This document shows, one piece after another, positions 1 through 64,000 of a stretch of 64,000 nt of DNA (positions are counted from its first letter, which is position 1; the number at the start of each line of letters is the position of its first letter). The stretch spans positions 64,001 through 128,000 of the forward strand of contig CP000067.1 in assembly GCA_000002445.1 (NCBI GenBank), in the 5' to 3' direction. Position numbers and translations under genes: made by a program. The notes under the pieces were generated by a model. That model was not told the origin of the DNA, did not search any database, and saw nothing but the letters and a program-made list of their open reading frames with translations. Source of the stretch: Trypanosoma brucei (taxonomy: Eukaryota).

Positions 1-1710
1 TGTTTCCTTTTACTTTCTCTCAGAGTCAAACTAATTAATTAATTACTAATAACTTCCTCCAAAGATATTGCTTCTATTTTCTTGGATCAACGAGCAGCGT
101 AACACCGGAGTATTGAAATGAAGAGTCACAGTTCAAAGAATATAAAACACAGAATAAATAGACAGAGACTCGCACCTTCACAATTGGTTGCATTTGGATA
201 CATCAAACATATTTTTTCGCCTCCTTGTGTTTTTTTGGACGTGGGAGGGGTAAATGCAAAATGCAAAATGTATCAAGTTGACGAGTAGCAGAAATACAAC
301 ACTTGATATAATTTCACTTACATATAAGCTTTCGTTTCCCACTTTATTCTAATTCATAATATTTTGATAGCAATGTAATGCAGTATTCAGCCATAAACAT
401 TTTAGCCATAAATATAGTAACTAATGTGTGAATGGTAGCCCATGGCGATACATTCCATATGAAACAATACCACATTGTTAAATATATACATGGAATTAAA
501 ACTATAGCACTAAATTGAAAATGAAAAATTAAAAGAGAAAAAGATATGAATTATCAAAAGAGGCATATTCTTCACTAACATGCATTTGTTTCAATACAAT
601 CATAATTTGAAATTACTTTAAATGATAAGTGGCCCAATGTCCTGAAATGACACAATAACAATGATTTCATTATAGCACCTGTAAAATAATGATATGCAAT
701 AAAGTAAATAATAAAAATAAATAAAAATACAGCAAGCACTGCAGAATATATTTTACTGCTATAACCATTTGCCAACAGATGAATAGCTTTGCTCATTGGA
801 AGAAAATAATTAAATTCAAACTTCCTATGATTCTGCCAGTGTTAGTGAGCTACGTGTGGGACTCAAAAAACACAAAAGTTTATTTTAAATAAACATGAAG
901 AAAAGAAAAACTTCTCATGAAACCATAAGGGTACCCCTGTGAGTTATGTGCTGCTGTAAAACATAGTTAACTTCACAACCCTTAAGAAAGAGAGAAATAA
1001 TAAAAGTAAAATGTAAACAAAAATAAAGGTAAGATATATAATACACTTATGCTTAACTAAATGTAACATGTCATACGTAAAGGTGATAAAATAATAATCA
1101 CAATGTAATGTTATCAATGCTTTCCTTCACAAACAAAAACTGTCACATCTCAATGTGTTCTTCCAAATTAATATAAAGGAACCAGCTGTGTTTGTATAAT
1201 ATTCTACAATGTCATTTGGCATTGTCCAATGCTCACTCAAAAAACTCCTTCGTTTTGTTGCGATGTAGCTGTTTTCAGTTGTGCTCTTTTTTTATTTTAT
1301 TTTTTAACATACAACTATGGGTTTCCGTAATCCTCTCAATATTGCTGCAGTTCCCATCATTAAAAAAAAACAAAAGAAATCCATCAAAATAGCGTAACTG
1401 GAGTATAAGATGTTGTAGAGAACAATGTATTTATTTTGAGTAATGGAACTCTGTGAGGTCGAAGACAATAATCCGAAACGATTGAACCGAAACTTTCATT
1501 GCCCCATGCCTGTAAAATAATAATTTAATTGCTCAACGCATATTCTCATCCTGCAGTAAGTAGTTCAAACAATTTCGTACACACATGAAACACTGGAAGG
1601 AAAAGAAAACATATACATTGCATAAACCTTTACTAAATGAAAATACTATTTTTGGTATCGAGTTCACCAAGTGTTGCAGAGCCACATTTCACTAACATGC
1701 TAAAGCATAA

Positions 1711-3384
1711 TTAATTCATCATCATATTTCTGATCATAAGCGATAGGGCTTGACATTTGTATGATTCGACTCCTCCAACATTTCCTTTTACTCTTACAAT
1801 CTTCACCAACTTGTTCATAACTTCATCGTTCCGCCAGTCAGCCGTGTGTTCAATAATATCATTATAGCAATATTTATCAGATTTCTTCATAGCTCTCAAC
1901 GCATCATACACACTTTTCAGATGCCACTCATAACAACCTAAACCAAATATATAACGAGGCAGCGGTCCAATTAAATTAATGCGTCCCTCCACTATTTTCC
2001 ACTCATCTTCAATTTCTCTCTTCAATTCGTATCTTCTTCTGTTGGACACCTTTTCTCCTGTATGTATTGACAGCTTTTTCCATGCCATAAATGCCTTCAT
2101 GTCACGCACATCATCGCAGTTTATAATAATATGGTGGCCTCCCTTATTTGCACTCCACTCATCAAAATGGGCACTTTTAGGGAAAGTGAGGAAAGTTACA
2201 CTCCAAACATCAGAGGGAAGTTGAGTGTATAGTTCCTCCATTGCATACCTTGTGTCCATAACAATGTGCCCTTTGCTTTCAGATTTCATTTTATTTATGG
2301 CAGCAACGGCAGACTCCCAGCGTTTGTATTCATCAACAGTCCCTCTTCCCTCACCCTCTCGGTTGTATATCAGGAAGGCAGCATCCTCCAAGAAATATGC
2401 AACAACATCAAGCATTCCTTCATTGAAGTGAAGCAGTGAATAAAATAAAAATGATCCAAGGCCACATGTTTTACCAATTCCAGACGTGCCAATAATAATA
2501 TGTATTGGTGGACCCTCAGCTGTTGCTTCCATCCACCATGCTTTCAGACCTCGTTGGATTATATACCACACGCGCATAATTTCACGACGGATATATACAT
2601 GCTTGCAAATTGTCTTGCATCTCTCAGTGTAACCCAATACAAACCTGTTGTATGGCCAACCCTTCTCCGACGTAAGAACAAAAATCTCCAAACCATTGGA
2701 TCCTTCCTTTACTCTTGCATCAAAATCGGCAGTTTTAGGAGTTATATTCAATTCTGCCTCCGTCCATATGCGCTGCGGCCTTCCATCGAATACCTTCATT
2801 CCAAGTGGCTCCGCATCATAACCCGACATCACATAACTCCATTTCGCATTGTAAAAAGAATCGTAAACATCTCGACAACTTTTGACAGAAACACGCGGCA
2901 GAAACCATACTTCTGATTCCGTGACAGCATGTTGTACTGCATTCAACCTTCCCCTTGCTACGGGGCTAATGGAGTTTTTCACCTCTGGAGTTGCACCGTT
3001 CACCCAATCGCTGATGGTAAAAATTTTTTCCTCTTTAAGGTAGTTTATCCACATTTCTGTTTCAGGCAGTTTCTCAACAATCCTTTTGTACTCCCTGAAC
3101 TCATAAAGCCCCTGTATATCCTCAAGAATCTCGGCATCCTTAATATAATCTTCAGGATTCTTAACAAACGTTTCCATTGACACATTCACTGTGTTATACG
3201 TGTTTGAGAAGCATTGATTCAAAAAGTCATGCAGATTCATTTTGGGCAATGTCGCATATTCTTCCAGCAAAAAATCCCTCACTGTACTGTTCATTTTCCA
3301 ATCAGAAAATCTTTTATATCTCTGCGGCATCTGTGGAGGCTGAGCAGGAGGAGGTGCTACATGTTCATCCCGTGGCCTCCTCAT
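1711..3384 (-). CDS. RHS-like P-loop NTPase family protein, array copy 1. The track ORF 1711..3408 begins at a GTG. The first in-frame ATG is at 3382..3384.
   Basis: 1.7 kb minus-strand ORF with a Walker-A-like motif IIIGTSGIGKTCGLGSFLFYSLLH. From memory this resembles the GTPGIGKS...LLYxLLH motif of trypanosome retrotransposon hot spot proteins. The position corresponding to the copy-3 ATG reads GTA here. Confidence 0.55.
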   Translation of the reverse strand: MRRPRDEHVAPPPAQPPQMPQRYKRFSDWKMNSTVRDFLLEEYATLPKMNLHDFLNQCFSNTYNTVNVSMETFVKNPEDYIKDAEILEDIQGLYEFREYKRIVEKLPETEMWINYLKEEKIFTISDWVNGATPEVKNSISPVARGRLNAVQHAVTESEVWFLPRVSVKSCRDVYDSFYNAKWSYVMSGYDAEPLGMKVFDGRPQRIWTEAELNITPKTADFDARVKEGSNGLEIFVLTSEKGWPYNRFVLGYTERCKTICKHVYIRREIMRVWYIIQRGLKAWWMEATAEGPPIHIIIGTSGIGKTCGLGSFLFYSLLHFNEGMLDVVAYFLEDAAFLIYNREGEGRGTVDEYKRWESAVAAINKMKSESKGHIVMDTRYAMEELYTQLPSDVWSVTFLTFPKSAHFDEWSANKGGHHIIINCDDVRDMKAFMAWKKLSIHTGEKVSNRRRYELKREIEDEWKIVEGRINLIGPLPRYIFGLGCYEWHLKSVYDALRAMKKSDKYCYNDIIEHTADWRNDEVMNKLVKIVRVKGNVGGVESYKCQALSLMIRNMMMN

Positions 3385-6300
3385 GGGCCCTTCAATGTTA
3401 TTTGGCACTTGTGGGTTTGCGTTATTTCCTTGTGGAGCTGCGTGGCTATTGGCTCTTGATACAACTATTTTAACAACCGTTATTAACTTAACTATCTTTT
3501 CTTAACTTTACTTTTTTAACTGAAATTATAAATAGCTGAAGTAAAGCAGCCGATGAGGAAACAAAAGTGTGTGAATTGTGTAACATAATATCAAAAGTAA
3601 TATAGCAAGATAATATTTATTTACCGCTGTTTGCATAATATGATATCATAATGTATTTGATATTAAGGAAAACAATTTCAAAATATAGTAGCTGTTAATA
3701 AATATTTCCCTTACTTCATTATCATGTGCCAAATATAATTAATTTCATGTATCATTTCTTTTTAAACAACGAATAATATGGAAACAAAAAATATTACTGC
3801 CTCATACACCTGAATAAACACTTTGTATAGAGTTGACAGTTATGAAAGGTCAAATTCTATTAATTAAAATCATTTTTTAAAAATAAACAATAAGCAGAAA
3901 TATATATGGATATTAATGAAAGGGGAAAAGAATATCGGCACGAGGTATGGATATACACACATTAGTACAGACACATGAATACACAACTGTTTTCCTGCTA
4001 TTTCCTCCTTTCTGCCAATACGGGGCATTCAGTTGTATTGAAGGAACTCGTTGAAATATAAATCATTTTTCTAACCCATATACTTACCACCGGAATAACG
4101 TATTGAATAATCTCTGTAGAATATTTATGGAATTGATTATTCTTTTTTCCCCTTTTATAACGTGGAATGCTGATGCAGCTCTTGGTAGTGTTTCACCAGC
4201 AGTCTTCATTGAGATTCCATGCGGTGTCGTAGCATTGTGAGGAGAGTTCTGGGCAGAGGAGACCCGGGTTCCTCAATGTTGGATTCAGTGTGGGGCCGAC
4301 ATTGGCTCACGATAGGACTCATGAAGGAGCTTGTGAGAGTTCTCTTTTCATGCGCAATCCGAAAGAGTAGAGGACAATGAATTTATGTCTCCGGTAAAAG
4401 AGAGGTTCATCACGTTGTTCACTATATTTGCTTCCGCCTCGTTCATTTAGTGGTTGTTGTGACCCTTTTTTCTGGGGTGGGGGATTTCTGTCCCTCTTTT
4501 CCTCAATGCTACCGCTTTGTCTCGAGTTTTGTGTGTCTGCTTTTGTGCCTTGGTGAAACTCAAAAGAAACGCTAGCGAAAGGCTCACAGAAGGTAATAAA
4601 TATATTTGTAGAAATAATCCAATAATGGACCTCTTTTGAGGAATGGTGAGTGAGAAAAATGGTGCAAAAAAACATTGAAAATTTATGCCACATGGACAAG
4701 TGCTTTATAATGTTCCCACTGTGTGGAAATATGGAATATATAAGGAACATATGAGAGGCAGTGAATATTTATAGAACAAACGGAATATATGGAGAACAAG
4801 AAACGTAGGGAATATATCAAATGTATGGTATATATGGAATGTATGAGAGGCAAAAAGTATGGAAAAACTTTGTTAATTGAATATACATTCATGTATTCTC
4901 AGGTGCTGGATGTGTTTGTGCGTGTATTTGTATGTATGTGTTCTCTGCTTTATATATCACTAAATATTTTACACATTTCATTTTACTTTGCGTATGCTAA
5001 TAGCTTGTTTTTCCTTGCATCAATTCATGGAAATATCTATTAGAGAAATAATAATTTACTTTTTCTCTTTCTTTCCCGCTAATGTTTCACCGCCTATTTT
5101 CATTCCTTATAAATACTGTAAATTTCTTTTGTTACTGTAACTATTTCCAAAAAAAATGTAAGGGAGACACTTTAAGGATTACATATCATAATATCTCTAA
5201 ACTCCTTCTATGTTATGTTAAGTTACTAATATTTTCATTCCCATTAATTTTATTCAGCAGAACATACAAAACACCCTCAAAAGTCCTTCCTTCCTTTCTT
5301 TATTTTTTTTTTGAAATCATAATATATCTTGTGGAATATACAAATATATAATAACCATAAATGTGTTATATATCATCAAAACATCAGCAGCTTCACGACA
5401 TAATTGTGTCCTTCAATAAGCAGTGGCTGTGTTTTCTTTTATTTTATCTCAGAGTCAAACTAATTAATTAATTACTAACAGCATCCTCCAAAAATGTTTC
5501 TTCTATTTTCTTGGATCACTCAGCAGCGTAACACCGGAGTATTGAAATAAAGAGTCACAGTTCAAAGAATATAAAACAGTAAAAAAATAAACAGAGGCTC
5601 GCACCTTCACAATTGGTTGCATTTGGATATATCAAACATATTTTTTCGCCTCCTTGTGTTTTTTTGGACGTGGGAGGGGTAAATGCAAAATGCAAAATGT
5701 ATCAAGTTGACGAGTAGCAGAAATACACCACATGATATAATTTCACTTACATGCAAGCTTTCTTTTACAACTTTATTCCAATTCATAATATTTAGATAGC
5801 AATGTAATGGAGCATTCAGCCATAAACATTTTAACCATAAATATAGTAACTAATGTGTGAATGGTAACCCATGGTGATACATTCCATATGGAACAATACC
5901 ACATTGTTAAATATACGCATGGAATTAAAACTATAGCACTAAATTGAAAATGAAAAATTAGAAGAGAGAAAGTTATGAATTATCAAAAGAGGCATATTCT
6001 TCACTAACATGCATTTGTTTCAATACAATCATAATTTGAAATTACTTTAAATGATAAGTGGCCCAATGTCCTGAAATGACACAATAACAATGATTTCATT
6101 ATAGCACCTGTAAAATAATGATATGCAATAAAGTAAATAATATAAATAAATAAAAATACAGCAAGCACTGCAGAATATATTTTACTGCTATAACCATTTG
6201 CCAACAGATGAATAGCTTTGCTCATTGGAAGAAAATAATTAAATTCAAACTTCCTATGACTATGCCAGTGTTAATGAGCTACGTGTGGGACTCAAAAAAA

Positions 6301-7145
6301 AAACAAAAAGTTTATTTTAAATAAACATGAAGAAAAGAAAAACTTCTCATGAAACCATAAGGGTATCCGTGTGAGTTATGTGCTGCTGTCAAACATAGTT
6401 AACTTCACAACCCTTAAGAAAGAGAGAAATAATAAAAGTAAAATGTAAACAAAAATAAAGGTAAGATATATAATACACTTATGCTTAACTAAATGTAACA
6501 TGTCATACGTAAAGGTGATAAAATAATAATCACAATGTAATGTTATCAATGCTTTCCTTCGCAAACGAAAACTGTCACATCTCAATGTGTTCTTTCAAAT
6601 TAATATAAAGGAACCAGCTGTGTTTGTATAATATTCTACAATGTCATTTGGTGTTGTCCAATGCTCACTCAAAAAACTCCTTCGTTTTGTTGCGATGTAG
6701 CTGTTGACAGTGTTGTGCTCTTTTTCTTTTTTATTTTTTAACATACAACTATGGGTTTCCGTAATCCTCTCAATATTGTTGCAGTTCCCATCATTAAAAA
6801 AAAAACAAAAGAAATCCATCAAAATAGCGTAACTGGAGTATAAGATGTTGTAGAGCACAATGTATTTATTTTGAGTAATGGAACTCTGTGAGGTCGAAGA
6901 CAATAATCCTAAACGATTGAACCGAAACTTTCATTGCCCCATGCCTGTAAAATAATAATTTAATTGCTCAACGCATATTCTCATCCTGCAGTAAGTAGTT
7001 CAAACAATTTCGTACACACATGAAACACTGGAAGGAAAAGAAAACATATACATTGCATAAACCTTTACTAAATGAAAATACTATTTTTGGTATCGAGTTC
7101 ACCAAGTGTTGCAGAGCCACATTTCACTAACATGCTAAAGCATAA

Positions 7146-8819
7146 TTAATTCATCATCATATTTCTGATCATCAGTGATAGGGCTTGACATTTGTATGAT
7201 TCGACTCCTCCAACATTTCCTTTTACTCTTACAATCTTCACCAACTTGTTCATAACTTCATCGTTCCGCCAGTCAGCCGTGTGTTCAATAATATCATTAT
7301 AGCAATATTTATCAGATTTCTTCATAGCTCTCAACGCATCATACACACTTTTCAGATGCCACTCATAACAACCTAAACCAAATATATAACGAGGCAGCGG
7401 TCCAATTAAATTAATGCGTCCCTCCACTATTTTCCACTCATCTTCAATTTCTCTCTTCAATTCGTATCTTCTTCTGTTGGACACCTTTTCTCCTGTATGT
7501 ATTGACAGCTTTTTCCATGCCATAAATGCCTTCATGTCACGCACATCATCGCAGTTTATAATAATATGGTGGCCTCCCTTATTTGCACTCCACTCATCAA
7601 AATGGGCACTTTTAGGGAAAGTGAGGAAAGTTACACTCCAAACATCAGAGGGAAGTTGAGTGTATAGTTCCTCCATTGCATACCTTGTGTCCATAACAAT
7701 GTGCCCTTTGCTTTCAGATTTCATTTTATTTATGGCAGCAACGGCAGACTCCCAGCGTTTGTATTCATCAACAGTCCCTCTTCCCTCACCCTCTCGGTTG
7801 TATATCAGGAAGGCAGCATCCTCCAAGAAATATGCAACAACATCAAGCATTCCTTCATTGAAGTGAAGCAGTGAATAAAATAAAAATGATCCAAGGCCAC
7901 ATGTTTTACCAATTCCAGACGTGCCAATAATAATATGTATTGGTGGACCCTCAGCTGTTGCTTCCATCCACCATGCTTTCAGACCTCGTTGGATTATATA
8001 CCACACGCGCATAATTTCACGACGGATATATACATGCTTGCAAATTGTCTTGCATCTCTCAGTGTAACCCAATACAAACCTGTTGTATGGCCAACCCTTC
8101 TCCGACGTAAGAACAAAAATCTCCAAACCATTGGATCCTTCCTTTACTCTTGCATCAACATCGGCAGTTTTAGGAGTTATATTCAATTCTGCCTCCGTCC
8201 ATATGCGCTGCGGCCTTCCATCGAATACCTTCATTCCAAGTGGCTCCGCATCATAACCCGACATCACATAACTCCATTTCGCATTGTAAAAAGAATCGTA
8301 AACATCTCGACAACTTTTGACAGAAACACGCGGCAGAAACCATACTTCTGATTCCGTGACAGCATGTTGTACTGCATTCAACCTTCCCCTTGCTACGGGG
8401 CTAATGGAGTTTTTCACCTCTGGAGTTGCACCGTTCACCCAATCGCTGATGGTAAAAATTTTTTCCTCTTTAAGGTAGTTTATCCACATTTCTGTTTCAG
8501 GCAGTTTCTCAACAATCCTTTTGTACTCCCTGAACTCATAAAGCCCCTGTATATCCTCAAGAATCTCGGCATCCTTAATATAATCTTCAGGATTCTTAAC
8601 AAACGTTTCCATTGACACATTCACTGTGTTATACGTGTTTGAGAAGCATTGATTCAAAAAGTCATGCAGATTCATTTTGGGCAATGTCGCATATTCTTCC
8701 AGCAAAAAATCCCTCACTGTACTGTTCATTTTCCAATCAGAAAATCTTTTATATCTCTGCGGCATCTGTGGAGGCTGAGCAGGAGGAGGTGCTACATGTT
8801 CATCCCGTGGCCTCCTCAT
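7146..8819 (-). CDS. RHS-like P-loop NTPase family protein, array copy 2. The track ORF 7146..8843 starts at GTG. The first ATG is at 8817..8819.
   Basis: Differs from copy 1 by one residue (F->V in TADFDARV). Same P-loop motif. Confidence 0.55.
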   Translation of the reverse strand: MRRPRDEHVAPPPAQPPQMPQRYKRFSDWKMNSTVRDFLLEEYATLPKMNLHDFLNQCFSNTYNTVNVSMETFVKNPEDYIKDAEILEDIQGLYEFREYKRIVEKLPETEMWINYLKEEKIFTISDWVNGATPEVKNSISPVARGRLNAVQHAVTESEVWFLPRVSVKSCRDVYDSFYNAKWSYVMSGYDAEPLGMKVFDGRPQRIWTEAELNITPKTADVDARVKEGSNGLEIFVLTSEKGWPYNRFVLGYTERCKTICKHVYIRREIMRVWYIIQRGLKAWWMEATAEGPPIHIIIGTSGIGKTCGLGSFLFYSLLHFNEGMLDVVAYFLEDAAFLIYNREGEGRGTVDEYKRWESAVAAINKMKSESKGHIVMDTRYAMEELYTQLPSDVWSVTFLTFPKSAHFDEWSANKGGHHIIINCDDVRDMKAFMAWKKLSIHTGEKVSNRRRYELKREIEDEWKIVEGRINLIGPLPRYIFGLGCYEWHLKSVYDALRAMKKSDKYCYNDIIEHTADWRNDEVMNKLVKIVRVKGNVGGVESYKCQALSLMIRNMMMN

Positions 8820-11800
8820 GGGCCCTTCAATGTTATTTGGCACTTGTGGGTTTGCGTTATTTCCTTGTGGAGCTGCGTGGCTATTGGCTCTTGATACAAC
8901 TATTTTAACAACCGTTATTAACTTAACTATCTTTTCTTAACTTTACTTTTTTAACTGAAATTATAAATAGCTGAAGTAAAGCAGCCGATGAGGAAAACAA
9001 AAGTGTGTGAATTGTGTAACATAATATCAAAAGTAATATAGCAAGATAATATTTATTTACCGCTGTTTGCATAATATGATATCATAATGTATTTGATATT
9101 AAGGAAAACAATTTCAAAATATAGTAGCTGTTAATAAATATTTCCCTTACTTCATTATCATGTGCCAAATATAATTAATTTCATGTATCATTTCTTTTTA
9201 AACAACGAATAATATGGAAACAAAAAATATTACTGCCTCATACACCTGAATAAACACTTTGTATAGAGTTGACAGTTATGAAAGGTCAAATTCTATTAAT
9301 TAAAATCATTTTTTAAAAATAAACAATAAGCAGAAATATATATGGATATTAATGAAAGGGGAAAAGAATATCGGCACGAGGTATGGATATACACACATTA
9401 GTACAGACACATGAATACACAACTGTTTTCCTGCTATTTCCTCCTTTCTGCCAATACGGGGCATTCAGTTGTATTGAAGGAACTCGTTGAAATATAAATC
9501 ATTTTTCTAACCCATATACTTACCACCGGAATAACGTATTGAATAATCTCTGTAGAATATTTATGGAATTGATTATTCTTTTTTCCCCTTTTATAACGTG
9601 GAATGCTGATGCAGCTCTTGGTAGTGTTTCACCAGCAGTCTTCATTGAGATTCCATGCGGTGTCGTAGCATTGTGAGGAGAGTTCTGGGCAGAGGAGACC
9701 CGGGTTCCTCAATGTTGGATTCAGTGTGGGGCCGACATTGGCTCACGATAGGACTCATGAAGGAGCTTGTGAGAGTTCTCTTTTCATGCGCAATCCGAAA
9801 GAGTAGAGGACAATGAATTTATGTCTCCGGTAAAAGAGAGGTTCATCACGTTGCTCACTATATTTGCTTCCGCCTCGCTCATTTAGTGGTTGTTGTGACC
9901 CTTTTTTCTGGGGTGGGGGATTTCTGTCCCTCTTTTCCTCAATGCTACCGCTTTGTCTCGAGTTTTGTGTGTCTGCTTTTGTGCCTTGGTGAAACTCAAA
10001 AGAAACGCTAGCGAAAGGCTCACAGAAGTTAATAAATATATTTGTAGAAATAATCCAATAATGGACCTCTTTTGAGGAATGGTGAGTGAAAAAAATGGTG
10101 CAAAAAAACATTGAAAATTTATGCCACATGGACAAGTGCTTTATAATGTTCCCACTGTGTGGAAATATGGAATATATAAGGAACATATGAGAGGCAGTGA
10201 ATATTTATAGAACAAACGGAATATATGGAGAACAAGAAACGTAGGGAATATATCAAATGTATGGTATATATGGAATGTATGAGAGGCAAAAAGTATGGAA
10301 AAACTTTGTTAATTGAATATACATTCATGTATTCTCAGGTGCTGGATGTGTTTGTGCGTGTATTTATATGTATGTGTTCTCTGCTTTATATATCACTAAA
10401 TATTTTACACATTTCATTTTACTTTGCGTATGCTAATAGCTTGTTTTTCCTTGCATCAATTCATGGAAATATCTATTAGAGAAATAATAATTTACTTTTT
10501 CTCTTCCTTTCCCGCTAATGTTTCACCGCCTATTTTCATTCCTTATAAATACTGTAAATTTCTTTTGTTACTGTAACTATTTCCAAAAAAAATGTAAGGG
10601 AGACACTTTAAGGATTACATATCATAATATCTCTAAACTCCTTCTATGTTATGTTAAGTTACTAATATTTTTATTTCCCATTCATTTTATTCAGCAGAAC
10701 ATACAAAACACCCTCAAAAGTCCTTCCTTCCTTTCTTTATTTTTTTTTGAAATCATAATATATCTTGTGGAATATACAAATATATAATAACCATAAATGT
10801 GTTATATATCATCAAAACATCAGAAGCTTCACGACATAATTGTGTCCTTCAATAAGCAGTGGCTGTGTTTTCTTTTATTTTATCTCAGAGTCAAACTAAT
10901 TAATTAATTACTAACAGCATCCTCCAAAGATGTTTCTTCTATTTTCTTGGATCACTCAGCAGCGTAACACCGGAGTATTGAAATAAAGAGTCACAGTTCA
11001 AAGAAAATAAAACAGTAAAAAAAATAAACAGAGGCTCGCACCTTCACAATTGGTTGCATTTGGATATATCAAACGCATTTATACACTTGCATTCCTTGTG
11101 TTTCTTTTTTGGGGGGGAGGGTAAATGCAAAATGTATCAAGTTGACGAGTAGAAGAAATACACCACATGATATAATTTCACTTACATACAAGCTTTCTTT
11201 TCCCACTTTATTCTAATTCATAATATTTAGATAGCAATGTAATGGAGCATTCAGCCATAAACATTTTAACCATAAATATAGTAACTAATGTGTGAATGGT
11301 AACCCATTGCGATACATTCCATATGGAACAATACCACATTGTTAAATATACGCATGGAATTAAAACTATAGCACTAAATTGAAAATGAAAAATTAGAAGA
11401 GAGAAAGTTATGAATTATCAAGAGAGGCATATTCTTCACTAACATGCACTTGTTTCAATACAATCATAATTTAAAATTAAGTTAAATGATAAGTGGCCCA
11501 ATATCCTGAAACGACACAATAACAATGATTTCATTATAACAACTGTAAAATAATGATATGAAATAAAATAAATAATAAAAATAAATAAAAATACAGCAAG
11601 CACTGCAGAATATATTCTACTGCTATAACCATTTGCCAACAGATGAATAGCTTTGCTCATTGGAAGAAAATAATTAAATTCAAACTTCCTATGATTCTGC
11701 CAGTGTTTGTCGGCTACATGTGGGACTCAAAAAAAACAAAAGTTTATTTTAAATAAACATGAAGAAAAGAAAAACTTCGCATGAAACCATAAGGGTATCC

Positions 11801-12575
11801 GTGTGAGTTATGTGCTGCTGTCAAACATAGTTAACTTCACAACCCTCAAGAAAGAGAGAAATAATAAAAGTAAAATGTAAACAAAAATAAAGTTAAGATA
11901 TATAATACACTTATGCTTAACTAAATGTAACATGTCATACGTAAAGGTGATAAAATAATAATCACAATGTAATGTTATCAATGCTTTCCTTCACAAACGA
12001 AAACTGTCACATCTCAATGTGTTCTTTCAAATTAATATAAAGGAACCAGCTGTGTTTGTATAATATTCTACAATGTCATTTGGTGTTGTCCAATGCTCAC
12101 TCAAAAAACTCCTTCGTTTTGTTGCGATGTAGCTGTTGTCAGTTGTGCTCTTTTTTTATTTTATTTTTTAACATACAACTATGGGTTTCCGTAATCCTCT
12201 CAATATTGCTGCAGTTCCCATCATTAAAAAAAAACAAAAGAAATCCATCAAAATAGCGTAACTGGAGTATAAGATGTTGTAGAGCACAATGTATTTATTT
12301 TGAGTAATGGAACTCTGTGAGGTCGAAGACAATAATCCTAAACGATTGAACCGAAACTTTCATTGCCCCATGCCTGTAAAATAATAATTTAATTGCTCAA
12401 CGCATATTCTCATCCTGCAGTAAGTAGTTCAAACAATTTCGTACACACATGAAACACTCGAAGGAAAAGAAAACATATACATTGCATAAACCTTTACTAA
12501 ATGAAAATACTATTTTTTGGTATCGAGTTCACCATGTGTTACAGAGCCACATTTCACTAACATGCTAAAGCATAA

Positions 12576-14294
12576 TTAATTCATCATCATATTTCTGATC
12601 ATCAGCGATAGGGCTTGACATTTGTATGATTCGACTCCTCCAACATTTCCTTTTACTCTTACAATCTTCACCAACTTGTTCATAACTTCATCGTTCCGCC
12701 AGTCAGCCGTGTGTTCAATAATATCATTATAGCAATATTTATCAGATTTCTTCATAGCTCTCAACGCATCATACACTCTTTTCAGATGCCACTCATAACA
12801 ACCTAAACCAAATATATAACGAGGCAGCGGTCCAATTAAATTAATGCGTCCCTCCACTATTTTCCACTCATCTTCAATTTCTCTCTTCAATTCGTATCTT
12901 CTTCTGTTGGACACCTTTTCTCCTGTATGTATTGACAGCTTTTTCCATGCCATAAATGCCTTCATGTCACGCACATCATCGCAGTTCATAATAATTTGGT
13001 GGCCTCCCTTATTTGCACTCCACTCATCAAAATGGGCACTTTTAGGGAAAGTGAGGAAAGTTACACTCCAAACATCAGAGGGAAGTTGAGTGTATAGTTT
13101 CTCCATTGCATACCTTGTGTCCATAATAATGTGTCCTCTGTTTTCAAATTTCATTTTATTTATGGCAGCAACGGCAGACTCCCAGCGTTCGTATTCATCA
13201 ACAGTCCCTCTTTCCTCACCCTCTCGGTTGTATATCAGGAAGGCAGCATCCTCCAAGAAATATGCAACAACATCAAGCATTCCTTCATTGAAGTGAAGCA
13301 GTGAATAAAATAAAAATGATCCAAGGCCACATGTTTTACCAATTCCAGACGTGCCAATAATAATATGTATTGGTGGACCCTCAGCTGTTGCTTCCATCCA
13401 CCATGCTTTCAGACCTCGTTGGATTATATACCACACGCGCATAATTTCACGACGGATATATACATGCTTGCAAATTGTCTTGCATCTCTCAGTGTAACCC
13501 AATACAAACCTGTTGTATGGCCAACCCTTCTCCGACGTAAGAACAAAAATCTCCAAACCATTGGATCCTTCCTTTACTCTTGCATCAAAATCGGCAGTTT
13601 TAGGAGTTATATTCAATTCTGCCTCCGTCCATATGCGCTGCGGCCTTCCATCGAATACCTTCATTCCAAGTGGCTCCGCATCATAACCCGACATCACATA
13701 ACTCCATTTCGCATTGTAAAAAGAATCGTAAACATCTCGACAACTTTTGACAGAAACACGCGGCAGAAACCATACTTCTGATTCCGTGACAGCATGTTGT
13801 ACTGCATTCAACCTTCCCCTTGCTACGGGGCTAATGGAGTTTTTCACTTCTGGAGTTGCACCGTTCACCCAATCGCTGATGGTAAAAATTTTTTCCTCAG
13901 AGAGATAAATATCTGCCCTCAGTAATTGAAACTCATCCGTATCCTGTATATCCTCAAGAATCTCGGCATCCTTAATATAATCTTCAGGATTCTTAACAAA
14001 CGTTTCCATTGACACATTCACTGTGTTATACGTGTTTGAGAAGCATTGATTCAAAAAGTCATGCAGATTCATTTTGGGCAATGTCGCATATTCTTCCAGC
14101 AAAAAATCCCTCACTGTACTGTTCATTTTCCAATCAGAAAATCTTTTATATCTCTGCGGCATCTGTGGAGGCTGAGCAGGAGGAGGTGCTACATTTTCAT
14201 CCCGTGGCCTCCTCATGGGCCCTTCAATGTTATTTGGCACTTGTGGGTTTGCGTTATTTCCTTGTGGAGCTGCGGGGCTATTGGCTCTTGACAT
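12576..14294 (-). CDS. RHS-like P-loop NTPase family protein, array edge copy 3 (572 aa). It has a bona fide ATG start and an 18-aa longer N-terminus (MSRANSPAAPQGNNANPQ...).
   Basis: ATG at 14292..14294 (plus-strand cat). Same P-loop motif. An internal segment is replaced relative to copies 1 and 2, and about a dozen scattered substitutions are present. Confidence 0.6.
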   Translation of the reverse strand: MSRANSPAAPQGNNANPQVPNNIEGPMRRPRDENVAPPPAQPPQMPQRYKRFSDWKMNSTVRDFLLEEYATLPKMNLHDFLNQCFSNTYNTVNVSMETFVKNPEDYIKDAEILEDIQDTDEFQLLRADIYLSEEKIFTISDWVNGATPEVKNSISPVARGRLNAVQHAVTESEVWFLPRVSVKSCRDVYDSFYNAKWSYVMSGYDAEPLGMKVFDGRPQRIWTEAELNITPKTADFDARVKEGSNGLEIFVLTSEKGWPYNRFVLGYTERCKTICKHVYIRREIMRVWYIIQRGLKAWWMEATAEGPPIHIIIGTSGIGKTCGLGSFLFYSLLHFNEGMLDVVAYFLEDAAFLIYNREGEERGTVDEYERWESAVAAINKMKFENRGHIIMDTRYAMEKLYTQLPSDVWSVTFLTFPKSAHFDEWSANKGGHQIIMNCDDVRDMKAFMAWKKLSIHTGEKVSNRRRYELKREIEDEWKIVEGRINLIGPLPRYIFGLGCYEWHLKRVYDALRAMKKSDKYCYNDIIEHTADWRNDEVMNKLVKIVRVKGNVGGVESYKCQALSLMIRNMMMN

Positions 14295-16501
14295 GTCTCT
14301 TATTATAACAATAATAATAATTATTATTAACTTAACTTAACTTCTATTACTTTCCTGATAATAAAAATAACTAACTAACGTAATGCATATTGTTGCGGTG
14401 GTTGATAAAGAATAGGAGGAGGTGGTAAAATAGAAAAGTAAAAGGGGATGAATAGCACTCACGTACGCAACACCGGTTATGTTGTGTCTCCCTCTTCGTC
14501 CTCTCAATTCAAGTTAGCAAAACAGAAACACGCACAAACACACACACATATATATATGTGAAACCTTACATTCAAATATAAGAAATTATAATATGGAATG
14601 TTATGCATCATTAGTTGTCACTACTTATTGCATAAAATAATAGAAAAATTAATTGCATCACGTGTATGTTTCTTTAGTGCCTCCTCTAAGAGGGAAAACT
14701 AAAGTGGTAACATTTGTCTGTTTAGTTTGTGTAAACTTCATATAAACTAACATACGGAAATAAAAAAATTAATAATAGACAGCTAATTAAGAAACGCGTC
14801 ATCGCATCACATTCCTTTAATAACTAACGAGAGAAAAAAAAATAGTAGGGTTTTCACAATAATGGATGTTAAAAGATTATGTGTAACAAAATTAAATGAT
14901 ACCCTATTTACTTTTTCGATAATATTCACTGGTAATATAAATCATACAATTTCAAGCACTGAAGGCAAAAGGTCCACAGGCTACATATTCATCATGTCAC
15001 ATGTGTCCGTATACCCTGTTAAACAACTTTCGTTCACTCACTCAATCATAGTCAATGCTTCATAAACAAAGTACGTCTTTTATTATGATCTGAAGGGAAA
15101 CTTATTATTATTATTTTTATTAAATTGTCTCGTTCACAATTCATATCCATTTCCCTCCATTCCACAACTTATACATGGACGTTTTTGAGAATGCTACCTG
15201 GAGTGCAGTGTGCAATTTATTAACAGTGAAAACAAAAAAAAAACATTTAGAAACTAGCGGTTCTCACTGCGGAAGAGCAACTGCAACAACAACAAAACAT
15301 CTTCCGCCTTTGGGTTTTGACAAATCAAAAGTGTATATTAGGACTGAATTAATAAAATACCTCATATTCCCTTTGTATGTTCTCATTTGGTTGTCATTTA
15401 AACTACGGGTTCCGTTGTAGCATATACATCGCTGAATTTTAAAATATATATATTTCGCTTCAACAAATAGTAACAACTATCGTGCTGGAAGGGACAATAA
15501 GTTAATGTATTTTTTTTTTGTTTTCCACATTCGTGGTACAGTGTTTGACCTCATCTCCTCTCTTCCTCGTGGAGCTGAGTTCACCAGATGCCGTGGCATT
15601 CACAATATTTTGTACGCACGAACTTTACCTGAAAATAATAAAGGAATGAAAATGATAATTCGCCGCTTCAAGATAATGCGAGTGCAGACACGACAAAAAC
15701 TACCGCTGCGCCTCAAAAAGGCACATCACGGCGTGGAGCCTTTAATGCAGTTTCTGTCAAATTTATCGTTAACGTTATTTCTTTCTTTCCATGGGGGTGG
15801 CGTGGCGATGCCGGATGTCGCTATCGTATGCATCATGGGGCAGCAGCTGCTGAGGGAGATAGAGAGGAAAAAAACGTATTTTTTTTTGTTCATTGCATTG
15901 AGCTTTACTGCCATTCGCTGACGATCCATTTCGATCATTCCAAATCGTGTGTTGCAGTAAATCTTAAGCGATTATAATAATATCGCATCCACGGTATGTT
16001 TTACACTGAAAAGAATAAACCACACCTGCGCTTAACATGCTCGCGGCTCCCTCCCCTCCATCATCCATGTTTACTACATTGTATTTCAACTGCAAACTAA
16101 TTGCCTAACTACTGAAGTGTTTGAGCAATGCGCCACCACACAAAAACAGAAAAGTGCTATGGAGGCGCTTGCATTTTAGTTGGACACAAATTGTCTCACT
16201 TTCAAATTCTGCAAGCGCACACACACGCAGATACACATAAAACATACGTATTCTTTCCAACACTTTTTGGAGGCACCTAAAGAAAAGTTATGATACAAAG
16301 GAATTACCGGGTCACATGAAAGAGTGCATAAATTGAAGTGCAAACAATGTTTCAACAGTAGAAATCGATACTTTTTTTTTTGCTGCTATCGTTAAAGGTG
16401 AAGTCGAACAAGATAACGACACGCAACCCATCGTGATACTGCGGCCCTTTGTTATTATTTATTATGTACCGGTGTCCTTACGTTGACAAGAGAAAGCGTT
16501 T

Positions 16502-16528
16502 CCCCCCCCTTTTTTTTGGGGGGGGAGA
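16502..16528. repeat. Homopolymer palindrome C9-T10-G8 (a potential hairpin with a C:G stem and T loop).
   Basis: Read directly: tccccccccc tttttttttt gggggggg at 16501..16528, in the non-coding gap between the RHS-like array and the HECT gene's 3' end. Confidence 0.8.
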
Positions 16529-16880
16529 GGAGTTAATGGGGGACTCCACAAGACTCAGTAGCTTTAATGGCGCAACTATAATCTTACATTCCAACAACCG
16601 CCGCCGTGAGGGCGGAGTCACTGACAAAAAAGCATGATTTGCACATGAATGGCAGTTGAGGTCTTTGCCACGACTCTTTACCTTGCACATACGCTCCAAA
16701 CAAAAAAAAAAATCACCACCCCCTTAGCTATTGCAACACTCGCTAAAGTCGTTAAACCATACAAAGATGTATAGAAGGCACATATTGCCATACAGATGTG
16801 GTTTCATGCTTTAATCGAATGAAATTCACGCTCTTCATATAATGATGAAAAGGCGCTCTCCCCCGTTTACTGCGATGCAA

Positions 16881-19800
16881 TTAGGCGTCCAAAACAATGT
16901 GCTCTTGTGCTAGCCCGTCAGTATCGATGGCTTCACAGTGCCGGATGGCATACAAAATCCGGTCACGCATAACATCAATTGAACTGTAGGCGGGTATACG
17001 GAGTGTAAAGAAACAAGTATTACTGGTTGGAAGGGAGTCACGGGTCCCTCCCCTTTTAACTTTGATGTTTTCCTTGAGCGGCAGCCTTGTTTGTCCCGTT
17101 GTAAAGCGGAGAAGCAGCATCCGGTCTTTATCACACATAGTTTCAATAACTTCGTCAAACATTTGTGAATCGTTTGAGGGGAGAGAGACCTCACAAACGT
17201 CACGCAGTGCTTGACAAGATAACTTAGGCGTCCCACAAATGATCAACTCCACTTGCTGCCAGCGGAAGGCATTGAGTGTGTACAAGGGGATTACTTGACC
17301 GAACCCATGCCGAATATGGCTGATCACCACATCATACTTGTGAACTTCGATGGAGGCAATATGTTCTGCGAGTATTCCCGCAGTACGAAGATCCACAGGC
17401 GGCAATTCCTCCCGCATTCTAAGGTGAGAATTTTCACTACAGAATCTCAACCAACTCTCCTGTAGGCCTGGAAATCTCTCCTCCAGCTCCTCAGCCGTCC
17501 GCTCTGCTAACGCCTCCGGTGTTAATTGCCTCATTATGTCACGATCCATGGCCCTCAGGTCACGCAGTGATGTTTCCTCGCTAAGTAAGAGTTTCCAAAA
17601 CAGTGGTGGAAACTCCACGGCGAGGAGATCTTTGGTAATAAAACACGCTGCGAGAAACTTCCCGAAAAACTCGAACATGGGAAACAGCTGAAATTCAAGA
17701 GCCATTGTTGCATTTGGCATCACGGCCAACTGCCCATCACAACCGCAGTCCTTAAAGAGGGGATTCTGTTGGAATTTCCCGCTTGGGTGTGTTGACATAA
17801 TCTCTGTCGCAAGCTGTGATAGAATATCGCGGTAAGGTCCCCCCACGTCCGTAGATCCAAAACCGGCAAGCTTTACGGTGAACATGGGCGAGACATAGAA
17901 GATAGAAATCGGACTTCGCTGAAGCTGCGCGAACAACTGTCCGAACACGGAACGCATTAGCGTTGGGTAAAAACCGTAGCGCACAGAGGCCCGGGCGTGC
18001 ATTGTATGAATGGTAACTTTCCCTTTGTGCCCCGTGCGATTTCTGAAAGGCCGCATTGTCTCATTTTGGATTTTTTTTGAAGACTCTGCAGAGCAAAGGC
18101 TCTTAAGCTTCTTCCACATTTCAAAAAGTTCTGTGCTGCGCCGAATGTCAACTACCACAGAAAAAACAGCCGTCAGTGTATCAAATATTTGTAGACGCTT
18201 AACATATGGTACGAGCCGCTCAATCGGAACATCGTTCCCCAGGACGTCAGCACCAAGGAAGGACAACAAGTGAGTATATTCCACTAAATCATGGGAAGGA
18301 ACAGTCAACGACGCATCACCGTTAGGGGAAACAAGCAACTTCTCTGATATCGAAAAGGTTTGACAAAACAGGGACAATTCAGCATAAAATTCGAACGATT
18401 GCGCGACAACCTCCGTGTCGAGGCGATGGGGATGTTCCTGGAACCTGCTGTAGAGTTGGGACACGTCCATACCAGTAGATGCTTCAGTGAGAAGTTGCTC
18501 ACCATGAAACGTTGCGTCTTCCCTTCTTTCCGCGAAGAACACCGGAAGTGCCAACATTTCGTTAGGAAATGTCTCAAATCGAGTAGTTGTTTCATTTTTC
18601 GACTCCCTCTGGAGATTAAATATAACGGCTTGCTCATGATATAAACACGTTACCAGAACAATGTCGCCACCTTTTGCTCTCACTTGCAATGGCTGCGATT
18701 CTTTTTTACGGCTTAGACAAAGATGTATCTTTCCATTTGGCTTTATGAGGTAACCACATGACGGTAACAAAGTGCTGGCCGACGACTGATCCTTATCTGA
18801 CGTACCTGCTGCTAGGGAACCCGGTAGTGAAGCATCCATGTTCCATCCAACGACAACATTTCCACATCGTGCAGAGTTCAAAACTACTTCGAATTTTTTC
18901 GAACCGAATGTACATCGAAACGTTTGGGAGAAGACACCGTAACAGCTACAGTACCCCTCGGGTGATGTTGGGCCGGTCAGTAGCTCAAAGCTGATACGGT
19001 GTGACTCCTGTTGCCCTCGCGTGAAAGCCTCGGGTAAAGGCCGTGGTGGTTTGGATGTAACCGCTTCGATGGCCAACTTCGTGCAAATGACAATGGCATA
19101 CGGTACACAACTCTGCCTCCCAGGAGCTGGTAAACTGGGTCGCTCCAGTTGATAACGCTGCAGAAGCTCACTCACCAGCAATATACCCAACTGTACAAAC
19201 GTACAGGACATCTTCCCCCTCTGACACATGCTACTTATCACAGCTAGAAGTGGAGCAAGTGATGCGCAAAGGGCTTCATGTGATGGCAGCGGGCAATTGC
19301 TCATTTTAAGCAACTGAAGCACGCATCGCAGAGCAACATTTCTTACCGCACGTACATGTGCCGTTGCGGTGCGAAGCAATAAAAGCATCAATGTTGATCC
19401 GAATGATGTCGACAGAAGATGGATGACGCCATCAAGGCTGAGCGACACATAAATGAGGTTGACGCTAACTTCCACGTTTTCTGCACTTTGCGCAGCGAAT
19501 GGCGCCGCAAGGCATGCGTAAGCGGCCGCAAGCAGAAAAAATGAGGATCTGCGGACCTCCGCCCGAACCAAAGCAGTGAGGGAGGACAAATCATTCCGCA
19601 GTGTAGTGTACGGAAGCAGATGTTGTAGTGTCTTGAGTGTATCCGATGAATTGCAACTCATGATGACGGTACCAATCAGTTTCTTCGCATACGACACCAT
19701 GGCCTCTTCAACTTGTGGTATAAGACTCGACTCACCACCACTTTGAATTCCTATAGCTGGTGTATTCCATGAGTGCTGACCGAGAGACCCCATCCCCTGC

Positions 19801-22800
19801 GAAACATTGGGTGAGATGCGGTCAATCATCAGTTGGGTCCATATTGTATCCATTGCACTGCGTTGAACGGGTGAATCTTCCTTGTGCAACACACGCCAAT
19901 GCACGACTTTGACGGAAGTACCGGGAGCAGAGAGCGTAAATGAAAGCTGCATATCTGCCGGGCAGTCCCTCCCTTGTAACACTTCGTATACCGTCTCCCC
20001 GTTCACCACCACAAGAGCGCGTTTCGCCCAGGGTATAACGCGAATGTAAAGTCGAACACATTTGACGGAAGATGTCGGCAATATGAGCGATTCACCATGA
20101 ACAGGAATTATCGGGATGGGTACGTCCACAAACCAAGCTGTTGGGGGATGTTGAAAAGTAACCCGCGCGGGAAACTGCACGGAGGTACACACCAGGAGCT
20201 CTATCTCATGTAACTTGAGTCCCTCGATCACTGGTTTTGTCACGGTGCACGATTGTGGGCCAATACTTGAGACGTGTTGAACACAACCGTTTGAAATCGT
20301 GACGTGTTGTGGAGAAGCTGAGAATGTCACCTCTTCCTCTACCCACGGTTGTTGTCGCTGAAACTTCAGCAGCAAACGGCGTCGGTGGTTTTGCCTTTCC
20401 AAGATTGGTGACAAGTCACGTTCGGCATCCTCCTTTGTCTGGGGTACATCACAAAAAGGTAAAGATACTGCGGAGACATCGCTACGGTAAGTGACGCAAG
20501 AAGCAACTGAAAACTTTGGTGTTTCATGGGGTACCGCGCAGCACTTGAGAGCGAATCCGTTAAAGAGAAGGTTGTGCTCAAGCGGCACACTTGTATCATA
20601 GGAGAAAACGGCAGTGTCATCCTCAAACTGAGTAAAATCGCAGTTGTAGCTCCTCGCGTTTACGAAGACACTAAGGGGGAAAATATCTTCGCAAGTTGGA
20701 ACAGGGCCGTAAACCAAAAATAGCGCCGCCTGCGAGAGATCGTCCTGTAATTTTTTAACTATCCGGTATCCACCGTCCTCTAATGAAGTTACACAACGTC
20801 CCAACTCATCCACATAAATAAAGATGTGCTTCTTTCCGTCTAATGACTCGACCTTAGAAAGGTCCTCTCCGTCAGTGCCCTCCGACGAACTCACAAAAAG
20901 CGAGGAGCCCTGTACACTGCTTATCTCCTTTACGGAAACTATGCATGACGTCCGAATCGGATCTGACACCCACCAAAAAAAATCACCTTCAGTGGTGAGA
21001 CGATCCGTGACTGCACACTGGTTACAGATCCGTCTGTTGAACTGAAGTTTGCTGCTTTGCATGTGCGGGGGGTTTAAGCTTCCTAAAGACAGGTAACGGC
21101 CGCAGATAACTCCGCGGAGATCATCCTCCAGTTGCCTCCAGGCAGGCGAGTCATCGAATGATACTCTAGAAACAGTCTCCCACTGCACCCATTCCATTCT
21201 GGTTCCTCCGAGAAAAATAAGCCGTTGTTCGCCGCTTTCACAAAGGATTAAACCACGCCCTAACGATTCGACCGTTACGGGCCCTCCGACAGGTCGATTA
21301 AATTGGAGATCTCTCGCGTTTACGCGTTGGCATAGGTAACTCCGATAACCGCATGACTGCGATGGAATCGTGTACGTAATTCCTCCATGAAGAAGCTGCT
21401 TCTCCTTCTGAATGCTTGAAAATGGTAGCGTACATGTAGTTACCCTCCCCGCCGTAATTCCAATATATTTATCCTCCAAAGCAACATTTGACAACCCTGG
21501 TCTTCCGTCCTCCGACACTGTGTAGAACATGATACTACTGTGGTTTGTGGTATGAAGAAAGAAAGCCACATGCTCCCCTGGAGAGATGGTTATAGACTCA
21601 AACCCCTCTACTTTCGCTTCAACGCCTCGTGCAAGCTCCATATCCCTTCGCATGACAACTTGCCACTCACCGCCTTGCTCTTCAACTCCTCTGAAAGTCC
21701 CATTACGCATAAAGAGAGTTACGGTCGCGGTAGATGTTGTGTCAGAGACAAAATACACCTTTACAATGTTCACCTTATTTCGTTTCGCAATAACATCAAA
21801 CATAATCCCGCTGCACGAGTTACCAGGAATGCACGCTTGGCGGCCCGTTTGAAGAAATATTGTCTCCTCTCCGGCACTCTTTTTGGCATCGTCTGCAAAC
21901 TCCCTTAGTTGATCAAGAATGTATGAAATTGTCATATTACCCTTTTCCAGCATGCCTGCAGCGGACCGGAAACCTTCCTCACATATTAGAAAGGTGCTGA
22001 ACATACGAAGGAGTTGGGCACAGCTCCACAAATCACCCTTCATATCACGTGTTCCTTGTCGCTGAAGCTGTGGGGAGGCGAAATGATCGTATCGACGTAA
22101 GGTATAAACATTCCAAACTGCGCATGTGACCGTGGCTCCTCGGCCAGTTTTCACATACACATTTTTCGGGTGGATGTTGCCGTGGATTAGAGAATGCAGG
22201 TGCCAGTGCTCCAACGCGGCAAGGAGGGACATAACAATGGATTTCTGTTGTTGTTTGGAGAATCTTTCCATGTCTAAGGAGTTAAGAGTGCCGTCAAACC
22301 AGCCATGCGTAATAACACCAAAACTTTTTGAGGAGTCCAATGACTGCATTATGTCCTCTTGGTACATTACACACGGATGCTTTGTTACTACGTTAAAGGA
22401 CGTAACAGTTATTTCGGGGTCATCATGGCTAAATATGTGCAGTGTTCGCTTGCTTGTTGTGTTGTCGTCAAAATATAGTAAACGAACCATAGAGCTTCCA
22501 CCGACCCTACCAATAACCTCGTATGCGCTAGGCAACCGTATAAAAGTGTCCCCTTCATCTGCGGTTCCAGGAATGAAAACGTGCGGTTTATCCAGCGGTG
22601 ACGACAAAGCATCCACTACCCTCCGAACCGCAGTTTGACCGCAAAATTCCTCAAGCTTTTTGTCCTCAACTCGAATCATCTCACGCGAAAAAGCACCCAC
22701 CTCCGCGAGTTGCTTAAGAGCATTTGACAATCTGTAAGCAAGTTTCGAGTTCCCGCAATGGTCACACCAAATGAGTTCAATGGCAGTCACACGATCTGAA

Positions 22801-25800
22801 GGTAGACTGTAGAGTACATGTCGAAGTACGGTGTACGTTGAAACCACTACGCGGAACGGTATTCGGCGAAGAATAGTCGGTGTTATTGGGTGTGATGCCA
22901 GCACCACGGAAGGTGGTGCTCTAAACTTTCCGGCTCCCAATGCACCACCGTAAAAGGTAGCAAGCGTGGCGGACGCATTAGCATGGTCCAAACGAACAAA
23001 GGGAGACACGCTCAGATTGGAAGGTATATTGTGAAAGACAACCCTTGGGGACTCATTGTTACGTGCTAAAGAAAGGGTTCCATTGTCACGATCAAGAAGA
23101 AAATGCAACTTTGTTCCCGCAAGAAACATCGTGTTGCCTGACGAGTCAATAGGGGGAATTCGTTCCTGTGTGGGTAAAGAGTCGCCGTCGAGAACATCTT
23201 GCACTATCCAAACCTGGTCAACTTGCTCACGAAGTTTCACGAAGTGCGGCTCCAGCTGGTCGAAGGTCGATACCACAATTCCAGCAAAGTGCCCAGAACC
23301 AAGTGAATCACCTCCGGCACGGTCACTGCGGGTTATTTGCACAACAAATCCCGACAAACCAACTGTTGGAAGTGGGGACCCAATCACTGCTTGCCCGGAT
23401 GCATCATTACAGCTTGCCGTGCGACCTTTGTTCGAAATGACTACTTTGGACGGATTACACAAAGTCCACACGGGGGTGTATTCCACAACACCCTCAGACC
23501 AGCTCCTTGATCTTGTGGATATGCCTCTGTCGATCACCTCTCGTGGTGAATGGAGGTAGAGGCTAGTAGGATGAGGCCCTACGTTCATAACTGCTATCTT
23601 CGGTGAAATCCCCTTCAACGACGAGCCAACGTGCTCCCTGTATGAGACATGGCAGCGAACGTTGTCATCCTCATCGTACACGACAAAATCGTTATCAGCT
23701 GTGAATGCGAGAGTAAGTTCTTCGTCACGTGCGAGGCTGAAGCTGCGGTGAATCACACTGTTTCGACTCCCTTCCCAGTTTATCTTAAAAATAGGTCTAA
23801 ACAGTTGGACGAGCACTTCCAAAAAGAAAACATTGGCACTTGTCGCAGACACTGCCCCCAGCTTCCAGAAGCGTGGCTTATTCACTGGCCAGGCACCTGT
23901 GCTGAACACTCCCTCAAGCTCGCATGCTTCGCTTGGTTTCAATTCTACTGTGTCATACCCCCCTGCCCAGCGCCACGGATGTGACACCGAACTCATGAAA
24001 GGCGTAGGTGGTGGGAACGTCATCTCACAAATTGAGAGACGCAAACAGTCACAACCCCTTCTCTTAACGAAGAAGCAATACTGCGAGGGAGCAAACACTC
24101 CTAACTGCTCGTGAAGCGGTCCTCCGTGAGCTGCGTAATATGTTGCAGGTTCGTAGAGGATATCCTGCTCGATATCATCACCAAAAACAATGTGCAAAGA
24201 GACTTGCAACAGTTTGGGGCGTGATTTGCTGCTTAAACGTAGTGGAAGATCGGTGACGAACGCAACTCCCCAGGAGTCCCCGAGGGGAGTAAACAAAAGG
24301 GAGACAAACGCAGCCAGATTTTCATTATATACAAAGGGACAGGCAAAGCTGCAGCACTTTTCGTTCCATCCGTCTTCGTGAAGAAGCTCCGGTGATAACA
24401 TGTATTCTACGCTACCTGAATCCAGCGCTCTACCCGAAATCGAGTCGTGCCTCCTTGCTTTGATAATTCTATCAGCGGCAAAATTTGTCGACCTTGTGTG
24501 GCGCACCAAAGACGATGCACACGCGCTGCCAGCATCAAAGGACAAGTTCCACCGTTGAGCAATGTACCGTGCTAATATGCTAATCAGATGTTCTTCCTCC
24601 CTTAAAGCAGGAAAATGGACAGTTCCTGTCGCCTGGCATACGCTTTCGACAGCAAAGGGTTGGTGGCACCAGCCACACTCAATAACAGGAACTAAACAAT
24701 CTACTGGTACCGTGACACAGACGGGAGTACCACCCCTACCAACCTCTACCGCGACTTGGGATTTAATATCGGGATCACTGACTAGACGCACCAGCTCCCC
24801 GGCGGAAAACTCCCCTGACCCCAGTGCGATGACAGCAAGATCTCCCTTGCACAGCGAATTGAAGTATGCCACACCATTCACACCAAACGGTAGTGTCACA
24901 ACACCATCACCCAAGGCGTCTGTAAGATTCCCGTTTACCACACCACTCAACAGATCTTCAGATATTTCTTGCCTACCAACGTTTCCCGGTCGCGCCTTCA
25001 CAAGCTTTCCAAGGGATTCAATCACACCAGTATCTTCAAAGGGTTGCGTAACCGAAAACGGCCCGCTGGCAAAAGCCACTAGCGCTGTCAGAAGGCGCGT
25101 AATGACAAACCCCTGTACTGCGGGGAAAACAGCCATGTTACGTCCCAGTAAGCGCCGTTGAACAATAAGACGGTAGGTGACACGCCCACGAAAGGCACGA
25201 GGTTCTGATGGTATCTCCAAGAAAGGTACAATCCCCTCGCTTTTCTTTCCAACATAAATTGTCAAAACCCCGTCGCTCTCGAATTCGTCGCCCACATCGC
25301 CAACGTGCCCATCGCTGCTGTTATAAAACCGGACTCCACAGCTGGATGTTGTGTTGACATACAAAGCGTACATCTGATTCGCCCGCAGTTGAAGATTGAG
25401 TGGACCCGGAGAAAAGGTCTGCTTATCTGCCAGGTAAAGGTACCGAGTTGCGACCTCTTTCCATTTTGAAGGGACCTTTTCAGCGCCCTTCATACTTCCC
25501 TCCTTCCAGAAAACTCTGACATTTATGTTATCCGCTGTTGTTTGAGAAATGCAGAATATTTCTTCCAACAACACATCCTGCTTGCTGCGGATGTCGAACA
25601 TGATGCCGTTGTATGATGCTGAATTGTTTTGGCTGAGATGCCCACCCGTCGATATAGCGGAAAGAACCTCTGACACGCTCATGGGGTTTGCAGGTACGGC
25701 AAGAATATTACCCACAAGTCCTCGGACAGAGAAAAAGGTATTGCTTACACAGTGACCCTGCTCGCTGCAGGTAAAAAAACATCGTATCCGCTCCCTTCCT

Positions 25801-28800
25801 CTTTCCCTTACCATGCCCATAGTTCGTTCACAGACAGCACTGAAGACATAAGTCCCCCTTTTCATTTTAAGTTGGAGTTTATTCATTACGATTCTGTGTG
25901 AGCACTCTTTCGGGAGCAATACCTCATGATGTACCCAGACCCAATTCCTCTCTCTCGATGTCACACCCTCGGTAGAGTCGTTCACGTCAGCGCAATACAG
26001 AGAAACATGAAAGCTCATCGGACCTATAGTGTGCCCCACGTAGGGTTGAACAAAAACGGGTAGTAGAAGCTCTCGCAGCACAACCGGACCATCAAAAACA
26101 GTAACAACAAATTCAGCTCTTTCCGAAAGAGTAGACATTTGGGGGCGACTGACCAGTGGCAGATGATCGCTGCACCCATCATTATTCCTTTCATCCCACT
26201 CTCGCCACACAACAGAATCAGTTTCCTCCACTGCGAGAGCCTGTGCCTCTTCACTACGCACGTACACTATGGAACCGCAAAACCCGCAAGAGTTGGAACT
26301 AACATCAGTAAAGGGGGTGCTACTCTCGCTGGTGCGCCCCATCAAAACTGTGAGGGTACCGTCGGAGTCCATTTCCGATGAAACGGCCCCCGAGCAACCT
26401 CCCTCCTTCGCGTAATGGCCGACTCCAAAGTTGTGCGTAGCGTTGATGTATAAAGCGAAAGTTGAGCCGCCTTCAATACGGATTCCGTGAAACGTAACGG
26501 AGAACTGACGACCCGCGCGCATCTTAACAAAGTTAGAGAATATCTTCGTCCACGAGCCGCTAGTCCGTTCATGCATCTGGTGAGAACCCTTCTTGAAAAA
26601 TACTTCCACCCGATGGCGTCCCGAAGCGTGGGTGAGAACGGTCAAACCGGTCAGCACAACCGAATCCTCAGCTCGAACATCAAACATAATACCATTGTAG
26701 GACTCGTTGCGTAAAAGCCTGAATTTTGTGCTCCCCACAACAAACACACGCGTGACGCTGCCATCGGGGGCTTTCAGAGCGGGATATGGGGGTTGTAAAA
26801 CTTTGTGTGGTCCCTCGTTGTCCAGCACATAGATGCTGTTTTTATCCAGGGAGAAGCAGACACGCTTATCCGTTTCGTCGCATACGTTGACTGTATTGCC
26901 CCCTATTGACGTGACAAGCCCACGTTTGGGCTGAACGAGGCTTCCGGCTTTGAAGGCCACCTTAGCACCCACTACAATAGCGGCCGCATCAGCGGAAAGC
27001 GCACAGTGGCGAACATCGCGTTTCCGCACAACGTACTCTCGCTTTCCTTGGCACGGGCACAAACACTTCACAACCCCAACTCCAGAACCACATGTGCGGA
27101 CGACCCTCCCCAGATGAGCCTTTCCAAATAGTGGCGGCACCACCGTTGCAGTCATTCCACGCGTCGAAAGGTAAGCAACAAGCCGAGGCCGATGCAATAG
27201 AGTCTCCGGAGGGATCGTATATGTCGCTATCAGCAGACCGTTGCGGTACGCGGCCACTTCCCTGTCCACTCGCTCGACCGTTATTGTGTCGCCAATAGAA
27301 AAGAGTATCCCAGTACCCTCCTCTGCTATACGCGGCGCAACCTTCCAAGCGGTTCCGCATTGAGCCATGGTGTAGCTAAGAGTGTCGAAGAGAAGATTGT
27401 TGCAGCCCATAATGCCAATGTCAGGACCTATACAGTTACTTGGAATGAGTCCAACGGCCACTGAAGAGGAATTTATATCCAAAGCATCATCATTGACGGA
27501 AACCCATCCACCTGTAGAAGTAACCTGGCATGGTGTGCGCGTGAACACAATCACACGCAAATTCGTGTCTTCTTCAATGGGGCAGTTGCACGTCGCCACG
27601 GTCGGGTGAAGATGAAGACCGCGAAGGGAGGAACTCAGCATAATGGATCCCTTTGTCATATCAACTGAGAGATATACACTGCGAGGCGTAGCCGCTTTAG
27701 TTTTGGAGTCACTCCATGTGCCCCAGATGTTACCGTGTGCTATGCGGCGCTCAAACTCCGCGGAAGTCATGACGCGGTAATCACACTCTTCGCTCGTTAC
27801 ACCCACAAAAATCGCAGAGGCATCAACTGGCGACGGCTCAATATCCTCATCAAGAAAAAGCATACTAACCACAACTTTTGAGCTGTTAGGAATCACAGTC
27901 GGGCTGATCAAGATCATGTTACTCTTAATTGATACACTTGTTTGCAGAAGGTTATTTACACACCACAGCAAATCGAAGGAGTGTAAACCTCCAAATGAAA
28001 AGCCGTCAACACCAGCAACGTGGCTAACGGTCACATCAACACGGGAGTCTCCATAGGTGGAAAAGTCATCTAGCACAGCAAAGGCAGCGCCATCAGTCGC
28101 TATACAGGTACTTCCATCGATTTGGACATTAACACTTTTATCACGCATCCATGCAAACGCTGCGGTTTCCATAAAACCAACAATGCTGCCAACGACCAAC
28201 TCCTTCGGGCTGTGCTGCGACAAAAGATAATCCGTAAGGTTATCGTTGTGATCGGTGAAGTGAAACATACATTTTGGGTAACGCCAACTATTGAAACACT
28301 CAGAGCACAGACAAATTCCACCTTCCCCCTCGTACCACGCCTCCAACATCTCCGAACCGCACGATGCGCACAGCACCGGAGGAGTGCTACGTGTCAGGGC
28401 ACTAATGTTGCTGGGGGGGTATGTGTTTCGCGCAGGGAATGTGTGGCAGTCAAGAAATGAGAAGACAACAACCGAATCCGGTCCAGTAAGCACGAAGGGC
28501 CTCAGCTTTTTCTCTTCAGGTATCTTCTCAAACAAAACACCAAAATCAACGCACTTACCACCACGAACACGAGAAAATGAAGCTGTTCCTTCCTGCCTAT
28601 TCACTTTGATAATTACTACATCATCCGAGTCAAACAACAATTGCCCGGCACTGTATATCATACCAGGCTCCACGAAACAGTTCGTGTTATTAGTTCCCTC
28701 TGAATCACGGTTACATAAGGCCCAAATATTTTCGCACCGTACTATCGCCTGGGGTTCTGCCGGCTCCTCTGTTTCTGCCGTTACGCCGATGTACATAAGC

Positions 28801-31800
28801 GTCCCTTTACTCTCTGCAATTGTGATACTTACGGCAAAGGAGAATACGTCCTCAAGCACAACGTTGCCTCGCACCGCTGAGTAGTGCGCAGCCGAGGTTA
28901 CACCGATCGACGGGCTTGGTGTGAACAGACTTTTCGTGGAGAAACGTCGGTCGATAACAACAGGTGTCCTCGACATGGGTTGTTGGCCGTTAACCATGCG
29001 GAACGAAGAAGATGTTGATTGAGTCGCTGAGACGGGAGCATTGCGCCTCAGTAAGGTCACAGAGCCTTTTTGGTTAGTTGTTTCATGACGTATTATTTGA
29101 AGAGCAGTATATTCCATATTCATTGCATCAGTAATTGTTTTAACAAAATTTTCCGCGATGTCCATTCTCTGCTCCTTTTCATCGTTCATTAGCGGCACGA
29201 CCGCAGATGCTTCAAACAAAATTCTTCTTAACCCGCTGGTTAACCAGCCACAACACCTCAAACTCTCTCCCTCCGAAACCGAAAAAAGCGCAGGCATTAC
29301 GAAGGAGGGCTTCAGGTCTGCAACATCTGTAGAGAATTGCCTCCCATCCGGATCGGCCTCAAGGTAAACCACAGCTCTTGATGCAGATTCGGATATGGAA
29401 TCTACAACGACGGGACCGTGCGTTTTATGTTGGCAGAAGAGTCCACTTCTTTCACCACCCAATATGGCTAGTGCGACTATACATTTTTCGAGGTCATAAC
29501 TAGACCGAACAAAGAAGGAATATATCCAATCCGATATCGCTGGGCCGAAGTATGGAGTGACGTGGAGTTGTTGAAGGACACTAACCGCCACACCCCGTCG
29601 CAAACTGGAAAGCAATAATTCACATGATTCCTTTACCTGTGAGGGGTCAGCGATAATATCACAAACCGCGTCTTCGTTGAAGTGGAACACAAATGGATAT
29701 AAATCATCGACACGGTGAATGTTTGCGAAGGCCAATCCGATGCGCACCATGTTTTCTCTGTAGTATGTTATCTCCCCTACATCAGCGTTTAGTTCAACCC
29801 ACACAACTTCATCACATCCGTAAACCCTCCGCTGACTGTTACGGGGAATGGTTTGGCGGCGCAGAAGGAGGTGTGGCACCTGATCACCGTCGTCAGCGTC
29901 TTGCAAAATGTAAACGTCATCCCTAGAAATTAAACTTGCCATAGTGGTAACAGGTGTATGCCCATGTGAGAGACCGATGTAATAGCAACCCCCCAGCGAT
30001 GCACCAACTCCATGGCCCATTTGCATTTGGCGGCGGATGCGGAAACCAACTTTATGAGTCCCTCTTGCAGGTAGTGGCTTCTCCCCATAAAAAGCACCCC
30101 CACCGGTGACTCGGGTCCGACCACCCGTCCACCGTGGAATGAAGGCGCGTTGCGAACACTCGGGATAGATTTTTGCGCGTGCAAGCTCCGTAAGAGAATT
30201 CACAATGACATCGGGGGACATGGAACCTCGTAATGCCTCGACAGCCTCTGCAAAACAGTCCTGCCGTAGTGTACGTGCCATGTGGCCAAGGGAGCGAGCC
30301 GCACGTGCTTTCACCCAGTGATCATGAGCCTCGCTTAATGTAATCGAACAAATTCGTAATATTTCGAGGTGGGCCGAGCGACTAACTAGACTGCAACGAA
30401 AACTATCAATAACGACGTTAACTATGCGAAAAAGTCTCGTTAGTAAAACACCACCAATATGGAGTCTTTGCCTCTTGAGTAAGTGAGTGCTTTCATCACT
30501 GTATAGGTGTTTGAGACTCGTGACAAGTTCAACAACAACATCTCTAAGAAATACGGAGGCTTCCTCAAGCAGCGCACAAATAGAATCCCCATTCGCATTG
30601 AAGCCGGGTTGGCCAAGCCGTTGTAGATTCTTCAAGCATACGGTTACGAGATAATGCACGGCAATAAACGAAGCATCACTAATCATAACAGGCGAAACGG
30701 TTTGAGTCCGACAAGAGCTGTGCAGAGAAGCCATATCAAATTCGAACGGAGCGTTTTCTCCGAAGTTCACTATCAGTTTGACGAGCATTCCATCCGTCTG
30801 CACGGCAACAAATGGTATAATGGTGGAAAAGGTACATTCGGTAGCAATTCCTAGAAATTCCCCGTTGCGAGTAAAGAATAAACTGGAAGATGGGGCCATA
30901 ATGCCGCAGCCAATGACGTCTCCGACCGACCAAGGAGTCGAAAATTCCACATTAGCGTTGGAATACCTTACAGTTCCATCTGAACAAAAAGCTGCTGAAC
31001 AATCCTTTCCGACTGACTCACACGACGAAATGGAGGAACTTGTAACACCAATGCAAACAAAAACCTCCTCATTGAGAGCAAGTTCGAGAGTTATTTCAAA
31101 GTACAAAACCTCCGCCATATCAGCCAACACACACCCACCAGCGAGAGCTGCATAGCAATCCCGTTGAGCTGGTGACATATCAAATGCCTCCTCTGCTTTA
31201 AAGGCTCTCCACTGATTACGTGCTAAGAAACATATGTCGGCACCTTCAACATGTACGCCCAGTGTATCACCCTCCACTACTGTAGCACCATCCGCTGCAG
31301 GCTGTAATGAATTTGGTACAATGACGCTACGATAAAGCAAATTAAATAAGCCACGATCCTGTAAGAAACGGTGCCACGCAATATCAGTGCTGCTTCCATT
31401 AAGTGGAGTGACTACCGTATCTGCAATCGGTGCGAGAATATAGGTTTTAAGAACGCGGAAAACTTTCGACGGATTTATTGCGGAAAGGTCCACACTGTCC
31501 CATGGGTGGCAAAGAACGGCACACAGAGAAAGCGCCTCCATACCCCTTGACGCCTCGCATTGCAGCTTGGCCTCAACTATTCGCGAAAAATTGCGGTGAA
31601 TAACACAGTGAAAAAAGCTACAGGTTGCCCTCTGGAGCTCCAGTTCCCGCTGGAACCCACAACCAATAATTGGCTCAATGTAGTGAACCTCCGTCAGATC
31701 CTCTAAAGTAGCCTCGCTATAACCAGAGTTAGTACGGACATTATTGGAGGCTTCGTTGCTGTATTCACGGCGCCTCGATCGTATAAACTCCCTGTAGAAA

Positions 31801-34800
31801 AGGTGTGAGTTCACGATTAACCACGACATATCCTCATCTAGTTGGTGAGAAGACAACAGTTTTTCCTGAAGCCTGAGTACGGCCTTGTTATTGCTGGCGT
31901 ACCTTGCTTTTTCAACAAGTGCCCTTACCAAATCCTCGTTCGTAACACCGTTACACCCATTAAGAAGAAATTTGAACACTAAGGTTGAAATACTCTCCGT
32001 ATTAGTTGCTACAAGCTCACTGATCGCATCAGAGGTTAGCAGCGGAATGCGCGGCCGGTTCATGCTCCCGACTTCCTCATGACAATGTTTTGAAAGATCG
32101 GATAAACTCGACGTGAAACGACCTAGGGCACTTACATTCCAACTTTCTGTTCTCTCGTGTGAAACGTGTGCGGATTTGCTCAAAGTTGTACGAACATTTG
32201 CCACCGAATGCACACTCGTTGGGGATGAAACACGAGTGACTGGTTCTTCTGTTTGCTGCTGTTCGGCCATAGCGGACTCCAACCGATCTCGTGGGTTGAG
32301 TGTATCAAGCAGAAAGCGCGCTCGATCTAGCATTGCTTTTTCATCGCCTTGTTGCAGGGCCTCCAGTATGAGATATGATTTCTTGCGCATAAAGTCGAGG
32401 GATTTCTCCACATGCTTTAGCAACGAAACGTTTTTTGTCCTCCGCAAGTGCCAGGCATGGGCCGCGCAGAATGCGCGCATAACATACTCTAAGCGATCCT
32501 GGTAAGGAACATGTTTCTTGCGGTACAGTTCTTGCCACTGAGAAAGAAGATCACCAAAACCTTCAAACAGGTCAGTTAGTTCTTTCTGGTCTTCTTTGTC
32601 TAGTAGAACTTCGTCACTCATTCCGGGGACGTTATGCTTCTTTAGAACTTCCTCTGAAAGGCCCCCGCGGAATATGCTGTTCTGCGGAAAAACAACGGTA
32701 TCAGGTAGGCCTTTGAGAAGCAGCTGCTGAGTGTTATGAAGAATTGCCTGACCTAAAGCAAGACATATATCACTAATCCAGTAAGATAACTCTGTTTGTA
32801 GCATCACACGCGCATTAACGGTAATAAGTGACTCTTCCTTTTTGGTATTTGTGACGGTAACCTCCACCCTACCACCGCACTCGATGGTTAGGTGCTCATC
32901 ACGCATGGTGACAAAGGTGCGCCGGCCTTCGTTTGTTACAAGGGCAACCCTTACCTTATTGGTTTCCCTTGTTGTCGGATGTTCATGCAATACCTCAATG
33001 CTGCGCGCGTAGCGTAAGTCAAGGGATGTCGTGTGTGTGCATGCGGCAGGAACAAAAATTCGATGTGTTTCTGTCAAATTGTGGTTCACATATTGTGCTG
33101 GAAGTATGTCGGCGTAAGGATACAGGACATTACGAGTCTCGTTGAGTAAAGTGAGCACGTCTCTGGCAATGCTGCTGTCGAGTAGTAGATCTACGAGATA
33201 ATGAACAACAGGAAATACCACAACCCCAATGGCAGTTTGTTTAAGCAAATTCAACTCTTCAGTCCCACCGGTATGCCCCGACGCCACGTTAGAAAAGAGG
33301 CCATTGAACAATCGCATTGTTCCCTTGCACAGAGAATTTAGCAACGCTATGGCCACCAGATGCCACTGGGGGTTGGCCTTTCGTGACAAAATACTGAGAA
33401 GGGTTGGGAGCAAGACACACGAGGGTCTGAATGACGCCCCTTTTCCTGTTAAAATCAACTGCGATTCCGCCAAGCACGCTTCCTTCAGACGATTTAAAAA
33501 CGCCATAAACGGTTTCTTTAAGTCCTTTTCCAATACGCTAGTGACCAACGACGGTATATAGTCGGATACTAAAAGGTCTTTTATGTCCGTCAGTCTTTCC
33601 GTGCTCAAAATTCTTTCTAACAAGTAGTCATAGCTGACGCACTCCATAACTAAAACACGGTGCAGCTCCTTAAAGACAAACTGAGTCTCCATCAAAATAC
33701 CCCTGTCTTCGGGTTCCAACCTGCTAAGTGTCTCAAACATATCCACAATAATAGCCACCAAATGTGGCGGGCATCCCCTCTTAATCCAAGTAAGTTGCTG
33801 AGTCAGCAGCCGACCACACACACAAAGGAGAAGTAGGGAACTGCTGTTCCTCCCAAGAGGTTGTTTGACGCGTAATATTAAGTCCTGTGAAATGTCAATA
33901 AGCCTAGAAACGGTTCGAAGTGATGTGCTATTCCAGGAAAAAAACTGAGGGGTGTACTGTGTGCCGCCGCAACACCTTCCTTCGGCGACCAACACGGCAT
34001 TTAGTCGATGCAGAATAAGGTTCGAGAGTGAAAAGGGTGTCACGATGCCTTTATCACCTTCGAGTTCCAAGAATTTTTCGCTCACAGTTTCTTCATCACG
34101 CATACTTTCAAGTTCTCTCACATGCATGGCGGGTGGTGCTTGCGTATCCACCCAACGAAGACTCAGGCCACTACTTACGTCACAGATAACACTATACATA
34201 CGGCTTGTGAACCCGCATAGAAAATATAGTTCCTTTGGATGAACGTCTGCGGTACACTGCTCCAAAATGCGACCATTTGCATCCATCCAAGTACAAAATC
34301 CATCCTCCACAATGGCAGTCTCGAACGTGTTTGTCACTACGTAGTAGTCTCCTAATGGTGTGTATGGAATTGCTTCCTTCTCTGTAACATCACAGCCAAA
34401 GGGTACTTTGGGGGGTGGACCCCACGAAATGACGCCCTTCCACGTGATGGCGCCGTCACTGCTTCTTAGGCAGCAACCAGAACCCTCATTCATCTTGAAA
34501 GAGCACAGTAAACCACACTGGGAAGCAGGTGAGAGTCTCCCCTTAGCAGAAGTAAGCATATCATTGATGCATTGAGCTCGGTGCCAGATTTGAATATTCG
34601 AGATAAATCCACTGAACGAGCCACGGAGTAGATCTACGGAACCCGTTGTGGAAGTGGAAAGATTGGCCACTTTGCACCTTACAGCACAACTTTTAATCAT
34701 CACCGCATCTTTGTAGACATTCCAAGTGAACACACCATTTGTGTTTTGCAGTGTTGCACTCCAAAGGGCCCACTCACTCCGCAACGGTTCATGAACCTCA

Positions 34801-36722
34801 ACACGCAAATCCTCATCATGCCCGAAGCATATTGAGAGCAGAGATGTTTTACTGTTTATAGCCACTTTCACCGAAAGCCACTCCTTATTGAAACATCTCA
34901 CATGAACAAGACCCATCGATGTGCACTGCTCTGCTCGGACGGGACAGAGAAAGAATTGAACACTGAGAGATTCGGCCTCTGGTGGAATCAGCAGTGTGGG
35001 CGGTCCAACGGTTCCGTGAACAGACATCGATGCACTGAATTTTGCATAGAATGGCGCACTCTTATTGGGATGAAAGTGGGGAATAACAAAGCGGTCCATG
35101 CCACTGTACACGTAAACGCCACTATTCCCATTCGTTTTGCAAGCCTCCAGTACACGGCGTACCTGAAGCGTTTCCGCATCGTAAAACGTCACGACGCCCA
35201 CAGTCTTCGATTGTACAGCAATTTGATTGTTCTCAAGAAAGACGCCACGACAGCCTGTTAGAGAAATATTTTCATTCTTGCAAACTAAGTTATAGGGAGG
35301 CACTAAAAGAACCTTATAAATCCCGCGTGTCGTTAGTACGACTCCGTGCAGTTCACCATTACGTGAAACAACACAAGCCCCAATAACACTGCGTGATATC
35401 TCCATCCCAAGGGAATGTGCTAAGGAAACATCGTGACACTTCACCCACGATGTGGGAAACAACACTCGCATCCGGGGTCTTGCATATGTTTCAATCGAAG
35501 TAATCCAAGGGCGGATGCCCTTCAGTGTAACCCTGTCCGCCAAATCAGGATGCCTATACACCCATCGAAAAATTGATAGTAATGAGTCGATATCCTTTGA
35601 TGCTAAAACCAATTTAAATAGAAGTTCAATGGCACCGAAAAGCCACCGCGAGTCACCTCCACCTCCACTAAAGGAACAACTTTCTTGTTCGACCTGCTGA
35701 AGCAGAATTCTGAAAACCCGCCGCATCCCCCACGAACGAAGAGTCTCATTGGTCGAGTTGATGCCACACCTGTCTATCACCTTGTGAAGCATACGCACGA
35801 CTTGCATGGGGACACGGGGATGCAATGAATCAGAAACCACAGCAATCGCCCAGTCGAAGCTACTTACGGTATCAACATCACTAACCGGTACACCACTTCT
35901 GGAAACACTTTGATCATCCTCAATGTCATCACCATCATCATCACAGGAATTTTCATCCTCCCAAGCTGACCGCACGGGCTCATCAAAGCATGTGCCACCA
36001 GTAAGCGATACGAGTTCCGCTTGTGTCGTTTCAGAGCTAGCAGCAGCCTTCACAAGCAAGCATCGGAGGAAAAGGGGGCTCAGAGTTCTCTGGCGGCGAG
36101 CAAACTCAACTGCTGTAAACCTTATGAAGCGGGCCACTTCTTCCGTGTCCGGGTGATGCACATTCAAAATATCAGGCAACTCAGGAAGCTGTGCAAAGGG
36201 AGCGAACGATGCGCCCTTTACAGGTGCCGGCACCAGCGGCCACGCTCTTGAAAAAAGATCCGCCGGACTGTACCTCACAAGATTATCTAAACTAAGAGAG
36301 ATCCCTCGCTCAGGATACACATTGATGTTTTCACACGGGTCCAGTTCGCTGTTAATATCCCACACGTTTCCATGAACTTGTCTCTTTGAAAAACGATACA
36401 TTTCGGGGACAACAACGGTATGTTTGATATTCCTCTCATCGTTCTCTTCGCGGCTGATTGATGGTCTCAAGGCACGCCGTCGCCGAGGTGGAGCCCTCGT
36501 TGTTTCAGGTAGCATCTGTTGGTGATGCGGCACGCTGGAATAACTATCTGTGCTAACGCTATCCTCCTGCGCGGCCGGAAGCTCCCTTACGTGAGCCTCT
36601 GAAAGCAACACCTCCGGCGGAATGTCTGTTAAGGAAGTCGGAACGGCCAACGCAAAAGGGCCCTCAACGGATGCCACCAGTTGGTGATTTGTGCCCCCTG
36701 CCGCCATTTCGGACTGCGCCAT
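16881..36722 (-). CDS. Giant HECT-domain E3 ubiquitin ligase with multiple SPRY domains. The track ORF starts at a TTG at 36740. The first ATG is residue 7 of the track translation (MAQSEMAAGG...), giving 6613 aa.
   Basis: Uninterrupted 19.8 kb ORF. The C-terminal ~390 aa match HECT, ending ...LPTSNTCFFTLRIPAYSSIDVMRDRILYAIRHC with the catalytic Cys in TCF. Upstream are at least six SPRY/B30.2-like modules, for example LYFEITLE...LFFTRNGEFLGIA...IPFVAVQ and GCYYIGLS...GEITYYRENMVRIGLAF...YPFVFHF. Plus-strand codons at 36720..36722 are cat (ATG) and at 36738..36740 are caa (TTG). Confidence 0.9.
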   Translation of the reverse strand: MAQSEMAAGGTNHQLVASVEGPFALAVPTSLTDIPPEVLLSEAHVRELPAAQEDSVSTDSYSSVPHHQQMLPETTRAPPRRRRALRPSISREENDERNIKHTVVVPEMYRFSKRQVHGNVWDINSELDPCENINVYPERGISLSLDNLVRYSPADLFSRAWPLVPAPVKGASFAPFAQLPELPDILNVHHPDTEEVARFIRFTAVEFARRQRTLSPLFLRCLLVKAAASSETTQAELVSLTGGTCFDEPVRSAWEDENSCDDDGDDIEDDQSVSRSGVPVSDVDTVSSFDWAIAVVSDSLHPRVPMQVVRMLHKVIDRCGINSTNETLRSWGMRRVFRILLQQVEQESCSFSGGGGDSRWLFGAIELLFKLVLASKDIDSLLSIFRWVYRHPDLADRVTLKGIRPWITSIETYARPRMRVLFPTSWVKCHDVSLAHSLGMEISRSVIGACVVSRNGELHGVVLTTRGIYKVLLVPPYNLVCKNENISLTGCRGVFLENNQIAVQSKTVGVVTFYDAETLQVRRVLEACKTNGNSGVYVYSGMDRFVIPHFHPNKSAPFYAKFSASMSVHGTVGPPTLLIPPEAESLSVQFFLCPVRAEQCTSMGLVHVRCFNKEWLSVKVAINSKTSLLSICFGHDEDLRVEVHEPLRSEWALWSATLQNTNGVFTWNVYKDAVMIKSCAVRCKVANLSTSTTGSVDLLRGSFSGFISNIQIWHRAQCINDMLTSAKGRLSPASQCGLLCSFKMNEGSGCCLRSSDGAITWKGVISWGPPPKVPFGCDVTEKEAIPYTPLGDYYVVTNTFETAIVEDGFCTWMDANGRILEQCTADVHPKELYFLCGFTSRMYSVICDVSSGLSLRWVDTQAPPAMHVRELESMRDEETVSEKFLELEGDKGIVTPFSLSNLILHRLNAVLVAEGRCCGGTQYTPQFFSWNSTSLRTVSRLIDISQDLILRVKQPLGRNSSSLLLLCVCGRLLTQQLTWIKRGCPPHLVAIIVDMFETLSRLEPEDRGILMETQFVFKELHRVLVMECVSYDYLLERILSTERLTDIKDLLVSDYIPSLVTSVLEKDLKKPFMAFLNRLKEACLAESQLILTGKGASFRPSCVLLPTLLSILSRKANPQWHLVAIALLNSLCKGTMRLFNGLFSNVASGHTGGTEELNLLKQTAIGVVVFPVVHYLVDLLLDSSIARDVLTLLNETRNVLYPYADILPAQYVNHNLTETHRIFVPAACTHTTSLDLRYARSIEVLHEHPTTRETNKVRVALVTNEGRRTFVTMRDEHLTIECGGRVEVTVTNTKKEESLITVNARVMLQTELSYWISDICLALGQAILHNTQQLLLKGLPDTVVFPQNSIFRGGLSEEVLKKHNVPGMSDEVLLDKEDQKELTDLFEGFGDLLSQWQELYRKKHVPYQDRLEYVMRAFCAAHAWHLRRTKNVSLLKHVEKSLDFMRKKSYLILEALQQGDEKAMLDRARFLLDTLNPRDRLESAMAEQQQTEEPVTRVSSPTSVHSVANVRTTLSKSAHVSHERTESWNVSALGRFTSSLSDLSKHCHEEVGSMNRPRIPLLTSDAISELVATNTESISTLVFKFLLNGCNGVTNEDLVRALVEKARYASNNKAVLRLQEKLLSSHQLDEDMSWLIVNSHLFYREFIRSRRREYSNEASNNVRTNSGYSEATLEDLTEVHYIEPIIGCGFQRELELQRATCSFFHCVIHRNFSRIVEAKLQCEASRGMEALSLCAVLCHPWDSVDLSAINPSKVFRVLKTYILAPIADTVVTPLNGSSTDIAWHRFLQDRGLFNLLYRSVIVPNSLQPAADGATVVEGDTLGVHVEGADICFLARNQWRAFKAEEAFDMSPAQRDCYAALAGGCVLADMAEVLYFEITLELALNEEVFVCIGVTSSSISSCESVGKDCSAAFCSDGTVRYSNANVEFSTPWSVGDVIGCGIMAPSSSLFFTRNGEFLGIATECTFSTIIPFVAVQTDGMLVKLIVNFGENAPFEFDMASLHSSCRTQTVSPVMISDASFIAVHYLVTVCLKNLQRLGQPGFNANGDSICALLEEASVFLRDVVVELVTSLKHLYSDESTHLLKRQRLHIGGVLLTRLFRIVNVVIDSFRCSLVSRSAHLEILRICSITLSEAHDHWVKARAARSLGHMARTLRQDCFAEAVEALRGSMSPDVIVNSLTELARAKIYPECSQRAFIPRWTGGRTRVTGGGAFYGEKPLPARGTHKVGFRIRRQMQMGHGVGASLGGCYYIGLSHGHTPVTTMASLISRDDVYILQDADDGDQVPHLLLRRQTIPRNSQRRVYGCDEVVWVELNADVGEITYYRENMVRIGLAFANIHRVDDLYPFVFHFNEDAVCDIIADPSQVKESCELLLSSLRRGVAVSVLQQLHVTPYFGPAISDWIYSFFVRSSYDLEKCIVALAILGGERSGLFCQHKTHGPVVVDSISESASRAVVYLEADPDGRQFSTDVADLKPSFVMPALFSVSEGESLRCCGWLTSGLRRILFEASAVVPLMNDEKEQRMDIAENFVKTITDAMNMEYTALQIIRHETTNQKGSVTLLRRNAPVSATQSTSSSFRMVNGQQPMSRTPVVIDRRFSTKSLFTPSPSIGVTSAAHYSAVRGNVVLEDVFSFAVSITIAESKGTLMYIGVTAETEEPAEPQAIVRCENIWALCNRDSEGTNNTNCFVEPGMIYSAGQLLFDSDDVVIIKVNRQEGTASFSRVRGGKCVDFGVLFEKIPEEKKLRPFVLTGPDSVVVFSFLDCHTFPARNTYPPSNISALTRSTPPVLCASCGSEMLEAWYEGEGGICLCSECFNSWRYPKCMFHFTDHNDNLTDYLLSQHSPKELVVGSIVGFMETAAFAWMRDKSVNVQIDGSTCIATDGAAFAVLDDFSTYGDSRVDVTVSHVAGVDGFSFGGLHSFDLLWCVNNLLQTSVSIKSNMILISPTVIPNSSKVVVSMLFLDEDIEPSPVDASAIFVGVTSEECDYRVMTSAEFERRIAHGNIWGTWSDSKTKAATPRSVYLSVDMTKGSIMLSSSLRGLHLHPTVATCNCPIEEDTNLRVIVFTRTPCQVTSTGGWVSVNDDALDINSSSVAVGLIPSNCIGPDIGIMGCNNLLFDTLSYTMAQCGTAWKVAPRIAEEGTGILFSIGDTITVERVDREVAAYRNGLLIATYTIPPETLLHRPRLVAYLSTRGMTATVVPPLFGKAHLGRVVRTCGSGVGVVKCLCPCQGKREYVVRKRDVRHCALSADAAAIVVGAKVAFKAGSLVQPKRGLVTSIGGNTVNVCDETDKRVCFSLDKNSIYVLDNEGPHKVLQPPYPALKAPDGSVTRVFVVGSTKFRLLRNESYNGIMFDVRAEDSVVLTGLTVLTHASGRHRVEVFFKKGSHQMHERTSGSWTKIFSNFVKMRAGRQFSVTFHGIRIEGGSTFALYINATHNFGVGHYAKEGGCSGAVSSEMDSDGTLTVLMGRTSESSTPFTDVSSNSCGFCGSIVYVRSEEAQALAVEETDSVVWREWDERNNDGCSDHLPLVSRPQMSTLSERAEFVVTVFDGPVVLRELLLPVFVQPYVGHTIGPMSFHVSLYCADVNDSTEGVTSRERNWVWVHHEVLLPKECSHRIVMNKLQLKMKRGTYVFSAVCERTMGMVRERGRERIRCFFTCSEQGHCVSNTFFSVRGLVGNILAVPANPMSVSEVLSAISTGGHLSQNNSASYNGIMFDIRSKQDVLLEEIFCISQTTADNINVRVFWKEGSMKGAEKVPSKWKEVATRYLYLADKQTFSPGPLNLQLRANQMYALYVNTTSSCGVRFYNSSDGHVGDVGDEFESDGVLTIYVGKKSEGIVPFLEIPSEPRAFRGRVTYRLIVQRRLLGRNMAVFPAVQGFVITRLLTALVAFASGPFSVTQPFEDTGVIESLGKLVKARPGNVGRQEISEDLLSGVVNGNLTDALGDGVVTLPFGVNGVAYFNSLCKGDLAVIALGSGEFSAGELVRLVSDPDIKSQVAVEVGRGGTPVCVTVPVDCLVPVIECGWCHQPFAVESVCQATGTVHFPALREEEHLISILARYIAQRWNLSFDAGSACASSLVRHTRSTNFAADRIIKARRHDSISGRALDSGSVEYMLSPELLHEDGWNEKCCSFACPFVYNENLAAFVSLLFTPLGDSWGVAFVTDLPLRLSSKSRPKLLQVSLHIVFGDDIEQDILYEPATYYAAHGGPLHEQLGVFAPSQYCFFVKRRGCDCLRLSICEMTFPPPTPFMSSVSHPWRWAGGYDTVELKPSEACELEGVFSTGAWPVNKPRFWKLGAVSATSANVFFLEVLVQLFRPIFKINWEGSRNSVIHRSFSLARDEELTLAFTADNDFVVYDEDDNVRCHVSYREHVGSSLKGISPKIAVMNVGPHPTSLYLHSPREVIDRGISTRSRSWSEGVVEYTPVWTLCNPSKVVISNKGRTASCNDASGQAVIGSPLPTVGLSGFVVQITRSDRAGGDSLGSGHFAGIVVSTFDQLEPHFVKLREQVDQVWIVQDVLDGDSLPTQERIPPIDSSGNTMFLAGTKLHFLLDRDNGTLSLARNNESPRVVFHNIPSNLSVSPFVRLDHANASATLATFYGGALGAGKFRAPPSVVLASHPITPTILRRIPFRVVVSTYTVLRHVLYSLPSDRVTAIELIWCDHCGNSKLAYRLSNALKQLAEVGAFSREMIRVEDKKLEEFCGQTAVRRVVDALSSPLDKPHVFIPGTADEGDTFIRLPSAYEVIGRVGGSSMVRLLYFDDNTTSKRTLHIFSHDDPEITVTSFNVVTKHPCVMYQEDIMQSLDSSKSFGVITHGWFDGTLNSLDMERFSKQQQKSIVMSLLAALEHWHLHSLIHGNIHPKNVYVKTGRGATVTCAVWNVYTLRRYDHFASPQLQRQGTRDMKGDLWSCAQLLRMFSTFLICEEGFRSAAGMLEKGNMTISYILDQLREFADDAKKSAGEETIFLQTGRQACIPGNSCSGIMFDVIAKRNKVNIVKVYFVSDTTSTATVTLFMRNGTFRGVEEQGGEWQVVMRRDMELARGVEAKVEGFESITISPGEHVAFFLHTTNHSSIMFYTVSEDGRPGLSNVALEDKYIGITAGRVTTCTLPFSSIQKEKQLLHGGITYTIPSQSCGYRSYLCQRVNARDLQFNRPVGGPVTVESLGRGLILCESGEQRLIFLGGTRMEWVQWETVSRVSFDDSPAWRQLEDDLRGVICGRYLSLGSLNPPHMQSSKLQFNRRICNQCAVTDRLTTEGDFFWWVSDPIRTSCIVSVKEISSVQGSSLFVSSSEGTDGEDLSKVESLDGKKHIFIYVDELGRCVTSLEDGGYRIVKKLQDDLSQAALFLVYGPVPTCEDIFPLSVFVNARSYNCDFTQFEDDTAVFSYDTSVPLEHNLLFNGFALKCCAVPHETPKFSVASCVTYRSDVSAVSLPFCDVPQTKEDAERDLSPILERQNHRRRLLLKFQRQQPWVEEEVTFSASPQHVTISNGCVQHVSSIGPQSCTVTKPVIEGLKLHEIELLVCTSVQFPARVTFQHPPTAWFVDVPIPIIPVHGESLILPTSSVKCVRLYIRVIPWAKRALVVVNGETVYEVLQGRDCPADMQLSFTLSAPGTSVKVVHWRVLHKEDSPVQRSAMDTIWTQLMIDRISPNVSQGMGSLGQHSWNTPAIGIQSGGESSLIPQVEEAMVSYAKKLIGTVIMSCNSSDTLKTLQHLLPYTTLRNDLSSLTALVRAEVRRSSFFLLAAAYACLAAPFAAQSAENVEVSVNLIYVSLSLDGVIHLLSTSFGSTLMLLLLRTATAHVRAVRNVALRCVLQLLKMSNCPLPSHEALCASLAPLLAVISSMCQRGKMSCTFVQLGILLVSELLQRYQLERPSLPAPGRQSCVPYAIVICTKLAIEAVTSKPPRPLPEAFTRGQQESHRISFELLTGPTSPEGYCSCYGVFSQTFRCTFGSKKFEVVLNSARCGNVVVGWNMDASLPGSLAAGTSDKDQSSASTLLPSCGYLIKPNGKIHLCLSRKKESQPLQVRAKGGDIVLVTCLYHEQAVIFNLQRESKNETTTRFETFPNEMLALPVFFAERREDATFHGEQLLTEASTGMDVSQLYSRFQEHPHRLDTEVVAQSFEFYAELSLFCQTFSISEKLLVSPNGDASLTVPSHDLVEYTHLLSFLGADVLGNDVPIERLVPYVKRLQIFDTLTAVFSVVVDIRRSTELFEMWKKLKSLCSAESSKKIQNETMRPFRNRTGHKGKVTIHTMHARASVRYGFYPTLMRSVFGQLFAQLQRSPISIFYVSPMFTVKLAGFGSTDVGGPYRDILSQLATEIMSTHPSGKFQQNPLFKDCGCDGQLAVMPNATMALEFQLFPMFEFFGKFLAACFITKDLLAVEFPPLFWKLLLSEETSLRDLRAMDRDIMRQLTPEALAERTAEELEERFPGLQESWLRFCSENSHLRMREELPPVDLRTAGILAEHIASIEVHKYDVVISHIRHGFGQVIPLYTLNAFRWQQVELIICGTPKLSCQALRDVCEVSLPSNDSQMFDEVIETMCDKDRMLLLRFTTGQTRLPLKENIKVKRGGTRDSLPTSNTCFFTLRIPAYSSIDVMRDRILYAIRHCEAIDTDGLAQEHIVLDA
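16884..18053 (-). other. HECT catalytic domain of the giant ligase (approx. residues 6230-6619).
   Basis: Motif content as described for the parent CDS. Coordinates come from residue counting, which I verified against the nucleotide sequence at one point (the HGNIHPKNVYV motif at ~22165-22200). Confidence 0.8.
21420..26699 (-). other. Three paralogous ~130-170 aa internal repeats of unassigned fold, each beginning (Y)NGIMFD(V/I). They lie at about 26301..26699, 25215..25616 and 21420..21812.
   Basis: YNGIMFDVRAEDSVVLTGLTVLTH...VEVFFKKGS, YNGIMFDIRSKQDVLLEEIFCIS...VRVFWKEGS and CSGIMFDVIAKRNKVNIVKVYFVS...VTLFMRNGT align by eye and share downstream ...I.G.S.A.Y...G... positions. Confidence 0.55.
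21951..22643 (-). other. Protein-kinase-like (probable pseudokinase) module inside the HECT ligase.
   Basis: EHWHLHSLIHGNIHPKNVYV resembles the kinase catalytic loop HRDLKPxN, with Arg-Asp replaced by Gly-Asn. KSFGVITHGWFDG resembles a Gly-loop. I see no DFG. I read the motif directly at nt ~22165-22200 on the minus strand. Confidence 0.5.
22971..31253 (-). other. Cluster of five SPRY/B30.2-like modules plus a Cys-rich zinc-finger-like segment. Approximate module spans: 30735..31253, 29661..30143, 28461..28883, 27141..27593 and 22971..23468. The zinc-finger-like segment CASCGSEMLEAWYEGEGGICLCSECFNS is at about 28251..28373. A sixth SPRY-like module lies at 18501..18908.
   Basis: Each module shows the SPRY pattern of hydrophobic beta strands and conserved Gly, ending in (P/V)FV...(F/L). 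I judged this by eye against the general SPRY consensus. Boundaries are approximate, within about 60 nt. Confidence 0.6.
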
Positions 36723-37306
36723 CACAGGCTTTGTCCACAAGCTAATTCTTCGACGGCAAGTTCAGGCGAGAGATATAACAAAATATGTGAAGCAAAAAAA
36801 AAAAAACAGTCTTAGACGATAATCCCCTTTTCAGATTGTGCTTTTCCTATTCGAATCCCCCTCCTTTCTTTTTCTCTTTGTTTGCGTTTGTACGCACCTT
36901 TAGTACCCTCTGTCCAAACCCGCCGAATAAGAGGAGAAGGGAGAAAAAAAAAGGCAAAAAGTTGTGCTACAGAAAGGGTAAGTGACTGAGTGAATAGCAA
37001 TGGCGACAATTCCTCAAAACCCTTAAATAATATACGGACACATTAACTGACTAGTGGAACTAGTAGGCGCGATCTGACTACACGGTGACTATCATCATCC
37101 CTGCCTAAATGCTTTCTTTATTATGTTAAGCACCGAGTCGTGCAGAGAAATTAACGGGCGCTCACAAAGATACACCAAATAATTATTATCACTTTGCCTT
37201 TTTCGGTACTCCTATATTTAGGCAAAAGAGATGAAGCACGTCCTTTCACTAAACACCCACAAGGTTGGAATATCCACTGCGAATGGGATGGCTCGTCGTA
37301 ACGCTC

Positions 37307-38563
37307 TCAAGGAAGCCCGTTGCGGTTTCCAGTTGCTAAGCTCCTTTCCATATTCTCGCCTCCTCGTTGTGTCGCATCGGAGTTTGCGAGGAGTGGCGTA
37401 TCACCGCACGGGTAGTTCGCTCGCGGGCACCATCTCCAACGAACGTCCGACAAGGCGTACACAAGGACACCGATAATAATCAAGACGTAGGCTGCGAAGA
37501 AAACAGGCGTGGGGTAAATGCGAAAAAAAACCACATTCCATATGATCCCGTATACACTTGTCGCCAGTAGAGATACGTTACCGAAGACTGCGCTTTTCAT
37601 GAAGAACAGAGCTGGGATGCCAGTGTACACAAGCAACATCGAAAAACCAAACAACATCTGATAGAGCCAGTCCTCGGAAGTCCACACTTGCGTTCGCGAG
37701 TTGAAACCGTCCCACTCAACAACAAAAAACTGAATAGTAGCTATAACAAGAGCGAAACAAGACATGAAAGATATGCTTTCAATAACGGGTATGTAGGCTG
37801 GTACGTCCCTTGACTCCCCCTCCCCGGCGACTTCCGTTGCGGTCAACCGCGGGGAGACGTTTACCGTCTCGCCCTCGTGCTTGTGCTCGTTGATGGTTGT
37901 TTCGCAATTACTCTCAGCTATTCGGTCTCGGGGGGTCGAGCCACCACCGGCACTTGGAAACTGAACATTGGAATTGCCCGGTTTAATTAAATACTCCATG
38001 AAAACATTCGACACGGCGTACAAGCTTGCCGCGAGAAGGCATAAGAGATCGCCCTTAAGGGCATTCGGACCAACTTCAGTGCGGGATATACCGTCAGCAT
38101 CTAACAGGATAAGAAGGACCAGACCACCAGTTGCCACAACGCACCCAGTTATATGGGTTATGGAAAACCGCATCTTGAGGATAAAGTAGCTCAAAACAAG
38201 CACACAAGGAATGGAAAAGCAGATAAGTAGCTGAGCCGAGACAAGGTCCGTGTACTGGAAAGCTTTCACAATAACAAAGTTCGCCTGCGAATCTACAAGC
38301 CCAAGAAAAAAGTACTTCCATGGCCTGTAGAGGAGCGTAAAGTTTTTGAACGTTTCATGTCGATGCCGAAGAAATAGAAAGAGGTACAGTGGGCCATAGA
38401 ACGTGAAGATGAATGCGTATGCAGTTAGGGACTGAAGGACTGGATAGCTAGCGTTGTTGTTGATCAATTTGGTGGTCGACACTCCCGTAAAAGAGTTTAA
38501 AAGAGCTACAAGCTGACCAAACAGCACATACAACGGAAGCAACTTCAATGCCGACTTCCTCAT
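37307..38563 (-). CDS. Multi-pass membrane transporter, SLC35F/DUF914-like (nucleotide-sugar transporter superfamily). The track start at 38566 is TTG. The ATG is at 38561..38563.
   Basis: About ten hydrophobic helices. The segment LLICFSIPCVLVLSYFILKMRFSITHITGCVVATGGLVLLILLD resembles the SLC35F1/F2 core, with a hydrophilic acidic loop in the middle. Confidence 0.6.
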   Translation of the reverse strand: MRKSALKLLPLYVLFGQLVALLNSFTGVSTTKLINNNASYPVLQSLTAYAFIFTFYGPLYLFLFLRHRHETFKNFTLLYRPWKYFFLGLVDSQANFVIVKAFQYTDLVSAQLLICFSIPCVLVLSYFILKMRFSITHITGCVVATGGLVLLILLDADGISRTEVGPNALKGDLLCLLAASLYAVSNVFMEYLIKPGNSNVQFPSAGGGSTPRDRIAESNCETTINEHKHEGETVNVSPRLTATEVAGEGESRDVPAYIPVIESISFMSCFALVIATIQFFVVEWDGFNSRTQVWTSEDWLYQMLFGFSMLLVYTGIPALFFMKSAVFGNVSLLATSVYGIIWNVVFFRIYPTPVFFAAYVLIIIGVLVYALSDVRWRWCPRANYPCGDTPLLANSDATQRGGENMERSLATGNRNGLP

Positions 38564-38939
38564 CAATGGCGTTCCCCCCCTGAAAATTGCCCTCCCTTCC
38601 CTGCTTTAGGTGTTACTAACTCGTAGGTAGAATCGTGAATACATACAAACGTGGAAAAAGAATTGTGAGAACAGTTGATTTAATGGAATAGCAGCAAACG
38701 AACCCTGAGGGAGGCTCAAAAACACACGCATGTGCATAATACGCAAAGGCACGCAACACAGTTCAAAGTTAGCAATGTGTGGTGACAGACTACGCCGAAT
38801 ATTATGCGAAAAGTTAAAGCGTAAAGGGGGAAAAAAAGGCGGCGCAACCGTTTGCGTTCCTCCTCGCTCGTACCCGAGCCATGTGCGGTGTAAGACAAAT
38901 GTAGTTACAAAGGCAGTACACCGGAAGGAAACACTACTC

Positions 38940-40079
38940 CTAGAACTTACCCTCACTGTTTAGATCCCTTCTTTTCGACAGTATCGCTTCGAGGAGTTGC
39001 TGATACACGTAGGTCGAGAAGACTGAAGTCAGTTTTCGTTGAAGCCACATTGGAATGTGACTTGGGATGCTGGCGTCGTTCGCAGATGTCATCACCACAA
39101 GAGTCCCGTCCAGTTTCCGGGTTTCTTTGAAATGACTGGTAGTCTCCATGAAAAGATTATACACTGCCTTTGTGTTCTCTTCGCTCACCATACTCCCACC
39201 AAACGACAAGCGATCCGGTTGCTTCCAAACTTGAGCTGTGACATCAGAAATAGGGACGATAAGTACGTGTTGATAATTCATAGAAACAAGAGAAACCTTC
39301 CGCCCTCCGCTGCATGACCGCATCCACTCGGCAAACCGCTCAGACTGTGTCCGCGCATGGTTTAGCATCTCGCCATCTCCACTATAGAGGACATCATACA
39401 TTCTCAGCGGATTGGCGTCGGCCCCCCCTTGCTTTGTGTAACACAAGGAACGACGTTGATAAATAAATAGGCGCTCTGCGATTCCAAATTTTTCCAACAG
39501 CGAGTTCCCCACCCTGTGGGCAAACCAACCGCTGTCGACAACGCAACTGGTGACATCTGGCAACAAGAGACATCTGTCACCCTCACAAACCGGAGTTTTG
39601 CGTGTCACATGCTCCATGGGGCGCCGTATAAGACCCAACGGGTCAATAAACTTCCGCGTGCCGTCGTCCCATCGACAAAACATTGTGTAATTGTGGTCCC
39701 ATTGCCGTCGCAGCTTGAGATCTGTCATGTGGCGGTGAACTTCCTCAGGAGCCACCCCAGGAAGGTAACCAATGAGACGAAGAACTGGCACTCCTCGACC
39801 ACCATTAGACACGGCGGTGTACGTTGTGCTTAGCCGAAGTACCTGCAACCCCGGTTCATTCCCTACGCTCTCTAACTTCGCTGGTGGCGGAAAACTTGTA
39901 CTTTCGATGCGCCACTGCCCTTTGTGTGCATCTAAAAAGTCCATGCATGCTAGAAGTTGCTCAGAACCACTCACAGGAGATGACAGTTCTTGCAGCCACA
40001 CGGAAGAACGCCTGGTGAAGGTGGCAACAGCGGCGGAAACGCAGAGAGTCGCAGTCCTCCTATAGAACGTTCGTGGCAT
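38940..40079 (-). CDS. Hypothetical protein with a START-like (StAR-related lipid-transfer / Bet v1-fold) region and a basic N-terminal presequence that could be a mitochondrial targeting signal. The track start is TTG. The ATG is residue 5 (MPRTFY).
   Basis: PEEVHRHMTDLKLRRQWDHNYTMF...RDFV-like...VVDSGWFAHRVGNS resembles the START-domain motifs (E..L.D...R..WD and GW.I.P.G). The N-terminus RTFYRRTATLCVSAAVATFTRR is Arg-rich and lacks acidic residues. Confidence 0.45.
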   Translation of the reverse strand: MPRTFYRRTATLCVSAAVATFTRRSSVWLQELSSPVSGSEQLLACMDFLDAHKGQWRIESTSFPPPAKLESVGNEPGLQVLRLSTTYTAVSNGGRGVPVLRLIGYLPGVAPEEVHRHMTDLKLRRQWDHNYTMFCRWDDGTRKFIDPLGLIRRPMEHVTRKTPVCEGDRCLLLPDVTSCVVDSGWFAHRVGNSLLEKFGIAERLFIYQRRSLCYTKQGGADANPLRMYDVLYSGDGEMLNHARTQSERFAEWMRSCSGGRKVSLVSMNYQHVLIVPISDVTAQVWKQPDRLSFGGSMVSEENTKAVYNLFMETTSHFKETRKLDGTLVVMTSANDASIPSHIPMWLQRKLTSVFSTYVYQQLLEAILSKRRDLNSEGKF

Positions 40080-40322
40080 AACTGTAGCCAAACACCTGCT
40101 TTCTCACTCTGCGGTGCTACTTACGTCGATTCCATTGGCGCACACAAACACACACAGACGTGAGATTGATTATAGTGGCGAGGACGATACACAATAAATA
40201 ATGAGAGGGAAGTGGTGAATCGGTAAAAGGTGCGGAAGATCAGTTGGATGAAGCGGTCGAGGTGGGAGAAAAAGATAGGCGGAAGAACGTTTGCAAGGAT
40301 TACGAATGTAAGGAACATGCAC

Positions 40323-40340
40323 ATATATATATATATATAT
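40323..40340. repeat. (AT)9 microsatellite.
   Basis: Read directly in the intergenic region. Confidence 0.9.
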
Positions 40341-40393
40341 GCGTCTGTGCGTGTAAACCAGCGCCCGAAAAGACTGGATTTGTTGGCGTATTC

Positions 40394-41083
40394 TCACATT
40401 TCACCTAACCTCCCTTCTTTACGCATGAGAAGTACGCATTCGAGTTCCTTCTCCGCTAGTAGTGCGCTTGGGTACATTTGGTCAGCATTAACCAAAGTCA
40501 TAAAAGAACTCGGTGTACGAACCGTCTTTACTGCTTCAGCCAAGCCGCCCATACGAACCGCAATTACAGTGGAAACCCATAGATTAAATGGCCGTGGGCG
40601 AAAGCCTCCACGATGCACGGGGACACTTAGTTGGCACAAGTTCTTGGGCAGGACGAATAGATGACTTACATCTTTGGGTATGTTGTACCAACGCGGTTTA
40701 CCATCGGAAGATGCCGCAGCCGACAACGCCATCAAGCTGCCTTCACCTGAATTGTGTGGCAAAACGCCCCCAGGCGCAAGGAACTCCTTGTTTATTGGGA
40801 ACTTATACAATGTATCGCGTGCTAGCGCGGGTGATGATGCAAGTTGGACAAAACTCTCCCCGGTTAGAGGGGACCAAATGTTTAGAGGGCTGCACATGTA
40901 ACGCAGCGTCAGACCGAGAGCAGACGCAAGTTCACAGCTAAGCCAAAGAGGACTTCCGAGACGGTGCACATGCGCGAAATGGGTTACCTGCCGAACAGTG
41001 GAACAGTCTGTGATAAATTCCCTGGTGTCGAGAAGATACACCACTTGTGAAGAATTGTGACTCCCTCTACTTGTCAAACGCAT
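40394..41083 (-). CDS. Hypothetical protein, 229 aa.
   Basis: ATG-initiated ORF co-oriented with its neighbours. I could not assign a domain. VPVHRGGFRPRP weakly resembles a degenerate phosphatase P-loop. Confidence 0.4.
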   Translation of the reverse strand: MRLTSRGSHNSSQVVYLLDTREFITDCSTVRQVTHFAHVHRLGSPLWLSCELASALGLTLRYMCSPLNIWSPLTGESFVQLASSPALARDTLYKFPINKEFLAPGGVLPHNSGEGSLMALSAAASSDGKPRWYNIPKDVSHLFVLPKNLCQLSVPVHRGGFRPRPFNLWVSTVIAVRMGGLAEAVKTVRTPSSFMTLVNADQMYPSALLAEKELECVLLMRKEGRLGEM

Positions 41084-41870
41084 TCTTTCTCGTTAGTTTG
41101 TTCGTTTCCGTCCTAACGGCATGACGTGCGTGTGTGAAAGAAATTCACCATTGTGCAGCAAAAGAGCGCACAAGTAGTGCAAACATTTAAAAAAATAATA
41201 CACAAGTAGATATATATATCAATGTGTTGACGGGGATACAGCAAGTGAAATAGCCGAACTTACTCATCAACATACTTTTCTTCAGTAATCTCTAACGAGT
41301 GAAACTCGTTAGCACACGCCGAGGTGGCGCCTAAGCCCTGTTCCCTCTGCGCCGCATCTCTCTCTCTTTTTCATCGTCTTGGTTAACCCCACGCACTTTC
41401 ATAGCAATACCAACAATATTTGCACAATCCGCTGCGGGCCTTCAATAAATGGAAATTTTCCAGCACACCGAGCACAGTGTTGGTCAAACCGTCACACAAC
41501 AAATTCCAACAATGAAAAACACACTGCTTGCAGATCCTCTCTTGAAACTACACCAAATGGTGTGTCTTTGTCTGCTGCCTGAAATAGTTCTGCGCTTTTG
41601 ACACTGGAAAAGTTAACCAGCATCAACCCAGAGTCTTGTGCACGCCGCACTACAGCAGACACGCGCCCATTCCTACGGAGTTTGCAAATCTCATGTACGA
41701 GATGTTACCTACTGCTTTCAACTCAGTGGCCGCCAATAATAGAGGCGCGCCCAGAAATGTCACGGGAGGTTATGCCACCGTATTTTCCCAGCACATCGCT
41801 GTGGGAAAAAATAACAAATACAAGAAGTTCACATACCCTCTCCTTCCCTGCGAGGGTTCGTATCATGCGG

Positions 41871-43397
41871 TTAATAACCTTTACGTCTTCGTTTACCCAT
41901 CCTCAGAGAGCGCCACACGACCTTTTCAGAATCACTATCGGAGTCCACGAAAAGATCTCCGCCGAGATGCAATTTGAGACACGTTTCCGCCTTCGCATGT
42001 GCGCATTTTAGCAGTGGCAAAGAGAATTGTAATCGACCGCAAGAATACAACGCGGTCGCGAACAACAGATCAGCGCTATTACCTATTAGCTGTTTATCGG
42101 ATACGGACGGAATATCGGCAGACGGCACCGATGCGAAGCGGAACGTATTCTTTTCTGCCTTCCACACCGTCTTGGTATTTGGATTGGATTCCAGGGTGAC
42201 GGATTCGAGAAAGAAAACATCCTCTACTTCGTGCATTTCTGAAGTGTCACTGACCGGCCCAACAGCGAGAGGCTCGGTTAGCACAAGTTGCTCCAACATT
42301 TTACTAAATTCAGCACAACGCGATGCTTTCAGGGGTCTCGAACTTCGAAGAGTTGAGACAATGCTTGTGGCAAGGGTCTCTCCACGTTGTGAAAGCAGTA
42401 AAAGCATGTGTCTGAAGGTACAGGTTCGAATCCACGATTTGGCTCCCAACGCTGGGAGCAAAGAGTACGTGCACGACACATGCGACAGAATAATGGAAAC
42501 CGCTTGCTGGATTACTGAAGATCTAAAGACAGTGCTTCGTTTACCCCAATATTCGATAATGTACTGCAATGCGCTCAATATGGTGTTATGTTTCATTTGG
42601 CAACGATATATGAAAGCAGCGGACGCTTGCTCAACAGAGGTCACACTACGTAACTCTTCCGTTGAAAGCAATAAGACTGCATTTACGGGAGGACGCTGCC
42701 GGCATATAATACGATCATCGTAGTAGGATAGCATCCCCAGCGCAAAACGATTCGCCGCCTCCTCCACAAGGTAGCGACGGTCTTGCAAAGATATTGCAGT
42801 CAGTATAGGAAAGGCCATTTCCAAATTATAGATAGTGATATATGTAGCTGAAGTGCGTGCGAGATAATAGAAAACCCACATCACGAGCTTCTTTAAGAAT
42901 AATTCCATAAACTGAGAAGTGGTACAGAGGCCGTTGCGCTCAGTTCCTGTCAGCATCTGTGCATGAAAACTCCACGAGTTGTGTACGGGTCGAAACATTT
43001 GAGTGTGGCCGCCTTCAGCACTCCCCAAGAACAACAATGCTTCAATGCGTCCGCGCTCGCGTTTTTGTGGAGCGAAAAAGGAGGTTGCGCCATCTTTATG
43101 AGTAAGTTGTATCATTTCGCTCCTCTTCTCACGCCGGAGAATGTCACCCACAACCGGAAAACAAACAGCTGGGGACCGCGTGACATCATGCGAGGACCAA
43201 TGAAGGCAATGGTTTTTCGTTTCACTCACCATTCGCCCAAAACCATGAGGCAGCTGCCCGAAGTATACCCCAGCGCGAGGTGGTGAAATAACAGGCTCGA
43301 CACCCCCACGACGCACAAGAAGTTCCGAAACATCAACAGGAGTCAAATGGGTGACTTGTGACAACACATTTTCTGTGGGTACATTTGCGCTTTTCAT
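41871..43397 (-). CDS. Hypothetical protein, 508 aa, with a Lys/Arg-rich C-terminus (possibly nuclear).
   Basis: ATG-initiated 1.5 kb ORF in the same orientation. C-terminus ...RSLRMGKRRRKGY. No family recognised. Confidence 0.5.
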   Translation of the reverse strand: MKSANVPTENVLSQVTHLTPVDVSELLVRRGGVEPVISPPRAGVYFGQLPHGFGRMVSETKNHCLHWSSHDVTRSPAVCFPVVGDILRREKRSEMIQLTHKDGATSFFAPQKRERGRIEALLFLGSAEGGHTQMFRPVHNSWSFHAQMLTGTERNGLCTTSQFMELFLKKLVMWVFYYLARTSATYITIYNLEMAFPILTAISLQDRRYLVEEAANRFALGMLSYYDDRIICRQRPPVNAVLLLSTEELRSVTSVEQASAAFIYRCQMKHNTILSALQYIIEYWGKRSTVFRSSVIQQAVSIILSHVSCTYSLLPALGAKSWIRTCTFRHMLLLLSQRGETLATSIVSTLRSSRPLKASRCAEFSKMLEQLVLTEPLAVGPVSDTSEMHEVEDVFFLESVTLESNPNTKTVWKAEKNTFRFASVPSADIPSVSDKQLIGNSADLLFATALYSCGRLQFSLPLLKCAHAKAETCLKLHLGGDLFVDSDSDSEKVVWRSLRMGKRRRKGY

Positions 43398-43995
43398 AGA
43401 TATCCCCTAATGCGAACCTGAAGCGACTATTCAAATACGCACAACAGCCATACTCATCAAAGGGTGGTGGAATCATAAAAGAAAAAAGAAAGGGGGAGGA
43501 AAAGGAGGAGGATGGGAAGACAGAAAGTTACAGCTCGCGAGTATGGGGGCTTGTTAATGCCTCAGCATATTGCACATACGCAAAGCATGTATGCAAGCAT
43601 GTACATACATATATATTGCCCATTAAACGAAAAGACACGACCTACAAAATCTAAGGGAGGTTGTTAAACCTTAAACACTGGGCGCTTATATATAAATATG
43701 TGTACATGTGCAGTAAAAATGAGGGGGTTTCGGTCGTACGGGTTCTGATATGGTTGCAGTGCAATTAACACACATCACAGTAATCAAAAATGGTCTTTTA
43801 ACCATGCCAATACGTATATATATATAAATATATATATGTGCGAAAGGAAGATGCTGTTACACCATTCAATTTCATCACCGCCTACAAACACGTCAAATGA
43901 TAACAACCATAATAACCCGAAGCCGGCACATGGTCATAGCCGACCACTCCCAGACACAAGCGAAAACGTAAACATCTGTTTATATGCATATGTGC

Positions 43996-44003
<8 letters not shown>

Positions 44004-44028
<25 letters not shown>
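44004..44028. repeat. (AT)12 microsatellite.
   Basis: Read directly in the intergenic region 43398..44153. Confidence 0.9.
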
Positions 44029-44153
44029 CAAGAAGCAGTGATGCATATTCTCCTCCTTCTCCGCTTTTTTTTGCTTATAGTACATACGGTAACAAAGTCA
44101 TCTCAAAGCAACGCACGTGACAGAACGACCGATGCCTCAAAGCTTTCCGTCTC

Positions 44154-44996
44154 CTACCTGAAGCCAAGTTCCTTTCCAACGTTCCCCTTTTTGAGTAACA
44201 TCAAGTAGTTAAGCCGAACTTTCTGCGACTCAGCACGGGGATTACTGCGAAAGATGGGAGCGAACCGTGTGGAATCACGGAAAATTCGGTAGAGAGCAAC
44301 AAAGTCATCTTCGTCCAGCGTTCCTCGTTGATAGAGCCCTGGGGGAAAGACAAACAAGTCACCCGTCTTTGCGTGAATGCGAATCCATTTGTCCTGCTTG
44401 GAACGCACATCAATGAAGCAAGATCCATCGACCACAATGCGTATCTGCTCATCCTCGTTGTAGTGTTCCTGATACCACCGTTCCAAAAACTGTTCATCCT
44501 TACACGTCTGCGAAAGTTTTACCTCATCTGTATGTTTGTAGTTGCGCTCCTTCACAATTTGCCTGACAACAGAGAAGTCGTTCAAGCTCACATTGAAATA
44601 TATTATACCAAGTTCCTTCAACTGTTGTAATGTCGGAACTGGTGCGTCACGCTTCCGACCTTTCTTCAGACTGGCCAGGCACAACTGCGGCTTTGAAGTT
44701 ACATCGTCAAGATACCACATATCTACGAGGCCATCATTCACTACCGAGGGCGGAATGGGTGGAAGGTCTTGAATAATATCCGACCCAAGTCGGCGCCACT
44801 CCTCCTCCTGCCGTTTACGCCTCTTTTCCTCCTCTATTCTCCGTTCCTCCGCCTCACGCCGCCTGTTTTCTTCTGCCTCACGCTCTGCTGCTGCACGGCG
44901 CTCCCGCTCCTCCTTTTCCTTCTGTCGCTTCAAATCACGCTCACGAATCTCCTGCTCTTCTTTGAGTCGTTGCGCCGCATCCGTGTCGGGTTCCAT
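44154..44996 (-). CDS. Acireductone dioxygenase (ARD/ADI1)-like cupin protein with a ~90 aa Arg/Glu-rich N-terminal extension. It is probably non-catalytic.
   Basis: The C-terminal 190 aa align with ARD: VDMWYLDD... ~ human MVQAWYMDD, and IDVRSKQDKWIRIHAKTGDLFVFPPGLYQRGTLDEDDFVALYRIF ~ [45 protein letters not shown]. Three of the four ARD metal-ligand positions, which I recall as H96, H98, E102 and H140 in human ADI1, are substituted: EEHLHLDDE reads QEHYNEDEQ here, and GIYHRF reads GLYQRG. Confidence 0.65.
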   Translation of the reverse strand: MEPDTDAAQRLKEEQEIRERDLKRQKEKEERERRAAAEREAEENRRREAEERRIEEEKRRKRQEEEWRRLGSDIIQDLPPIPPSVVNDGLVDMWYLDDVTSKPQLCLASLKKGRKRDAPVPTLQQLKELGIIYFNVSLNDFSVVRQIVKERNYKHTDEVKLSQTCKDEQFLERWYQEHYNEDEQIRIVVDGSCFIDVRSKQDKWIRIHAKTGDLFVFPPGLYQRGTLDEDDFVALYRIFRDSTRFAPIFRSNPRAESQKVRLNYLMLLKKGNVGKELGFR

Positions 44997-46515
44997 TTCT
45001 CACTTACACACGAACAAACTCTATTTTCTTTTTTTTTTAACTTTTACCTTTTCCTTTTTCTTATCTTGTCCTTCCTCCTTTTCTCACTGTGTGTGTATAT
45101 GCTTTTACAAGAATACTTGCTTTATTTGTTTAGCTATTGGCTTCGTCCGTCCTCGGAAAAGGTGTTGTGTTTTTTTTTTTTAAATCCCTGTATTCAACTC
45201 GCCCAGATCAATAATAAAGAACAAAAAAGAATATTATCTCCTTCGGTAATATATTCTTTCGTTTTGCAAGTTGCTGTAGTATTTGACTGTTTTTGTTTTT
45301 GTCGTCTTCTTTTTTTTTTTTGGCTGGTATCTTTTTTTCCTCCCTTTTTTCTTCTTTTAGGCTACTCGGTTGGTTGTGGTTCTACAAGTTGGTGGAAAAA
45401 AAAGGTGTGAAAAATGAGGGACGGTTTCACTTTGAATACGTGCTTTCAGCCATAATTAATATTTAACTTCAATTATTTGAGTTGAACATATTCTTCTGTT
45501 GTTATTATTCTTCACACCTCTTACCATCTATAACTATTGCAGTCAAGCATTCGACCTAGTGTTTAGTCACATAGTATTTTTTTCCTTTTTGTTTTGTTTA
45601 TTCTCTTAGCGTATTGATTTTTTTTTTAAAAAAAGCCTGACTTCTCCCCTTAAAGCAAGAAGGAAAAAAATAGTGACAATAATAAAAGCAACAATTCAGA
45701 CTGAGTTGTATGCAAAATACTATGACTTTTTAAATTATACGTTAATTTGTATACCCACCTGATGCATTTGTTCTCTCAGCAATGAAATTATACGACTGAC
45801 GTCTTTGGGAAAATGTAATAATAAAACGATAATACAAAGACGTATTGCGCGTGTCACAAGTAAATAATTTTTTTTGTTTTTTTACCCTCCAATTTATGCC
45901 TCTACAAGTCGTTGTATCCTCTGATTATGGTTTGTTTTTGTTTGTTTCTTTTTGTTTCTGTGGTTGTTGCATGTTGTCATTTCATACATCAGTCGTGTTT
46001 CACTAAGCGGTTACAATGCGTAGCAAGAACCACAAATGCAAAACGAAAACATATCGAAATGTACATTCAGAATTACGTGAGGATACCTTTATTTGATGTA
46101 AAACCTACCATTTTAAAAAAAAAGAGAGAGAGATTAACCAAAAAAAAAAAACAGTATGAATGACAAAAAAAAACTAACACATGCGCGCAGAGAAAGAGGA
46201 AAGCACAATCATTAACATCAAATAAAGAAATGTCACATGACTACGGCACAAGCCTGGTAAAATACAGAATTATAAGGCGAAATAAAACACAAAAAAACGT
46301 GCACGCTGAGATGCAAAACATATCTCATTTTCTATTGTGTATGTATTTAATACACGATTTCCCTTCCCCTTTCCCTCTATCCGCAACAGAAACACATGTT
46401 TTCCTCCTCTTTTTGGAGGTCGCTCATTCTACAAATACTCCCTCACCATTGGATGGACATCACAACCGGTACATCTCATTTTATTGCACCATCTTATGAT
46501 TTTGGAAATTTGTTA

Positions 46516-47736
46516 TCACAAATGAATACGAATGGATGGTAACATCCGCTTGCGACTCCTTTCGTATTCACGGGAAACCACAAAACAAATCATTGCAGCG
46601 TCGCGGTTTCCAAAAAGAGTCATCGACACATTAGCAAAATGAGTGTTGTAAACGCTGTTGTGTCGGAGTAATACAGCAGAGAGTATTCGATTCCTCACAT
46701 CTGAAACCGACGAAGACAAACGATTTGCCGCCTCCTCTAGGGAAATTTGCGAATATCGATACTTTACGCAAAAACGCTCAGCATTTGATACCATGAGATT
46801 CCAATGTAACGTACGCACAAGCAGCGCTTTCGCTTCACTTGAAGTGGTGTAATCCGCATCACTTAGTAAAACGAGGTGTATGCTCCGTCTCAAATGCTCA
46901 TCTTCAGTTAAAAGTGATTGGCCGTAATCCCTGGCAGCACGCGCGATGGCTTCCACCGTTACCCACGGAAGTTTATGGCCAGCGTTTAGTTTCATCACAA
47001 AGTCTATGAGTGCCCGTGACGTCAAGTCTCCATCATCATCAATTAAAGAAACCGCTTGCTTCAGTACATCTTCAGAGAAATCGGTGCACTGATAATCGCA
47101 ACTAAGCAACTTTTGGTGTCTTCCAGCAAGTTGAAATGCACTGCGACGCCTGCCACACTTCTCAAGTATTTTCCTCTCAAGCTGTTTCCACATCCCGGGT
47201 TCCGGGACATGTTTGTAAATGATGACATCCTCTTCATGCGAAAAGGGCTCTTGTGATGTAGCCATCGTATGGCGAAAATGCAAATAACACTGAAAGGCAC
47301 TTACTGGCTTTACCCTACTCGAGTCGTAATTAAGAGCGTCAGCAACTGTATGCCACTGTTTTGTATATGATTCCGCATTTGCTCCTAAACCGAGACAATC
47401 CGCCTGGCGCTTCAAATGTTGCACCGCACGGTGGCCCCAGCGAGGCTTTGACAACAGCGGTAAGACGTTATGCTGAAGTCTGCCAAATAGTGGAGGGGCA
47501 TAAACCATATTACAGTAATAAAATTTAAACACTATATCCTGATCTGCTCTCATTAACGGTGTCGTCCTATTTACAATTTTAGGTCTGACGCCCTCCGCCC
47601 TCAATGCACGAATGAGGGCAGCCATTGAAGCGAGCCGATGGGCGATATCATCTATTCTTTCACGAAGATGAGTTTGTAATCTCCTGTTGGCTTGCAACAA
47701 TGTTTCAAGGGCAACTAAGTCACCATCTATCACCAT
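46516..47736 (-). CDS. Hypothetical protein, 406 aa, with possible Myb/SANT-like Trp-spaced repeats.
   Basis: ATG-initiated ORF. W...W...W spacing (PRWGHRAVQHLKRQ...YTKQWHTVADAL, then GMWKQLERKILEKCGRRRSAFQLAGRHQKLL) weakly suggests a Myb-like fold. Confidence 0.45.
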   Translation of the reverse strand: MVIDGDLVALETLLQANRRLQTHLRERIDDIAHRLASMAALIRALRAEGVRPKIVNRTTPLMRADQDIVFKFYYCNMVYAPPLFGRLQHNVLPLLSKPRWGHRAVQHLKRQADCLGLGANAESYTKQWHTVADALNYDSSRVKPVSAFQCYLHFRHTMATSQEPFSHEEDVIIYKHVPEPGMWKQLERKILEKCGRRRSAFQLAGRHQKLLSCDYQCTDFSEDVLKQAVSLIDDDGDLTSRALIDFVMKLNAGHKLPWVTVEAIARAARDYGQSLLTEDEHLRRSIHLVLLSDADYTTSSEAKALLVRTLHWNLMVSNAERFCVKYRYSQISLEEAANRLSSSVSDVRNRILSAVLLRHNSVYNTHFANVSMTLFGNRDAAMICFVVSREYERSRKRMLPSIRIHL

Positions 47737-48861
47737 GAGCTGTAAGCATCCGCTCCACTATAATCAAACACATGAGGACGGGAAGAGGAAGAAGAGAAAA
47801 GTTGATCATATAATTAAGAAAAAATGTGTAAACGAAGATACAGTTGTTATTTATTTATTTCTGTTTTTTTTTCTTTTTGTGTGTATGTGGCATGGCGAGT
47901 GATGGCGTAATCGGTCCATGACGCTAAAGGATTGGTAAAATATATAAAAAAAGAAGGAGGAAAAACAATAAGTGGTATCAACTTGATTAAAAACAAATTT
48001 TTGATGGCAATAATATTTTGTTTTCGAAAAAAAAAAACACAGAGAAAAGGAACTCAGTGACTAATGGGGGACGGTCAAAGGTGTAAAACGGTACCCCACC
48101 TTGTGAGTTCATATAGTCACCGAAGTGCGAGTAAATTTACATACAAGTTTTGCAGAAATATATGAATACATACATCCACACGCGGATATATGTGCGTAAA
48201 TGTGTGTGCGCGCGTGGGCTTCATTCCCCCATTCTCATATCTTTCTTTTTTTTCCTTTCTTCTTTTCTCTTTTTTCTCTCCTCTCTTTTTTTTTTTTTAA
48301 TTGTCCTGTTACTTCTCTGCTGGGTGAATTTTCCCCACGGTGGTGAGTTACCCTACACTCTCGGGGAAGGTAAATACAATGATGGAAACACAACAACAAC
48401 AACATAATAATAATAATCTCTCACTTTTTACTCCTTTTCTAACTGTACACCCTCAACATTGCCGCTATATATTTCTTATTTTCCTGTTTCCCCCCTCTTA
48501 TTGGCTCCATATCAACCCACACACCCACACTCATTTCCTCTCCATTTTTGTCTGTTTGTTTGCTTTATTATTATTATTACGATTATTTTTTCTTTCTTCT
48601 GGTGGTGGGTGCGTGTATTGTCATTTGTCAATGGGTTATCGATTGTTTCGTCTCCCCTTCCCATCTCCCATTTTTTTTTAAAAACCCATTCTTTTGTTTT
48701 CTTCCCTCAAGCCCCCACACGGTAAATAAATATCAATGTATGAATATAAAAGAGAAAAAAAAAGGAATATATAATGTATATATCACTCGTGCGTGCCGAT
48801 CAGGTGCGTTAGAAAACGAAGTATCCCCTTATTTGAAGTGCGGAGTCATTACACCAACTAC

Positions 48862-49863
48862 TCACTGCTTTACCGTAGCGAAAAGAAGTTTCCCCTCAGC
48901 ACAAGAAATATACGCATTATTAGGTAAACCCTCGAATATGCTAATATTCATAAGATCATACGCCGAATCGTACGAAGCAATTAGCTGACCGGTTGAGTAC
49001 GATGTCACGAGGACTTTGCTCGGTGATGACGTAATGGTCCAAACCAGACCCGATGTTTTACAGAGGCGTGAACTGAGCGGAATCAACTCCCCTAACGCCA
49101 TGGAAAGGCGGGCCGAGTCGTCCGCCAGTTCCTGACCTGAAACGCAATCAAAAACCTGCAGTTGTTCTTTTTGGCGACGGGAGGCGACGAGTACACAATT
49201 GGTACCGGTAATTAACTCAATACCATCGGAACTCACCTGAGCACCTCTGATTTCCACACGTGCTTCATTCGCCTTTAAATCCCACACTTGCAGTGGTCCA
49301 CCCCAACCACCACTAACTGCAACGCCTTGAGAGACGAAACGTACGGAGAAAATACGACTTGTGTGGGCTAAGCGACTCACACCGCTCTCATCATGTGCCA
49401 TTTGAAGGTTGGCTTTTAGTGTACCATCCGCATCGTAAAGACGGACAGTGCGGTCACTTCCAGCCGTAATGAACATATCACACTCGGGAGAAACCGCTAA
49501 ACATGTTATTTCATTTCCCTTCTCAGGCACTCTGTTGGTTCGATGAAGCGCTGCACCATCCCATTGCCAAATAAAAACTCCCCCCGCACTTGAAACCGAA
49601 ACCAAGCGGTAAAGTCCCCCTTCAGATGATTCAAGCCATTGCACAGCTGTGCATGGCACGTTATCATATCCTTTACCTGCTGCACTGCTATCCAATGCAC
49701 TAAATGTTGAAGGATTAAATATGACAAGGGCACCATCTCCAAACACAGCGGCAAGATACGTACCGTCATGGGAAAGAGAAGATGCGTAAACCTCTTCACC
49801 CTTGTCATTAATTGTTGCAACCTTCACACGCAAGGTACTATCATTCGCATGTTCCTCCGACAT
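48862..49863 (-). CDS. WD40-repeat protein, 333 aa.
   Basis: Repeated beta-propeller blade signatures: GTYLAAVFGDGALVIFN, LVSVSSAGGVFIWQWDG, ITAGSDRTVRLYDADG, GVAVSGGWGGPLQVWDLKANE. ATG at 49861..49863. Confidence 0.75.
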   Translation of the reverse strand: MSEEHANDSTLRVKVATINDKGEEVYASSLSHDGTYLAAVFGDGALVIFNPSTFSALDSSAAGKGYDNVPCTAVQWLESSEGGLYRLVSVSSAGGVFIWQWDGAALHRTNRVPEKGNEITCLAVSPECDMFITAGSDRTVRLYDADGTLKANLQMAHDESGVSRLAHTSRIFSVRFVSQGVAVSGGWGGPLQVWDLKANEARVEIRGAQVSSDGIELITGTNCVLVASRRQKEQLQVFDCVSGQELADDSARLSMALGELIPLSSRLCKTSGLVWTITSSPSKVLVTSYSTGQLIASYDSAYDLMNISIFEGLPNNAYISCAEGKLLFATVKQ

Positions 49864-50259
49864 TGGGGCTTTTCCTTACTTGGATGTTCTATTTTATGAC
49901 TGACTCACACGAAAAAGAAAAAAAGACACTGAAACAAGTAGTGGGGCATGCAAGAAATATATTTATATATATAATATGCACAATAATAGTAAGTAACAAA
50001 GAAATAAATTGCAGTGTCCTCCGAGTACATGATGAGGGGGGAAAAGGAAAAGAAAAGAAAATCAAGCGCCATGAGGGAAGTCGAAATGGTGATGCAGAGG
50101 AGAGTTCCTATTCCGCACCGTCCAGATATACGATAACAATTAAAAAAAAGAAAAGAACTGGTAACGCTTGTACAATGCACCTCACTATTTTTCTTTTTCT
50201 TTAAAAATGAAAAGAAAAAAAAGAAGGGTAATAGTAATGTAAAAGGGGTATTCAGCATA

Positions 50260-50610
50260 TCAAAGGGCATGGAGAATAGTTTTCTTTCCCATAGCAAAGA
50301 AACACATATGTACCACCATAATTGTAGTGTAAGTGAGAATCTCCAACAAACTCATGGGTTCAGCTCCAAAAACCCAAAAGACACAACCAATGGCCAAACA
50401 CAATAGTGATAAGGAAAAGAATGCATGGATTAAACCGACTGCAAAATATACCACAGCTATGAGAATCCACTGCCAATTTGTTCGTATAAGACGCCGACAT
50501 GCAAACAAACCCACTGCAACATAAATAACTGCTGTGGCGAGGGTTGAAAAGAGAATTAAGCGGGTCCACACGCCTGAAATGGTGGCATATTCCTTTTGTT
50601 CGTCTCGCAT
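50260..50610 (-). CDS. Small multi-pass membrane protein, 116 aa, with 3-4 predicted transmembrane helices.
   Basis: ATG-initiated ORF. Immediately upstream on the coding strand is a ~70 nt near-pure polypyrimidine tract (plus strand 50640..50715 is purine-only) followed by AG, the canonical trans-splice signal arrangement. Three long hydrophobic segments. Confidence 0.45.
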   Translation of the reverse strand: MRDEQKEYATISGVWTRLILFSTLATAVIYVAVGLFACRRLIRTNWQWILIAVVYFAVGLIHAFFSLSLLCLAIGCVFWVFGAEPMSLLEILTYTTIMVVHMCFFAMGKKTILHAL

Positions 50611-50720
50611 ATATTTCCTTTGGTTAATATATGGCTAGTGCTTCATACACCCGCACAATCCTTTCAAGCGGAAGCTTCGGGAGGAGGCAAAAAGAAAAAA
50701 AAGAAAAAAAAGAAAAAAAG
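50611..50720 (-). promoter_or_regulatory. Long polypyrimidine tract plus AG upstream of the 116-aa membrane ORF (trans-splicing signal). It likely also marks the polyadenylation zone of the upstream RRM gene.
   Basis: Plus strand ggaggaggcaaaaagaaaaaaaagaaaaaaaagaaaaaaagaaaagagagagagaca is purine-only, so the minus strand is a pure CT tract. Confidence 0.55.
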
Positions 50721-51493
50721 AAAAGAGAGAGAGACATAACGTGAGATAAGATAAGATAAAAGAGGAAGAACAAAAAAATCATAAAAACCAATGGAACAAA
50801 GAGAACGAATAGATGGAGAAACAGAGAAAGTACATAGAGGGGTAGGAAGGAAAGAGTAATATAAAAAGAAAAAAAATGACAACTGTAGTAAACAACATGA
50901 TCAGTGGATGAAGCGGGAATAGCATGGCATTTAAGTTGTGAAACGACATCCACACACACATACAAAAACACATATACACATTAAAAAAAAAACACACACA
51001 TCACAACGCAACAACAGTGGCCAAAATATCAGATCTTTTCTTCCCTGATCCCCAAGTCATGAAAAAACTACTGTCCAACAAATCCCAGTTATATTTTCCT
51101 TCACAACCCTCTTCTCTCAACAATCAGTTAGTTGGATGTCTTCTTTGTTACGCTTCTGTTTGTGAGAGCTCATTTATTTATTAGTATGTTTGTATTTGTT
51201 GGTTCGTTGTTTTTCTCCTTTTTGTTGTCTGTCCTCCTTATATAAATATATATATAAATTTTTTTTTTAAAGGGCAAAAAAGCAATACAGTTGGCGTGTC
51301 GAAAAAAAAAAAGGTGGGGTAGGGGGTAGAAGGAGTAATGAAAGAACAGTTAACGAAAACGTTGGCCGGAACATGACCTTCGATTCGTCCGTTCACTTAT
51401 GCACTAATAAAAGTTATATAGCGATTTAACCAACCGTTTTTTAATTTTAAAAAAAATTGTTTTCTTCTTTCATTGTTTCCTTCAATTCAACCA

Positions 51494-52648
51494 TTAGGCA
51501 TAAAGCCTTGCCACCAACAACTGACCGTTAGAGAAAACAAGGCCATTCAACTCTTGAACTATAAGCGTATGCATATTACGGTCTGCCATCCGTATCGCTG
51601 CTGCACCGTCTTCAAGAAGCTCCATGGCGCTTACATCTCCATAGCGTTGCAGTAATGATGAAAGAACAGGTTCTGACAATGAAACACCTGAAAGGTGCAC
51701 GTCTCCACTACTGGGAAATGCCTCCGTCTTAGCCTCAAATATCGTTGGCGCAGTGGTAAACATTGGCAGTGGTGGAGACGTCACGAGTGTGGGATAAATG
51801 ACGTGGGGTGAAGGCACCGCCGTTGCGGTCGGGGGCGGCGGATAAAACACGGGCACAGACGTTGGAACGCCAATCATTGGAAACGTTTGCATGGGTGGCC
51901 CCACAGGAACCTGCGGGAAGAATGGAAATGGCGACAGGCGCTGTCGGTATTTGGGAGAGTATTTTTGCCTGTTTTTATTACGCTCCTGTCGTAGTTGCCT
52001 AACTTCCGCCGTCTCAGAATATTTAACCTCCAGCTCAGAATCCAAGCCTTCGATACGAATATTCTTCTTTGCCTCAATCGCGGCTGTTGCCTCCTCAACG
52101 GACGAAAACTGAACAAAACCAGAACCTTTGCATTGCCCGAGGTGATTGGTGAGGACGGCAGCTTCTACAATGGTTCCATATGGTGCAAAACTTTGCTTGA
52201 GATGTTCTTTTGTTGTCCATTGCGCGAGTCCTCTAATGAATATGCGATCATTGGGCAAATCATCCACACCCTCGTCATGCATTGCGATAGACACATGCAG
52301 CTTCACGGGACTATTCGGTGTCGGATGTGTGAGATGCATGGCGTTAATTGCAGCATGTGCGGACTCCGGTTTTCTGAACATCACAAAAGCAAAATGTCTT
52401 TGCCGTACAAGTTTTGTGGATACAATCTCACCAAATTCCTTAAACCTTTGGTACAAGTTGTTTTCATCCCATGTTGGTGGAACACCAGCAACAAAAATGT
52501 TGGTGGAAACATGAGGCGTAACGGATGTCTGAGGGGTTGTTCCAGTGCTCGTGTCTTCGGGAGGTTCAGCTGTTACATCTACGCTTAATGTCGGTTTGTA
52601 AATTTCAGTAAAAACTTCTATTGGTTCCTCAGACGGCATACTTTCCAT
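51494..52648 (-). CDS. RNA-binding protein with two canonical RRMs and a C-terminal RRM-like domain (DRBD class). The track start is GTG. The ATG is at residue 8 (MESMPSEEP...).
   Basis: RRM1 FVAGVPPTWDENNLYQRFKEFGEIVSTKLV...HFAFVMF. RRM2 IFIRGLAQWTTKEHLKQSFAPYGTIVEAAVL...GSGFVQF. C-terminal TLIVQELNGLVFSNGQLLVARLYA. A Pro-rich linker lies between them. Confidence 0.8.
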   Translation of the reverse strand: MESMPSEEPIEVFTEIYKPTLSVDVTAEPPEDTSTGTTPQTSVTPHVSTNIFVAGVPPTWDENNLYQRFKEFGEIVSTKLVRQRHFAFVMFRKPESAHAAINAMHLTHPTPNSPVKLHVSIAMHDEGVDDLPNDRIFIRGLAQWTTKEHLKQSFAPYGTIVEAAVLTNHLGQCKGSGFVQFSSVEEATAAIEAKKNIRIEGLDSELEVKYSETAEVRQLRQERNKNRQKYSPKYRQRLSPFPFFPQVPVGPPMQTFPMIGVPTSVPVFYPPPPTATAVPSPHVIYPTLVTSPPLPMFTTAPTIFEAKTEAFPSSGDVHLSGVSLSEPVLSSLLQRYGDVSAMELLEDGAAAIRMADRNMHTLIVQELNGLVFSNGQLLVARLYA

Positions 52649-53270
52649 ACCCAAAGACCAGAAACCCACACAACCTTACGCTCAGTGTGTGCTTCAAAGC
52701 ACTCTCACAGTGCCAACCAACCACCCACGAAAAAAAAATAAAAACAGGGGTAACAATTGGACAAATAAGCGGAGAATGAAAGGAAAAGAAAAGGAGAGAA
52801 ATGCATTCAGAAGGTTTAAAGGAAGAGGGAAAAAAAAGAGTTAAAACATCTGGAGTTTCCAAACATCGGATGGAAAGAAGGGCAAATTCCTAAATTGTCG
52901 TGGAGGCAAGCATAAATAAGAAAGATAATATATGAGCGTGTGTTTGTAGAAGTAAGTGGACACACACGCACAGAATAAAGGTGAGGAGGGTGAATGTTGG
53001 AATGTAGAAAAAGAGGGAGAAAGCAAGAGATAGACGGGGAGCAGGCGAATGTGTGGAATTCAGTTCGTCATGTGATGCTTGTTATTGCTTTGAAAGTACA
53101 CAAACAACAAACTAAAATAGGATGGGGAAGAACCCACCACACTTCGCATTTTCCCCCTTTTTAAAAAGAGGAAAAACTTAAGTTATTCATATATTTCCCT
53201 CCACCTGCACTCTCTTATTTAACTCGCTGAAACTTTTATTACTTTTTTCGCAGCAAATGCAAACATCGGT

Positions 53271-53296
53271 ACACACACACACACACACACACACAC
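53271..53296. repeat. (AC)13 microsatellite.
   Basis: Read directly in the intergenic region between the RRM gene and CAF40. Confidence 0.9.
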
Positions 53297-53384
53297 ATTT
53301 ATATATGTACACACAAACAGGATTTTCTCCCCCTTCCCCTTCCCTTTCCCCCTTTTCCCCTTATATAGACTGTTTCTTAGAAAC

Positions 53385-54335
53385 TCACGCACTGGCATCA
53401 CCGCCTTGTGGCTTCCCACCTGCGAGAAGCGACTCGTGAAGCTTCGTGGCGCCCGCATCACCGATATTTACTAACAACTGAAGCAAATTCCTCACCAGTC
53501 CCGTATTACTCTCAAGTGCTTGTTTGTAAGTGGCATTACGCAGGGCTTGTGGTAAACAACGGCTCAAAGCCTCACGTCCCCTCTGGTTCTCAGAAAGACG
53601 GAGGTAGCAGCGAATAATGTACCTTAACAGACGTGTGCTGCAATCTTTTGATTCCACCAATTTCCCCAGCACCGTAGCCACAGCCGTGAACCGTTCAGGA
53701 GTTAGGCATACATATTTCAAACCTCCCTCTGAGTTAAGGAGCCTCTGCACGATAAATGTCGCCAAAGTTTTTGAAAATTCAGTTCCAGACTCCATGATGT
53801 TGAGGCAAAGGGGGAATATCTCCGTGTTGAGAAGGTACTGAACAACATCATGATCATCTGTTTTTACAAGAGCGCCAATAACACCAAGGGAAGTGAGTCG
53901 CAACCCTTCAGTCCCTTCATTCATCCCACGGAGAAATGGGTAGAGGAAGAGACACATTTGTGAATCGAGAAACATGCGTCGAGTGGATTCATGGAAAGCA
54001 ACAGCTTGCAGAAGAGTCAACACGCTGCTCACACGATTTGCCATTCCCTTGGCAAGAAGATGAGGTGTACTTAACAAGGGATAGACAGAAATTATTTCCT
54101 GCAATAGAACTGACATGATCCCCACGCCATACCACAACGCAGGTCCGAGATGATGATATGATTCGCGATCTTTTGCCAACTCCAAAATGGAGTTCTCACG
54201 CGTCTCAGGTTTGTAAAGCCCTTCGAGGTATTGAAACATACGACGCATATCCTCCGAAACGGGAGGTTGCTGCTTTGCTGCAGCCTGCTGTGGTTGATAA
54301 AACCCGTAAGGCAAATACGCTTGGGTTTGGTGCAT
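53385..54335 (-). CDS. CAF40: CAF40/NOT9 (Rcd1 homolog), CCR4-NOT complex subunit. The track start is GTG. The ATG is at residue 3 (MHQTQAY...).
   Basis: Strong match to the CNOT9 armadillo core: LLQEIISVYPLLS, LLQAVAFHESTRRMFLDSQMCLFLYPFL, EGLRLTSLGVIGALVKTDDHDVVQYLLNTEIFPLCLNIMESGTEFSKTLATFIVQRLL, VCLTPERFTAVATVLGKLV, RLLRYIIRCYLRLSENQRGREAL. Confidence 0.85.
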   Translation of the reverse strand: MHQTQAYLPYGFYQPQQAAAKQQPPVSEDMRRMFQYLEGLYKPETRENSILELAKDRESYHHLGPALWYGVGIMSVLLQEIISVYPLLSTPHLLAKGMANRVSSVLTLLQAVAFHESTRRMFLDSQMCLFLYPFLRGMNEGTEGLRLTSLGVIGALVKTDDHDVVQYLLNTEIFPLCLNIMESGTEFSKTLATFIVQRLLNSEGGLKYVCLTPERFTAVATVLGKLVESKDCSTRLLRYIIRCYLRLSENQRGREALSRCLPQALRNATYKQALESNTGLVRNLLQLLVNIGDAGATKLHESLLAGGKPQGGDASA

Positions 54336-55853
54336 GGTCACGAAAATCCTCTACAAATAAAAATAAAAATAAAACAAGAACGCAAAAGGGAAAAAAAAAC
54401 TTGCGAAATCAAAAAATAAAAAAGAAAAGAGGGCAAATGAGGGAAAGGAAGCATTGTAGTAGTGAATAAAGAAAAAATGGGGAGGGAGAAAACAAGAGAA
54501 TCCGTACACATTTCACACAGCCTCACAGTAGCAACAAAACGAAAAAAAAACACTGGCAGGTCGTCCACATACGAACATGAACACAAACGCAGAAACGGAA
54601 GGCGTGAAAGTCACTCAGTTGACAAGTCGCACTTTGATTACCGAGGCAGAATGGGCATGCGGAGGAGTAGATAATGGACAACTTAAATGATGCAGTGAGA
54701 AAATAAGAAGGGAGGGAAAATAAAAACGAGATGACAGTGCCTTCCTTTATTTTAAAACGATAACGGGAGACCAGCAGTTTAGACCCTCTGTGATGGGGAA
54801 AACAACCGGTGCTACAAAAACCCGCAGGGGAAAAACCAAGTCTTTGAAGTATCCCCGTAATTTATCTTCCCATTTCCTTTGTTCTTTCTTTTTCTCTTCC
54901 CCCTTGCTTGCCTTTTTCTCTCCTTTCCATTGTTTTGCTTTGCCCTCTCATGAAACGACAATTTCTTCTCCGACACGGCACGGTACGGGCCAATACTATA
55001 CATCGTGCAAGCCTTTATCTGCTTTCTGAAGGATGGATAAAGCCATACACTCGAAAAAGACAAAAAGCAAAGCAAAACAAAACAGAATAGAACAAAGAGT
55101 CAGCAATAAAAACCACAGTGGCCCTATATTCACTTCCACACACTCAGCTCATGAAAACACGCTAACGCAGCAGAAGTGGACAAGGCAAGGGTGAAAAATA
55201 AGACAAACGTGAAACCGACACGGGCTTCGAATTAACACTCGATGGCAAACACGTTTCATACGAACTAAAGGCCGGTTCATCCATCCCCCCCCCACTCACA
55301 CACACACCTCGTCTTCTTGATAAGTTCCACTTTTATGTCGATCATATTCATAAATCTTTACTCAAGTCGGGTATATCCTGCCACTTGAAGAAGAAAAAAG
55401 ACGTGTCCTCCTTCCTTCACTCACCAGAGGTTTAGCAACTCAATAAATGTTCCTTTAAAGAAAATGCAAAGGCTGCACACAACACGTCCCTTAAGCACGA
55501 TTAAAAGCGAGACACAACCCAACTGCCAGTCGTTTTTTCTTTTTTTTTCCTTTCCTCTCCCGTTTACTCTTTTATTGCTTTCAATGAGTTAACCGAACTA
55601 GTAAAGAGGCGCCACCCCCGCGCCCCGCGTAACCCACCTCTTGTCCACACCTTCACTCCCGTCTGCCACAATCAAAACAACATAACATAGAGCAAACGAA
55701 CCACAACAGAAGGCGCAAAAGAGGATTTCCCCTTATCCAAAAGGCTGAAAATAAAACAATAGAAAAAAACAGACACGTTGCCACATAAGCCAATACCAAC
55801 AGTGTTGTCCAGCAGCACTTAACAACATATCAGAAGTGAACCACAACAACACT

Positions 55854-58800
55854 TTACCAGAACGGATACCAACCCGCCCATGACTGAGCGACGTTAGTAA
55901 TATCTGTCGCCTCAACAATCAGCCGTGCAACCTGTACTTTTGGATCGGTACTTTTGGTGTCGCCTTTTGTTCTTAAGAACTCCTCCCCTTTCAGCTTCGA
56001 TCGAACTCGCTGAAATACCTTAACACCTTTATGAACTACATCGTCATCCGGTATGGATGCACAGCGGGTGAGTTTGGAGTCCACAGTGAACATATCGTCC
56101 CTTACAGGTGCACCAGGAAATGCAACGGATGACATCCGCGGTCCCACCGCTTCACTTTGTTCATCAATGTTTTTATGTACTGTGGAGTCCCCAGGTTCCT
56201 TTTTCATGTGGTTCAATAACCTCCAAGAGATGAGTGGGTCCTGAATAAAGGCCTCAAGAATGGCAAGCACGCTCCGGCTTCCATCGCGCAGAACGCACAT
56301 GGCGGTCTCTGCGATTGAACGAAATGGTCCGTCGACACCAAACACGTCCAATGCATTGCGTATCATTCGTGTCAAGCGGAAGGGCACCCTTTCAGGGAAC
56401 ATTTGACGTGTCATCGCAACTTCAAAGCAGTCACCAAAATCGATATGGACAAATAACCCAGACGTACGTTGAATCATCACATTGTTGGGGTGCCGATCCC
56501 CCAAACCGAGAATATAACCAACCATACACGTGGTTGCCGAAGATGTTGTAAACACCTGCCTTTGCTCAAGCCACATCTCACAATTGGAAGCTGAGGCCCA
56601 CATTGCCTTTCTAACATCGTGACCTGAAGTATGATCTGCAAGGAACTCCATCACCTCAACCTTCGATATCATCGTGAGGTGGTCGTAGGTTTTTGGCCTA
56701 TCGCATACAATGATTTGATTCATCATGCGCAACTCGAGCTCCGGTGGAATACCACGAAACTTCCTGTACTTCGTCACGAGCGTGTGTAACGTGTCACAGC
56801 CGCTAACCCAACCAATAAGACCCACCGTGTCCTTGAGTGGTGTGACAGAATACCGCTGAATCTGGAATCCAGGATTCTTGCAGGTTCTTGAGTCCGTCAT
56901 CATGAGAGTGTTCACAAGTCTAAAGAGTTGCATTACCCTCTCATCAAGACGCAGATCCTCACGACCCTTCAACAAATACTTTTGTGTTTCTCCATCCACT
57001 GTTGTGACGCTAAGCCTCTTAGGTCGCTGTTTACTTCCAATCACAGTGAGTGTGCCGTTAAAGGAGGCAGTACACCTTACCGCACAATCCTCGGATGGCA
57101 TCGCATCGGGGAGTCCCACTGCGAGATTTCTTGCTTCAAACAGCTTTGGACTACAAAATGAAAGGTGCAACTTACTTTGAGACCTTATCTGTTTGTCGAT
57201 TTGTTGATAAACTGCATGGTAAATGTTCCAAGCCGAGTGAAGGTCAGCTATAGATCCCGTTCGGAGGTATGATTGAAGCCACTCTTGGGCCCTATCAAGC
57301 TTATTGCCGAACTTACAAGTAAACTCAGCCTCGACAATAGTATCTGTGGAGAGGTGCAGCTTCTCGTGCAAAGGAAGAAGCACGTCTAGCATACCTTTAT
57401 AGTCGTTTCGGTCAAAAAATGCGGTAGCGGAACATTCCAGCATATGATACCACTGCTCATGCAAGAGGTCCGAAGTCCGCACCAACTCGTCTACAAGGAT
57501 TCGCCCCTGATTAACCACAAGAGGGTGTTTGCTCTGCAGTTTGTCAAGAATTATATTTGCGTACTTCCTCCGCCTCCTAGAGTTGGACATTGCGCACAGG
57601 TTGAGGGGATAAATTAGCGAGAGTGGACAATCAAAACTGACAGTTGTTAGAATCTCCGCGACAAGCTCACAGCTGCCATCGGAACCGGAGTCCAGACGCG
57701 CAATGAGTTGCGGAACCACCAATTTCCAAGCGCGCGGCGACACCTCGAAAACCCGCTTACGTAACTCCTTCAACCCACTTTCCTGATCACAATGACGACT
57801 GAGTAAAGTGAGGAGCTTCAAAACATCCTGAATAATGGTGGAATCTGAGTTTCCCAGTTTAATGCTCTGTATATAGCCTTCAATTGCGGCTGCGCATGTG
57901 GCGTCGGAGAATGTGACATCGAGCATCTCCGCATTCGACTCCGCAAACATGCGCCACGCGTGGAACCATTTAGGGCAATAAGTTGTAGCCGCCTTGTAGC
58001 ATTGCACAGCCTCAGAAAGTTCTGCACTGCTGCCAAGCCTCGCATAAGCGCTCGACAAGAGAAAAGCGTTCTCATTCCTTGAGTGTGTATCGATCATCCT
58101 CTTCAGCAGGTCACGCTCGAGACCATAAGAACTCTTTGGTCCAAGCTCACCGTTTGCAGAGAGAAAACTAATGTACTGCATCACTACACGGGGGTTTGCG
58201 TTGCTGTGCATGAGCTGTTCCGATGTTGGGCAGCGATAACCCAACAACTGACACAAAATGAAACGCTCGTGTTGCTTTGCCTTCTCGCGCCGACAAAGAT
58301 TCACAAAGCGAAGACGTGTAGCAACGTCCTCGCCTGGCGGAATGAGCAAGCCACGCACCCCGAGGACCTCCTTCCATGCAGAAACTGTAGAGGACATCAT
58401 CTCAATGCGTTGGCTCCACAAACGCAGGACGCGGCTCAGATGATGCGTTGAAGACACCACCTCCGCTCGCTTTACCGTCACGATCTCTTCCAATTCAGAC
58501 AGCTTTTGCGCAATAACGAGACCTTCGTACGCGCGAGTGTACGATTGATGCAAAAGCCCTGAAAGATCCTCTAAAAGTAGCTTCCGCCCCTCATTGATTG
58601 CCGAAGTTGCCTCTTCGTAGCGGCGCTTGTGAATGCTAAGCGCAGCACGCGAGACATGGTACGACACAGTATCGTTTAGTTGCCAACGCGTGGTGTCCTC
58701 CAGTGTATCCCACGCCTGCAGGCGTATTGAAGCATCAGCGGCGCACTGTGACACGTAGAAAAGGGTGTTTTCTTCCCTCTTCTGCTCGTCCCTACCGTTA

Positions 58801-61800
58801 TATTTTTGAAACAGTACCTTCCACTGCTCAAGCACTGCATCATAATCACCAGCTTCGCTTAGTGCGTACAATGTATTAACCTCATTTTCCATTTCAGGGT
58901 CTAACTTCACATCCTCACCATTGAAGGAACTGTTGGCATCCGAGCGGGAACGACCACCCACCCCACACATTCGCCGGAGAGACTCCTGCCGCGATAACCA
59001 CTTCACTGAGTACTCGTCGCTGCCATCCGATTCACTACGCTCATTGTCAATACATCCTTGTAGGAGTTTCAAGCTTTCTGAATGTCCAGTGACCATAAGA
59101 AGCCCCGACTGCTGCAATTCACGGTAAAGACTAAACAGGTACTTCGCTGTCCCCCGAGGATCCTTCCTGTATGCCGCTTCGCACCAATAGAGAGCCTTTG
59201 CGAGCATCCCCCGACCCCATGCACATCTAGAAAGAATACTGGGAGCAATGGGAAGTGCCATCCCCACATTGTCCATATATTCCGCGACGGTGAGGAGAGC
59301 GGAGACCACCTCATCGGGTACAGCGGAGGACTCCATGGCTTGTTGTAGAACCTGGAAGAAGAAATCGGCGAGAGACGAGCGAACGGATGCACTCGCAAAG
59401 TTCCAGAGGGCCCGAAACGCGTGCGGAGCGATATCTTGAGTGAACTGGGGTGAGCAATCCACTAGTGGCGAGGTGTTAGCAGTCAGCGGTAGCGAGATAC
59501 ACCGAAAAACTCTGTAAGGGGATTCCTGCATGATGACACAAGAGAAGTCATTGAGCCACCTGAGCCATTCCTCCTTAGTAAGGGGAGCCGTTCTGGTCGT
59601 GCTGATGATCAGCTTCTCAGAGAAGGGAAGGGGGCGCTCTCCATCATCAGAATTCCAGCCCTTCTCGTCCACATTTCCCCGTGTGCTCAACACCTTGTCC
59701 AAATCAGAGACGTGGCGAAGGGCGATGCCTTCACACTCCTTGAGGAGTCGCACCACTTGCTTTTGATGCTCTGTTACAAAACCTTTACTCAAGGTGCAAA
59801 CGCCACCCTTCATTAACGTTCCATGGAGGGTAATTAATTCGTTATTTGATACGCGAAGGGTTTTCAGTGTCCGAAGCACCTCCGATGAATATTTGACAAA
59901 CTCGCTCTGCAATACTGTCATTAAAACGCAAAAAACACCCATGATGCGGCTGACGAACGCGTTTTGCTCCGTCGCCCTCATAGATGTTGAAAGCCGAGTT
60001 TTCAAACAGCTGAGAAGCCCGCGAACAATGAGACCCGCAAATTCATCAACGTGAAGGCGGAAACAAACCACACGGAGCGTCGTTATGACAGACAACGCAA
60101 AATCAATGGGACACCTTTGTGCAGCCCGCAAGAGATTGGTGACAACCGTCTCCACGCACGTTTTCAGTGTTTGTGTATGCTTCAAGATGTACTCTATGAT
60201 GGCATAGCGTAAGGACTCGGATGACTCAATATCGTTAAGAGCGTCAAACTTGATGGGGGACATCCGCATGTTGCTCCTCCTCGATTCCGCCTTACCGTCC
60301 GCTTCAAGGGTGACAAGCGTAAGAGCAAGTCGGACAGCAAGAAAACGATACTTTGACGATTTTACCCATGACTCATCAATCAAATTGTACAGTAAATGAG
60401 CGTGTGAAAGTGCCGCCACCCCAACATACCTTATGATCTGCGTTAGTTCATGCAGCAGAGTGCCTAATAAACGGCACGCACTGAGTTCACTCACGGCACG
60501 AACCACTGGTGGAATCACAACGGCAATTTCTCCCCGCGAGTCGGGGCATGATTCTGCAATGTTGAGAATCGTTTGAATTCCCACACGCAGTACATTATCT
60601 TTTCCCCCCGAAAAACGCTTCTCACTTAGATCCAGCAGAGAAGCGATGGAGCGTATAACCACACGGCAACACATGGCATGGCTAAGAGTGCTCGGCTCGT
60701 TTCGTTTCATTTCCTCATGTCTGCAAGTCCGATTGACGACTGTGGAATGGAAAATGCTGATGTCAAGTGCGCCAATAACTCCGGCGCAGCGTAGTGCCTC
60801 AAGACGAACGTCCAAGTCCTCATCGTTATTTTTCACGATACCGCTTAACTGCTGGTAAAGATGAGGGTACACCTCATACGGCGACCGGCCTTCGATCTGC
60901 GGGCCCAGTGTAGCAGACAGGAACCGAAGACACCACAAACGCAACTCAACAGACTCGCTGTCAAGGGGTAGAGCTTTGAGCAGCATGTACGCACGGTCCA
61001 CTTCTACTCTGAAAATGGCATCGGTATTCCCAAAAAAATGGGCAGCATGCGCTACTGACGTACAGCAACGCAGTAGATGTTGCAAAATAGAAGAGTGGAT
61101 GTTGACCGTTGAGAAATGGTGCCCAAGTGCTTTGATGATACCATCCGCGAAGTTCATGACAAATTGTGGTGCGTTGGATGCGGCTGCATCCAGCAGTTGA
61201 AGCCCACTTTGCACGGCACCTGTGTTGTCGCTAGTGGATACCGTATGTAATATCTGAACAATTTGTTTGCGAAATATTGGTAATATGTGGGATGGGTCGT
61301 GAAAGGTCATGCGGCAGAGCAGTACGGTGGCAGCTACCCGACAACTTATATCCTCATCCCCAAGTGCAGCGTAGATCGAAGTCACAAACTGCACCTCCTT
61401 CAAAAACGGATAAAATGGTTCTGTAAACGAAGAGAGAATTCCTTTCCTAACGACCGGGTCGGGGTTTGACAGCCCAACCACAAGCATACGAGACAAAATT
61501 ACATCAACACATATTCTGCGTGCCATTGTAAGCTCACCCTTAACACCAGGGGGGATTAGCAGCGTGCAAATTGTACGAACTGCCGCGGTGCGAACCGATA
61601 CACTTTCACTGTCGATGAGGGGCAACACCGAGTCCCGCAAGAAGTCACCCATCAGCTCCGAATCGGAAAACCCAAATTGGACTAATGCATCAAGAGCAAC
61701 TGTTATTTGGCTCTCAGTTGGTTCTGACTCCACTTTCATGGTAATGGTACCCTTCGAACCGGGTTGCTGACGAAACGGTAGACCGCACAAAGTTACGGAA

Positions 61801-63092
61801 ATCATATCCAACAAACCCTCCTCTAACCTCGATCGGTACTTAGCGCTAGACGACGCTATGATGTGTGGCATGCTTTCGATAAGGGGCAGCGACAATCCCC
61901 AACGAAATATGTTTTCTATGCAAGGCTCGATGTAGCTCTCCACATCGACAGGTGGGCATACATGGCATATCACTGAAAAGCATCTGACTGCCTCCCAGCA
62001 CGGTTTAGATGACTTCCCAGATACGTAACGCACAGCATTGCATGTTTCATTGACGAACGGACGAAACGCCACGTCTGTAACCAATACAATGATTTCACTG
62101 AGCATATTGAACGACGCGGCAACTTGATAGCCGTTCTCAATTGATTTGAGAGCAAAACCAACCGTGTCCTTCAGTTGATTGGTGATGAACAACGTTGTGC
62201 TATAGCGGCACAGCACGATAAGGCAGCGAAAGAGAAGTTCTCTCAACTCAGCAATGTTGGTGGACCCCCCAGTCATCACATAAGGGACCAGCATAATGGA
62301 CATATCCTCGTATCGAGGTTGAGATGCAGTTCCCACTGAAGTCATCACCACAGTTTCAAAGGCCAGCAAGCCAGCCATGTTGCTCTCTCTAGACTTCGCG
62401 GCGAGATTGAACTTGAGTTGATGAAGCAACGAGTCTACCGTTTTCTTCCTGTTAACTGGAGATCGACTGCAAAGTAATTTTCCGCAATCCATAAAAAGCA
62501 GATGCGAAATCTCCCGTATCATCGCATCTGAAGAGGCTAACATACCCCACAACTTTTCAAATAAGGAATCCAACATGTCGAGAATTCGCATAGGAATTTT
62601 AGTCACCACCTCCTGTAGCATCAACAAGGCGCACACTCTCTGTGCATGAGTTATATTTTCCTTCAAATCTATTGCCAAAAAAGCGCCCTCCACCTGCTCT
62701 TGAACGAAGTCCGACGTCATACTCGTCACGAGTGTCTCTCCAAAAGCACGGGAGGCGACGAAGGCAACTGACACGTCCTGCACATGAGTCAAACAAATGC
62801 TAAGATAACTATTGCACTGAGATACCTGATTGGCTGTAAGGTCTAATTGCAGCAACGTCGCCAGCGTCACGAGCGCGCACTTGACCTCTGCTGTACCACC
62901 CTCAACTACATCAAAGTTTTCCAAACAAAACAATAAACATGACACTAAGTTTTCATATTCCTGCTGATTCTTTCTTTGATTATCTTTTGCCTGCTTAACA
63001 ACCTCAGCGGCGTAAATGACATCACATTTTGAAGAAACCGCAATTGTCCGGATGAGCGCCTCCACTTTCCGCGCATCGTACCCAAGTGACAT
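55854..63092 (-). CDS. TOR: TOR (target of rapamycin) PIKK kinase, 2412 aa, TOR1/TOR2 class with an FRB domain. The first 43 codons of the track ORF (63093..63221) are a polypyrimidine tract, not coding.
   Basis: The C-terminus ends ...AQSWAGWYPFW (FATC). Kinase core GYILGLGDRHPNNVMI...LFVHIDFGDCFE. FRB-like ELVRTSDLLHEQWYHMLECSATAFFDRNDYKGMLDVLLPLHEKL. Long HEAT/FAT N-terminus. The ATG at 63090..63092 is preceded on the coding strand by tttttccccccccccctctataactgtaaattctatagtttttcttcttttctatttctttatcatctctttctttgtg, then AG. Confidence 0.9.
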   Translation of the reverse strand: MSLGYDARKVEALIRTIAVSSKCDVIYAAEVVKQAKDNQRKNQQEYENLVSCLLFCLENFDVVEGGTAEVKCALVTLATLLQLDLTANQVSQCNSYLSICLTHVQDVSVAFVASRAFGETLVTSMTSDFVQEQVEGAFLAIDLKENITHAQRVCALLMLQEVVTKIPMRILDMLDSLFEKLWGMLASSDAMIREISHLLFMDCGKLLCSRSPVNRKKTVDSLLHQLKFNLAAKSRESNMAGLLAFETVVMTSVGTASQPRYEDMSIMLVPYVMTGGSTNIAELRELLFRCLIVLCRYSTTLFITNQLKDTVGFALKSIENGYQVAASFNMLSEIIVLVTDVAFRPFVNETCNAVRYVSGKSSKPCWEAVRCFSVICHVCPPVDVESYIEPCIENIFRWGLSLPLIESMPHIIASSSAKYRSRLEEGLLDMISVTLCGLPFRQQPGSKGTITMKVESEPTESQITVALDALVQFGFSDSELMGDFLRDSVLPLIDSESVSVRTAAVRTICTLLIPPGVKGELTMARRICVDVILSRMLVVGLSNPDPVVRKGILSSFTEPFYPFLKEVQFVTSIYAALGDEDISCRVAATVLLCRMTFHDPSHILPIFRKQIVQILHTVSTSDNTGAVQSGLQLLDAAASNAPQFVMNFADGIIKALGHHFSTVNIHSSILQHLLRCCTSVAHAAHFFGNTDAIFRVEVDRAYMLLKALPLDSESVELRLWCLRFLSATLGPQIEGRSPYEVYPHLYQQLSGIVKNNDEDLDVRLEALRCAGVIGALDISIFHSTVVNRTCRHEEMKRNEPSTLSHAMCCRVVIRSIASLLDLSEKRFSGGKDNVLRVGIQTILNIAESCPDSRGEIAVVIPPVVRAVSELSACRLLGTLLHELTQIIRYVGVAALSHAHLLYNLIDESWVKSSKYRFLAVRLALTLVTLEADGKAESRRSNMRMSPIKFDALNDIESSESLRYAIIEYILKHTQTLKTCVETVVTNLLRAAQRCPIDFALSVITTLRVVCFRLHVDEFAGLIVRGLLSCLKTRLSTSMRATEQNAFVSRIMGVFCVLMTVLQSEFVKYSSEVLRTLKTLRVSNNELITLHGTLMKGGVCTLSKGFVTEHQKQVVRLLKECEGIALRHVSDLDKVLSTRGNVDEKGWNSDDGERPLPFSEKLIISTTRTAPLTKEEWLRWLNDFSCVIMQESPYRVFRCISLPLTANTSPLVDCSPQFTQDIAPHAFRALWNFASASVRSSLADFFFQVLQQAMESSAVPDEVVSALLTVAEYMDNVGMALPIAPSILSRCAWGRGMLAKALYWCEAAYRKDPRGTAKYLFSLYRELQQSGLLMVTGHSESLKLLQGCIDNERSESDGSDEYSVKWLSRQESLRRMCGVGGRSRSDANSSFNGEDVKLDPEMENEVNTLYALSEAGDYDAVLEQWKVLFQKYNGRDEQKREENTLFYVSQCAADASIRLQAWDTLEDTTRWQLNDTVSYHVSRAALSIHKRRYEEATSAINEGRKLLLEDLSGLLHQSYTRAYEGLVIAQKLSELEEIVTVKRAEVVSSTHHLSRVLRLWSQRIEMMSSTVSAWKEVLGVRGLLIPPGEDVATRLRFVNLCRREKAKQHERFILCQLLGYRCPTSEQLMHSNANPRVVMQYISFLSANGELGPKSSYGLERDLLKRMIDTHSRNENAFLLSSAYARLGSSAELSEAVQCYKAATTYCPKWFHAWRMFAESNAEMLDVTFSDATCAAAIEGYIQSIKLGNSDSTIIQDVLKLLTLLSRHCDQESGLKELRKRVFEVSPRAWKLVVPQLIARLDSGSDGSCELVAEILTTVSFDCPLSLIYPLNLCAMSNSRRRRKYANIILDKLQSKHPLVVNQGRILVDELVRTSDLLHEQWYHMLECSATAFFDRNDYKGMLDVLLPLHEKLHLSTDTIVEAEFTCKFGNKLDRAQEWLQSYLRTGSIADLHSAWNIYHAVYQQIDKQIRSQSKLHLSFCSPKLFEARNLAVGLPDAMPSEDCAVRCTASFNGTLTVIGSKQRPKRLSVTTVDGETQKYLLKGREDLRLDERVMQLFRLVNTLMMTDSRTCKNPGFQIQRYSVTPLKDTVGLIGWVSGCDTLHTLVTKYRKFRGIPPELELRMMNQIIVCDRPKTYDHLTMISKVEVMEFLADHTSGHDVRKAMWASASNCEMWLEQRQVFTTSSATTCMVGYILGLGDRHPNNVMIQRTSGLFVHIDFGDCFEVAMTRQMFPERVPFRLTRMIRNALDVFGVDGPFRSIAETAMCVLRDGSRSVLAILEAFIQDPLISWRLLNHMKKEPGDSTVHKNIDEQSEAVGPRMSSVAFPGAPVRDDMFTVDSKLTRCASIPDDDVVHKGVKVFQRVRSKLKGEEFLRTKGDTKSTDPKVQVARLIVEATDITNVAQSWAGWYPFW
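55857..57060 (-). other. TOR PI3K-like kinase catalytic domain plus FATC (the last ~33 codons, 55857..55955).
   Basis: DRHPNN catalytic loop and HIDFGD activation-segment motif. Terminal GWYPFW. Confidence 0.75.
57190..57475 (-). other. FRB (FKBP12-rapamycin binding) domain of TOR.
   Basis: I read this directly: the reverse complement of 57441..57482 encodes DELVRTSDLLHEQW, and the reverse complement of ~57262..57300 encodes KLDRAQEWLQSYL. Confidence 0.7.
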
Positions 63093-63181
63093 CCTTGGAT
63101 GTACGCAAGCACAAAGAAAGAGATGATAAAGAAATAGAAAAGAAGAAAAACTATAGAATTTACAGTTATAGAGGGGGGGGG
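63093..63181 (-). promoter_or_regulatory. Polypyrimidine tract plus AG, the presumptive spliced-leader acceptor region for TOR.
   Basis: Coding-strand sequence T6 C10 then CT-rich, ending ...tatag / ...caag immediately before the ATG. The plus strand shows G10 at 63172..63181. Confidence 0.6.
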
Positions 63182-64000
63182 GAAAAAACGCACCTATATG
63201 ATTGTGTAACCTTACGTTCAAAGAAGCAGATCAAGTATTTCCCCTTTCCCCTCTTTTTTTGAGTTATATGCTCCTATTCGTTACAAACTCGCAAAGACAC
63301 AAGCATGCACATGCACGCATATACTTTCTGGAAGCGAGCGTAGGTGTAAGTACAACTTGTGTGTTTGTGTTTGCGTACGTCAACGTGGGTACTCTACTAT
63401 GGGCCAAACACTATAACCTTTTCTTTTTCCCACCCCAAATACACACTTTTATATGTTCTTACCTCTTGCTGTAGGTGAGCCTCTATTCACTCTATTTTAT
63501 GGCAGGCAAGATATGTGTTAATATTGAGGGGTGGGCGGTGGGCGAAAATATTGAATTGATGGTATCAAGTTTACGGAGAAAGAAAGATTTTTAAAAAAAA
63601 TAATAAGAAATAAGTGCGTGTATTTATCGAAAAATTGTATGATGCAAAAGGGCATTGAAAGTAACGAACACATAAAGGAGAAGAAAGACTGCAGAGAAAT
63701 GTCGGGAAAGGGTGTGAGAGTGGGAACAAAAAAAAAAACAAAATCATCGAGGAGAGACAGACAGAAGAAAAAATGCAACGCGCGAAAGCCACACAGAACT
63801 GTGGCATCCAGCCACTCCTCAAACCACACAAACGCGCCTCATATCTTCTTTCTCTTCTTCTCTTCTTCTCTCCTTTTCTTCTTTTCTTCTTTCCTTTGTG
63901 TTTTTTTTTCTTCTTTGAGGGGAGAGGAGTTTTTTTTCCCCATCCGTTTGATCATCATGATGTTTGTTCTCTACTTACTTCTCTTAACATTGCACACAAA

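What the first reader, a model, noticed from the sequence alone, without database searches (positions are those of the whole stretch)
1..14294. RHS-like tandem array whose unit boundary falls exactly at the start codon, so internal copies lack the ATG
The unique sequence/array junction at ~14290 lies within 4 nt of the ATG of the edge copy (14292..14294). In the two internal copies the corresponding triplet is GTA, and upstream sequence is the tail of the next unit with an in-frame stop. The internal copies must therefore initiate at Met 27 of the copy-3 reading frame (GPMRR) or be non-functional. Copies 1 and 2 are nearly identical while the edge copy is diverged, the usual signature of concerted evolution in trypanosome arrays. 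Each gene is followed by 3.7 kb of extremely AT-rich spacer, unusually long for a simple array spacer. It could hold decayed retroelement or RHS remnants.
Basis: partly seen in the sequence, partly recalled or inferred. Interest (0 to 1): 0.5.

Follow-up and report, generated by a model that had tools for sequence, protein, structure and literature searches.

The report
Annotated RHS3 gene array, mutated starts
This is the already annotated tandem array of RHS3 genes on Trypanosoma brucei chromosome 4; the inner copies lost their first start codon through point mutations, not through a repeat boundary, so the finding is real but ordinary.

Summary
The window is T. brucei brucei TREU927 chromosome 4 (v4 coordinates 64001-128000). 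The three minus-strand genes are true RHS proteins (Pfam RHSP, RHS_N, DUF7578), closest to named RHS3. The edge copy equals XP_844180 (Tb927.4.300, 572 aa). The inner copies equal XP_844178 and XP_844179, which RefSeq already starts at the Met-27 equivalent (557 aa).

The causal reading does not hold. The sequence upstream of the inner copies is not a foreign unit tail. It is the standard RHS 5' flank, 84-85% identical to two unlinked RHS loci, and it runs straight through the start position. There the start reads ATG in the paralogs, ATA in the T. b. equiperdum inner copy and GTA in TREU927. The start was therefore lost by substitution and spread by concerted evolution.

The edge copy has the unusual upstream sequence. 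Only about 100 nt of weakly similar 5'UTR remain, including the published splice-acceptor site. About 1.7 kb of each spacer is RHS flank or decayed RHS C-terminus. No retroelement protein-domain remnant was detected. Novelty and interest are low.

The parts
12576..14294 (-). Edge RHS3 copy (Tb927.4.300, XP_844180), 572 aa, retaining the ancestral ATG at 14294..14292.
   Evidence: ORF. Exact match to XP_844180. Pfam RHSP, RHS_N and DUF7578. Gene ID from matching the Kolev 2010 Table S12 coordinates and product name from PMC7952579.
14295..14374 (-). 5'UTR of the edge copy (80 nt, no upstream ATG). The published predominant spliced-leader acceptor site is at window 14374, directly after an AG at 14376-14375.
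   Evidence: Kolev 2010 Table S12 lists SAS chr4 78374 and a 5'UTR of 80 nt. The window offset of 64000 was verified at two genes, and the AG was checked.
14295..14404 (-). Diverged RHS-type 5'UTR-like block upstream of the edge copy. Identity to canonical RHS 5'UTRs is 64-66%, and no similarity is seen beyond it.
   Evidence: Four-way alignment, block identities, and borderline shuffle z-scores of 3.3 and 5.6.
7146..8819 (-). Inner copy 2 CDS as annotated (XP_844179), 557 aa, starting at the Met-27 equivalent.
   Evidence: exact match to P0048.
8820..8897 (-). Former first 26 codons of inner copy 2, still open but without a start codon. The mutated start triplet GTA is at 8897..8895.
8898..9507 (-). 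Canonical RHS 5' flank of inner copy 2, with a polypyrimidine tract and a candidate acceptor AG that would start the 5'UTR at -73. It is homologous to the 5' flanks of unlinked RHS loci L001 and L006.
   Evidence: Homology to L001 reaches window 9174 and homology to L006 reaches 9507. Identity is 84-85%. z=71 against shuffles.
1711..3384 (-). Inner copy 1 CDS as annotated (XP_844178), 557 aa.
   Evidence: exact match to P0001.
3385..3462 (-). Former first 26 codons of inner copy 1, with GTA at 3462..3460.
3463..4071 (-). Canonical RHS 5' flank of inner copy 1.
6567..7145 (-). Decayed, frame-shifted remnant of the C-terminal domain of a longer RHS gene, lying just past the RHS3 stop codon. The same feature occurs after copy 1 and copy 3.
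   Evidence: Alignments of long RHS proteins run about 58 codons past the stop. The last 37 residues of RHS4-like proteins match 6677-6567 with E of 2e-4 to 1e-3. This evidence is weak to moderate.
6083..6536 (-). RHS-type 3' flank, 67-77% identical to the sequence immediately after the stop codon of RHS4-like array genes. The unit-3 equivalent is 11518-11968.
4072..6082 (.). Central AT-rich spacer core with no detectable relative. It contains a 143-aa ORF (4319-4750, minus strand) that is unlikely to be a gene.
   Evidence: No Rfam match. No Pfam match in six frames. No match to the rest of the window or to other RHS loci. ORF variation is all non-synonymous or frameshifting.
13899..13946 (-). 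Mosaic patch 1 in the edge copy: the short form, where the inner copies carry a long form with 33 extra nt at 8469-8549. The two forms are swapped between edge and inner copies in T. b. equiperdum.
   Evidence: Both forms occur among RHS paralogs.
12987..13190 (-). Mosaic patch 2, private to the TREU927 edge copy. It resembles other RHS paralogs (KFENRGHIIMD, as in P0006).
1..1710 (-). Partial spacer downstream of copy 1. The array continues to the left of the window.
   Evidence: Two further 557-aa copies, XP_844176 and XP_844177, are on record.

Best explanation
This is the RHS3 tandem array of T. brucei TREU927 chromosome 4: five annotated copies, three of them in the window. It lies immediately downstream of the giant HECT ligase gene Tb927.4.310, in the same minus-strand polycistronic unit.

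Each inner unit is a complete RHS cassette. It has at least 610 nt of canonical RHS 5' flank with a polypyrimidine tract and acceptor AG, the coding region, about 580 nt of decayed C-terminal domain, about 450 nt of RHS-type 3' flank, and a roughly 2 kb AT-rich core with no detectable relative.

In the inner copies the ancestral start codon was destroyed by point substitutions. The third-base change (ATG to ATA) is shared with T. b. equiperdum. The first-base change (ATA to GTA) is seen only in TREU927. The change was spread among inner copies by unequal crossing-over or gene conversion. After trans-splicing, the first AUG on their mRNA would be the conserved Met-27 codon. This would give a 557-aa protein that lacks 26 residues of a predicted disordered N-terminal tail.

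The edge copy keeps the ATG. It sits at the very end of the high-homology block, because the upstream sequence of the edge copy is only weakly related. Conversion tracts need homology on both sides, so they can swap patches 350 nt downstream but rarely carry the start-codon variant across. This last step is inferred.

Shown: identity of the genes, array anatomy, homology of the inner upstream sequence to other RHS loci, the start-codon states, the patch swap between strains, and the splice site of the edge copy. Inferred: the splice site and translation start of the inner copies, tolerance of the truncation, and the reason for the position-locked ATG.
For: Identity and annotation. The edge protein equals XP_844180, and the inner proteins read from Met-27 equal XP_844178 and XP_844179. 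Pfam gives RHSP 6e-55, RHS_N 3e-31 and DUF7578 1e-17. The best named relative is RHS3 Q8WPQ6, at 65% identity over the full length. Tb927.4.300 is named 'RHS3, putative'.

Canonical upstream sequence. The inner upstream region aligns with the 5' flanks of two unlinked RHS loci at 84-85% identity. The alignment against L001 gives z=71. Homology extends 277 nt upstream with L001 and 610 nt with L006. The edge upstream region is only 40-44% identical beyond about -100.

Start position. The sequence is AGTTATGTCAAG in both paralogs, GACATGTCAAG in the edge copy, AGTTATATCAAG in the T. b. equiperdum inner copy and AGTTGTATCAAG in the TREU927 inner copies. The N-terminus MSRANSPAAPQGNNAN is shared by RHS1- and RHS3-type paralogs, so the ATG is ancestral.

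Splicing and translation. The published SAS of Tb927.4.300 falls right after an AG 80 nt upstream of the ATG. The aligned AG in the inner copies is at -73, and no ATG lies before Met-27.

Concerted evolution. Patch 1 is swapped between edge and inner copies in T. b. equiperdum, while the start-codon state stays tied to position.

Structure. The AlphaFold model gives pLDDT below 50 and no secondary structure for residues 1-53.
Against: No expression or splice-site data exist here for the inner copies. Only the edge copy appears in Kolev's Table S12, possibly because reads from the near-identical inner copies cannot be assigned uniquely. Their translation from Met-27 is therefore inferred.

Only two lineages could be compared (TREU927 and T. 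b. equiperdum), and the latter contig ends inside the array.

The similarity of the edge 5'UTR to canonical RHS 5'UTRs is borderline by shuffle test (z=3.3 and 5.6), so the exact end of homology (about -100 versus about -13) is uncertain.

The conversion-tract explanation for the retained ATG is not tested.
Confidence: 0.8

Rival explanations
1. The duplicated segment began exactly at or after the ATG, so every inner copy is preceded by unrelated unit-tail sequence and never had a start codon.
For: High identity between the edge and inner copies (99%) begins at the codon after the ATG and drops sharply upstream.
Against: The inner upstream sequence is 84-85% identical to the 5' flank of two unlinked RHS genes, right up to the start position. 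It differs from their ATG by one substitution (T. b. equiperdum) or two (TREU927). It is the edge copy, not the inner copies, that lacks the canonical flank.
Confidence: 0.04
2. The inner copies are non-functional. The start-codon loss would mark them as young pseudogenes whose long ORFs persist only because homogenisation is recent, and only Tb927.4.300 would make protein.
For: The ancestral ATG is lost. Only the edge copy has a mapped splice site in Kolev 2010. The former leader of the inner copies carries 4 substitutions across two strains, against 0 in the edge copies (small numbers). The Met-27 context has C at -3, against A at -3 for the edge ATG.
Against: All four TREU927 inner copies and the T. 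b. equiperdum inner copy keep intact ORFs of 546-557 codons. Met-27 would be the first AUG of the predicted mRNA, and it is conserved in most paralogs. The lost residues lie in a predicted disordered tail. The absence from Table S12 may instead reflect multi-mapping reads.
Confidence: 0.2
3. The edge junction really is at the ATG. In this view the roughly 100 nt upstream of the edge ATG is unrelated chromosome-core sequence, its resemblance to RHS 5'UTRs is compositional (AT-rich, AAGTTAAG motifs), and the edge copy marks a recombination joint between chromosome core and RHS cluster within about 13 nt of the ATG.
For: blastn homology of the edge copy to the paralog L001 starts only 13 nt upstream of the ATG. 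The shuffle z against the inner upstream region is only 3.3, and some shuffles score higher.
Against: The four-way alignment shows shared blocks: TGC-TTAC-T-AG at the mapped acceptor, AAGTTAAGTTAATAA, and AAGAG..ATG. Identity is 64-66% against 40-44% further upstream. z=5.6 against L001, above all 300 shuffles.
Confidence: 0.15

Closest known systems
RHS3 subfamily of the T. brucei retrotransposon hot spot (RHS) multigene family (Bringaud et al. 2002, as summarised in PMC6393297; UniProt Q8WPQ6)
   Same: It has the same three Pfam domains, the Walker A motif GTSGIGKT, the same short length class (572-590 aa against 690-860 aa for other RHS), the same N-terminus MSRANSPAAPQGNNANPQV and the same C-terminal end ...LSLMIRNMMMN. 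The database product name for Tb927.4.300 is RHS3.
   Different: It is only 65% identical to the named RHS3 protein. It lies in a regular five-copy array next to core genes rather than in a subtelomeric RHS cluster. Four of the five copies have lost the family's usual start codon.
Tandem gene arrays of T. brucei evolving in concert by unequal crossing-over and gene conversion (Jackson 2007, PMC1855330)
   Same: Inner copies are near-identical. The copies at both ends are more diverged. Chimaeric patches are present. Non-coding parts are homogenised as much as coding parts. The paper describes conversion events that span start codons and UTRs, and divergence of copies separated by divergent flanks.
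   Different: This RHS3 array does not appear among that paper's arrays in the text searched; only the RHS7 array is listed. The position-locked start-codon difference is a detail I did not find described.
RHS4-like tandem array of T. b. equiperdum (locus L005, CM010678.1)
   Same: It is a head-to-tail RHS array with a period of about 5.57 kb and a spacer of about 3.5 kb. Its 3' flank is 67-77% identical to part of this array's spacer.
   Different: It belongs to a different subfamily: 686-691 aa, no DUF7578 hit, and an intact C-terminal domain that survives in the RHS3 array only as a decayed remnant.

Membership tests
RHS (retrotransposon hot spot) protein family | RHSP P-loop domain (PF07999) with an ATP/GTP-binding motif | tested here: met
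   PF07999 E=6e-55 for the edge copy and 1e-54 for the inner copy, both far above the cut-off. Walker A GTSGIGKT is at residue 314.
RHS (retrotransposon hot spot) protein family | RHS N-terminal domain (PF20445) and DUF7578 (PF24466) upstream of the P-loop domain | tested here: met
   PF20445 E=3e-31 and PF24466 E=1e-17 to 7e-19.
RHS (retrotransposon hot spot) protein family | Closest relatives are annotated RHS proteins of trypanosomes | tested here: met
   All 45 hits are RHS proteins of T. brucei, T. vivax, T. cruzi and T. conorhini.
RHS (retrotransposon hot spot) protein family | RIME/ingi retroelement inserted at the conserved hot spot in the 5' part of the coding region. This is the feature that gave the family its name. 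It is present in only a subset of RHS (pseudo)genes and is not required for membership. | tested here: not met
   All three copies have uninterrupted ORFs collinear with intact paralogs.
RHS (retrotransposon hot spot) protein family | Nuclear localisation or association with RNA polymerase II transcription (shown for RHS2, RHS4 and RHS6 in PMC6393297) | not testable with these tools
   This needs localisation or ChIP experiments. RHS3 was not analysed in that paper.
RHS3 subfamily | Subfamily-specific C-terminal region (subfamilies are defined by their C-termini, per PMC6393297 citing Bringaud 2002) | tested here: met
   The full-length alignment to RHS3 Q8WPQ6 has 100% coverage and 65% identity and ends in the same ...QALSLM(I/T)RNMMM(N/S). 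Longer subfamilies align only to about residue 590-646 and then run past the stop.
Tandem array under concerted evolution | Copies within the array are more alike than they are to paralogs, including in non-coding parts | tested here: met
   Units are 96.5-98.5% identical to each other, against about 75% to the nearest paralog locus.
Tandem array under concerted evolution | Mosaic or chimaeric tracts, and loss of positional orthology between lineages | tested here: met
   Patchwork identity in the 3' spacer. Patch 1 is swapped between edge and inner copies in T. b. equiperdum relative to TREU927.

The most novel reading that the evidence does not exclude
The array may be kept as a two-isoform system. 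One edge gene would make full-length RHS3 with the 26-residue N-terminal extension. Several inner genes would make an N-terminally shortened form that also carries a different 11-residue patch in DUF7578. Selection, rather than only the geometry of gene conversion, would keep the ATG at the edge position in different T. brucei lineages.
Probability: 0.1. Interest if true: 0.3.

Novelty: already known. Interest (0 to 1): 0.1.

Why it matters
It matters little beyond annotation quality. The genes, their family, their RHS3 label and the shorter 557-aa models of the inner copies are already in the reference annotation. The added value is a corrected account of why the inner copies lack the first ATG: substitutions within a canonical RHS 5' region, not a repeat boundary. 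It is also a tidy example of how a variant at the very edge of a homology block can escape homogenisation while patches a few hundred nucleotides away are exchanged. It also shows that about 45% of the long spacer is RHS flank and decayed RHS C-terminus, so RHS3 here appears to derive from a longer RHS gene truncated by a premature stop.

Tried and rejected
- The Rfam scan of 1-17000 at E<=0.1 found nothing.
- Tandem Repeats Finder found only three trivial short repeats.
- A six-frame Pfam scan of the spacer at E<=1 gave no family, so no reverse-transcriptase or endonuclease remnant of ingi type was detected.
- A blastn search of the spacer against the rest of the window and four other RHS loci found only RHS-flank matches and no dispersed repeat. 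An all-against-all comparison of loci yielded no RIME/ingi-like element that could serve as a probe. RIME, which is non-coding, therefore could not be tested.
- The 143-aa ORF in the spacer was rejected as a gene. All differences between units and strains are non-synonymous or frameshifting, and the five RHS proteins carry consecutive RefSeq accessions.
- Exact-protein look-ups of TREU927 proteins returned no contig, so the left end of the array could not be fetched.
- Bringaud 2002 is not held in the library.
- The Nilsson 2010 supplements hold no entry for these genes, and no Siegel 2010 supplements are held.
- A text search for Tb927.4.260 to Tb927.4.290 found nothing. Those IDs for the inner copies are therefore my inference from the numbering.
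- The idea that a spliced 5' exon supplies an ATG is rejected from my own knowledge. Trypanosome mRNAs receive only the 39-nt spliced leader, which as I recall it contains no ATG and ends in ...TATATTG, so it cannot create one at the junction.
Full report
**What the sequence is.** An exact-sequence look-up shows that the 572-aa product of 12576-14294 (minus strand) is XP_844180 of Trypanosoma brucei brucei TREU927. It clusters with four 557-aa proteins, XP_844176 to XP_844179, from the same 1,590,432-bp record, which is chromosome 4. Read from their first ATG, window copy 1 equals XP_844178 and copy 2 equals XP_844179.

Published splice-site coordinates fix the window position. Kolev et al. 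2010 Table S12 gives Tb927.4.300 a predominant acceptor at chr4 78374 with an 80-nt 5'UTR, and Tb927.4.310 an acceptor at 100909 with a 187-nt 5'UTR. With an offset of 64000, these land exactly 80 nt upstream of the ATG at 14294 and right after an AG dinucleotide. They also land on the first ATG (36722) of the 6619-codon HECT ORF. The window is therefore chr4 64001-128000 in v4 coordinates. [quoted passage not shown]

**Check of the observation.** The array is real. Direct-repeat families have spacings of 5429-5436 nt, and there are three minus-strand ORFs.
- The alignment of the three start regions shows ATG in the edge copy and GTA in both inner copies.
- In-frame stops lie 42, 48 and 66 nt upstream of the GTA.
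- The next ATG is the Met-27 equivalent, and no ATG in any frame lies between -125 and +78.
- Units 1 and 2 are 98.5% identical over 5.4 kb and differ at 3 of 1752 coding positions.
- The edge unit is 96.5-97.2% identical. Its coding differences are concentrated in two patches.
- The spacer is 3737 nt at 32% GC, against 41% for the genes and 49% for the HECT gene.

All the descriptive points hold.

**RHS identity.** Pfam gives RHSP (E=6e-55), RHS_N (E=3e-31) and DUF7578 (E=1e-17). All 45 database relatives are trypanosome RHS proteins. After the array's own cluster, the best is the named RHS3 protein Q8WPQ6, at 65% identity over the full length, with the same N-terminus and the same C-terminal end.

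**Why the inner copies lack the ATG.** I fetched an RHS3 paralog locus from T. b. equiperdum (L001) and an RHS pseudogene locus from T. b. gambiense (L006). Their 5' flanks align with the sequence upstream of the inner copies, not with that upstream of the edge copy.
- blastn homology of L001 to the inner units starts 277 nt upstream of the start position, but only 13 nt upstream in the edge copy.
- L006 homology to the inner units runs 610 nt upstream.
- In the block from about -100 to -300, the inner copy is 84-85% identical to both paralogs, while the edge copy is 40-44% identical to all of them.
- The local alignment of the inner upstream region against L001 scores z=71 against dinucleotide shuffles.

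The alignment runs straight through the start position. There both paralogs read AGTTATGTCAAG, the T. b. equiperdum inner copy reads AGTTATATCAAG, and the TREU927 inner copies read AGTTGTATCAAG. The N-terminus MSRANSPAAPQGNNAN is shared by RHS1-type and RHS3-type paralogs.

The ancestral ATG was therefore lost by a G-to-A change at its third base, shared by both lineages. TREU927 then added an A-to-G change at the first base. The change is present in both inner copies in the window. The 557-aa models imply it in the two copies to the left. That pattern is what concerted evolution would produce. The inner copies are not cut off by a unit boundary.

**The edge copy.** Its upstream sequence is the unusual one. 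Beyond about -100 it is unrelated to RHS flanks. Between -100 and -1 it is 64-66% identical to canonical RHS 5'UTRs. Shared blocks lie around the mapped acceptor (TGC-TTAC-T-AG), at AAGTTAAGTTAATAA, and just before the ATG. Statistically this is borderline: z=3.3 against the inner copy and z=5.6 against L001. I read it as a diverged RHS 5'UTR. On that reading, the 99%-identity boundary at the ATG marks the end of the homogenised tract rather than the end of homology. I give the alternative, a true joint within about 13 nt of the ATG, a probability of about 0.15.

**Evidence for conversion and a position-locked start.** The orthologous T. b. equiperdum region (L003) is collinear with window 20000-3969 at 97% identity. 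It has the same arrangement: ATG at the HECT-proximal copy and ATA in the next copy. Patch 1 includes a 33-nt indel about 350 nt into the gene. Both of its forms exist among RHS paralogs. It is swapped in T. b. equiperdum, where the edge copy has the long form and the inner copy the short form, the reverse of TREU927.

Sequence is therefore exchanged between edge and inner copies, but the start-codon state is not. The simplest explanation is geometric and is inferred. The ATG sits at the last nucleotides of the high-homology block, so conversion tracts rarely include it. Selection for one full-length copy is a less likely alternative.

The TREU927 edge copy also carries a private patch (12987-13190) that resembles other paralogs. 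The copy at the other end of the array, XP_844176, has 12 amino-acid differences from copy 1. Both end copies are therefore the diverged ones. This fits the spatial limits on concerted evolution that Jackson 2007 describes for T. brucei arrays.

**Likely consequence.** The inner copies have a polypyrimidine tract and an AG aligned with the mapped acceptor of the edge copy. This gives a predicted 5'UTR of about 151 nt with no upstream AUG. Scanning ribosomes would start at the Met-27 codon, which most paralogs conserve. An AlphaFold model built on 25 homologs has pLDDT below 50 and no secondary structure for residues 1-53. The 26 lost residues are therefore half of a predicted disordered tail, and the folded domains begin after residue 55.

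All five ORFs in TREU927 and the inner ORF in T. b. equiperdum are intact. I infer that the inner copies encode a slightly shortened RHS3. I give about a 0.2 chance that they are not translated, because no copy-specific expression data were available. Only the edge copy appears in Kolev's table.

**The spacer.** It is not anonymous throughout. In gene orientation after the stop codon:
- Long RHS proteins keep aligning for about 58 codons past the stop.
- The last 37 residues of RHS4-like proteins match 6677-6567 in another frame, with E of 2e-4 to 1e-3.
- The sequence that follows the stop codon of RHS4-like array genes then matches 6536-6083 (11968-11518 in unit 3) at 67-77% identity.
- At the other end, 4071-3463 is canonical RHS 5' flank.

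About 1.7 kb of each 3.7 kb spacer is thus RHS flank or decayed RHS C-terminus. RHS3 here appears to derive from a longer RHS gene cut short by a premature stop. The central 2 kb (4072-6082) has no Rfam hit, no Pfam hit in six frames and no relative in the loci at hand. Its 143-aa ORF varies only by non-synonymous changes and a frameshift. A RIME remnant cannot be excluded, because no RIME sequence was available. The RHS4-like array in T. b. equiperdum has a 5.57 kb period and a 3.5 kb spacer, so a spacer of this length is normal for RHS arrays.

**Comparison with what is known, and verdict.** The RHS family, its seven subfamilies and its link to Pol II transcription are published (PMC6393297). 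Tandem-array concerted evolution in T. brucei is published (PMC1855330). The five genes and the shorter models of the inner copies are in RefSeq. Within the library searched, I did not find the start-codon substitutions, the swapped patch or the composition of the spacer described. These are minor refinements. The finding is real, its key causal claim is wrong, and the object is an ordinary, already annotated RHS3 array.

Noticed in passing
window 16881-36740 (-): A giant 6619-codon ORF with a C-terminal HECT domain, Tb927.4.310. The published splice site implies that the true start is the ATG at 36722, the seventh codon of the mechanical ORF. In the T. b. equiperdum annotation the same gene is broken into pieces of 1206 and 1932 aa, probably through assembly frameshifts.
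   Followed up: partly
window 4319-4750 (-) and 9755-10186 (-): A 143-aa ORF sits on the coding strand inside each spacer, in a locally GC-richer stretch with positive GC skew. All differences between units and strains are non-synonymous or frameshifting, so it is probably not a gene.
   Followed up: partly
window 45001-46000 and about 46091-46104: An AT-rich zone (GC 0.32) with strong negative AT skew. Kolev 2010 lists a novel non-annotated transcript, Tb4.NT.6, with its splice acceptor at chr4 110091-110104, which is window 46091-46104.
   Followed up: no
window 50001-51000: A strong positive AT skew (0.38) with GC 0.37, in an apparently intergenic stretch between ORFs at 48862-49863 and 51494-52669. 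It remains unexplained.
   Followed up: no
L003 9594-11344 versus window 12576-14294: The T. b. equiperdum edge copy has a 1-nt deletion at coding position 349 that truncates its annotated product to 447 aa. This could be a real frameshift or a long-read homopolymer error.
   Followed up: partly
L005 1-14076 (T. b. equiperdum CM010678.1): An RHS4-like tandem array with a period of about 5.57 kb. Its 3' flank is related to the 3' part of the RHS3 spacer, which suggests that RHS subfamilies share an ancestral 3'UTR.
   Followed up: partly
left of the window (chr4 about 51-64 kb): Two further 557-aa copies, XP_844177 and XP_844176, lie outside the window. The distal-most one has 12 amino-acid differences from copy 1, so both ends of the array are diverged. 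The other array junction was not seen.
   Followed up: partly
PMC7952579 Table 3: [quoted passage not shown] This may hint at stage-regulated expression of the edge copy.
   Followed up: no

What the first reader, a model, noticed from the sequence alone, without database searches (positions are those of the whole stretch)
16881..36722. Giant 6613-aa HECT E3 ligase combining six SPRY modules, a zinc finger, a pseudokinase-like module and three copies of an unassigned NGIMFD domain
A 19.8 kb intron-less ORF is exceptional in size. The sequence shows a bona fide C-terminal HECT domain (catalytic Cys in TCFFTLRIPAY). It shows at least six SPRY/B30.2-like modules spread over about 4500 residues, and a CxxC...CxC..C cluster. 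It has a kinase-like segment whose catalytic loop reads HGNIHPKNVYV (Asp replaced by Asn, no DFG), so it is probably a pseudokinase scaffold. It also has three paralogous ~150-aa repeats starting YNGIMFD that I cannot place in any family from memory. A HECT ligase carrying an embedded pseudokinase and a novel triple repeat is, as far as I know, uncharacterised functionally. The repeats may be a new substrate-recognition or beta-sandwich domain.
Basis: partly seen in the sequence, partly recalled or inferred. Interest (0 to 1): 0.7.

Follow-up and report, generated by a model that had tools for sequence, protein, structure and literature searches.

The report
Giant trypanosome HECT ubiquitin ligase Tb927.4.310
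This is the already-annotated 733-kDa HECT ubiquitin ligase of Trypanosoma brucei (the counterpart of Leishmania HECT11), whose long substrate-binding arm carries a dead kinase module and three copies of a widespread but unnamed beta-sandwich domain whose predicted fold looks like the PHR domain.

Summary
The ORF is real: window 16881-36722, minus strand, 6613 aa, 733.5 kDa. It is 100% identical to T. b. brucei TREU927 XP_844181.1 / Q57UU4 ("hypothetical protein, conserved"), which synteny places at Tb927.4.310. Its L. mexicana orthologue is HECT11, whose null mutant grows as a promastigote but loses at least 20-fold fitness in mice.

Confirmed:
- A C-terminal HECT domain (E 1e-42) with conserved Cys6570.
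- A kinase-fold module. An orthologue profile hits 1465 PDB kinases, best E 1.6e-14. All orthologues lack the beta3 Lys, the HRD Asp and the DFG Asp, so it is an ancient pseudokinase.
- A conserved CxxC...CxxC motif.
- Three about 155-aa "NGIMFD" repeats, conserved about as well as the HECT domain.

Corrected:
- Only four SPRY modules are supported by sequence. A fifth is supported by a moderate-confidence predicted fold.
- The NGIMFD repeat is not unique. It belongs to a family of at least 3437 protein clusters, mostly secreted bacterial proteins, with no Pfam or NCBIfam model.
- A HECT ligase with a kinase domain has a kinetoplastid precedent (TKUL).

Verdict: an unusual variant of a known enzyme class, of moderate interest.

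The parts
16881..36722 (-). Complete ORF of the giant HECT ligase: 6613 aa plus stop codon, 733.5 kDa. It corresponds to T. brucei TREU927 XP_844181.1 / Q57UU4 and, by synteny, to Tb927.4.310.
   Evidence: define the ORF. Searches show 100% identity to P0274. Searches give the synteny and orthologue table. One search gives the mass.
30771..31136 (-). SPRY module A (aa 1863-1984).
   Evidence: Pfam SPRY E 2.6e-11, 44.1 bits against a cut-off of 26.3; also found by the iterated HMM.
29652..30098 (-). SPRY module B (aa 2209-2357).
   Evidence: Pfam SPRY scores 26.3 bits, exactly at the cut-off, as a partial match. hhalign to modules C and D gives 97-99% probability.
28455..28877 (-). SPRY module C (aa 2616-2756).
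   Evidence: Pfam SPRY E 1.1e-5, 25.9 bits. The T. rangeli orthologue scores 31.2 bits. hhalign results are.
28293..28370 (-). Conserved four-Cys motif, CxxC-x18-CxxCF..W (C2785, C2788, C2807, C2810). It is a probable single-zinc treble-clef or zinc-ribbon site.
   Evidence: The motif is present in all 8 orthologues aligned. Pfam gives only sub-threshold zinc-finger hits. Metal binding is inferred, not shown.
27498..27980 (-). Candidate fifth SPRY-like module E (about aa 2915-3075).
26253..26720 (-). NGIMFD / PHR-like beta-sandwich domain, copy 1 (aa 3335-3490).
   Evidence: This is among the most conserved regions of the protein.
25164..25634 (-). NGIMFD / PHR-like beta-sandwich domain, copy 2 (aa 3697-3853). 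This is the copy that was modelled.
22953..23393 (-). SPRY/NHR-like module D (aa 4444-4590).
   Evidence: Self-BLAST to module B gives E 8.8e-4. hhalign to B gives 99.3% and to C 96.9%. The T. rangeli equivalent hits Pfam Neuralized weakly.
21873..22550 (-). Pseudokinase module (aa about 4725-4950). Its catalytic loop reads HGNIHPKN at aa 4847-4854.
   Evidence: phmmer to a PDB CDPK gives E 2.9e-5. The orthologue profile hits 1465 PDB kinase sequences, best E 1.6e-14. Orthologue P0008 passes the Pfam PK_Tyr_Ser-Thr cut-off. The beta3 Lys, HRD Asp and DFG Asp are absent in all orthologues.
21363..21836 (-). NGIMFD / PHR-like domain, copy 3 (aa 4963-5120), lying directly after the pseudokinase.
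   Evidence: The same adjacency is seen in the fragment P0001.
16932..17723 (-). HECT catalytic domain (Pfam match aa 6334-6597). The catalytic Cys6570 is encoded at nt 17013-17015.
   Evidence: Pfam HECT E 7e-44, 151 bits. The TC[FSC]F motif is conserved in all orthologues.

Best explanation
This gene is Tb927.4.310, a single-chain 733-kDa HECT-type E3 ubiquitin ligase that is conserved throughout the Kinetoplastea. It is the T. brucei orthologue of L. mexicana HECT11. The inferred mechanism follows the established HECT pathway. The C-terminal HECT domain takes ubiquitin from an E2 onto Cys6570 as a thioester and then passes it to lysines of bound substrates. The roughly 6300-residue N-terminal arm acts as the substrate or partner recruitment scaffold. 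It carries four or five SPRY beta-sandwiches, a four-Cys zinc motif, three PHR-like 'NGIMFD' beta-sandwiches and a kinase-fold module. The kinase-fold module has lost the beta3 Lys, the catalytic Asp (HRD has become HG[N/H/A/R]) and the DFG Asp (now a conserved Cys) in every lineage examined. It therefore most likely works as a docking or allosteric module rather than as a phosphotransferase. It forms a conserved unit with the third NGIMFD copy. The NGIMFD domains are ligand-binding modules recruited from a large family that is otherwise found mostly in secreted bacterial proteins. What is shown: the domain identities, their conservation, the loss of catalytic residues and the predicted fold. 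What is inferred: ligase activity, the binding roles and the regulatory role of the pseudokinase.
Against: There is no biochemical evidence for ligase activity, substrates, zinc binding or nucleotide binding for this protein or any orthologue. The binding role of the NGIMFD domains rests on analogy: the PHR-like fold in other E3 systems, and an extracellular binding-module-like context in bacteria. Some pseudokinases lacking canonical residues still bind ATP or catalyse by other means. About half of the protein (aa 1-1860, 3860-4440, 5130-6230) has no assigned module.
Confidence: 0.75

Rival explanations
1. The NGIMFD modules are glycan- or polymer-binding (CBM-like) domains. On this view the ligase reads carbohydrate or another non-protein ligand on its targets, rather than peptide degrons.
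Against: The best structural neighbours are PHR domains from cytosolic E3 machinery, not CBMs. No sugar-binding residues were identified. Co-occurrence with hydrolases is seen in only a few members.
Confidence: 0.15
2. The NGIMFD repeats are genuine, highly divergent members of the PHR family (homologues of the MYCBP2/BTBD PHR domains), not merely fold neighbours.
Confidence: 0.3
3. The kinase-like module is an active atypical kinase or nucleotide-dependent switch that regulates the HECT domain, as the kinase domain of Leishmania TKUL does.
For: TKUL/HECT12 shows that a kinase domain can regulate a HECT ligase allosterically in kinetoplastids. The catalytic-loop Asn is present in six of the eight orthologues aligned, and a Gly-containing loop ('GRVGGSS') is present in T. 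brucei. The HGN loop resembles the LVHGN motif of the JAK pseudokinase domain, which was the top PDB hit. From memory, the JAK pseudokinase domain binds ATP.
Against: The beta3 Lys, the HRD Asp and the DFG Asp are all missing in all orthologues back to Prokinetoplastina. The module lies about 1400 residues from the HECT domain. The Pfam Pkinase score is below the cut-off in T. brucei.
Confidence: 0.1

Closest known systems
Leishmania mexicana HECT11 (LmxM.34.5390, 732.6 kDa)
   Same: It is listed as the orthologue of Tb927.4.310 and has the same size. The leishmaniine orthologue from Porcisia (P0006) has the same three NGIMFD copies, HGH pseudokinase loop and HECT end.
   Different: It is from a different genus. 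The knockout phenotype (loss in the mouse) and the ubiquitin sites are known only for Leishmania. I found no domain dissection in the papers I read.
Leishmania TKUL / HECT12 (LmxM.34.4000, 147 kDa)
   Same: It is a kinetoplastid HECT ligase with an integrated kinase-fold domain.
   Different: TKUL is small and has no T. brucei orthologue. A review describes its kinase domain as regulatory and targetable by a kinase inhibitor. Here the module has lost all three catalytic residues and sits far from the HECT domain.
PHR domains of MYCBP2/Highwire/RPM-1 and BTBD1/2/3/6 (Pfam PF08005; PDB 3gbw, 3hwj, 3no8)
   Same: They are the closest solved folds to the NGIMFD model. They are beta-sandwiches of about 150 residues, repeated within a giant E3 (MYCBP2) or found in BTB/POZ proteins (BTBD). 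From memory, the BTBD proteins act as CUL3 substrate adaptors.
   Different: No sequence-level relationship is detectable. MYCBP2 is not a HECT ligase (from memory it is RING/RCR-type). The NGIMFD family is mainly bacterial and secreted.
Large HECT ligases with SPRY or beta-sandwich recognition modules (HERC1 SPRY, HECTD3 DOC)
   Different: None of these combines four or five SPRY modules, three PHR-like modules and a pseudokinase (the last statement is from memory). At 6613 aa this protein is larger than all of them.
JAK JH2 pseudokinase domains
   Same: They have the same 'HGN' substitution of the HRD motif ('LVHGNVCTKN' in 7t6f). This was the best PDB hit of the orthologue profile.
   Different: This is probably convergence. 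From memory, JH2 keeps a beta3 Lys and binds ATP. Here the Lys and the DFG Asp are also missing.

Membership tests
HECT E3 ubiquitin ligases | A C-terminal HECT domain matching Pfam PF00632 above the curated cut-off. | tested here: met
   147-151 bits against a cut-off of 23.9. The match covers profile positions 25-301 of 306 at aa 6334-6597.
HECT E3 ubiquitin ligases | A catalytic cysteine in the conserved C-lobe motif. | tested here: met
   Cys6570 lies in 'TCFFTLRIPAYSS'. The TC[FSC]F motif is conserved in all 8 orthologues.
HECT E3 ubiquitin ligases | Forms a ubiquitin thioester and transfers ubiquitin to substrates. | not testable with these tools
   This needs E1/E2/ubiquitin assays with wild-type and C6570A protein.
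SPRY / B30.2 domain (PF00622) | A match to the Pfam SPRY model above the cut-off (26.3 bits). | tested here: met
   Module A scores 44.1 bits. B scores 26.3, at the cut-off. C scores 25.9 here and 31.2 in T. rangeli. The whole-protein score is 78.6 bits with 3 stretches. D is linked through hhalign at 97-99% to B and C.
   Four copies are supported by sequence. A fifth is supported only by predicted fold. Candidates F, G, H, I, J, K and N gave no support.
Eukaryotic protein kinase superfamily (fold) | Significant similarity to kinase domains across both lobes. | tested here: met
   The orthologue profile hits 1465 PDB kinase sequences. A CDPK is covered over positions 5-242 of 245 at E 3e-13. 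Orthologue P0008 scores 25.2 bits against the 23.1 cut-off for PK_Tyr_Ser-Thr. T. brucei alone is below the Pkinase cut-off, at 19 against 31.7 bits.
Active protein kinases | The catalytic triad of motifs: VAIK Lys, HRD Asp and DFG Asp. | tested here: not met
The module is therefore a pseudokinase.
PHR domain (PF08005) | A match to the Pfam PHR model or a PHR profile. | tested here: not met
   There is no PHR hit at E<=10 for the three repeats, or at E<=0.01 for 75 family members. hhalign probability is 7% and 1.3%.
PHR domain (PF08005) | A PHR-type beta-sandwich fold. | tested here: met
Zinc finger | Four conserved metal ligands with appropriate spacing. | tested here: inconclusive
   CxxC...CxxC is conserved in all orthologues, but every Pfam zinc-finger match is below its cut-off. 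Metal binding was not tested.

The most novel reading that the evidence does not exclude
The NGIMFD domain would define a large, still unmodelled beta-sandwich family (at least 3437 clusters) with a PHR-like fold. On this reading, an ancestor of all Kinetoplastea captured it three times from extracellular or bacterial-type proteins into a cytosolic HECT ligase. There, one copy fused to a pseudokinase, it would act as a new kind of degron or ligand reader, possibly for glycans.
Probability: 0.2. Interest if true: 0.6.

Novelty: new variant of a known kind. Interest (0 to 1): 0.45.

Why it matters
HECT11 is one of the few E3 ligases shown to be needed for Leishmania proliferation in mice. Its T. 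brucei counterpart is still annotated as 'hypothetical protein, conserved'. A module map now exists: four or five SPRY modules, a zinc motif, three PHR-like domains, a pseudokinase and the HECT domain. This map gives concrete constructs for substrate-trapping, truncation and ligandability experiments on a parasite-specific ligase. Separately, the NGIMFD family is very large, mostly in secreted bacterial proteins, and has no Pfam or NCBIfam model and no solved structure detectable by sequence. It is therefore a candidate for a new family entry, with a predicted PHR-like fold.

Tried and rejected
(1) Pfam on the three isolated repeats at E<=10, and Pfam plus NCBIfam on 75 family members, found no model covering the domain.

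(2) The family HMM against all PDB sequences at E<=10 gave zero hits.

(3) hhalign of the family against PHR profiles of 3 and 61 sequences gave probabilities of 7% and 1.3%, so sequence homology to PHR is rejected as not demonstrable.

(4) The search for more SPRY modules used an iterated HMM, a sliding-window hhalign scan of the orthologue alignment and targeted candidates E, F, G, H, I, J, K and N. Only F reached 20%, against module B. Orthologue profiles of regions N, H and E/F against PDB sequences found nothing relevant.

(5) The AF2 model of aa 2866-3212 was poor overall (pLDDT 58). Only its first module is usable and the second (F) is unresolved.

(6) The search for homologous proteins with the 45-sequence family alignment returned nothing, and the single-sequence query gave only 2 hits. 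The word-indexed tool is insensitive for this family.

(7) The afdb50 fold library was unavailable.

(8) The search for related loci with an alignment failed because no stretch was conserved enough.

(9) Cluster look-ups for 20 non-kinetoplastid family members gave no organism names. The eukaryotic versus bacterial split of the family is therefore unresolved.

(10) No paper in the library discusses Tb927.4.310 itself. Whole-word search found nothing and the only 'anywhere' match was Tb927.4.3100.

(11) Rfam and tRNA scans of the window were empty.

(12) An artefact or pseudogene reading is rejected. The ORF is intact, identical to the reference protein and conserved across Kinetoplastea.

Full report
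**The observation.** The window holds a single ORF on the minus strand from 36740 (TTG) to 16881. Its first ATG is at 36722, which gives 6613 codons plus a stop. All 12 ORFs of at least 300 aa in the window lie on the minus strand. GIMFD lies at aa 3344, 3706 and 4972. HGNIHPKNVYV is at aa 4847. TCFFTLRIPAY is at aa 6569, placing the catalytic Cys at 6570. The Cys cluster begins at aa 2785. The calculated mass is 733.5 kDa.

**Identity and context.**
- The neighbours are three RHS (retrotransposon hot spot) genes, an SLC35F transporter, a WD40 protein, an RRM protein, an Rcd1/CAF40 protein and a 2455-aa TOR kinase.
- Published gene identifiers place RHS3 at Tb927.4.300 (PMC7952579) and the SLC35F queuine transporter Qtp1 at Tb927.4.320 (PMC12207525). 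The ORF between them is therefore Tb927.4.310 by synteny.
- The translated ORF is 100% identical to T. b. brucei TREU927 XP_844181.1 / UniProt Q57UU4, named 'hypothetical protein, conserved' or 'B30.2/SPRY domain-containing protein'. It differs at 17 residues from the T. b. gambiense protein.
- Orthologues of 6096-6644 aa, plus fragments, come from T. vivax, T. rangeli, Porcisia hertigi (Leishmaniinae), the prokinetoplastid Papus ankaliazontas and unnamed assemblies. A 7728-aa relative comes from SRA run SRR22803237.
- S1 Table of Burge et al. 2020 (PMC7647121) lists Tb927.4.310 as the T. brucei orthologue of L. mexicana HECT11 (LmxM.34.5390, 732.6 kDa).
- In that study the hect11 null mutant could be made in promastigotes. 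It lost fitness in axenic amastigotes and lost at least 20-fold in mouse footpads.
- A 2026 preprint reports 14 ubiquitination sites on HECT11 and higher protein levels in amastigotes.
- The protein is thus annotated, and its orthologue has a genetic phenotype. I found no description of its internal modules.

**HECT domain.** Pfam HECT matches aa 6334-6597 at E 1e-42 to 7e-44. The TC[FSC]F catalytic motif is conserved in all orthologues. This end of the protein is the most conserved part.

**SPRY modules.**
- Pfam finds three stretches: A at aa 1873-1977 (44 bits), B at 2295-2350 (26.3 bits, at the cut-off) and C at 2629-2756 (25.9 bits).
- Module D (aa 4444-4590) matches B and C in self-BLAST. 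It matches them non-circularly by hhalign of orthologue sub-alignments, at 99.3% to B and 96.9% to C.
- An iterated HMM and a sliding-window profile-profile scan of the whole orthologue alignment find no more.
- The next candidate, F (aa 3060-3200), reaches only 20% in hhalign. Other candidates gave nothing.
- 'At least six' is not demonstrated.

**Zinc motif.** The conserved pattern across orthologues is CxxC-(about 18)-CxxCF..W, using C2785, C2788, C2807 and C2810. C2805 is not conserved. Only sub-threshold Pfam zinc-finger hits were found. A single structural zinc site is plausible but unproven.

**Kinase-like module.**
- In T. brucei the Pfam Pkinase score is below the cut-off (19 against 31.7 bits). 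Even so, phmmer against PDB sequences finds CDPKs at E 2.9e-5 over 167 residues.
- A profile of eight orthologues hits 1465 PDB kinase sequences at E<1e-3. The best is a JAK kinase at 1.6e-14, including its 'LVHGNVCTKN' pseudokinase domain. A CDPK is covered over positions 5-242 of 245 at E 3e-13.
- One orthologue (P0008) passes the curated Pfam cut-off for PK_Tyr_Ser-Thr.
Every orthologue has HG[N/H/A/R] in place of HRD and a conserved Cys where the DFG Asp should be.
The module is a pseudokinase that was already degenerate in the common ancestor of the Kinetoplastea.
- A HECT ligase with a kinase domain is not unprecedented in this group. Leishmania TKUL/HECT12 has an integrated regulatory kinase domain. 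It has no T. brucei orthologue.

**The NGIMFD repeats.**
- The three copies are aa 3335-3490, 3697-3853 and 4963-5120. They sit at the same relative positions in every orthologue.
- They are among the best-conserved parts of the protein, with identity fractions of 0.42-0.51 against 0.50-0.54 for the HECT domain.
- Orthologous copies are far more alike (62-74% identity) than paralogous ones (24-30%). The triplication is therefore ancient.
- No Pfam model hits them at E<=10.
- An HMM search of 1.84 billion cluster representatives found 3437 proteins at E<=1e-3 and 1275 at E<=1e-10. Most are 400-1200 aa long with 2-6 tandem copies.
- Of 75 members scanned, 23 carry a T9SS C-terminal sorting domain. 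Others carry GH53, M6-type peptidase, MAM or laminin-G domains. No Pfam or NCBIfam model covers the repeat itself.
- Relatives of one member lie in a Planctomycetota MAG.
- The family HMM hits no PDB sequence at E<=10.
- An AF2 model of copy 2, built with a 45-sequence alignment, is confident (pLDDT 93.1, pTM 0.89) and all-beta.
- Foldseek independently ranks the same three first: 3gbw at E 1.8e-5 and TM 0.57, the other two at TM 0.50.
- To test homology, I recovered the true PHR sequences from the PDB, collected 120 PHR proteins and ran hhalign. Probability was 7% with a 3-sequence profile and 1.3% with a 61-sequence profile.
- Conclusion: the repeat has a PHR-like fold and belongs to a large, separate and currently unmodelled sequence family. 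Membership of Pfam PHR was tested and not met.

**Mechanism.** The best-supported reading is a conventional HECT cycle at Cys6570, driven by a very long recruitment arm. The SPRY and PHR-like beta-sandwiches are the likely binding surfaces for substrates or partners. The pseudokinase, fused directly to NGIMFD copy 3, is likely a docking or allosteric element. Three rivals remain open, with lower weight: a glycan- or polymer-binding role for the NGIMFD modules, true PHR homology, and a nucleotide-dependent regulatory kinase-like switch. About half of the chain remains unassigned.

**Verdict.** This is a known, annotated ligase family member with an unusual and previously undissected module set, not a new kind of system. 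The most useful new points are the ancient pseudokinase, the PHR-like fold and very wide distribution of the 'NGIMFD' family, and the link to the HECT11 infection phenotype.

Noticed in passing
window 1-16900: There is a tandem array of three units of about 5.43 kb, 93-100% identical. Each unit carries an RHS (retrotransposon hot spot) ORF of 565-572 aa with DUF7578, RHS_N and RHSP domains, in AT-rich DNA (GC 0.30-0.39). It sits directly downstream of the HECT gene.
   Followed up: partly
window 37307-38566 (minus strand): This is an SLC35F-family transporter. By position it is Tb927.4.320, which was recently shown to be the T. brucei queuine/queuosine transporter Qtp1 (PMC12207525).
   Followed up: partly
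window 55854-63221 (minus strand): This is a 2455-aa TOR kinase with mTOR_dom, FAT, FRB, PI3_PI4_kinase and FATC domains. Upstream of it in the same transcription direction lie an Rcd1/CAF40 protein (53385-54341), a two-RRM protein (51494-52669) and a WD40 protein (48862-49863).
   Followed up: no
window 38940-40091, 41871-43397, 46516-47736 (minus strand): Three ORFs of 383-508 aa have no Pfam match at E<=0.001. The stretch 44001-46000 has lower GC (0.40) and a strongly negative AT skew (-0.20).
   Followed up: no
P0002 (834 aa) and loci L001/L002 (Planctomycetota MAG JACKGY010000004.1): This bacterial secreted-looking protein has three tandem NGIMFD-type domains followed by a C-terminal region that I did not assign. 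Two paralogous genes, 49-51% identical to it, lie about 24 kb apart on one contig.
   Followed up: partly
L003 (Logan SRR22803237 contig, gene at 2001-25187): This intron-less 7728-aa HECT/SPRY relative has three much more divergent NGIMFD copies (24-54 bits) and an 'IHGRISMRN' kinase-like loop. The source organism is not identified, so it may extend the family beyond the named kinetoplastids.
   Followed up: partly
aa 575-800 of the ORF (window 34323-35000): A conserved beta-rich region ends in '...GSFSGFISNIQIWHRA', which by eye resembles the end of laminin-G/ConA-like domains. No Pfam or PDB sequence hit supports this.
   Followed up: partly

What the first reader, a model, noticed from the sequence alone, without database searches (positions are those of the whole stretch)
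21951..22643. Degenerate kinase catalytic loop (HGNIHPKNVYV) embedded in the HECT ligase
I read this directly at nt ~22165-22200 on the minus strand. The HxD motif is HGN, the Gly-loop-like KSFGVITHGWFDG lies upstream, and there is no DFG downstream. This is the signature of a pseudokinase, which in other systems serves as a scaffold or allosteric module. A pseudokinase inside an E3 ligase suggests phospho-regulated or substrate-docking function.
Basis: seen in the sequence. Interest (0 to 1): 0.55.

Follow-up and report, generated by a model that had tools for sequence, protein, structure and literature searches.

The report
Pseudokinase domain in giant HECT ligase
The flagged motif is the leftover catalytic loop of a real but almost certainly dead protein-kinase-fold domain, conserved across kinetoplastids, inside a 6,613-residue Trypanosoma brucei HECT ubiquitin ligase; it most likely acts as a docking or scaffold module rather than as an enzyme.

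Summary
The motif HGNIHPKNVYV is present at nt 22184-22152 on the minus strand. It lies in one uninterrupted 6,619-codon ORF that is 100% identical to T. brucei TREU927 XP_844181.1 and ends in a HECT domain.

It is the catalytic-loop remnant of a true kinase-fold domain:
- A profile of 8 orthologues hits only protein kinases in the PDB (best E 7.6e-7).
- hhalign against kinase domains gives 99.2% probability (E 1.4e-18); reversed and shuffled controls give 0.1% or less.
- One metagenomic orthologue passes Pfam Pkinase (53 bits). T. brucei itself does not (18.8 bits against a cut-off of 31.7).

All nine orthologues lack the Gly-rich loop, the beta3 Lys, the HRD Asp and DFG, and the model has no alphaC helix. 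Core structural residues are invariant. The pseudokinase state is therefore ancient.

Their "Gly-loop" (KSFGVITHGWFDG) is the beta5/hinge segment. The Asn in HGN is not conserved; most orthologues have His.

The domain sits between a sub-threshold SPRY-like region and a PHR-like domain. A docking function is inferred, not shown. HECT proteins with kinase domains were already noted in Naegleria and Ectocarpus, so I class this as a new member of a known kind.

The parts
16881..36740 (-). Giant ORF of 6,619 codons from the mechanical TTG start. The annotated protein starts at Met7 (6,613 aa). It is T. brucei brucei TREU927 XP_844181.1 / UniProt Q57UU4, annotated 'hypothetical protein, conserved', and is probably Tb927.4.310.
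   Evidence: The ORF list and translation show it is uninterrupted. It is 100% identical to P0022. The locus is anchored because both published TOR2 (Tb927.4.420) RNAi primers match the neighbouring PIKK ORF exactly, and an SLC35F homologue, named Tb927.4.320 in the literature, lies next door.
21891..22535 (-). Kinase-fold (pseudokinase) core, ORF residues 4736-4950 (annotated 4730-4944). It has an N-lobe beta-sheet without an alphaC helix and a compact C-lobe.
22536..22853 (-). Conserved N-terminal extension of the domain: a seven-helix bundle plus two extra strands (ORF residues 4630-4735).
   Evidence: Secondary structure comes from the AF2 model. The segment is conserved in all orthologues (L17, P18 and W29 invariant). 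The pTM of 0.81 for the whole 321-residue model suggests it packs on the kinase fold, but this is inferred because no coordinates could be inspected.
22491..22511 (-). GRVGGSS, the degenerate equivalent of the Gly-rich (GxGxxG) loop between beta1 and beta2.
   Evidence: hhalign aligns YEVIGRVGGSSMV with FERIKTLGTGSFGRV of PKA. The loop is not conserved among orthologues (GILSNE, GYRNSD, GCVEGT, HLVPEH, GTTTPS).
22431..22448 (-). RTLHIF, strand beta3. The VAIK lysine position is hydrophobic (F, V or L) or falls in a gap.
   Evidence: No orthologue has Lys here.
22290..22328 (-). KSFGVITHGWFDG, strand beta5 plus the hinge and the start of alphaD.
   Evidence: HMMER aligns it with SFYIVGELYTGGEL of CDPK1. 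Searches give the same placement. It is strand 177-183 in the model. W185 is conserved in 8 of 9 orthologues.
22161..22214 (-). LEHWHLHSLIHGNIHPKN, the end of alphaE plus the catalytic-loop remnant. It contains the reported motif (HGNIHPKNVYV, nt 22184-22152). In PKA numbering: the HRD His is kept, Arg is Gly, the catalytic Asp is Asn, Lys168 is His, and Asn171 is kept.
   Evidence: E215, H216, L219, H220, H224 and N231 are invariant in all nine orthologues. H218 is invariant in the eight with a complete domain (Arg in the P0007 fragment).
22113..22124 (-). CAVW, the DFG equivalent after beta8, with Cys at the position of the Mg-binding Asp. A short activation segment follows, ending in SPQ (the APE equivalent, nt 22076-22068).
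   Evidence: hhalign places C244 opposite PKA D184. Orthologues read C-x-[LVM]-W and none has Asp.
22023..22034 (-). DLWS, the alphaF motif (DxWS). The structural Asp equivalent to PKA D220 is retained.
   Evidence: D274 is invariant in all eight orthologues that cover it.
16932..17720 (-). HECT ubiquitin-transferase domain with a candidate catalytic Cys in TCFFTL (nt 17015-17013, 43 residues from the C-terminus).
   Evidence: Pfam HECT E 1.3e-42. The best PDB relative is HECTD3 at E 1.9e-26, followed by E6AP.
21348..21860 (-). PHR-like beta-sandwich domain that begins about 10 residues after the pseudokinase. It is the third of three copies; the others are at nt 26738-26241 and 25655-25152.

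Best explanation
The motif is the vestigial catalytic loop of a eukaryotic-protein-kinase-fold domain of about 215 residues, preceded by a conserved helical extension of about 105 residues. The domain is built into a giant HECT E3 ubiquitin ligase of Trypanosoma brucei (6,613 aa; SPRY, PHR-like and HECT domains).

The domain has lost every residue needed for phosphotransfer: the Gly-rich loop, the beta3 Lys, the alphaC helix and its Glu, the HRD Asp, the catalytic-loop Lys and the DFG Asp. It keeps the residues that hold the fold together: the alphaE E-x-x-H motif, the HRD His, the catalytic-loop Asn and the alphaF Asp.

The same pattern is found in every orthologue, from African and American trypanosomes and Leishmaniinae to distant unnamed relatives from a metagenome and raw-read assemblies. 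The pseudokinase state is therefore ancient, and the domain has been kept as well conserved as the rest of the protein.

Shown here: kinase-fold homology, absence of the catalytic residues, conservation, and position within the ligase.

Inferred: the domain does not bind ATP or catalyse. It works as a rigid protein-protein interaction or scaffold module, one of a string of recognition domains (SPRY, PHR-like) that present substrates or partners to the C-terminal HECT domain.
For: Homology:
- phmmer of the T. brucei segment against the PDB returns 178 hits at E<=10, the 60 shown all protein kinases, best E 1.3e-4 for CDPK1. HPCVM aligns with HPNIM, HGNIHPKN with HRDLKPEN, SPQ with APE, and DLWS with DVWS.
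- The 8-orthologue profile improves this to E 7.6e-7 over kinase residues 68-236 of Snf1.
- hhalign against 8 kinase domains gives 99.2%, E 1.4e-18, over 207 columns including the N-lobe. Reversed and shuffled controls give 0.1% or less.
- Orthologue P0006 passes Pfam Pkinase (53.4 bits against a 31.7 cut-off). Its precomputed annotation is SPRY + Pkinase + HECT.
- In a scan of 1.84 billion proteins, the only non-orthologue hits at E<=1e-3 are nine proteins; kinase domains were detected in eight of them.

Fold:
- The AF2 model has pLDDT 84 and pTM 0.81.
- Foldseek gives 1,834 hits at E<=1e-3, the top 50 listed all kinase or pseudokinase domains, including the TRIB1 pseudokinase.

Inactivity and age:
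- The motif table for nine orthologues shows no GxGxxG, no beta3 Lys, no HRD Asp (N, H, G or R instead) and no DFG (C-x-[LVM]-W instead).
- Among the eight orthologues with a complete domain, the invariant residues are T137, H159, S209, E215, H216, H218, L219, H220, H224, N231, C244 and D274. The only acidic ones are E215 and D274, both structural-core positions, and no Lys is invariant.
- The model has no alphaC helix.

Retention:
- Orthologues are collinear over the full length, including the HECT domain.
- Identity of the core to T. vivax is 46%, against 45% for the whole protein.

Context:
- A PHR-like domain lies directly downstream.
- A weak SPRY/Neuralized-like region lies upstream.
- Clear SPRY domains occur elsewhere in the protein.
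Against: - The T. brucei sequence alone is below Pfam's curated Pkinase threshold (18.8 against 31.7 bits). Three other orthologue segments scanned (T. rangeli, L. tarentolae, Angomonas) also fail it.
- The structure is a prediction from only 8 sequences.
- Foldseek TM-scores are moderate (0.33-0.59).
- A kinase fold without an alphaC helix is unusual and could be a modelling artefact.
- Inactivity is inferred from sequence alone. Some proteins first called pseudokinases turned out to be active through displaced residues (WNK, CASK, SelO; general knowledge).
- No partner, substrate, localisation or phenotype is known for this protein.
- The docking role rests only on analogy and on the neighbouring domains.
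Confidence: 0.78

Rival explanations
1. The domain is an architectural element only. It would be a rigid spacer or strut that helps shape the giant ligase, as the inserted modules on the solenoid of other giant E3s do. It would have no ligand or substrate of its own.
For: Only fold-core residues are invariant. No conserved surface motif could be identified without model coordinates. The domain is no better conserved than the protein average (46% against 45% with T. vivax). It is tightly flanked by other domains; the PHR-like domain starts about 10 residues downstream.
Against: Known pseudokinases usually act through specific protein contacts (general knowledge). The neighbouring SPRY and PHR-type domains are recognition modules in other E3s. 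Family-specific invariant residues around the former active site (H216, H220, C244, W185, W247) are not needed for a generic kinase fold, which hints at a specific site.
Confidence: 0.15
2. The domain is still functional at its former active site. It could be an atypical kinase using non-canonical residues, or a nucleotide-, metal- or ligand-binding switch that allosterically gates the HECT domain.
For: The catalytic-loop Asn (N231) and HRD His (H224) are invariant. A cluster of invariant His and Cys residues surrounds the former active site: H159, H216, H218, H220, H224, and C244 at the DFG-Asp position. Such a cluster could bind a metal. Precedents exist for misjudged pseudokinases (general knowledge).
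Against: The only invariant acidic residues are E215 (alphaE) and the structural D274 (alphaF), and no Lys is invariant, so no residue is available to act as catalytic base or Mg ligand. The Gly-loop equivalent is variable in sequence and length. The beta3 Lys position is hydrophobic in all orthologues. The model lacks an alphaC helix. The position next to H224 that would complete a putative site varies (N, H, G, R).
Confidence: 0.06
3. The resemblance is a chance motif match, or a recent T. brucei-specific decay of an active kinase.
For: The T. brucei segment scores below the Pfam Pkinase threshold. Single short motifs of the H-x-[DN]...N type are common in a protein of 6,600 residues.
Confidence: 0.01

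Closest known systems
HECT ligases with protein kinase domains in Naegleria gruberi and Ectocarpus siliculosus (GL-Bikonta family, class IV; Grau-Bove et al. 2013, PMC3673628)
   Same: A protein-kinase-type domain and a HECT domain sit in one polypeptide, and the function is unknown. Naegleria is classed in Excavata together with kinetoplastids in that survey's scheme.
   Different: Those proteins belong to class IV, which has highly divergent HECT domains. The T. brucei HECT domain is closest to HECTD3 and E6AP, and the protein carries SPRY domains, the hallmark of class I. The kinetoplastid domain is too degenerate to reach Pfam's threshold in T. brucei and was not reported in that survey. 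Whether the two fusions share an origin was not tested.
Tribbles pseudokinases (TRIB1-3) working with the COP1 E3 ligase
   Same: Both are catalytically impaired kinase folds with an abnormal alphaC region that serve as a substrate-recruiting adaptor for ubiquitylation. TRIB1 is among the top Foldseek matches (rank 10, E 1.4e-7).
   Different: Tribbles act in trans, on a RING ligase, through a C-terminal COP1-binding tail. They keep a recognisable catalytic loop and a (bent) alphaC helix. Here the pseudokinase is fused in cis to a HECT ligase. There is no specific sequence relationship, since generic CAMK-type kinases score equally well or better. The resemblance is in how it might work, not family membership.
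Class I SPRY-containing giant HECT ligases (HERC1, HECTD3, and the excavate family HECTEx1 of Grau-Bove et al. 2013)
   Same: A C-terminal HECT domain is preceded by several SPRY-type recognition domains. HECTD3 is the best PDB match of the HECT domain.
   Different: None of these is described with a kinase-like domain (the statement for the human proteins rests on general knowledge). Assignment of this protein to HECTEx1 was not tested phylogenetically.
MYCBP2 / PAM-Highwire-RPM-1 and BTBD1/2 (PHR-domain E3 components)
   Different: Sequence identity is only 6-8%. MYCBP2 is a RING/RCR-type ligase without a kinase-like domain.
Highly degenerate metazoan pseudokinase domains (PTK7, ROR1/2, ULK4, IRAK3)
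   Same: They appear among the sequence and structure hits. They are kinase folds used as scaffolds.
   Different: Most keep several canonical motifs and an alphaC helix, and some still bind ATP. The kinetoplastid domain has lost all of them.

Membership tests
Eukaryotic protein kinase fold (Pfam Pkinase PF00069 / protein-kinase-like superfamily) | The sequence passes the curated Pfam Pkinase gathering threshold | tested here: not met
   The T. brucei segment scores 18.8 bits (E 1.1e-3) against a cut-off of 31.7, and covers only profile positions 80-132. Orthologue P0006 does pass (53.4 bits, E 3.3e-14).
Eukaryotic protein kinase fold (Pfam Pkinase PF00069 / protein-kinase-like superfamily) | Significant profile-level homology to bona fide kinase domains across both lobes | tested here: met
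   The orthologue profile against the PDB gives 290 hits at E<=1; the 60 shown are all kinases and the best is E 7.6e-7. hhalign gives 99.2%, E 1.4e-18, over 207 columns aligned to PKA 40-268. Controls give 0.1% or less.
Eukaryotic protein kinase fold (Pfam Pkinase PF00069 / protein-kinase-like superfamily) | Bilobal architecture: a five-stranded N-lobe sheet with an alphaC helix, and a helical C-lobe with alphaE, the catalytic loop and alphaF | tested here: inconclusive
   [not shown]
Catalytically competent protein kinase | Gly-rich loop GxGxxG | tested here: not met
   T. brucei has GRVGGSS. The loop is variable and non-consensus in all orthologues.
Catalytically competent protein kinase | beta3 Lys (VAIK) paired with the alphaC Glu | tested here: not met
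   The sequence is RTLHIF, and the Lys position is F, V, L or a gap in all nine orthologues. The alphaC region is about 10 residues shorter and is not helical in the model.
Catalytically competent protein kinase | HRD catalytic Asp and catalytic-loop Lys (PKA D166, K168) | tested here: not met
   T. brucei has HGNIH. The Asp position is N, H, G or R, and the Lys position is H, A, S or C across orthologues.
Catalytically competent protein kinase | DFG Asp that binds Mg | tested here: not met
   CAVW replaces the motif, with Cys at the Asp position in 8 of 9 orthologues. There is no D[FLY]G in the segment.
Catalytically competent protein kinase | Catalytic-loop Asn (PKA N171) | tested here: met
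   N231 is invariant in 9 of 9 orthologues.
Pseudokinase (kinase fold lacking at least one of the VAIK Lys, HRD Asp or DFG Asp) | A kinase fold is present and the canonical catalytic residues are absent | tested here: met
   All three residues are absent on a kinase fold that is supported by sequence profiles and by the structure model.
Pseudokinase (kinase fold lacking at least one of the VAIK Lys, HRD Asp or DFG Asp) | Experimentally shown lack of phosphotransfer or nucleotide binding | not testable with these tools
   This needs the recombinant protein (DSF with ATP and cations, and a kinase assay).
HECT E3 ubiquitin ligase | C-terminal HECT domain with the catalytic Cys | tested here: met
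   Pfam HECT E 1.3e-42. PDB HECTD3 E 1.9e-26. A Cys lies in the TCFFTL motif 43 residues from the C-terminus. Thioester formation was not tested.
Tribbles family | Tribbles-specific catalytic-loop and alphaC features and a C-terminal COP1-binding motif | not tested
   Only a generic structural similarity was seen (Foldseek rank 10). Generic CAMK-type kinases score as well or better. I do not file the domain under this family.
Curated T. brucei kinome | Listed among the protein kinases and pseudokinases of the kinome-wide RNAi library (Jones et al. 2014) | tested here: not met
   The supplementary tables contain the neighbour Tb927.4.420 (TOR2). They contain neither Tb927.4.310 nor the word HECT. 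The gene number Tb927.4.310 is inferred from neighbouring genes, not read from an annotation.

The most novel reading that the evidence does not exclude
The pseudokinase is the specificity-determining receptor of this giant ligase, in effect a cis-fused version of the Tribbles-COP1 arrangement. Its remodelled cleft is lined by family-specific invariant His, Cys and Trp residues (H159, H216, H218, H220, H224, C244, W185, W247). That cleft would bind a metal ion or a specific peptide or partner, and occupancy would gate substrate delivery to the HECT domain. This would be a regulatory principle not described for any HECT E3.
Probability: 0.12. Interest if true: 0.7.

Novelty: new member of a known kind. 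Interest (0 to 1): 0.4.

Why it matters
- **Annotation.** It gives a fold and a testable role to about 320 residues of one of the largest and least understood proteins of trypanosomatids. The public records seen here name it "hypothetical protein, conserved", "B30.2/SPRY domain-containing protein" or "SPRY domain/HECT-domain (ubiquitin-transferase)", never a kinase.
- **Kinome coverage.** It adds a cryptic member to the kinetoplastid pseudokinase repertoire. This member was missed because it falls below Pfam thresholds in T. brucei and the two Leishmaniinae checked, and the inferred gene ID is absent from the T. brucei kinome RNAi library.
- **Biology of E3 ligases.** It is an example of a kinase fold recruited as a non-catalytic module inside an E3 ligase. 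If the domain docks substrates, it would be a handle for finding what this roughly 730-kDa ligase ubiquitylates in parasites that depend heavily on post-transcriptional and post-translational control.
- **Limits.** Pseudokinases used as scaffolds are a well-known theme, HECT proteins with kinase domains have been noted before in other protists, and no function is shown here.

Tried and rejected
- **The search for homologous proteins.** The word-indexed search with the segment found nothing, although identical proteins exist in the collection. I replaced it with the exhaustive representative search, which gave the orthologues.
- **Pfam on T. brucei alone.** The hit is sub-threshold and cannot settle the question by itself.
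- **Apparent deletion in T. vivax.** The T. vivax Y486 entry (P0009) seemed to lack the kinase-like core, which could have meant the domain is dispensable. I rejected this because that record is labelled a fragment, and a full-length T. vivax protein (P0028, 6,613 aa) has the domain with HGHIAPQN.
- **Gly-loop reading of KSFGVITHGWFDG.** Rejected.
- **Conservation of the Asn in HGN.** Rejected.
- **afdb50 fold search.** The library was not available.
- **Literature.**
  - No paper text mentions Tb927.4.310; the only hit was Tb927.4.3100.
  - Nothing on a pseudokinase fused to a HECT domain: the listed hits I recognised concerned pseudokinases acting in trans, such as TRIB3-Smurf1.
  - The T. 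cruzi ubiquitin-system survey and the L. mexicana E1/E2/E3 knockout study do not mention a kinase-like domain.
  - I could not map the Leishmania orthologue to a HECT number in that knockout study.
- **Sequence searches of the NGIMFD repeat.** Pfam and PDB searches gave nothing. Only the structure model identified it as PHR-like.
Full report
**What is in the sequence**

The region 21951-22643 lies inside a single uninterrupted minus-strand ORF, 36740-16881, of 6,619 codons. From its first Met, the product is 100% identical to T. brucei brucei TREU927 XP_844181.1 / Q57UU4. That protein is 6,613 aa and is annotated "hypothetical protein, conserved" (UniRef name "B30.2/SPRY domain-containing protein"). 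It differs at 17 residues from the T. b. gambiense protein.

The neighbouring genes are an array of retrotransposon hot spot (RHS) genes, an SLC35F transporter, a WD40 protein, an RRM protein, CAF40/Rcd1 and a TOR-type PIKK. Both published RNAi primers for TOR2 (Tb927.4.420) match that PIKK ORF exactly. The SLC35F2 homologue is Tb927.4.320 in the literature. The giant gene is therefore most probably Tb927.4.310; this number is inferred from gene order.

Pfam finds HECT at the C-terminus (E 1.3e-42) and several SPRY domains. The HECT domain is closest to human HECTD3 (E 1.9e-26) and E6AP. It has a Cys in TCFFTL, 43 residues from the end.

**Check of the observation**

- HGNIHPKNVYV is at nt 22184-22152 (ORF residues 4853-4863).
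- KSFGVITHGWFDG is at nt 22328-22290.
- No DFG, D[FLY]G or HRD occurs in the 321-residue segment.

The strings are real, and the coordinates are right to within about 16 nt. One label is wrong. KSFGVITHGWFDG starts only 48 residues before the catalytic-loop His. In every alignment it corresponds to strand beta5 and the hinge, not to the Gly-rich loop.

**Is it a kinase fold?**

Pfam Pkinase matches the T. brucei segment only weakly: 18.8 bits, E about 1e-3, against a gathering cut-off of 31.7, and only over profile positions 80-132. Taken alone, that would not be enough. Other evidence settles it.

- phmmer against all PDB sequences gave 178 hits at E<=10. The 60 shown are all protein kinases and the best is CDPK1 at E 1.3e-4. 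The alignment runs from beta4 to alphaF.
- The exhaustive scan of 1.84 billion representative proteins returned 18 hits at E<=1e-3. Nine are the protein itself and its orthologues. The other nine are unrelated proteins, and a local phmmer search with PKA found kinase domains in eight of them, mostly in several tandem copies.
- The orthologues come from T. rangeli, T. vivax, Leishmania tarentolae, Porcisia hertigi, Angomonas deanei, one metagenome and raw-read (Logan) assemblies. The orthologues whose records reach the C-terminus are collinear with the T. brucei protein through the HECT domain; the Angomonas record is a 1,309-aa fragment that matches collinearly but stops short of it.
- An 8-sequence profile (A1) against the PDB gave 290 hits at E<=1. 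The 60 shown are all kinases, and the best is Snf1 at E 7.6e-7 over kinase residues 68-236.
- hhalign of A1 against an alignment of eight kinase domains gave 99.2% probability, E 1.4e-18, over 207 columns spanning PKA 40-268, so the N-lobe is included. The other seven domains came from the hits above. Reversed and column-shuffled controls gave 0.1% or less.
- The metagenomic orthologue P0006 passes Pfam Pkinase on its own (53.4 bits, E 3.3e-14). It carries precomputed SPRY, Pkinase and HECT hits.

**Structure**

AlphaFold2 with A1 gave a confident model: pLDDT 84, pTM 0.81, and no segment below 50.

- Foldseek: 1,834 PDB hits at E<=1e-3. The top 50 listed are all kinase or pseudokinase domains: DCLK1 at 2.2e-8, CDPKs, and the TRIB1 pseudokinase at rank 10.

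Numbering from residue 1 of the 321-residue modelled segment (ORF residue 4630), the predicted secondary structure maps as follows:

| Residues (of the 321-residue segment) | Element |
|---|---|
| 1-84 | seven-helix bundle |
| 91-106 | two extra strands |
| 111-142 | beta1-beta3 |
| 143-164 | coil where alphaC should be |
| 165-183 | beta4-beta5 |
| 200-219 | alphaE |
| 221-231 | catalytic loop |
| 232-246 | beta7-beta8 |
| 248-262 | short activation segment |
| 271-288 | alphaF |
| 292-320 | short alphaG-I |

**State of the catalytic machinery**

Positions were mapped through hhalign and the nine-orthologue alignment.

| Kinase element | T. brucei | Other orthologues |
|---|---|---|
| Gly-rich loop | GRVGGSS | variable, non-consensus |
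| VAIK Lys | RTLHIF | F, V, L or gap; never Lys |
| alphaC | about 10 residues shorter, not helical | same shortened region |
| HRD | HGN | HGH, HTG, HSH, HGR |
| Catalytic-loop Lys | His | A, S, C |
| DFG | CAVW | C-x-[LVM]-W; never Asp |
| APE | SPQ | variable |

Across all nine orthologues, T137, L219, E215, H216, H220, H224 (the HRD His) and N231 (the PKA N171 equivalent) are invariant. D274 (the alphaF Asp) is invariant in the eight that cover it. The eight with a complete domain also share H159, S209, H218 and C244.

The scaffold residues of a kinase are therefore kept and the chemistry is gone, in every lineage sampled. Core identity to T. vivax is 46%, against 45% for the whole protein, so the domain is conserved to about the same degree as the rest of the ligase.

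The apparent absence of the core in the T. vivax Y486 entry is an artefact of a fragmentary record. A full-length T. vivax protein has the domain.

**Context and likely mechanism**

Upstream there is only a sub-threshold SPRY/Neuralized-like signal. Clear SPRY domains occur further N-terminal.

The pseudokinase thus sits in a string of beta-sandwich modules that serve as recognition domains in other E3 ligases, about 1,400 residues before the HECT domain. My best explanation is that it is a non-catalytic docking or scaffold module of the ligase. This step is inference by analogy with known pseudokinases and from the domain context. No partner or substrate is known.

The rivals are a purely architectural role, a residual ligand- or metal-binding switch, and chance or recent decay. 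Their estimated confidences are 0.15, 0.06 and 0.01.

**Comparison with what is known**

- Pseudokinases that feed E3 ligases are known in trans (Tribbles-COP1). I found no description of a pseudokinase fused to a HECT domain in kinetoplastids.
- The T. cruzi ubiquitin-system survey lists SPRY, ARM, zinc-finger and Laminin-G3 domains with HECT, but no kinase.
- The L. mexicana E1/E2/E3 knockout study reports HECT E3s of up to 733 kDa. All were dispensable in promastigotes, and no kinase-like domain is mentioned.
- The T. brucei kinome RNAi library contains the neighbouring TOR2 gene but not the inferred ID Tb927.4.310 or any HECT entry.
- The pan-eukaryotic HECT survey of Grau-Bove et al. [quoted passage not shown] The kinase-HECT combination as such is therefore not unprecedented.

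**Verdict**

The interpretation as a pseudokinase inside a HECT ligase is supported.

I rate it a new member of a known kind: a cryptic, extremely degenerate and anciently fixed pseudokinase domain in a class-I-like SPRY/PHR/HECT giant ligase. Interest is moderate (0.4). It is a solid, useful annotation and a testable handle on an uncharacterised 730-kDa ligase, but there is no functional evidence and the theme is familiar.

Noticed in passing
[not shown]
   Followed up: yes
window 22853-22536 (minus strand): A conserved extension of about 105 residues (seven helices and two strands) lies directly N-terminal to the pseudokinase core and was modelled with it as one unit (pTM 0.81). It might compensate for the missing alphaC helix.
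   Followed up: partly
window 22214-22113 (minus strand), plus H159 at ORF residue 4788: A family-specific cluster of invariant His and Cys residues surrounds the former active site: H159, H216, H218, H220, H224, and C244 at the DFG-Asp position, with W185 and W247 nearly invariant. This could be a metal or ligand site, or simply core packing. The geometry was not testable here.
   Followed up: no
window 1711-3408, 7146-8843 and 12576-14294 (minus strand): A tandem array of three retrotransposon hot spot (RHS) protein ORFs of 565-572 aa (Pfam RHSP, RHS_N, DUF7578) lies just downstream of the giant gene. This is typical of T. brucei chromosome-internal or subtelomeric RHS clusters.
   Followed up: partly
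window 55854-63221 (minus strand): A 2,455-aa TOR-type PIKK (FAT, FRB, PI3_PI4_kinase and FATC domains). Both published RNAi primers for TbTOR2 (Tb927.4.420) match it exactly at 56411-56430 and 55945-55964, which fixes the genomic locus.
   Followed up: yes
protein P0009 (T. vivax Y486, UniRef G0TTQ8): This public entry (6,096 aa, labelled a fragment) lacks residues 60-267 of the 321-residue query segment, so the N-terminal extension runs straight into alphaF. A full-length T. vivax protein (P0028) has the domain, so the gap is an assembly or gene-model artefact rather than a natural deletion.
   Followed up: yes
window 28370-28284 (minus strand): CASCGSEMLEAWYEGEGGICLCSECFNSW looks like a ZZ-type or other small Cys-rich zinc-finger motif inside the giant ligase. 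It has no Pfam hit.
   Followed up: no
window 22126-22638 (plus strand): A 170-codon GTG-initiated ORF lies antisense to the pseudokinase-coding region. It is most likely a chance ORF, and it was not searched against any database.
   Followed up: no
locus L001 (ENA ERZ19398298, scaffold_1380), 2583-22517: An environmental relative of the giant ligase, presumably kinetoplastid (6,644 aa; 29-33% identical to the T. brucei protein in its two BLAST segments), has the most kinase-like version of the domain (HGHICPEN, SAPEL, DVWSAG). It passes Pfam Pkinase yet already lacks the Lys, the HRD Asp and DFG. Its organism is unidentified.
   Followed up: partly
(tool behaviour): The word-indexed homologue search returned no hit for a segment whose full-length parent proteins are present in the same collection with 0-1 differences across that segment. 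Very long proteins may be poorly served by that index.
   Followed up: no

What the first reader, a model, noticed from the sequence alone, without database searches (positions are those of the whole stretch)
44154..44996. ARD (acireductone dioxygenase)-like cupin with three of four metal ligands substituted and an Arg/Glu-rich N-terminal extension
The C-terminal half aligns convincingly with methionine-salvage ARD/ADI1 (WY(L/M)DD start, DVR(S/D)K(Q/E)DKWIRI, LP.G(I/L)Y.R.T(L/V)DE). The His/Glu residues that bind Fe/Ni in ARD, which I recall as His96, His98, Glu102 and His140 in human ADI1, read H, N, Q and Q here. Metal-dependent dioxygenase activity is therefore unlikely. The enzyme core is fused to a highly charged segment of about 90 residues (EERERRAAAEREAEENRRREAEERRIEEEKRRKRQEEEWRR) that is typical of coiled-coil or nucleic-acid-associated regions. 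This looks like a repurposed pseudoenzyme.
Basis: partly seen in the sequence, partly recalled or inferred. Interest (0 to 1): 0.6.

Follow-up and report, generated by a model that had tools for sequence, protein, structure and literature searches.

The report
Dead ARD enzyme in trypanosome flagellum
This Trypanosoma brucei gene (Tb927.4.360) encodes a copy of the methionine-salvage enzyme acireductone dioxygenase that has lost its metal-binding residues and gained a long charged helix. Databases already flag it as probably inactive, and published work places it in the flagellar axoneme with the outer dynein arm, so it is real and fairly interesting but largely on record.

Summary
A 280-aa ORF on the minus strand (44154..44996) has an ADI1-type cupin (Pfam ARD, E=1e-24; model vs mouse ADI1, TM 0.89). 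HMMER alignment places H178, N180, Q184 and Q223 at the ligand positions H88/H90/E94/H133. An ~90-residue extension precedes the cupin. The protein is identical to T. brucei Tb927.4.360.

None of 69 kinetoplastid/diplonemid orthologues keeps the H-H-E-H set (mostly H-N-Q-H). Nearly all other ARD relatives that could be scored among the top 150 do. Trypanosomatids also carry a separate canonical ARD fused to a thioredoxin-like domain (Angomonas, 344 aa). The extension is coding, because it is conserved in every orthologue. It looks like an ER/K single alpha-helix, not a coiled coil.

A 2025 preprint, citing TrypTag, places the protein in the axoneme. The same preprint co-purifies it with outer-dynein-arm IC1 in a PIH1D1-dependent way. 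UniRef already names the T. cruzi orthologue "Probable inactive acireductone dioxygenase".

Verdict: a repurposed pseudoenzyme, most likely an outer-dynein-arm-associated axonemal protein. The pseudoenzyme status is already on record; the function is not known. Interest is moderate.

The parts
44154..44996 (-). Complete CDS (280 codons plus stop) of the ARD-like protein. [quoted passage not shown]
   Evidence: ORF; exact-sequence look-up; gene ID.
44787..44981 (-). Residues 6-70: one continuous predicted alpha-helix, of the ER/K-rich single-alpha-helix type. Over residues 9-69 it is 34% Glu and 39% Arg+Lys, with only 5 strong hydrophobic residues.
   Evidence: AF2 model: helix 6-70, pLDDT 76-93. 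Charge-pair and heptad analysis. Conserved in all orthologues.
44724..44786 (-). Residues 71-91: linker. Together with L70, the last residue of the preceding helix part, it carries the clade-invariant motif L70-G71-x-D73-x-I75-..L78-x-P80-x-P82 (LGSDxIQxLPPVPPS). This motif is absent from canonical ARDs.
   Evidence: Invariant columns; comparison with 60 canonical ARDs.
44250..44723 (-). Residues 92-249: ARD/ADI1-type cupin domain.
   Evidence: Pfam PF03079, E=1.1e-24. phmmer to 1vr3, E=1.8e-26. Foldseek to 1vr3: target-normalised TM 0.89, rmsd 2.1 A.
44496..44540 (-). Residues 153-167, Y-K-H-T-D-E-x3-S-Q-T-C-K-D. This is a clade-specific patch that is invariant or nearly so (K154, H155, E158, Q163, T164, K166, D167). 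It replaces the canonical 'Y-S-Y-M-D-I..K-D-x-L-P-N-Y' and is a candidate new interaction surface.
   Evidence: Family versus canonical column comparison; residue counts.
44463..44465 (-). H178: ligand position 1 (mouse H88). Retained, and invariant in the family.
44457..44459 (-). N180: ligand position 2 (mouse H90). Substituted. Across the family: N 47, T 14, H 3, others 5 of 69.
44445..44447 (-). Q184: ligand position 3 (mouse E94). Substituted. Q in 65 of 69 family members, against E in 100% of 60 canonical ARDs.
44328..44330 (-). Q223: ligand position 4 (mouse H133). Substituted in T. brucei and T. congolense, but H in 58 of 69 orthologues; K, R, L or V in others.
44157..44249 (-). Residues 250-280: C-terminal segment containing predicted helices at 259-270 and 273-276. 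It ends in the clade-specific K-K-G-N-V-x-x-E-L-G-F tail.

Best explanation
Tb927.4.360 is a non-catalytic (pseudoenzyme) paralogue of acireductone dioxygenase. It arose before kinetoplastids and diplonemids split. It works as a structural, adaptor or regulatory protein of the flagellar axoneme, associated with the outer dynein arm (ODA).

Shown here or in the cited literature:
- The intact ADI1 cupin fold is kept, but the 3-His-1-Glu metal site is dismantled. The family has H-N/T-Q-H and T. brucei has H-N-Q-Q.
- A canonical ARD (H-H-E-H) fused to a TXD17-like thioredoxin exists separately in trypanosomatids.
- The preprint, citing TrypTag, reports the protein as axonemal. It co-purifies with ODA intermediate chain IC1 only when the heavy chains are incorporated (PIH1D1-dependent).

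Inferred:
- The cupin acts as a protein-binding module. Candidate surfaces are its clade-specific invariant patch (KHTDE...SQTxKD), the LGSDxIQxLPPVPPS linker and the KKGNVxxELGF tail.
- The ~65-residue (~10 nm) ER/K single helix acts as a rigid spacer or as a rod lying along a tubulin or coiled-coil surface. It would position the cupin on or next to the assembled ODA.
For: Fold and family:
- Pfam ARD 87.8 bits; phmmer to ADI1, E=2e-26.
- AF2 model pLDDT 88.8; Foldseek to 1vr3, TM 0.89.

Ligand loss:
- The alignment gives H178/N180/Q184/Q223.
- 0 of 69 orthologues have H-H-E-H: HNQH 38, HTQH 11, HNQQ 6.
- Among the top 150 ARD relatives in 1.84 billion representatives, about 110 could be read by a motif scan. 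Nearly all of those read H-H-E-H. The clear exceptions are the kinetoplastid/diplonemid clade (P0070, P0075, P0076, P0087, P0090, P0096, P0146; taxa for five of these seven, P0076 and P0096 unnamed). Two other hits gave odd reads that were not followed up.
- Position 223 varies as H/Q/K/R/L/V.

Canonical paralogue:
- Angomonas deanei P0197, 344 aa, is ARD (H-H-E-H) plus TXD17-like thioredoxin.
- LmxM.20.0970 is also 344 aa.
- Chavali 2008 listed two L. major ARD-like genes, LmjF20.0970 and LmjF34.4600.

Pathway context: Alves 2013 notes that KEGG lacks three upstream methionine-salvage enzymes in T. brucei.

Curation: UniRef names the T. cruzi orthologue 'Probable inactive acireductone dioxygenase'.

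Constraint: identity to the query is 92% (T. congolense), 65% (Leishmania) and 62% (Bodo) over the full length, helix included.

Helix type: 28 i/i+4 salt-bridge pairs against 16.5 +/- 3 in shuffles. At most 3 of 17 a/d heptad positions are hydrophobic.

Axoneme and ODA:
- The bioRxiv preprint 10.1101/2025.07.26.666928 states the axonemal localisation (citing TrypTag). It also reports loss of IC1 association on PIH1D1 RNAi in both trials.
- In the part of its trial-1 table that was read (top ~32 rows per column), the protein is at emPAI 0.45 in the YFP-IC1 pull-down. It does not appear in the GFP-control or PIH1D1-RNAi columns. Heavy-chain emPAI falls from 0.54/0.35 to 0.13/0.08.
Against: - No metal-binding or activity measurement exists. 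H178 and, in most species, H223 remain, and a Gln can ligate metal in some cupins (for example type I phosphomannose isomerase; my own knowledge). Residual metal or ligand binding therefore cannot be excluded for the family.
- The second-shell pocket residues are all retained (R186, D196, R198, W204, R206, R224). This could mean the pocket is still used.
- The ODA link rests on one unreviewed IP-MS data set of modest abundance.
- I could not see the TrypTag record directly. The gene ID was not found in the held TrypTag, APEX2 or Leishmania flagellar-proteome supplement texts; at least the Leishmania files are marked as cut when stored.
- The protein is absent from every solved structure in the 2026 PDB copy, which as far as I know includes trypanosome axoneme entries.
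- The role proposed for the helix is inference only.
Confidence: 0.6

Rival explanations
1. It is a cytoplasmic ODA pre-assembly, packaging or transport factor. It would work like Shulin/DNAAF9 or ODA16: bind the fully assembled ODA holo-complex and travel with it, rather than being a permanent axonemal subunit.
For: It was recovered in a YFP-IC1 pull-down in a study of cytoplasmic ODA pre-assembly. It appears only when heavy chains have joined the IC-LC complex.
Against: The preprint, citing TrypTag, says the protein localises to the axoneme. There is no sequence or fold similarity to known DNAAFs or Shulin: Pfam and PDB searches return only ARD and cupins.
Confidence: 0.15
2. It is a metabolite- or partner-binding regulator that still uses the ARD pocket. 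It could sense a small molecule, or bind and inhibit enolase. This would couple flagellar energy metabolism or a metabolic signal to dynein activity.
For: The pocket-lining second-shell residues remain invariant (R186, D196, R198, W204, R206, R224). H178 and Q184 are conserved. A 2018 paper title reports that T. cruzi enolase is inhibited by 'a putative acireductone dioxygenase'; I saw this only as a reference entry.
Against: The same residues are invariant in all ARDs, so they may simply hold the fold together. It is not known which T. cruzi ARD paralogue was used in the enolase study, and the paper could not be read. No ligand is known.
Confidence: 0.12
3. It is a genuine, active acireductone dioxygenase, as the genome annotation says, using a relaxed or relocated metal site (for example H178, H155, E183, H208/H223).
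For: [quoted passage not shown] It was used to fill the methionine-salvage gap in a Leishmania metabolic model. H155, a clade-specific His, is invariant.
Against: Three of four ligands are lost in T. brucei, and none of 69 orthologues has the full set. Positions 180, 208 and 223 vary freely. E183 is not compensatory, because canonical ARDs also carry D/E there. A canonical paralogue exists in trypanosomatids. Upstream pathway enzymes are reported missing in T. brucei. The reported localisation is axonemal. The curated name for the T. cruzi orthologue is 'Probable inactive'.
Confidence: 0.05
4. It is a nuclear or nucleic-acid-associated or coiled-coil scaffold protein, as the first reader suggested from the Arg/Glu-rich segment.
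For: The N-terminus is highly charged. There are weak sub-threshold Pfam hits to eIF3 subunit, CDC45 and the CAF1A acidic region, E=0.06-0.5.
Against: Those hits are low-complexity noise, far below their gathering scores. There is almost no heptad hydrophobicity, and i/i+4 salt bridges are strongly enriched, which fits an ER/K single helix. The helix net charge is only +2. The reported localisation is axonemal.
Confidence: 0.03

Closest known systems
Mammalian ADI1 / MtnD (acireductone dioxygenase; PDB 1vr3, 5i8s, 4qgn)
   Same: The whole-domain fold matches (TM 0.89, rmsd 2.1 A, 32% identity). The ARD hallmark residues are kept: W94, E177-H178, D182, R186, G191, D196-x-R198, W204-x-R206, G220, R224, R237, R261-xx-Y264.
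   Different: Ligands H90, E94 and H133 are replaced by N, Q and Q. It has an extra 91-residue N-terminal helix plus linker and a clade-specific C-terminal tail. The protein is reported as axonemal rather than as a metabolic enzyme.
T. cruzi orthologue, UniRef 'Probable inactive acireductone dioxygenase' (EAN84269.1/EAN86407.1, 282 aa)
   Same: The T. cruzi cluster representative P0007 is 76-77% identical to the query. It has the same architecture and the same H->N and E->Q substitutions. The curated name already states the pseudoenzyme idea.
   Different: T. cruzi keeps the fourth-position His (HNQH); T. brucei has lost it as well (HNQQ). The T. brucei entry itself is still named as an Fe(2+)-requiring ARD.
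Trypanosomatid canonical ARD-thioredoxin fusion (Angomonas deanei AGT02502.1, 344 aa; presumably LmjF20.0970/LmxM.20.0970)
   Same: It is an ARD domain from the same organisms, 28% identical to the query over 187 residues.
   Different: It has the complete H-H-E-H set, no N-terminal helix and a C-terminal TXD17-like thioredoxin domain. It is the likely true enzyme.
Diplonemid degenerate ARD-like proteins (Lacrimia P0075, Artemidia P0069/P0087, Namystynia P0071, Rhynchopus P0090, Diplonema japonicum P0146)
   Same: They have N-terminally extended ARD cupins, with the shared W-x-x-L-G-(P/S)-(D/E) junction motif in the closer members (a W-x-x-L-(S/T/P)-P-E variant in most of the divergent group). 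They share the C-terminal '...G-x-V-x-x-(E/D)-x-x-F' tail and have degenerate ligand sets.
   Different: The closest ones (P0069, P0071) still have three His (H-H-Q-H). The divergent group has non-polar residues at position 3 and a different N-terminus, with RRNS motifs.
ER/K single-alpha-helix domains (for example myosin-10, myosin-6, caldesmon; my own knowledge)
   Same: Both show about 75% E+R+K content, strong i/i+4 opposite-charge periodicity and almost no hydrophobic seam. AF2 predicts one uninterrupted 65-residue helix.
   Different: Monomeric stability has not been shown experimentally. In an axonemal setting the helix might instead lie on a tubulin or coiled-coil surface.
Lineage-specific or accessory ODA-associated proteins (docking-complex subunits, Shulin/DNAAF9; my own knowledge)
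   Same: It behaves alike: it co-purifies with the assembled ODA and depends on heavy-chain incorporation.
   Different: There is no homology to any of them. Its position in the axoneme is unknown.

Membership tests
ARD/ARD' cupin family (Pfam PF03079), as a fold/homology family | Significant match to the family HMM above the curated threshold | tested here: met
   87.8 bits against a cutoff of 27, E=1.1e-24, residues 123-243. phmmer to mouse, human and Bacillus ARDs.
ARD/ARD' cupin family (Pfam PF03079), as a fold/homology family | ADI1-like three-dimensional fold | tested here: met
   AF2 model with pLDDT 88.8. Foldseek top hits are 1vr3 and 4qgn, TM 0.88-0.89, rmsd 2.1-2.7 A.
Catalytically competent acireductone dioxygenase (MtnD/ADI1, EC 1.13.11.53/54) | 3-His-1-Glu metal ligand set (mouse H88, H90, E94, H133) | tested here: not met
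   The query has H178, N180, Q184 and Q223. 0 of 69 orthologues have H-H-E-H. Nearly all scorable canonical relatives do.
Catalytically competent acireductone dioxygenase (MtnD/ADI1, EC 1.13.11.53/54) | Ligand positions held under purifying selection among orthologues | tested here: not met
   Position 180 is N/T/H/S/A/M/L. Position 223 is H/Q/R/K/L/V.
Catalytically competent acireductone dioxygenase (MtnD/ADI1, EC 1.13.11.53/54) | Genome encodes the upstream steps that make acireductone (MtnA, MtnB, MtnC/enolase-phosphatase) | not testable with these tools
   No trypanosome genome is searchable here. Alves 2013 reports that KEGG lacks EC 3.1.3.77 and the two preceding enzymes in T. brucei.
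Catalytically competent acireductone dioxygenase (MtnD/ADI1, EC 1.13.11.53/54) | Measured metal binding and dioxygenase activity | not testable with these tools
   This needs recombinant protein. No report was found.
ER/K single alpha-helix (SAH) domain | Long helix rich in E, R and K, with enriched i/i+4 opposite charges and no hydrophobic heptad seam | tested here: met
   Helix 6-70 in the model. 34% E and 39% R+K; 28 pairs against 16.5 +/- 3 (0/2000 shuffles); at most 3 of 17 a/d positions hydrophobic.
ER/K single alpha-helix (SAH) domain | Stable as an isolated monomeric helix in solution | not testable with these tools
   This needs circular dichroism, analytical ultracentrifugation or SAXS on the peptide.
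Outer dynein arm / docking-complex component | Homology to a known ODA heavy, intermediate or light chain, or to a docking-complex subunit | tested here: not met
   Pfam and PDB searches, by sequence and by fold, return only ARD and cupins.
Outer dynein arm / docking-complex component | Axonemal localisation and co-purification with ODA subunits | not testable with these tools
   Literature only. The preprint reports axonemal localisation (citing TrypTag) and PIH1D1-dependent IC1 association. I could not find the gene ID in the held TrypTag, APEX2 or Leishmania supplement texts.

The most novel reading that the evidence does not exclude
The protein is a stoichiometric subunit of the outer dynein arm, or of its docking or regulatory apparatus, specific to Glycomonada (kinetoplastids plus diplonemids). 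It was built from a dead methionine-salvage enzyme and is held at a fixed ~10 nm offset by an ER/K ruler helix. Its conserved cupin pocket and KHTDE/SQTxKD patch would bind a partner or a small molecule to tune dynein activity. It could then contribute to the unusual tip-to-base beat of these flagellates.
Probability: 0.2. Interest if true: 0.65.

Novelty: already known. Interest (0 to 1): 0.38.

Why it matters
[quoted passage not shown] They were used to close the methionine-salvage cycle in a Leishmania metabolic model. The sequence evidence says this paralogue should not be counted as that enzyme. In trypanosomatids the 344-aa ARD-thioredoxin fusion is the plausible catalyst.

**Biological value.** A cupin pseudoenzyme with an ER/K helix that tracks with the assembled outer dynein arm is a well-defined candidate for a lineage-specific motility component. 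It sits in a parasite group where flagellar motility is essential and where lineage-specific axonemal parts are of interest as targets.

**What is and is not new.** The pseudoenzyme status (UniRef name), the localisation (TrypTag) and the ODA co-purification (2025 preprint) are each already on record. What this analysis adds:
- a clade-wide picture of which ligand positions are lost, and where;
- the canonical paralogue;
- the SAH character of the N-terminal helix;
- the extension of the family to diplonemids.

Tried and rejected
1. **Search for a canonical kinetoplastid ARD.** I queried search for homologous proteins with a diplonemid canonical ARD half. I then queried with an unnamed ~230-aa hit that I guessed might be from Leishmaniinae. 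The paralogue was finally found another way. A Leishmania proteome supplement gave LmxM.20.0970 as 344 aa, and naming same-length hits from the phmmer list led to Angomonas.

2. **Does T. brucei itself keep the 344-aa ARD-thioredoxin gene?** This could not be tested, because no trypanosome genome collection is available.

3. **Direct confirmation of localisation or proteome membership.** The gene ID was not found in the held supplement texts of TrypTag, the APEX2 flagellar proteome or the Leishmania flagellar proteome. The Leishmania files are marked as cut when stored. These results therefore say nothing either way.

4. **The T. cruzi enolase/'putative ARD' paper** is not held, so which paralogue it used is unknown.

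5. **Foldseek against afdb50** was unavailable.

6. **PDB search.** No identical or near-identical chain exists, so the protein is not modelled in any deposited structure.

7. **Start at the internal Met of VDMWYLDD.** Rejected. There are no in-frame start candidates upstream of M1, and all orthologues conserve the extension in length and sequence.

8. **Coiled coil.** Rejected on heptad analysis.

9. **E183 as a compensating carboxylate.** Rejected, because canonical ARDs also have D/E at that position next to the ligand Glu.

10. **Model coordinates are not exposed.** I could not test whether the clade-specific H155/E158/D167 cluster sits near the old metal site.
Full report
**What is there**

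The finding's coordinates hold a 280-codon ORF on the minus strand (44154..44996, ATG start). All the large ORFs identified as genes lie on the minus strand. The neighbours are:
- three RHS genes;
- a 6619-aa SPRY-HECT ligase;
- an SLC35F transporter;
- a WD40 protein;
- an RRM protein;
- Rcd1/CAF40;
- a TOR kinase.

This context fits the left end of Trypanosoma brucei chromosome 4. [quoted passage not shown] Two papers give the gene ID as Tb927.4.360.

**Checking the observation**

The C-terminal two-thirds is an ARD/ADI1 cupin.
- Pfam PF03079 scores 87.8 bits against a cutoff of 27, E=1.1e-24.
- phmmer to mouse ADI1 gives E about 2e-26.
- An AlphaFold2 model built on 69 orthologues has pLDDT 88.8.
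- The model superposes on mouse ADI1 with target-normalised TM 0.89 and rmsd 2.1 A.

In the HMMER alignment to 5i8s (native numbering), H88, H90, E94 and H133 pair with H178, N180, Q184 and Q223. All quoted motifs are present, with 'FP' in place of 'LP'.

**Is the ligand loss meaningful?**

I aligned 69 full-length relatives and counted the four positions.
- None has H-H-E-H.
- The majority pattern is H-N-Q-H (38), followed by H-T-Q-H (11) and H-N-Q-Q (6, including T. brucei and T. congolense).
- H178 is invariant and Q184 nearly so (65 of 69).
- Position 180 is N/T/H/S/A/M/L. Position 223 is H/Q/R/K/L/V.

Two substitutions are thus ancestral to the family. The third is a later loss at a position that is no longer constrained.

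As a control, I ran an exhaustive phmmer search of 1.84 billion representatives and a motif scan of the best 150 hits. About 110 of the 150 matched the scan pattern, and nearly all of these read H-H-E-H. The clear exceptions belong to this clade; most carry diplonemid or Prokinetoplastina names (Lacrimia, Artemidia, Rhynchopus, Diplonema, PhF-6) and two are unnamed. Two further hits gave odd reads that I did not follow up.

Against 60 canonical ARDs, the family keeps the fold-defining residues. It also has its own invariant patch (K154-H155-T156-D157-E158, S162-Q163-T164-x-K166-D167), a linker motif (LGSDxIQxLPPVPPS) and a C-terminal tail. E183 is not a compensating carboxylate, because canonical ARDs carry D/E there as well.

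**Is there a separate real ARD?**

Yes, at least in trypanosomatids.
- Chavali et al. 2008 listed two L. major ARD-like genes, LmjF20.0970 and LmjF34.4600.
- L. mexicana LmxM.20.0970 is 344 aa.
- A 344-aa hit in my phmmer list is Angomonas deanei 'iron(II)-requiring acireductone dioxygenase'. It has H-H-E-H and a C-terminal TXD17-like thioredoxin domain, and is 28% identical to the query.
- The 279-aa Leishmania orthologues of the query sit on contigs of about 1.45-1.9 Mb, a size I take to fit chromosome 34.

Whether T. brucei itself keeps the 344-aa gene could not be tested. Alves et al. 2013 note that KEGG lacks three upstream methionine-salvage enzymes in T. brucei.

**The N-terminal extension**

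It is coding.
- There are no in-frame start candidates upstream of M1.
- Every orthologue from Trypanosoma to Bodo, Trypanoplasma and Prokinetoplastina is about 280 aa.
- Every orthologue has an aligned charged segment, at 58% mean identity to the query over residues 9-69.

AF2 predicts one uninterrupted helix spanning residues 6-70. Its properties are:
- 34% Glu and 39% Arg+Lys;
- only five strong hydrophobic residues;
- at most 3 of 17 a/d heptad positions hydrophobic;
- 28 opposite-charge i/i+4 pairs against 16.5 +/- 3.0 in shuffles (0 of 2000 reach 28);
- net charge of only +2.

This is the signature of an ER/K single alpha-helix. It is not the signature of a coiled coil or of a basic nucleic-acid-binding tract.

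**What it does**

My tools cannot localise a protein, so this part rests on the literature.

A 2025 bioRxiv preprint on ODA biogenesis states that Tb927.4.360 is axonemal (citing TrypTag) and of unknown function. It also reports that the association with YFP-IC1 is lost on PIH1D1 RNAi in both trials.

In the part of its trial-1 table that I read (top ~32 rows per column):
- the protein is present at emPAI 0.45 with the ODA heavy, intermediate and light chains;
- it does not appear in the GFP-control or PIH1D1-RNAi columns;
- in the PIH1D1-RNAi column the heavy chains drop about four-fold while the IC and LC subunits persist.

The protein therefore follows the heavy-chain-containing holo-ODA.

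Other points:
- Ribosome profiling lists it among mRNAs translationally up-regulated in procyclic forms.
- Conservation is high: 92% identity to T. congolense, 76% to T. cruzi, 65% to Leishmania and 62% to Bodo. From my own recollection of the TriTryp comparison, this is well above the average for orthologues. It fits a protein locked into a large assembly.
- No deposited structure contains it.

**Mechanism, with what is shown and what is inferred**

Shown:
- the intact ADI1 fold;
- a dismantled metal site;
- a clade-specific conserved patch, linker and tail;
- an ER/K-type helix;
- a canonical paralogue elsewhere in the lineage.

Reported by others:
- axonemal localisation;
- heavy-chain-dependent ODA co-purification.

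Inferred:
- the cupin has become a protein-binding module;
- the ~10 nm helix is a spacer or a surface-lying rod that positions the cupin on or beside the ODA.

Rivals:
- an ODA packaging or transport factor;
- a pocket-using regulator, possibly linked to enolase. A T. cruzi 'putative ARD' is reported to inhibit enolase, but I saw only the title;
- a true enzyme with a relaxed metal site, which is unlikely;
- a nuclear or coiled-coil protein, which is disfavoured.

**Novelty**

The central point is already in curated data. UniRef names the T. cruzi orthologue 'Probable inactive acireductone dioxygenase'. Localisation and ODA co-purification are also public. No paper in the searchable library discusses the pseudoenzyme, and the phrase itself returns nothing. 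The T. brucei and Leishmania entries still carry the enzyme name.

I therefore rate the finding as already known in kind and of moderate interest. It has a useful annotation consequence, and its function remains open and testable.

Noticed in passing
Related proteins P0197/P0454 (Angomonas deanei, 344 aa), P0133 and P0138 (unnamed, 343/345 aa): The canonical ARD (H-H-E-H) is fused to a C-terminal TXD17-like thioredoxin domain with a G-K-S-W-C-P-x-C motif. This appears to be the real trypanosomatid ARD and matches the 344-aa LmxM.20.0970. A redox partner fused to a dioxygenase is unusual and, as far as I could see, has not been discussed.
   Followed up: partly
Related proteins P0077 (Flectonema neradi, 381 aa), P0074 (Entophlyctis chytrids, 377 aa), P0079 (unnamed, 344 aa): These are tandem-duplicated canonical ARD domains within one polypeptide, both copies with H-H-E-H. 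They occur in a diplonemid and in chytrid fungi.
   Followed up: no
Related proteins P0087, P0090, P0096, P0146 (Artemidia, Rhynchopus, Diplonema japonicum; 310-333 aa): Diplonemids carry a second, more divergent group of degenerate ARD-like proteins. Ligand position 3 is non-polar or otherwise non-ligating, and the N-termini are longer, with RRNS motifs. They exist alongside the closer orthologues (P0069, P0071, P0075), so the pseudoenzyme family was duplicated there.
   Followed up: partly
window 16881..36740 (-): A single 6619-aa ORF with a SPRY domain in its N-terminal third (about residue 1,900) and a C-terminal HECT ubiquitin-ligase domain. It is a giant E3 ligase.
   Followed up: partly
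window 1711..3408, 7146..8843, 12576..14294 (-): Three tandem ORFs of 565-572 aa with DUF7578, RHS_N and the RHS P-loop domain (retrotransposon hot spot family), spaced about 5.4 kb apart. Two begin at GTG in the mechanical ORF call, so they may be truncated or have mis-set starts.
   Followed up: no
window 55854..63221 (-) and 53385..54341 (-): A 2455-aa TOR kinase (mTOR_dom, FAT, FRB, PI3/4-kinase, FATC) lies next to an Rcd1/CAF40 homologue. From memory this fits Tb927.4.420 (TOR2) and Tb927.4.410 (CAF40), and so supports the chromosome-4 placement.
   Followed up: partly
window 44997..45400: The 5' flank immediately upstream of the ARD-like ATG is purine-rich on the coding (minus) strand, appearing as long pyrimidine runs on the plus strand. 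The polypyrimidine tract and splice-acceptor for trans-splicing must therefore lie further upstream in the ~1.5 kb intergenic region. (TA)n microsatellites flank the gene's 3' side (about 43990-44030).
   Followed up: no
window 38940..40091, 40394..41083, 41871..43397, 46516..47736 (-): Four neighbouring ORFs (383, 229, 508 and 406 aa) have no Pfam match at E<=0.001. They are presumably kinetoplastid-specific hypothetical proteins.
   Followed up: no
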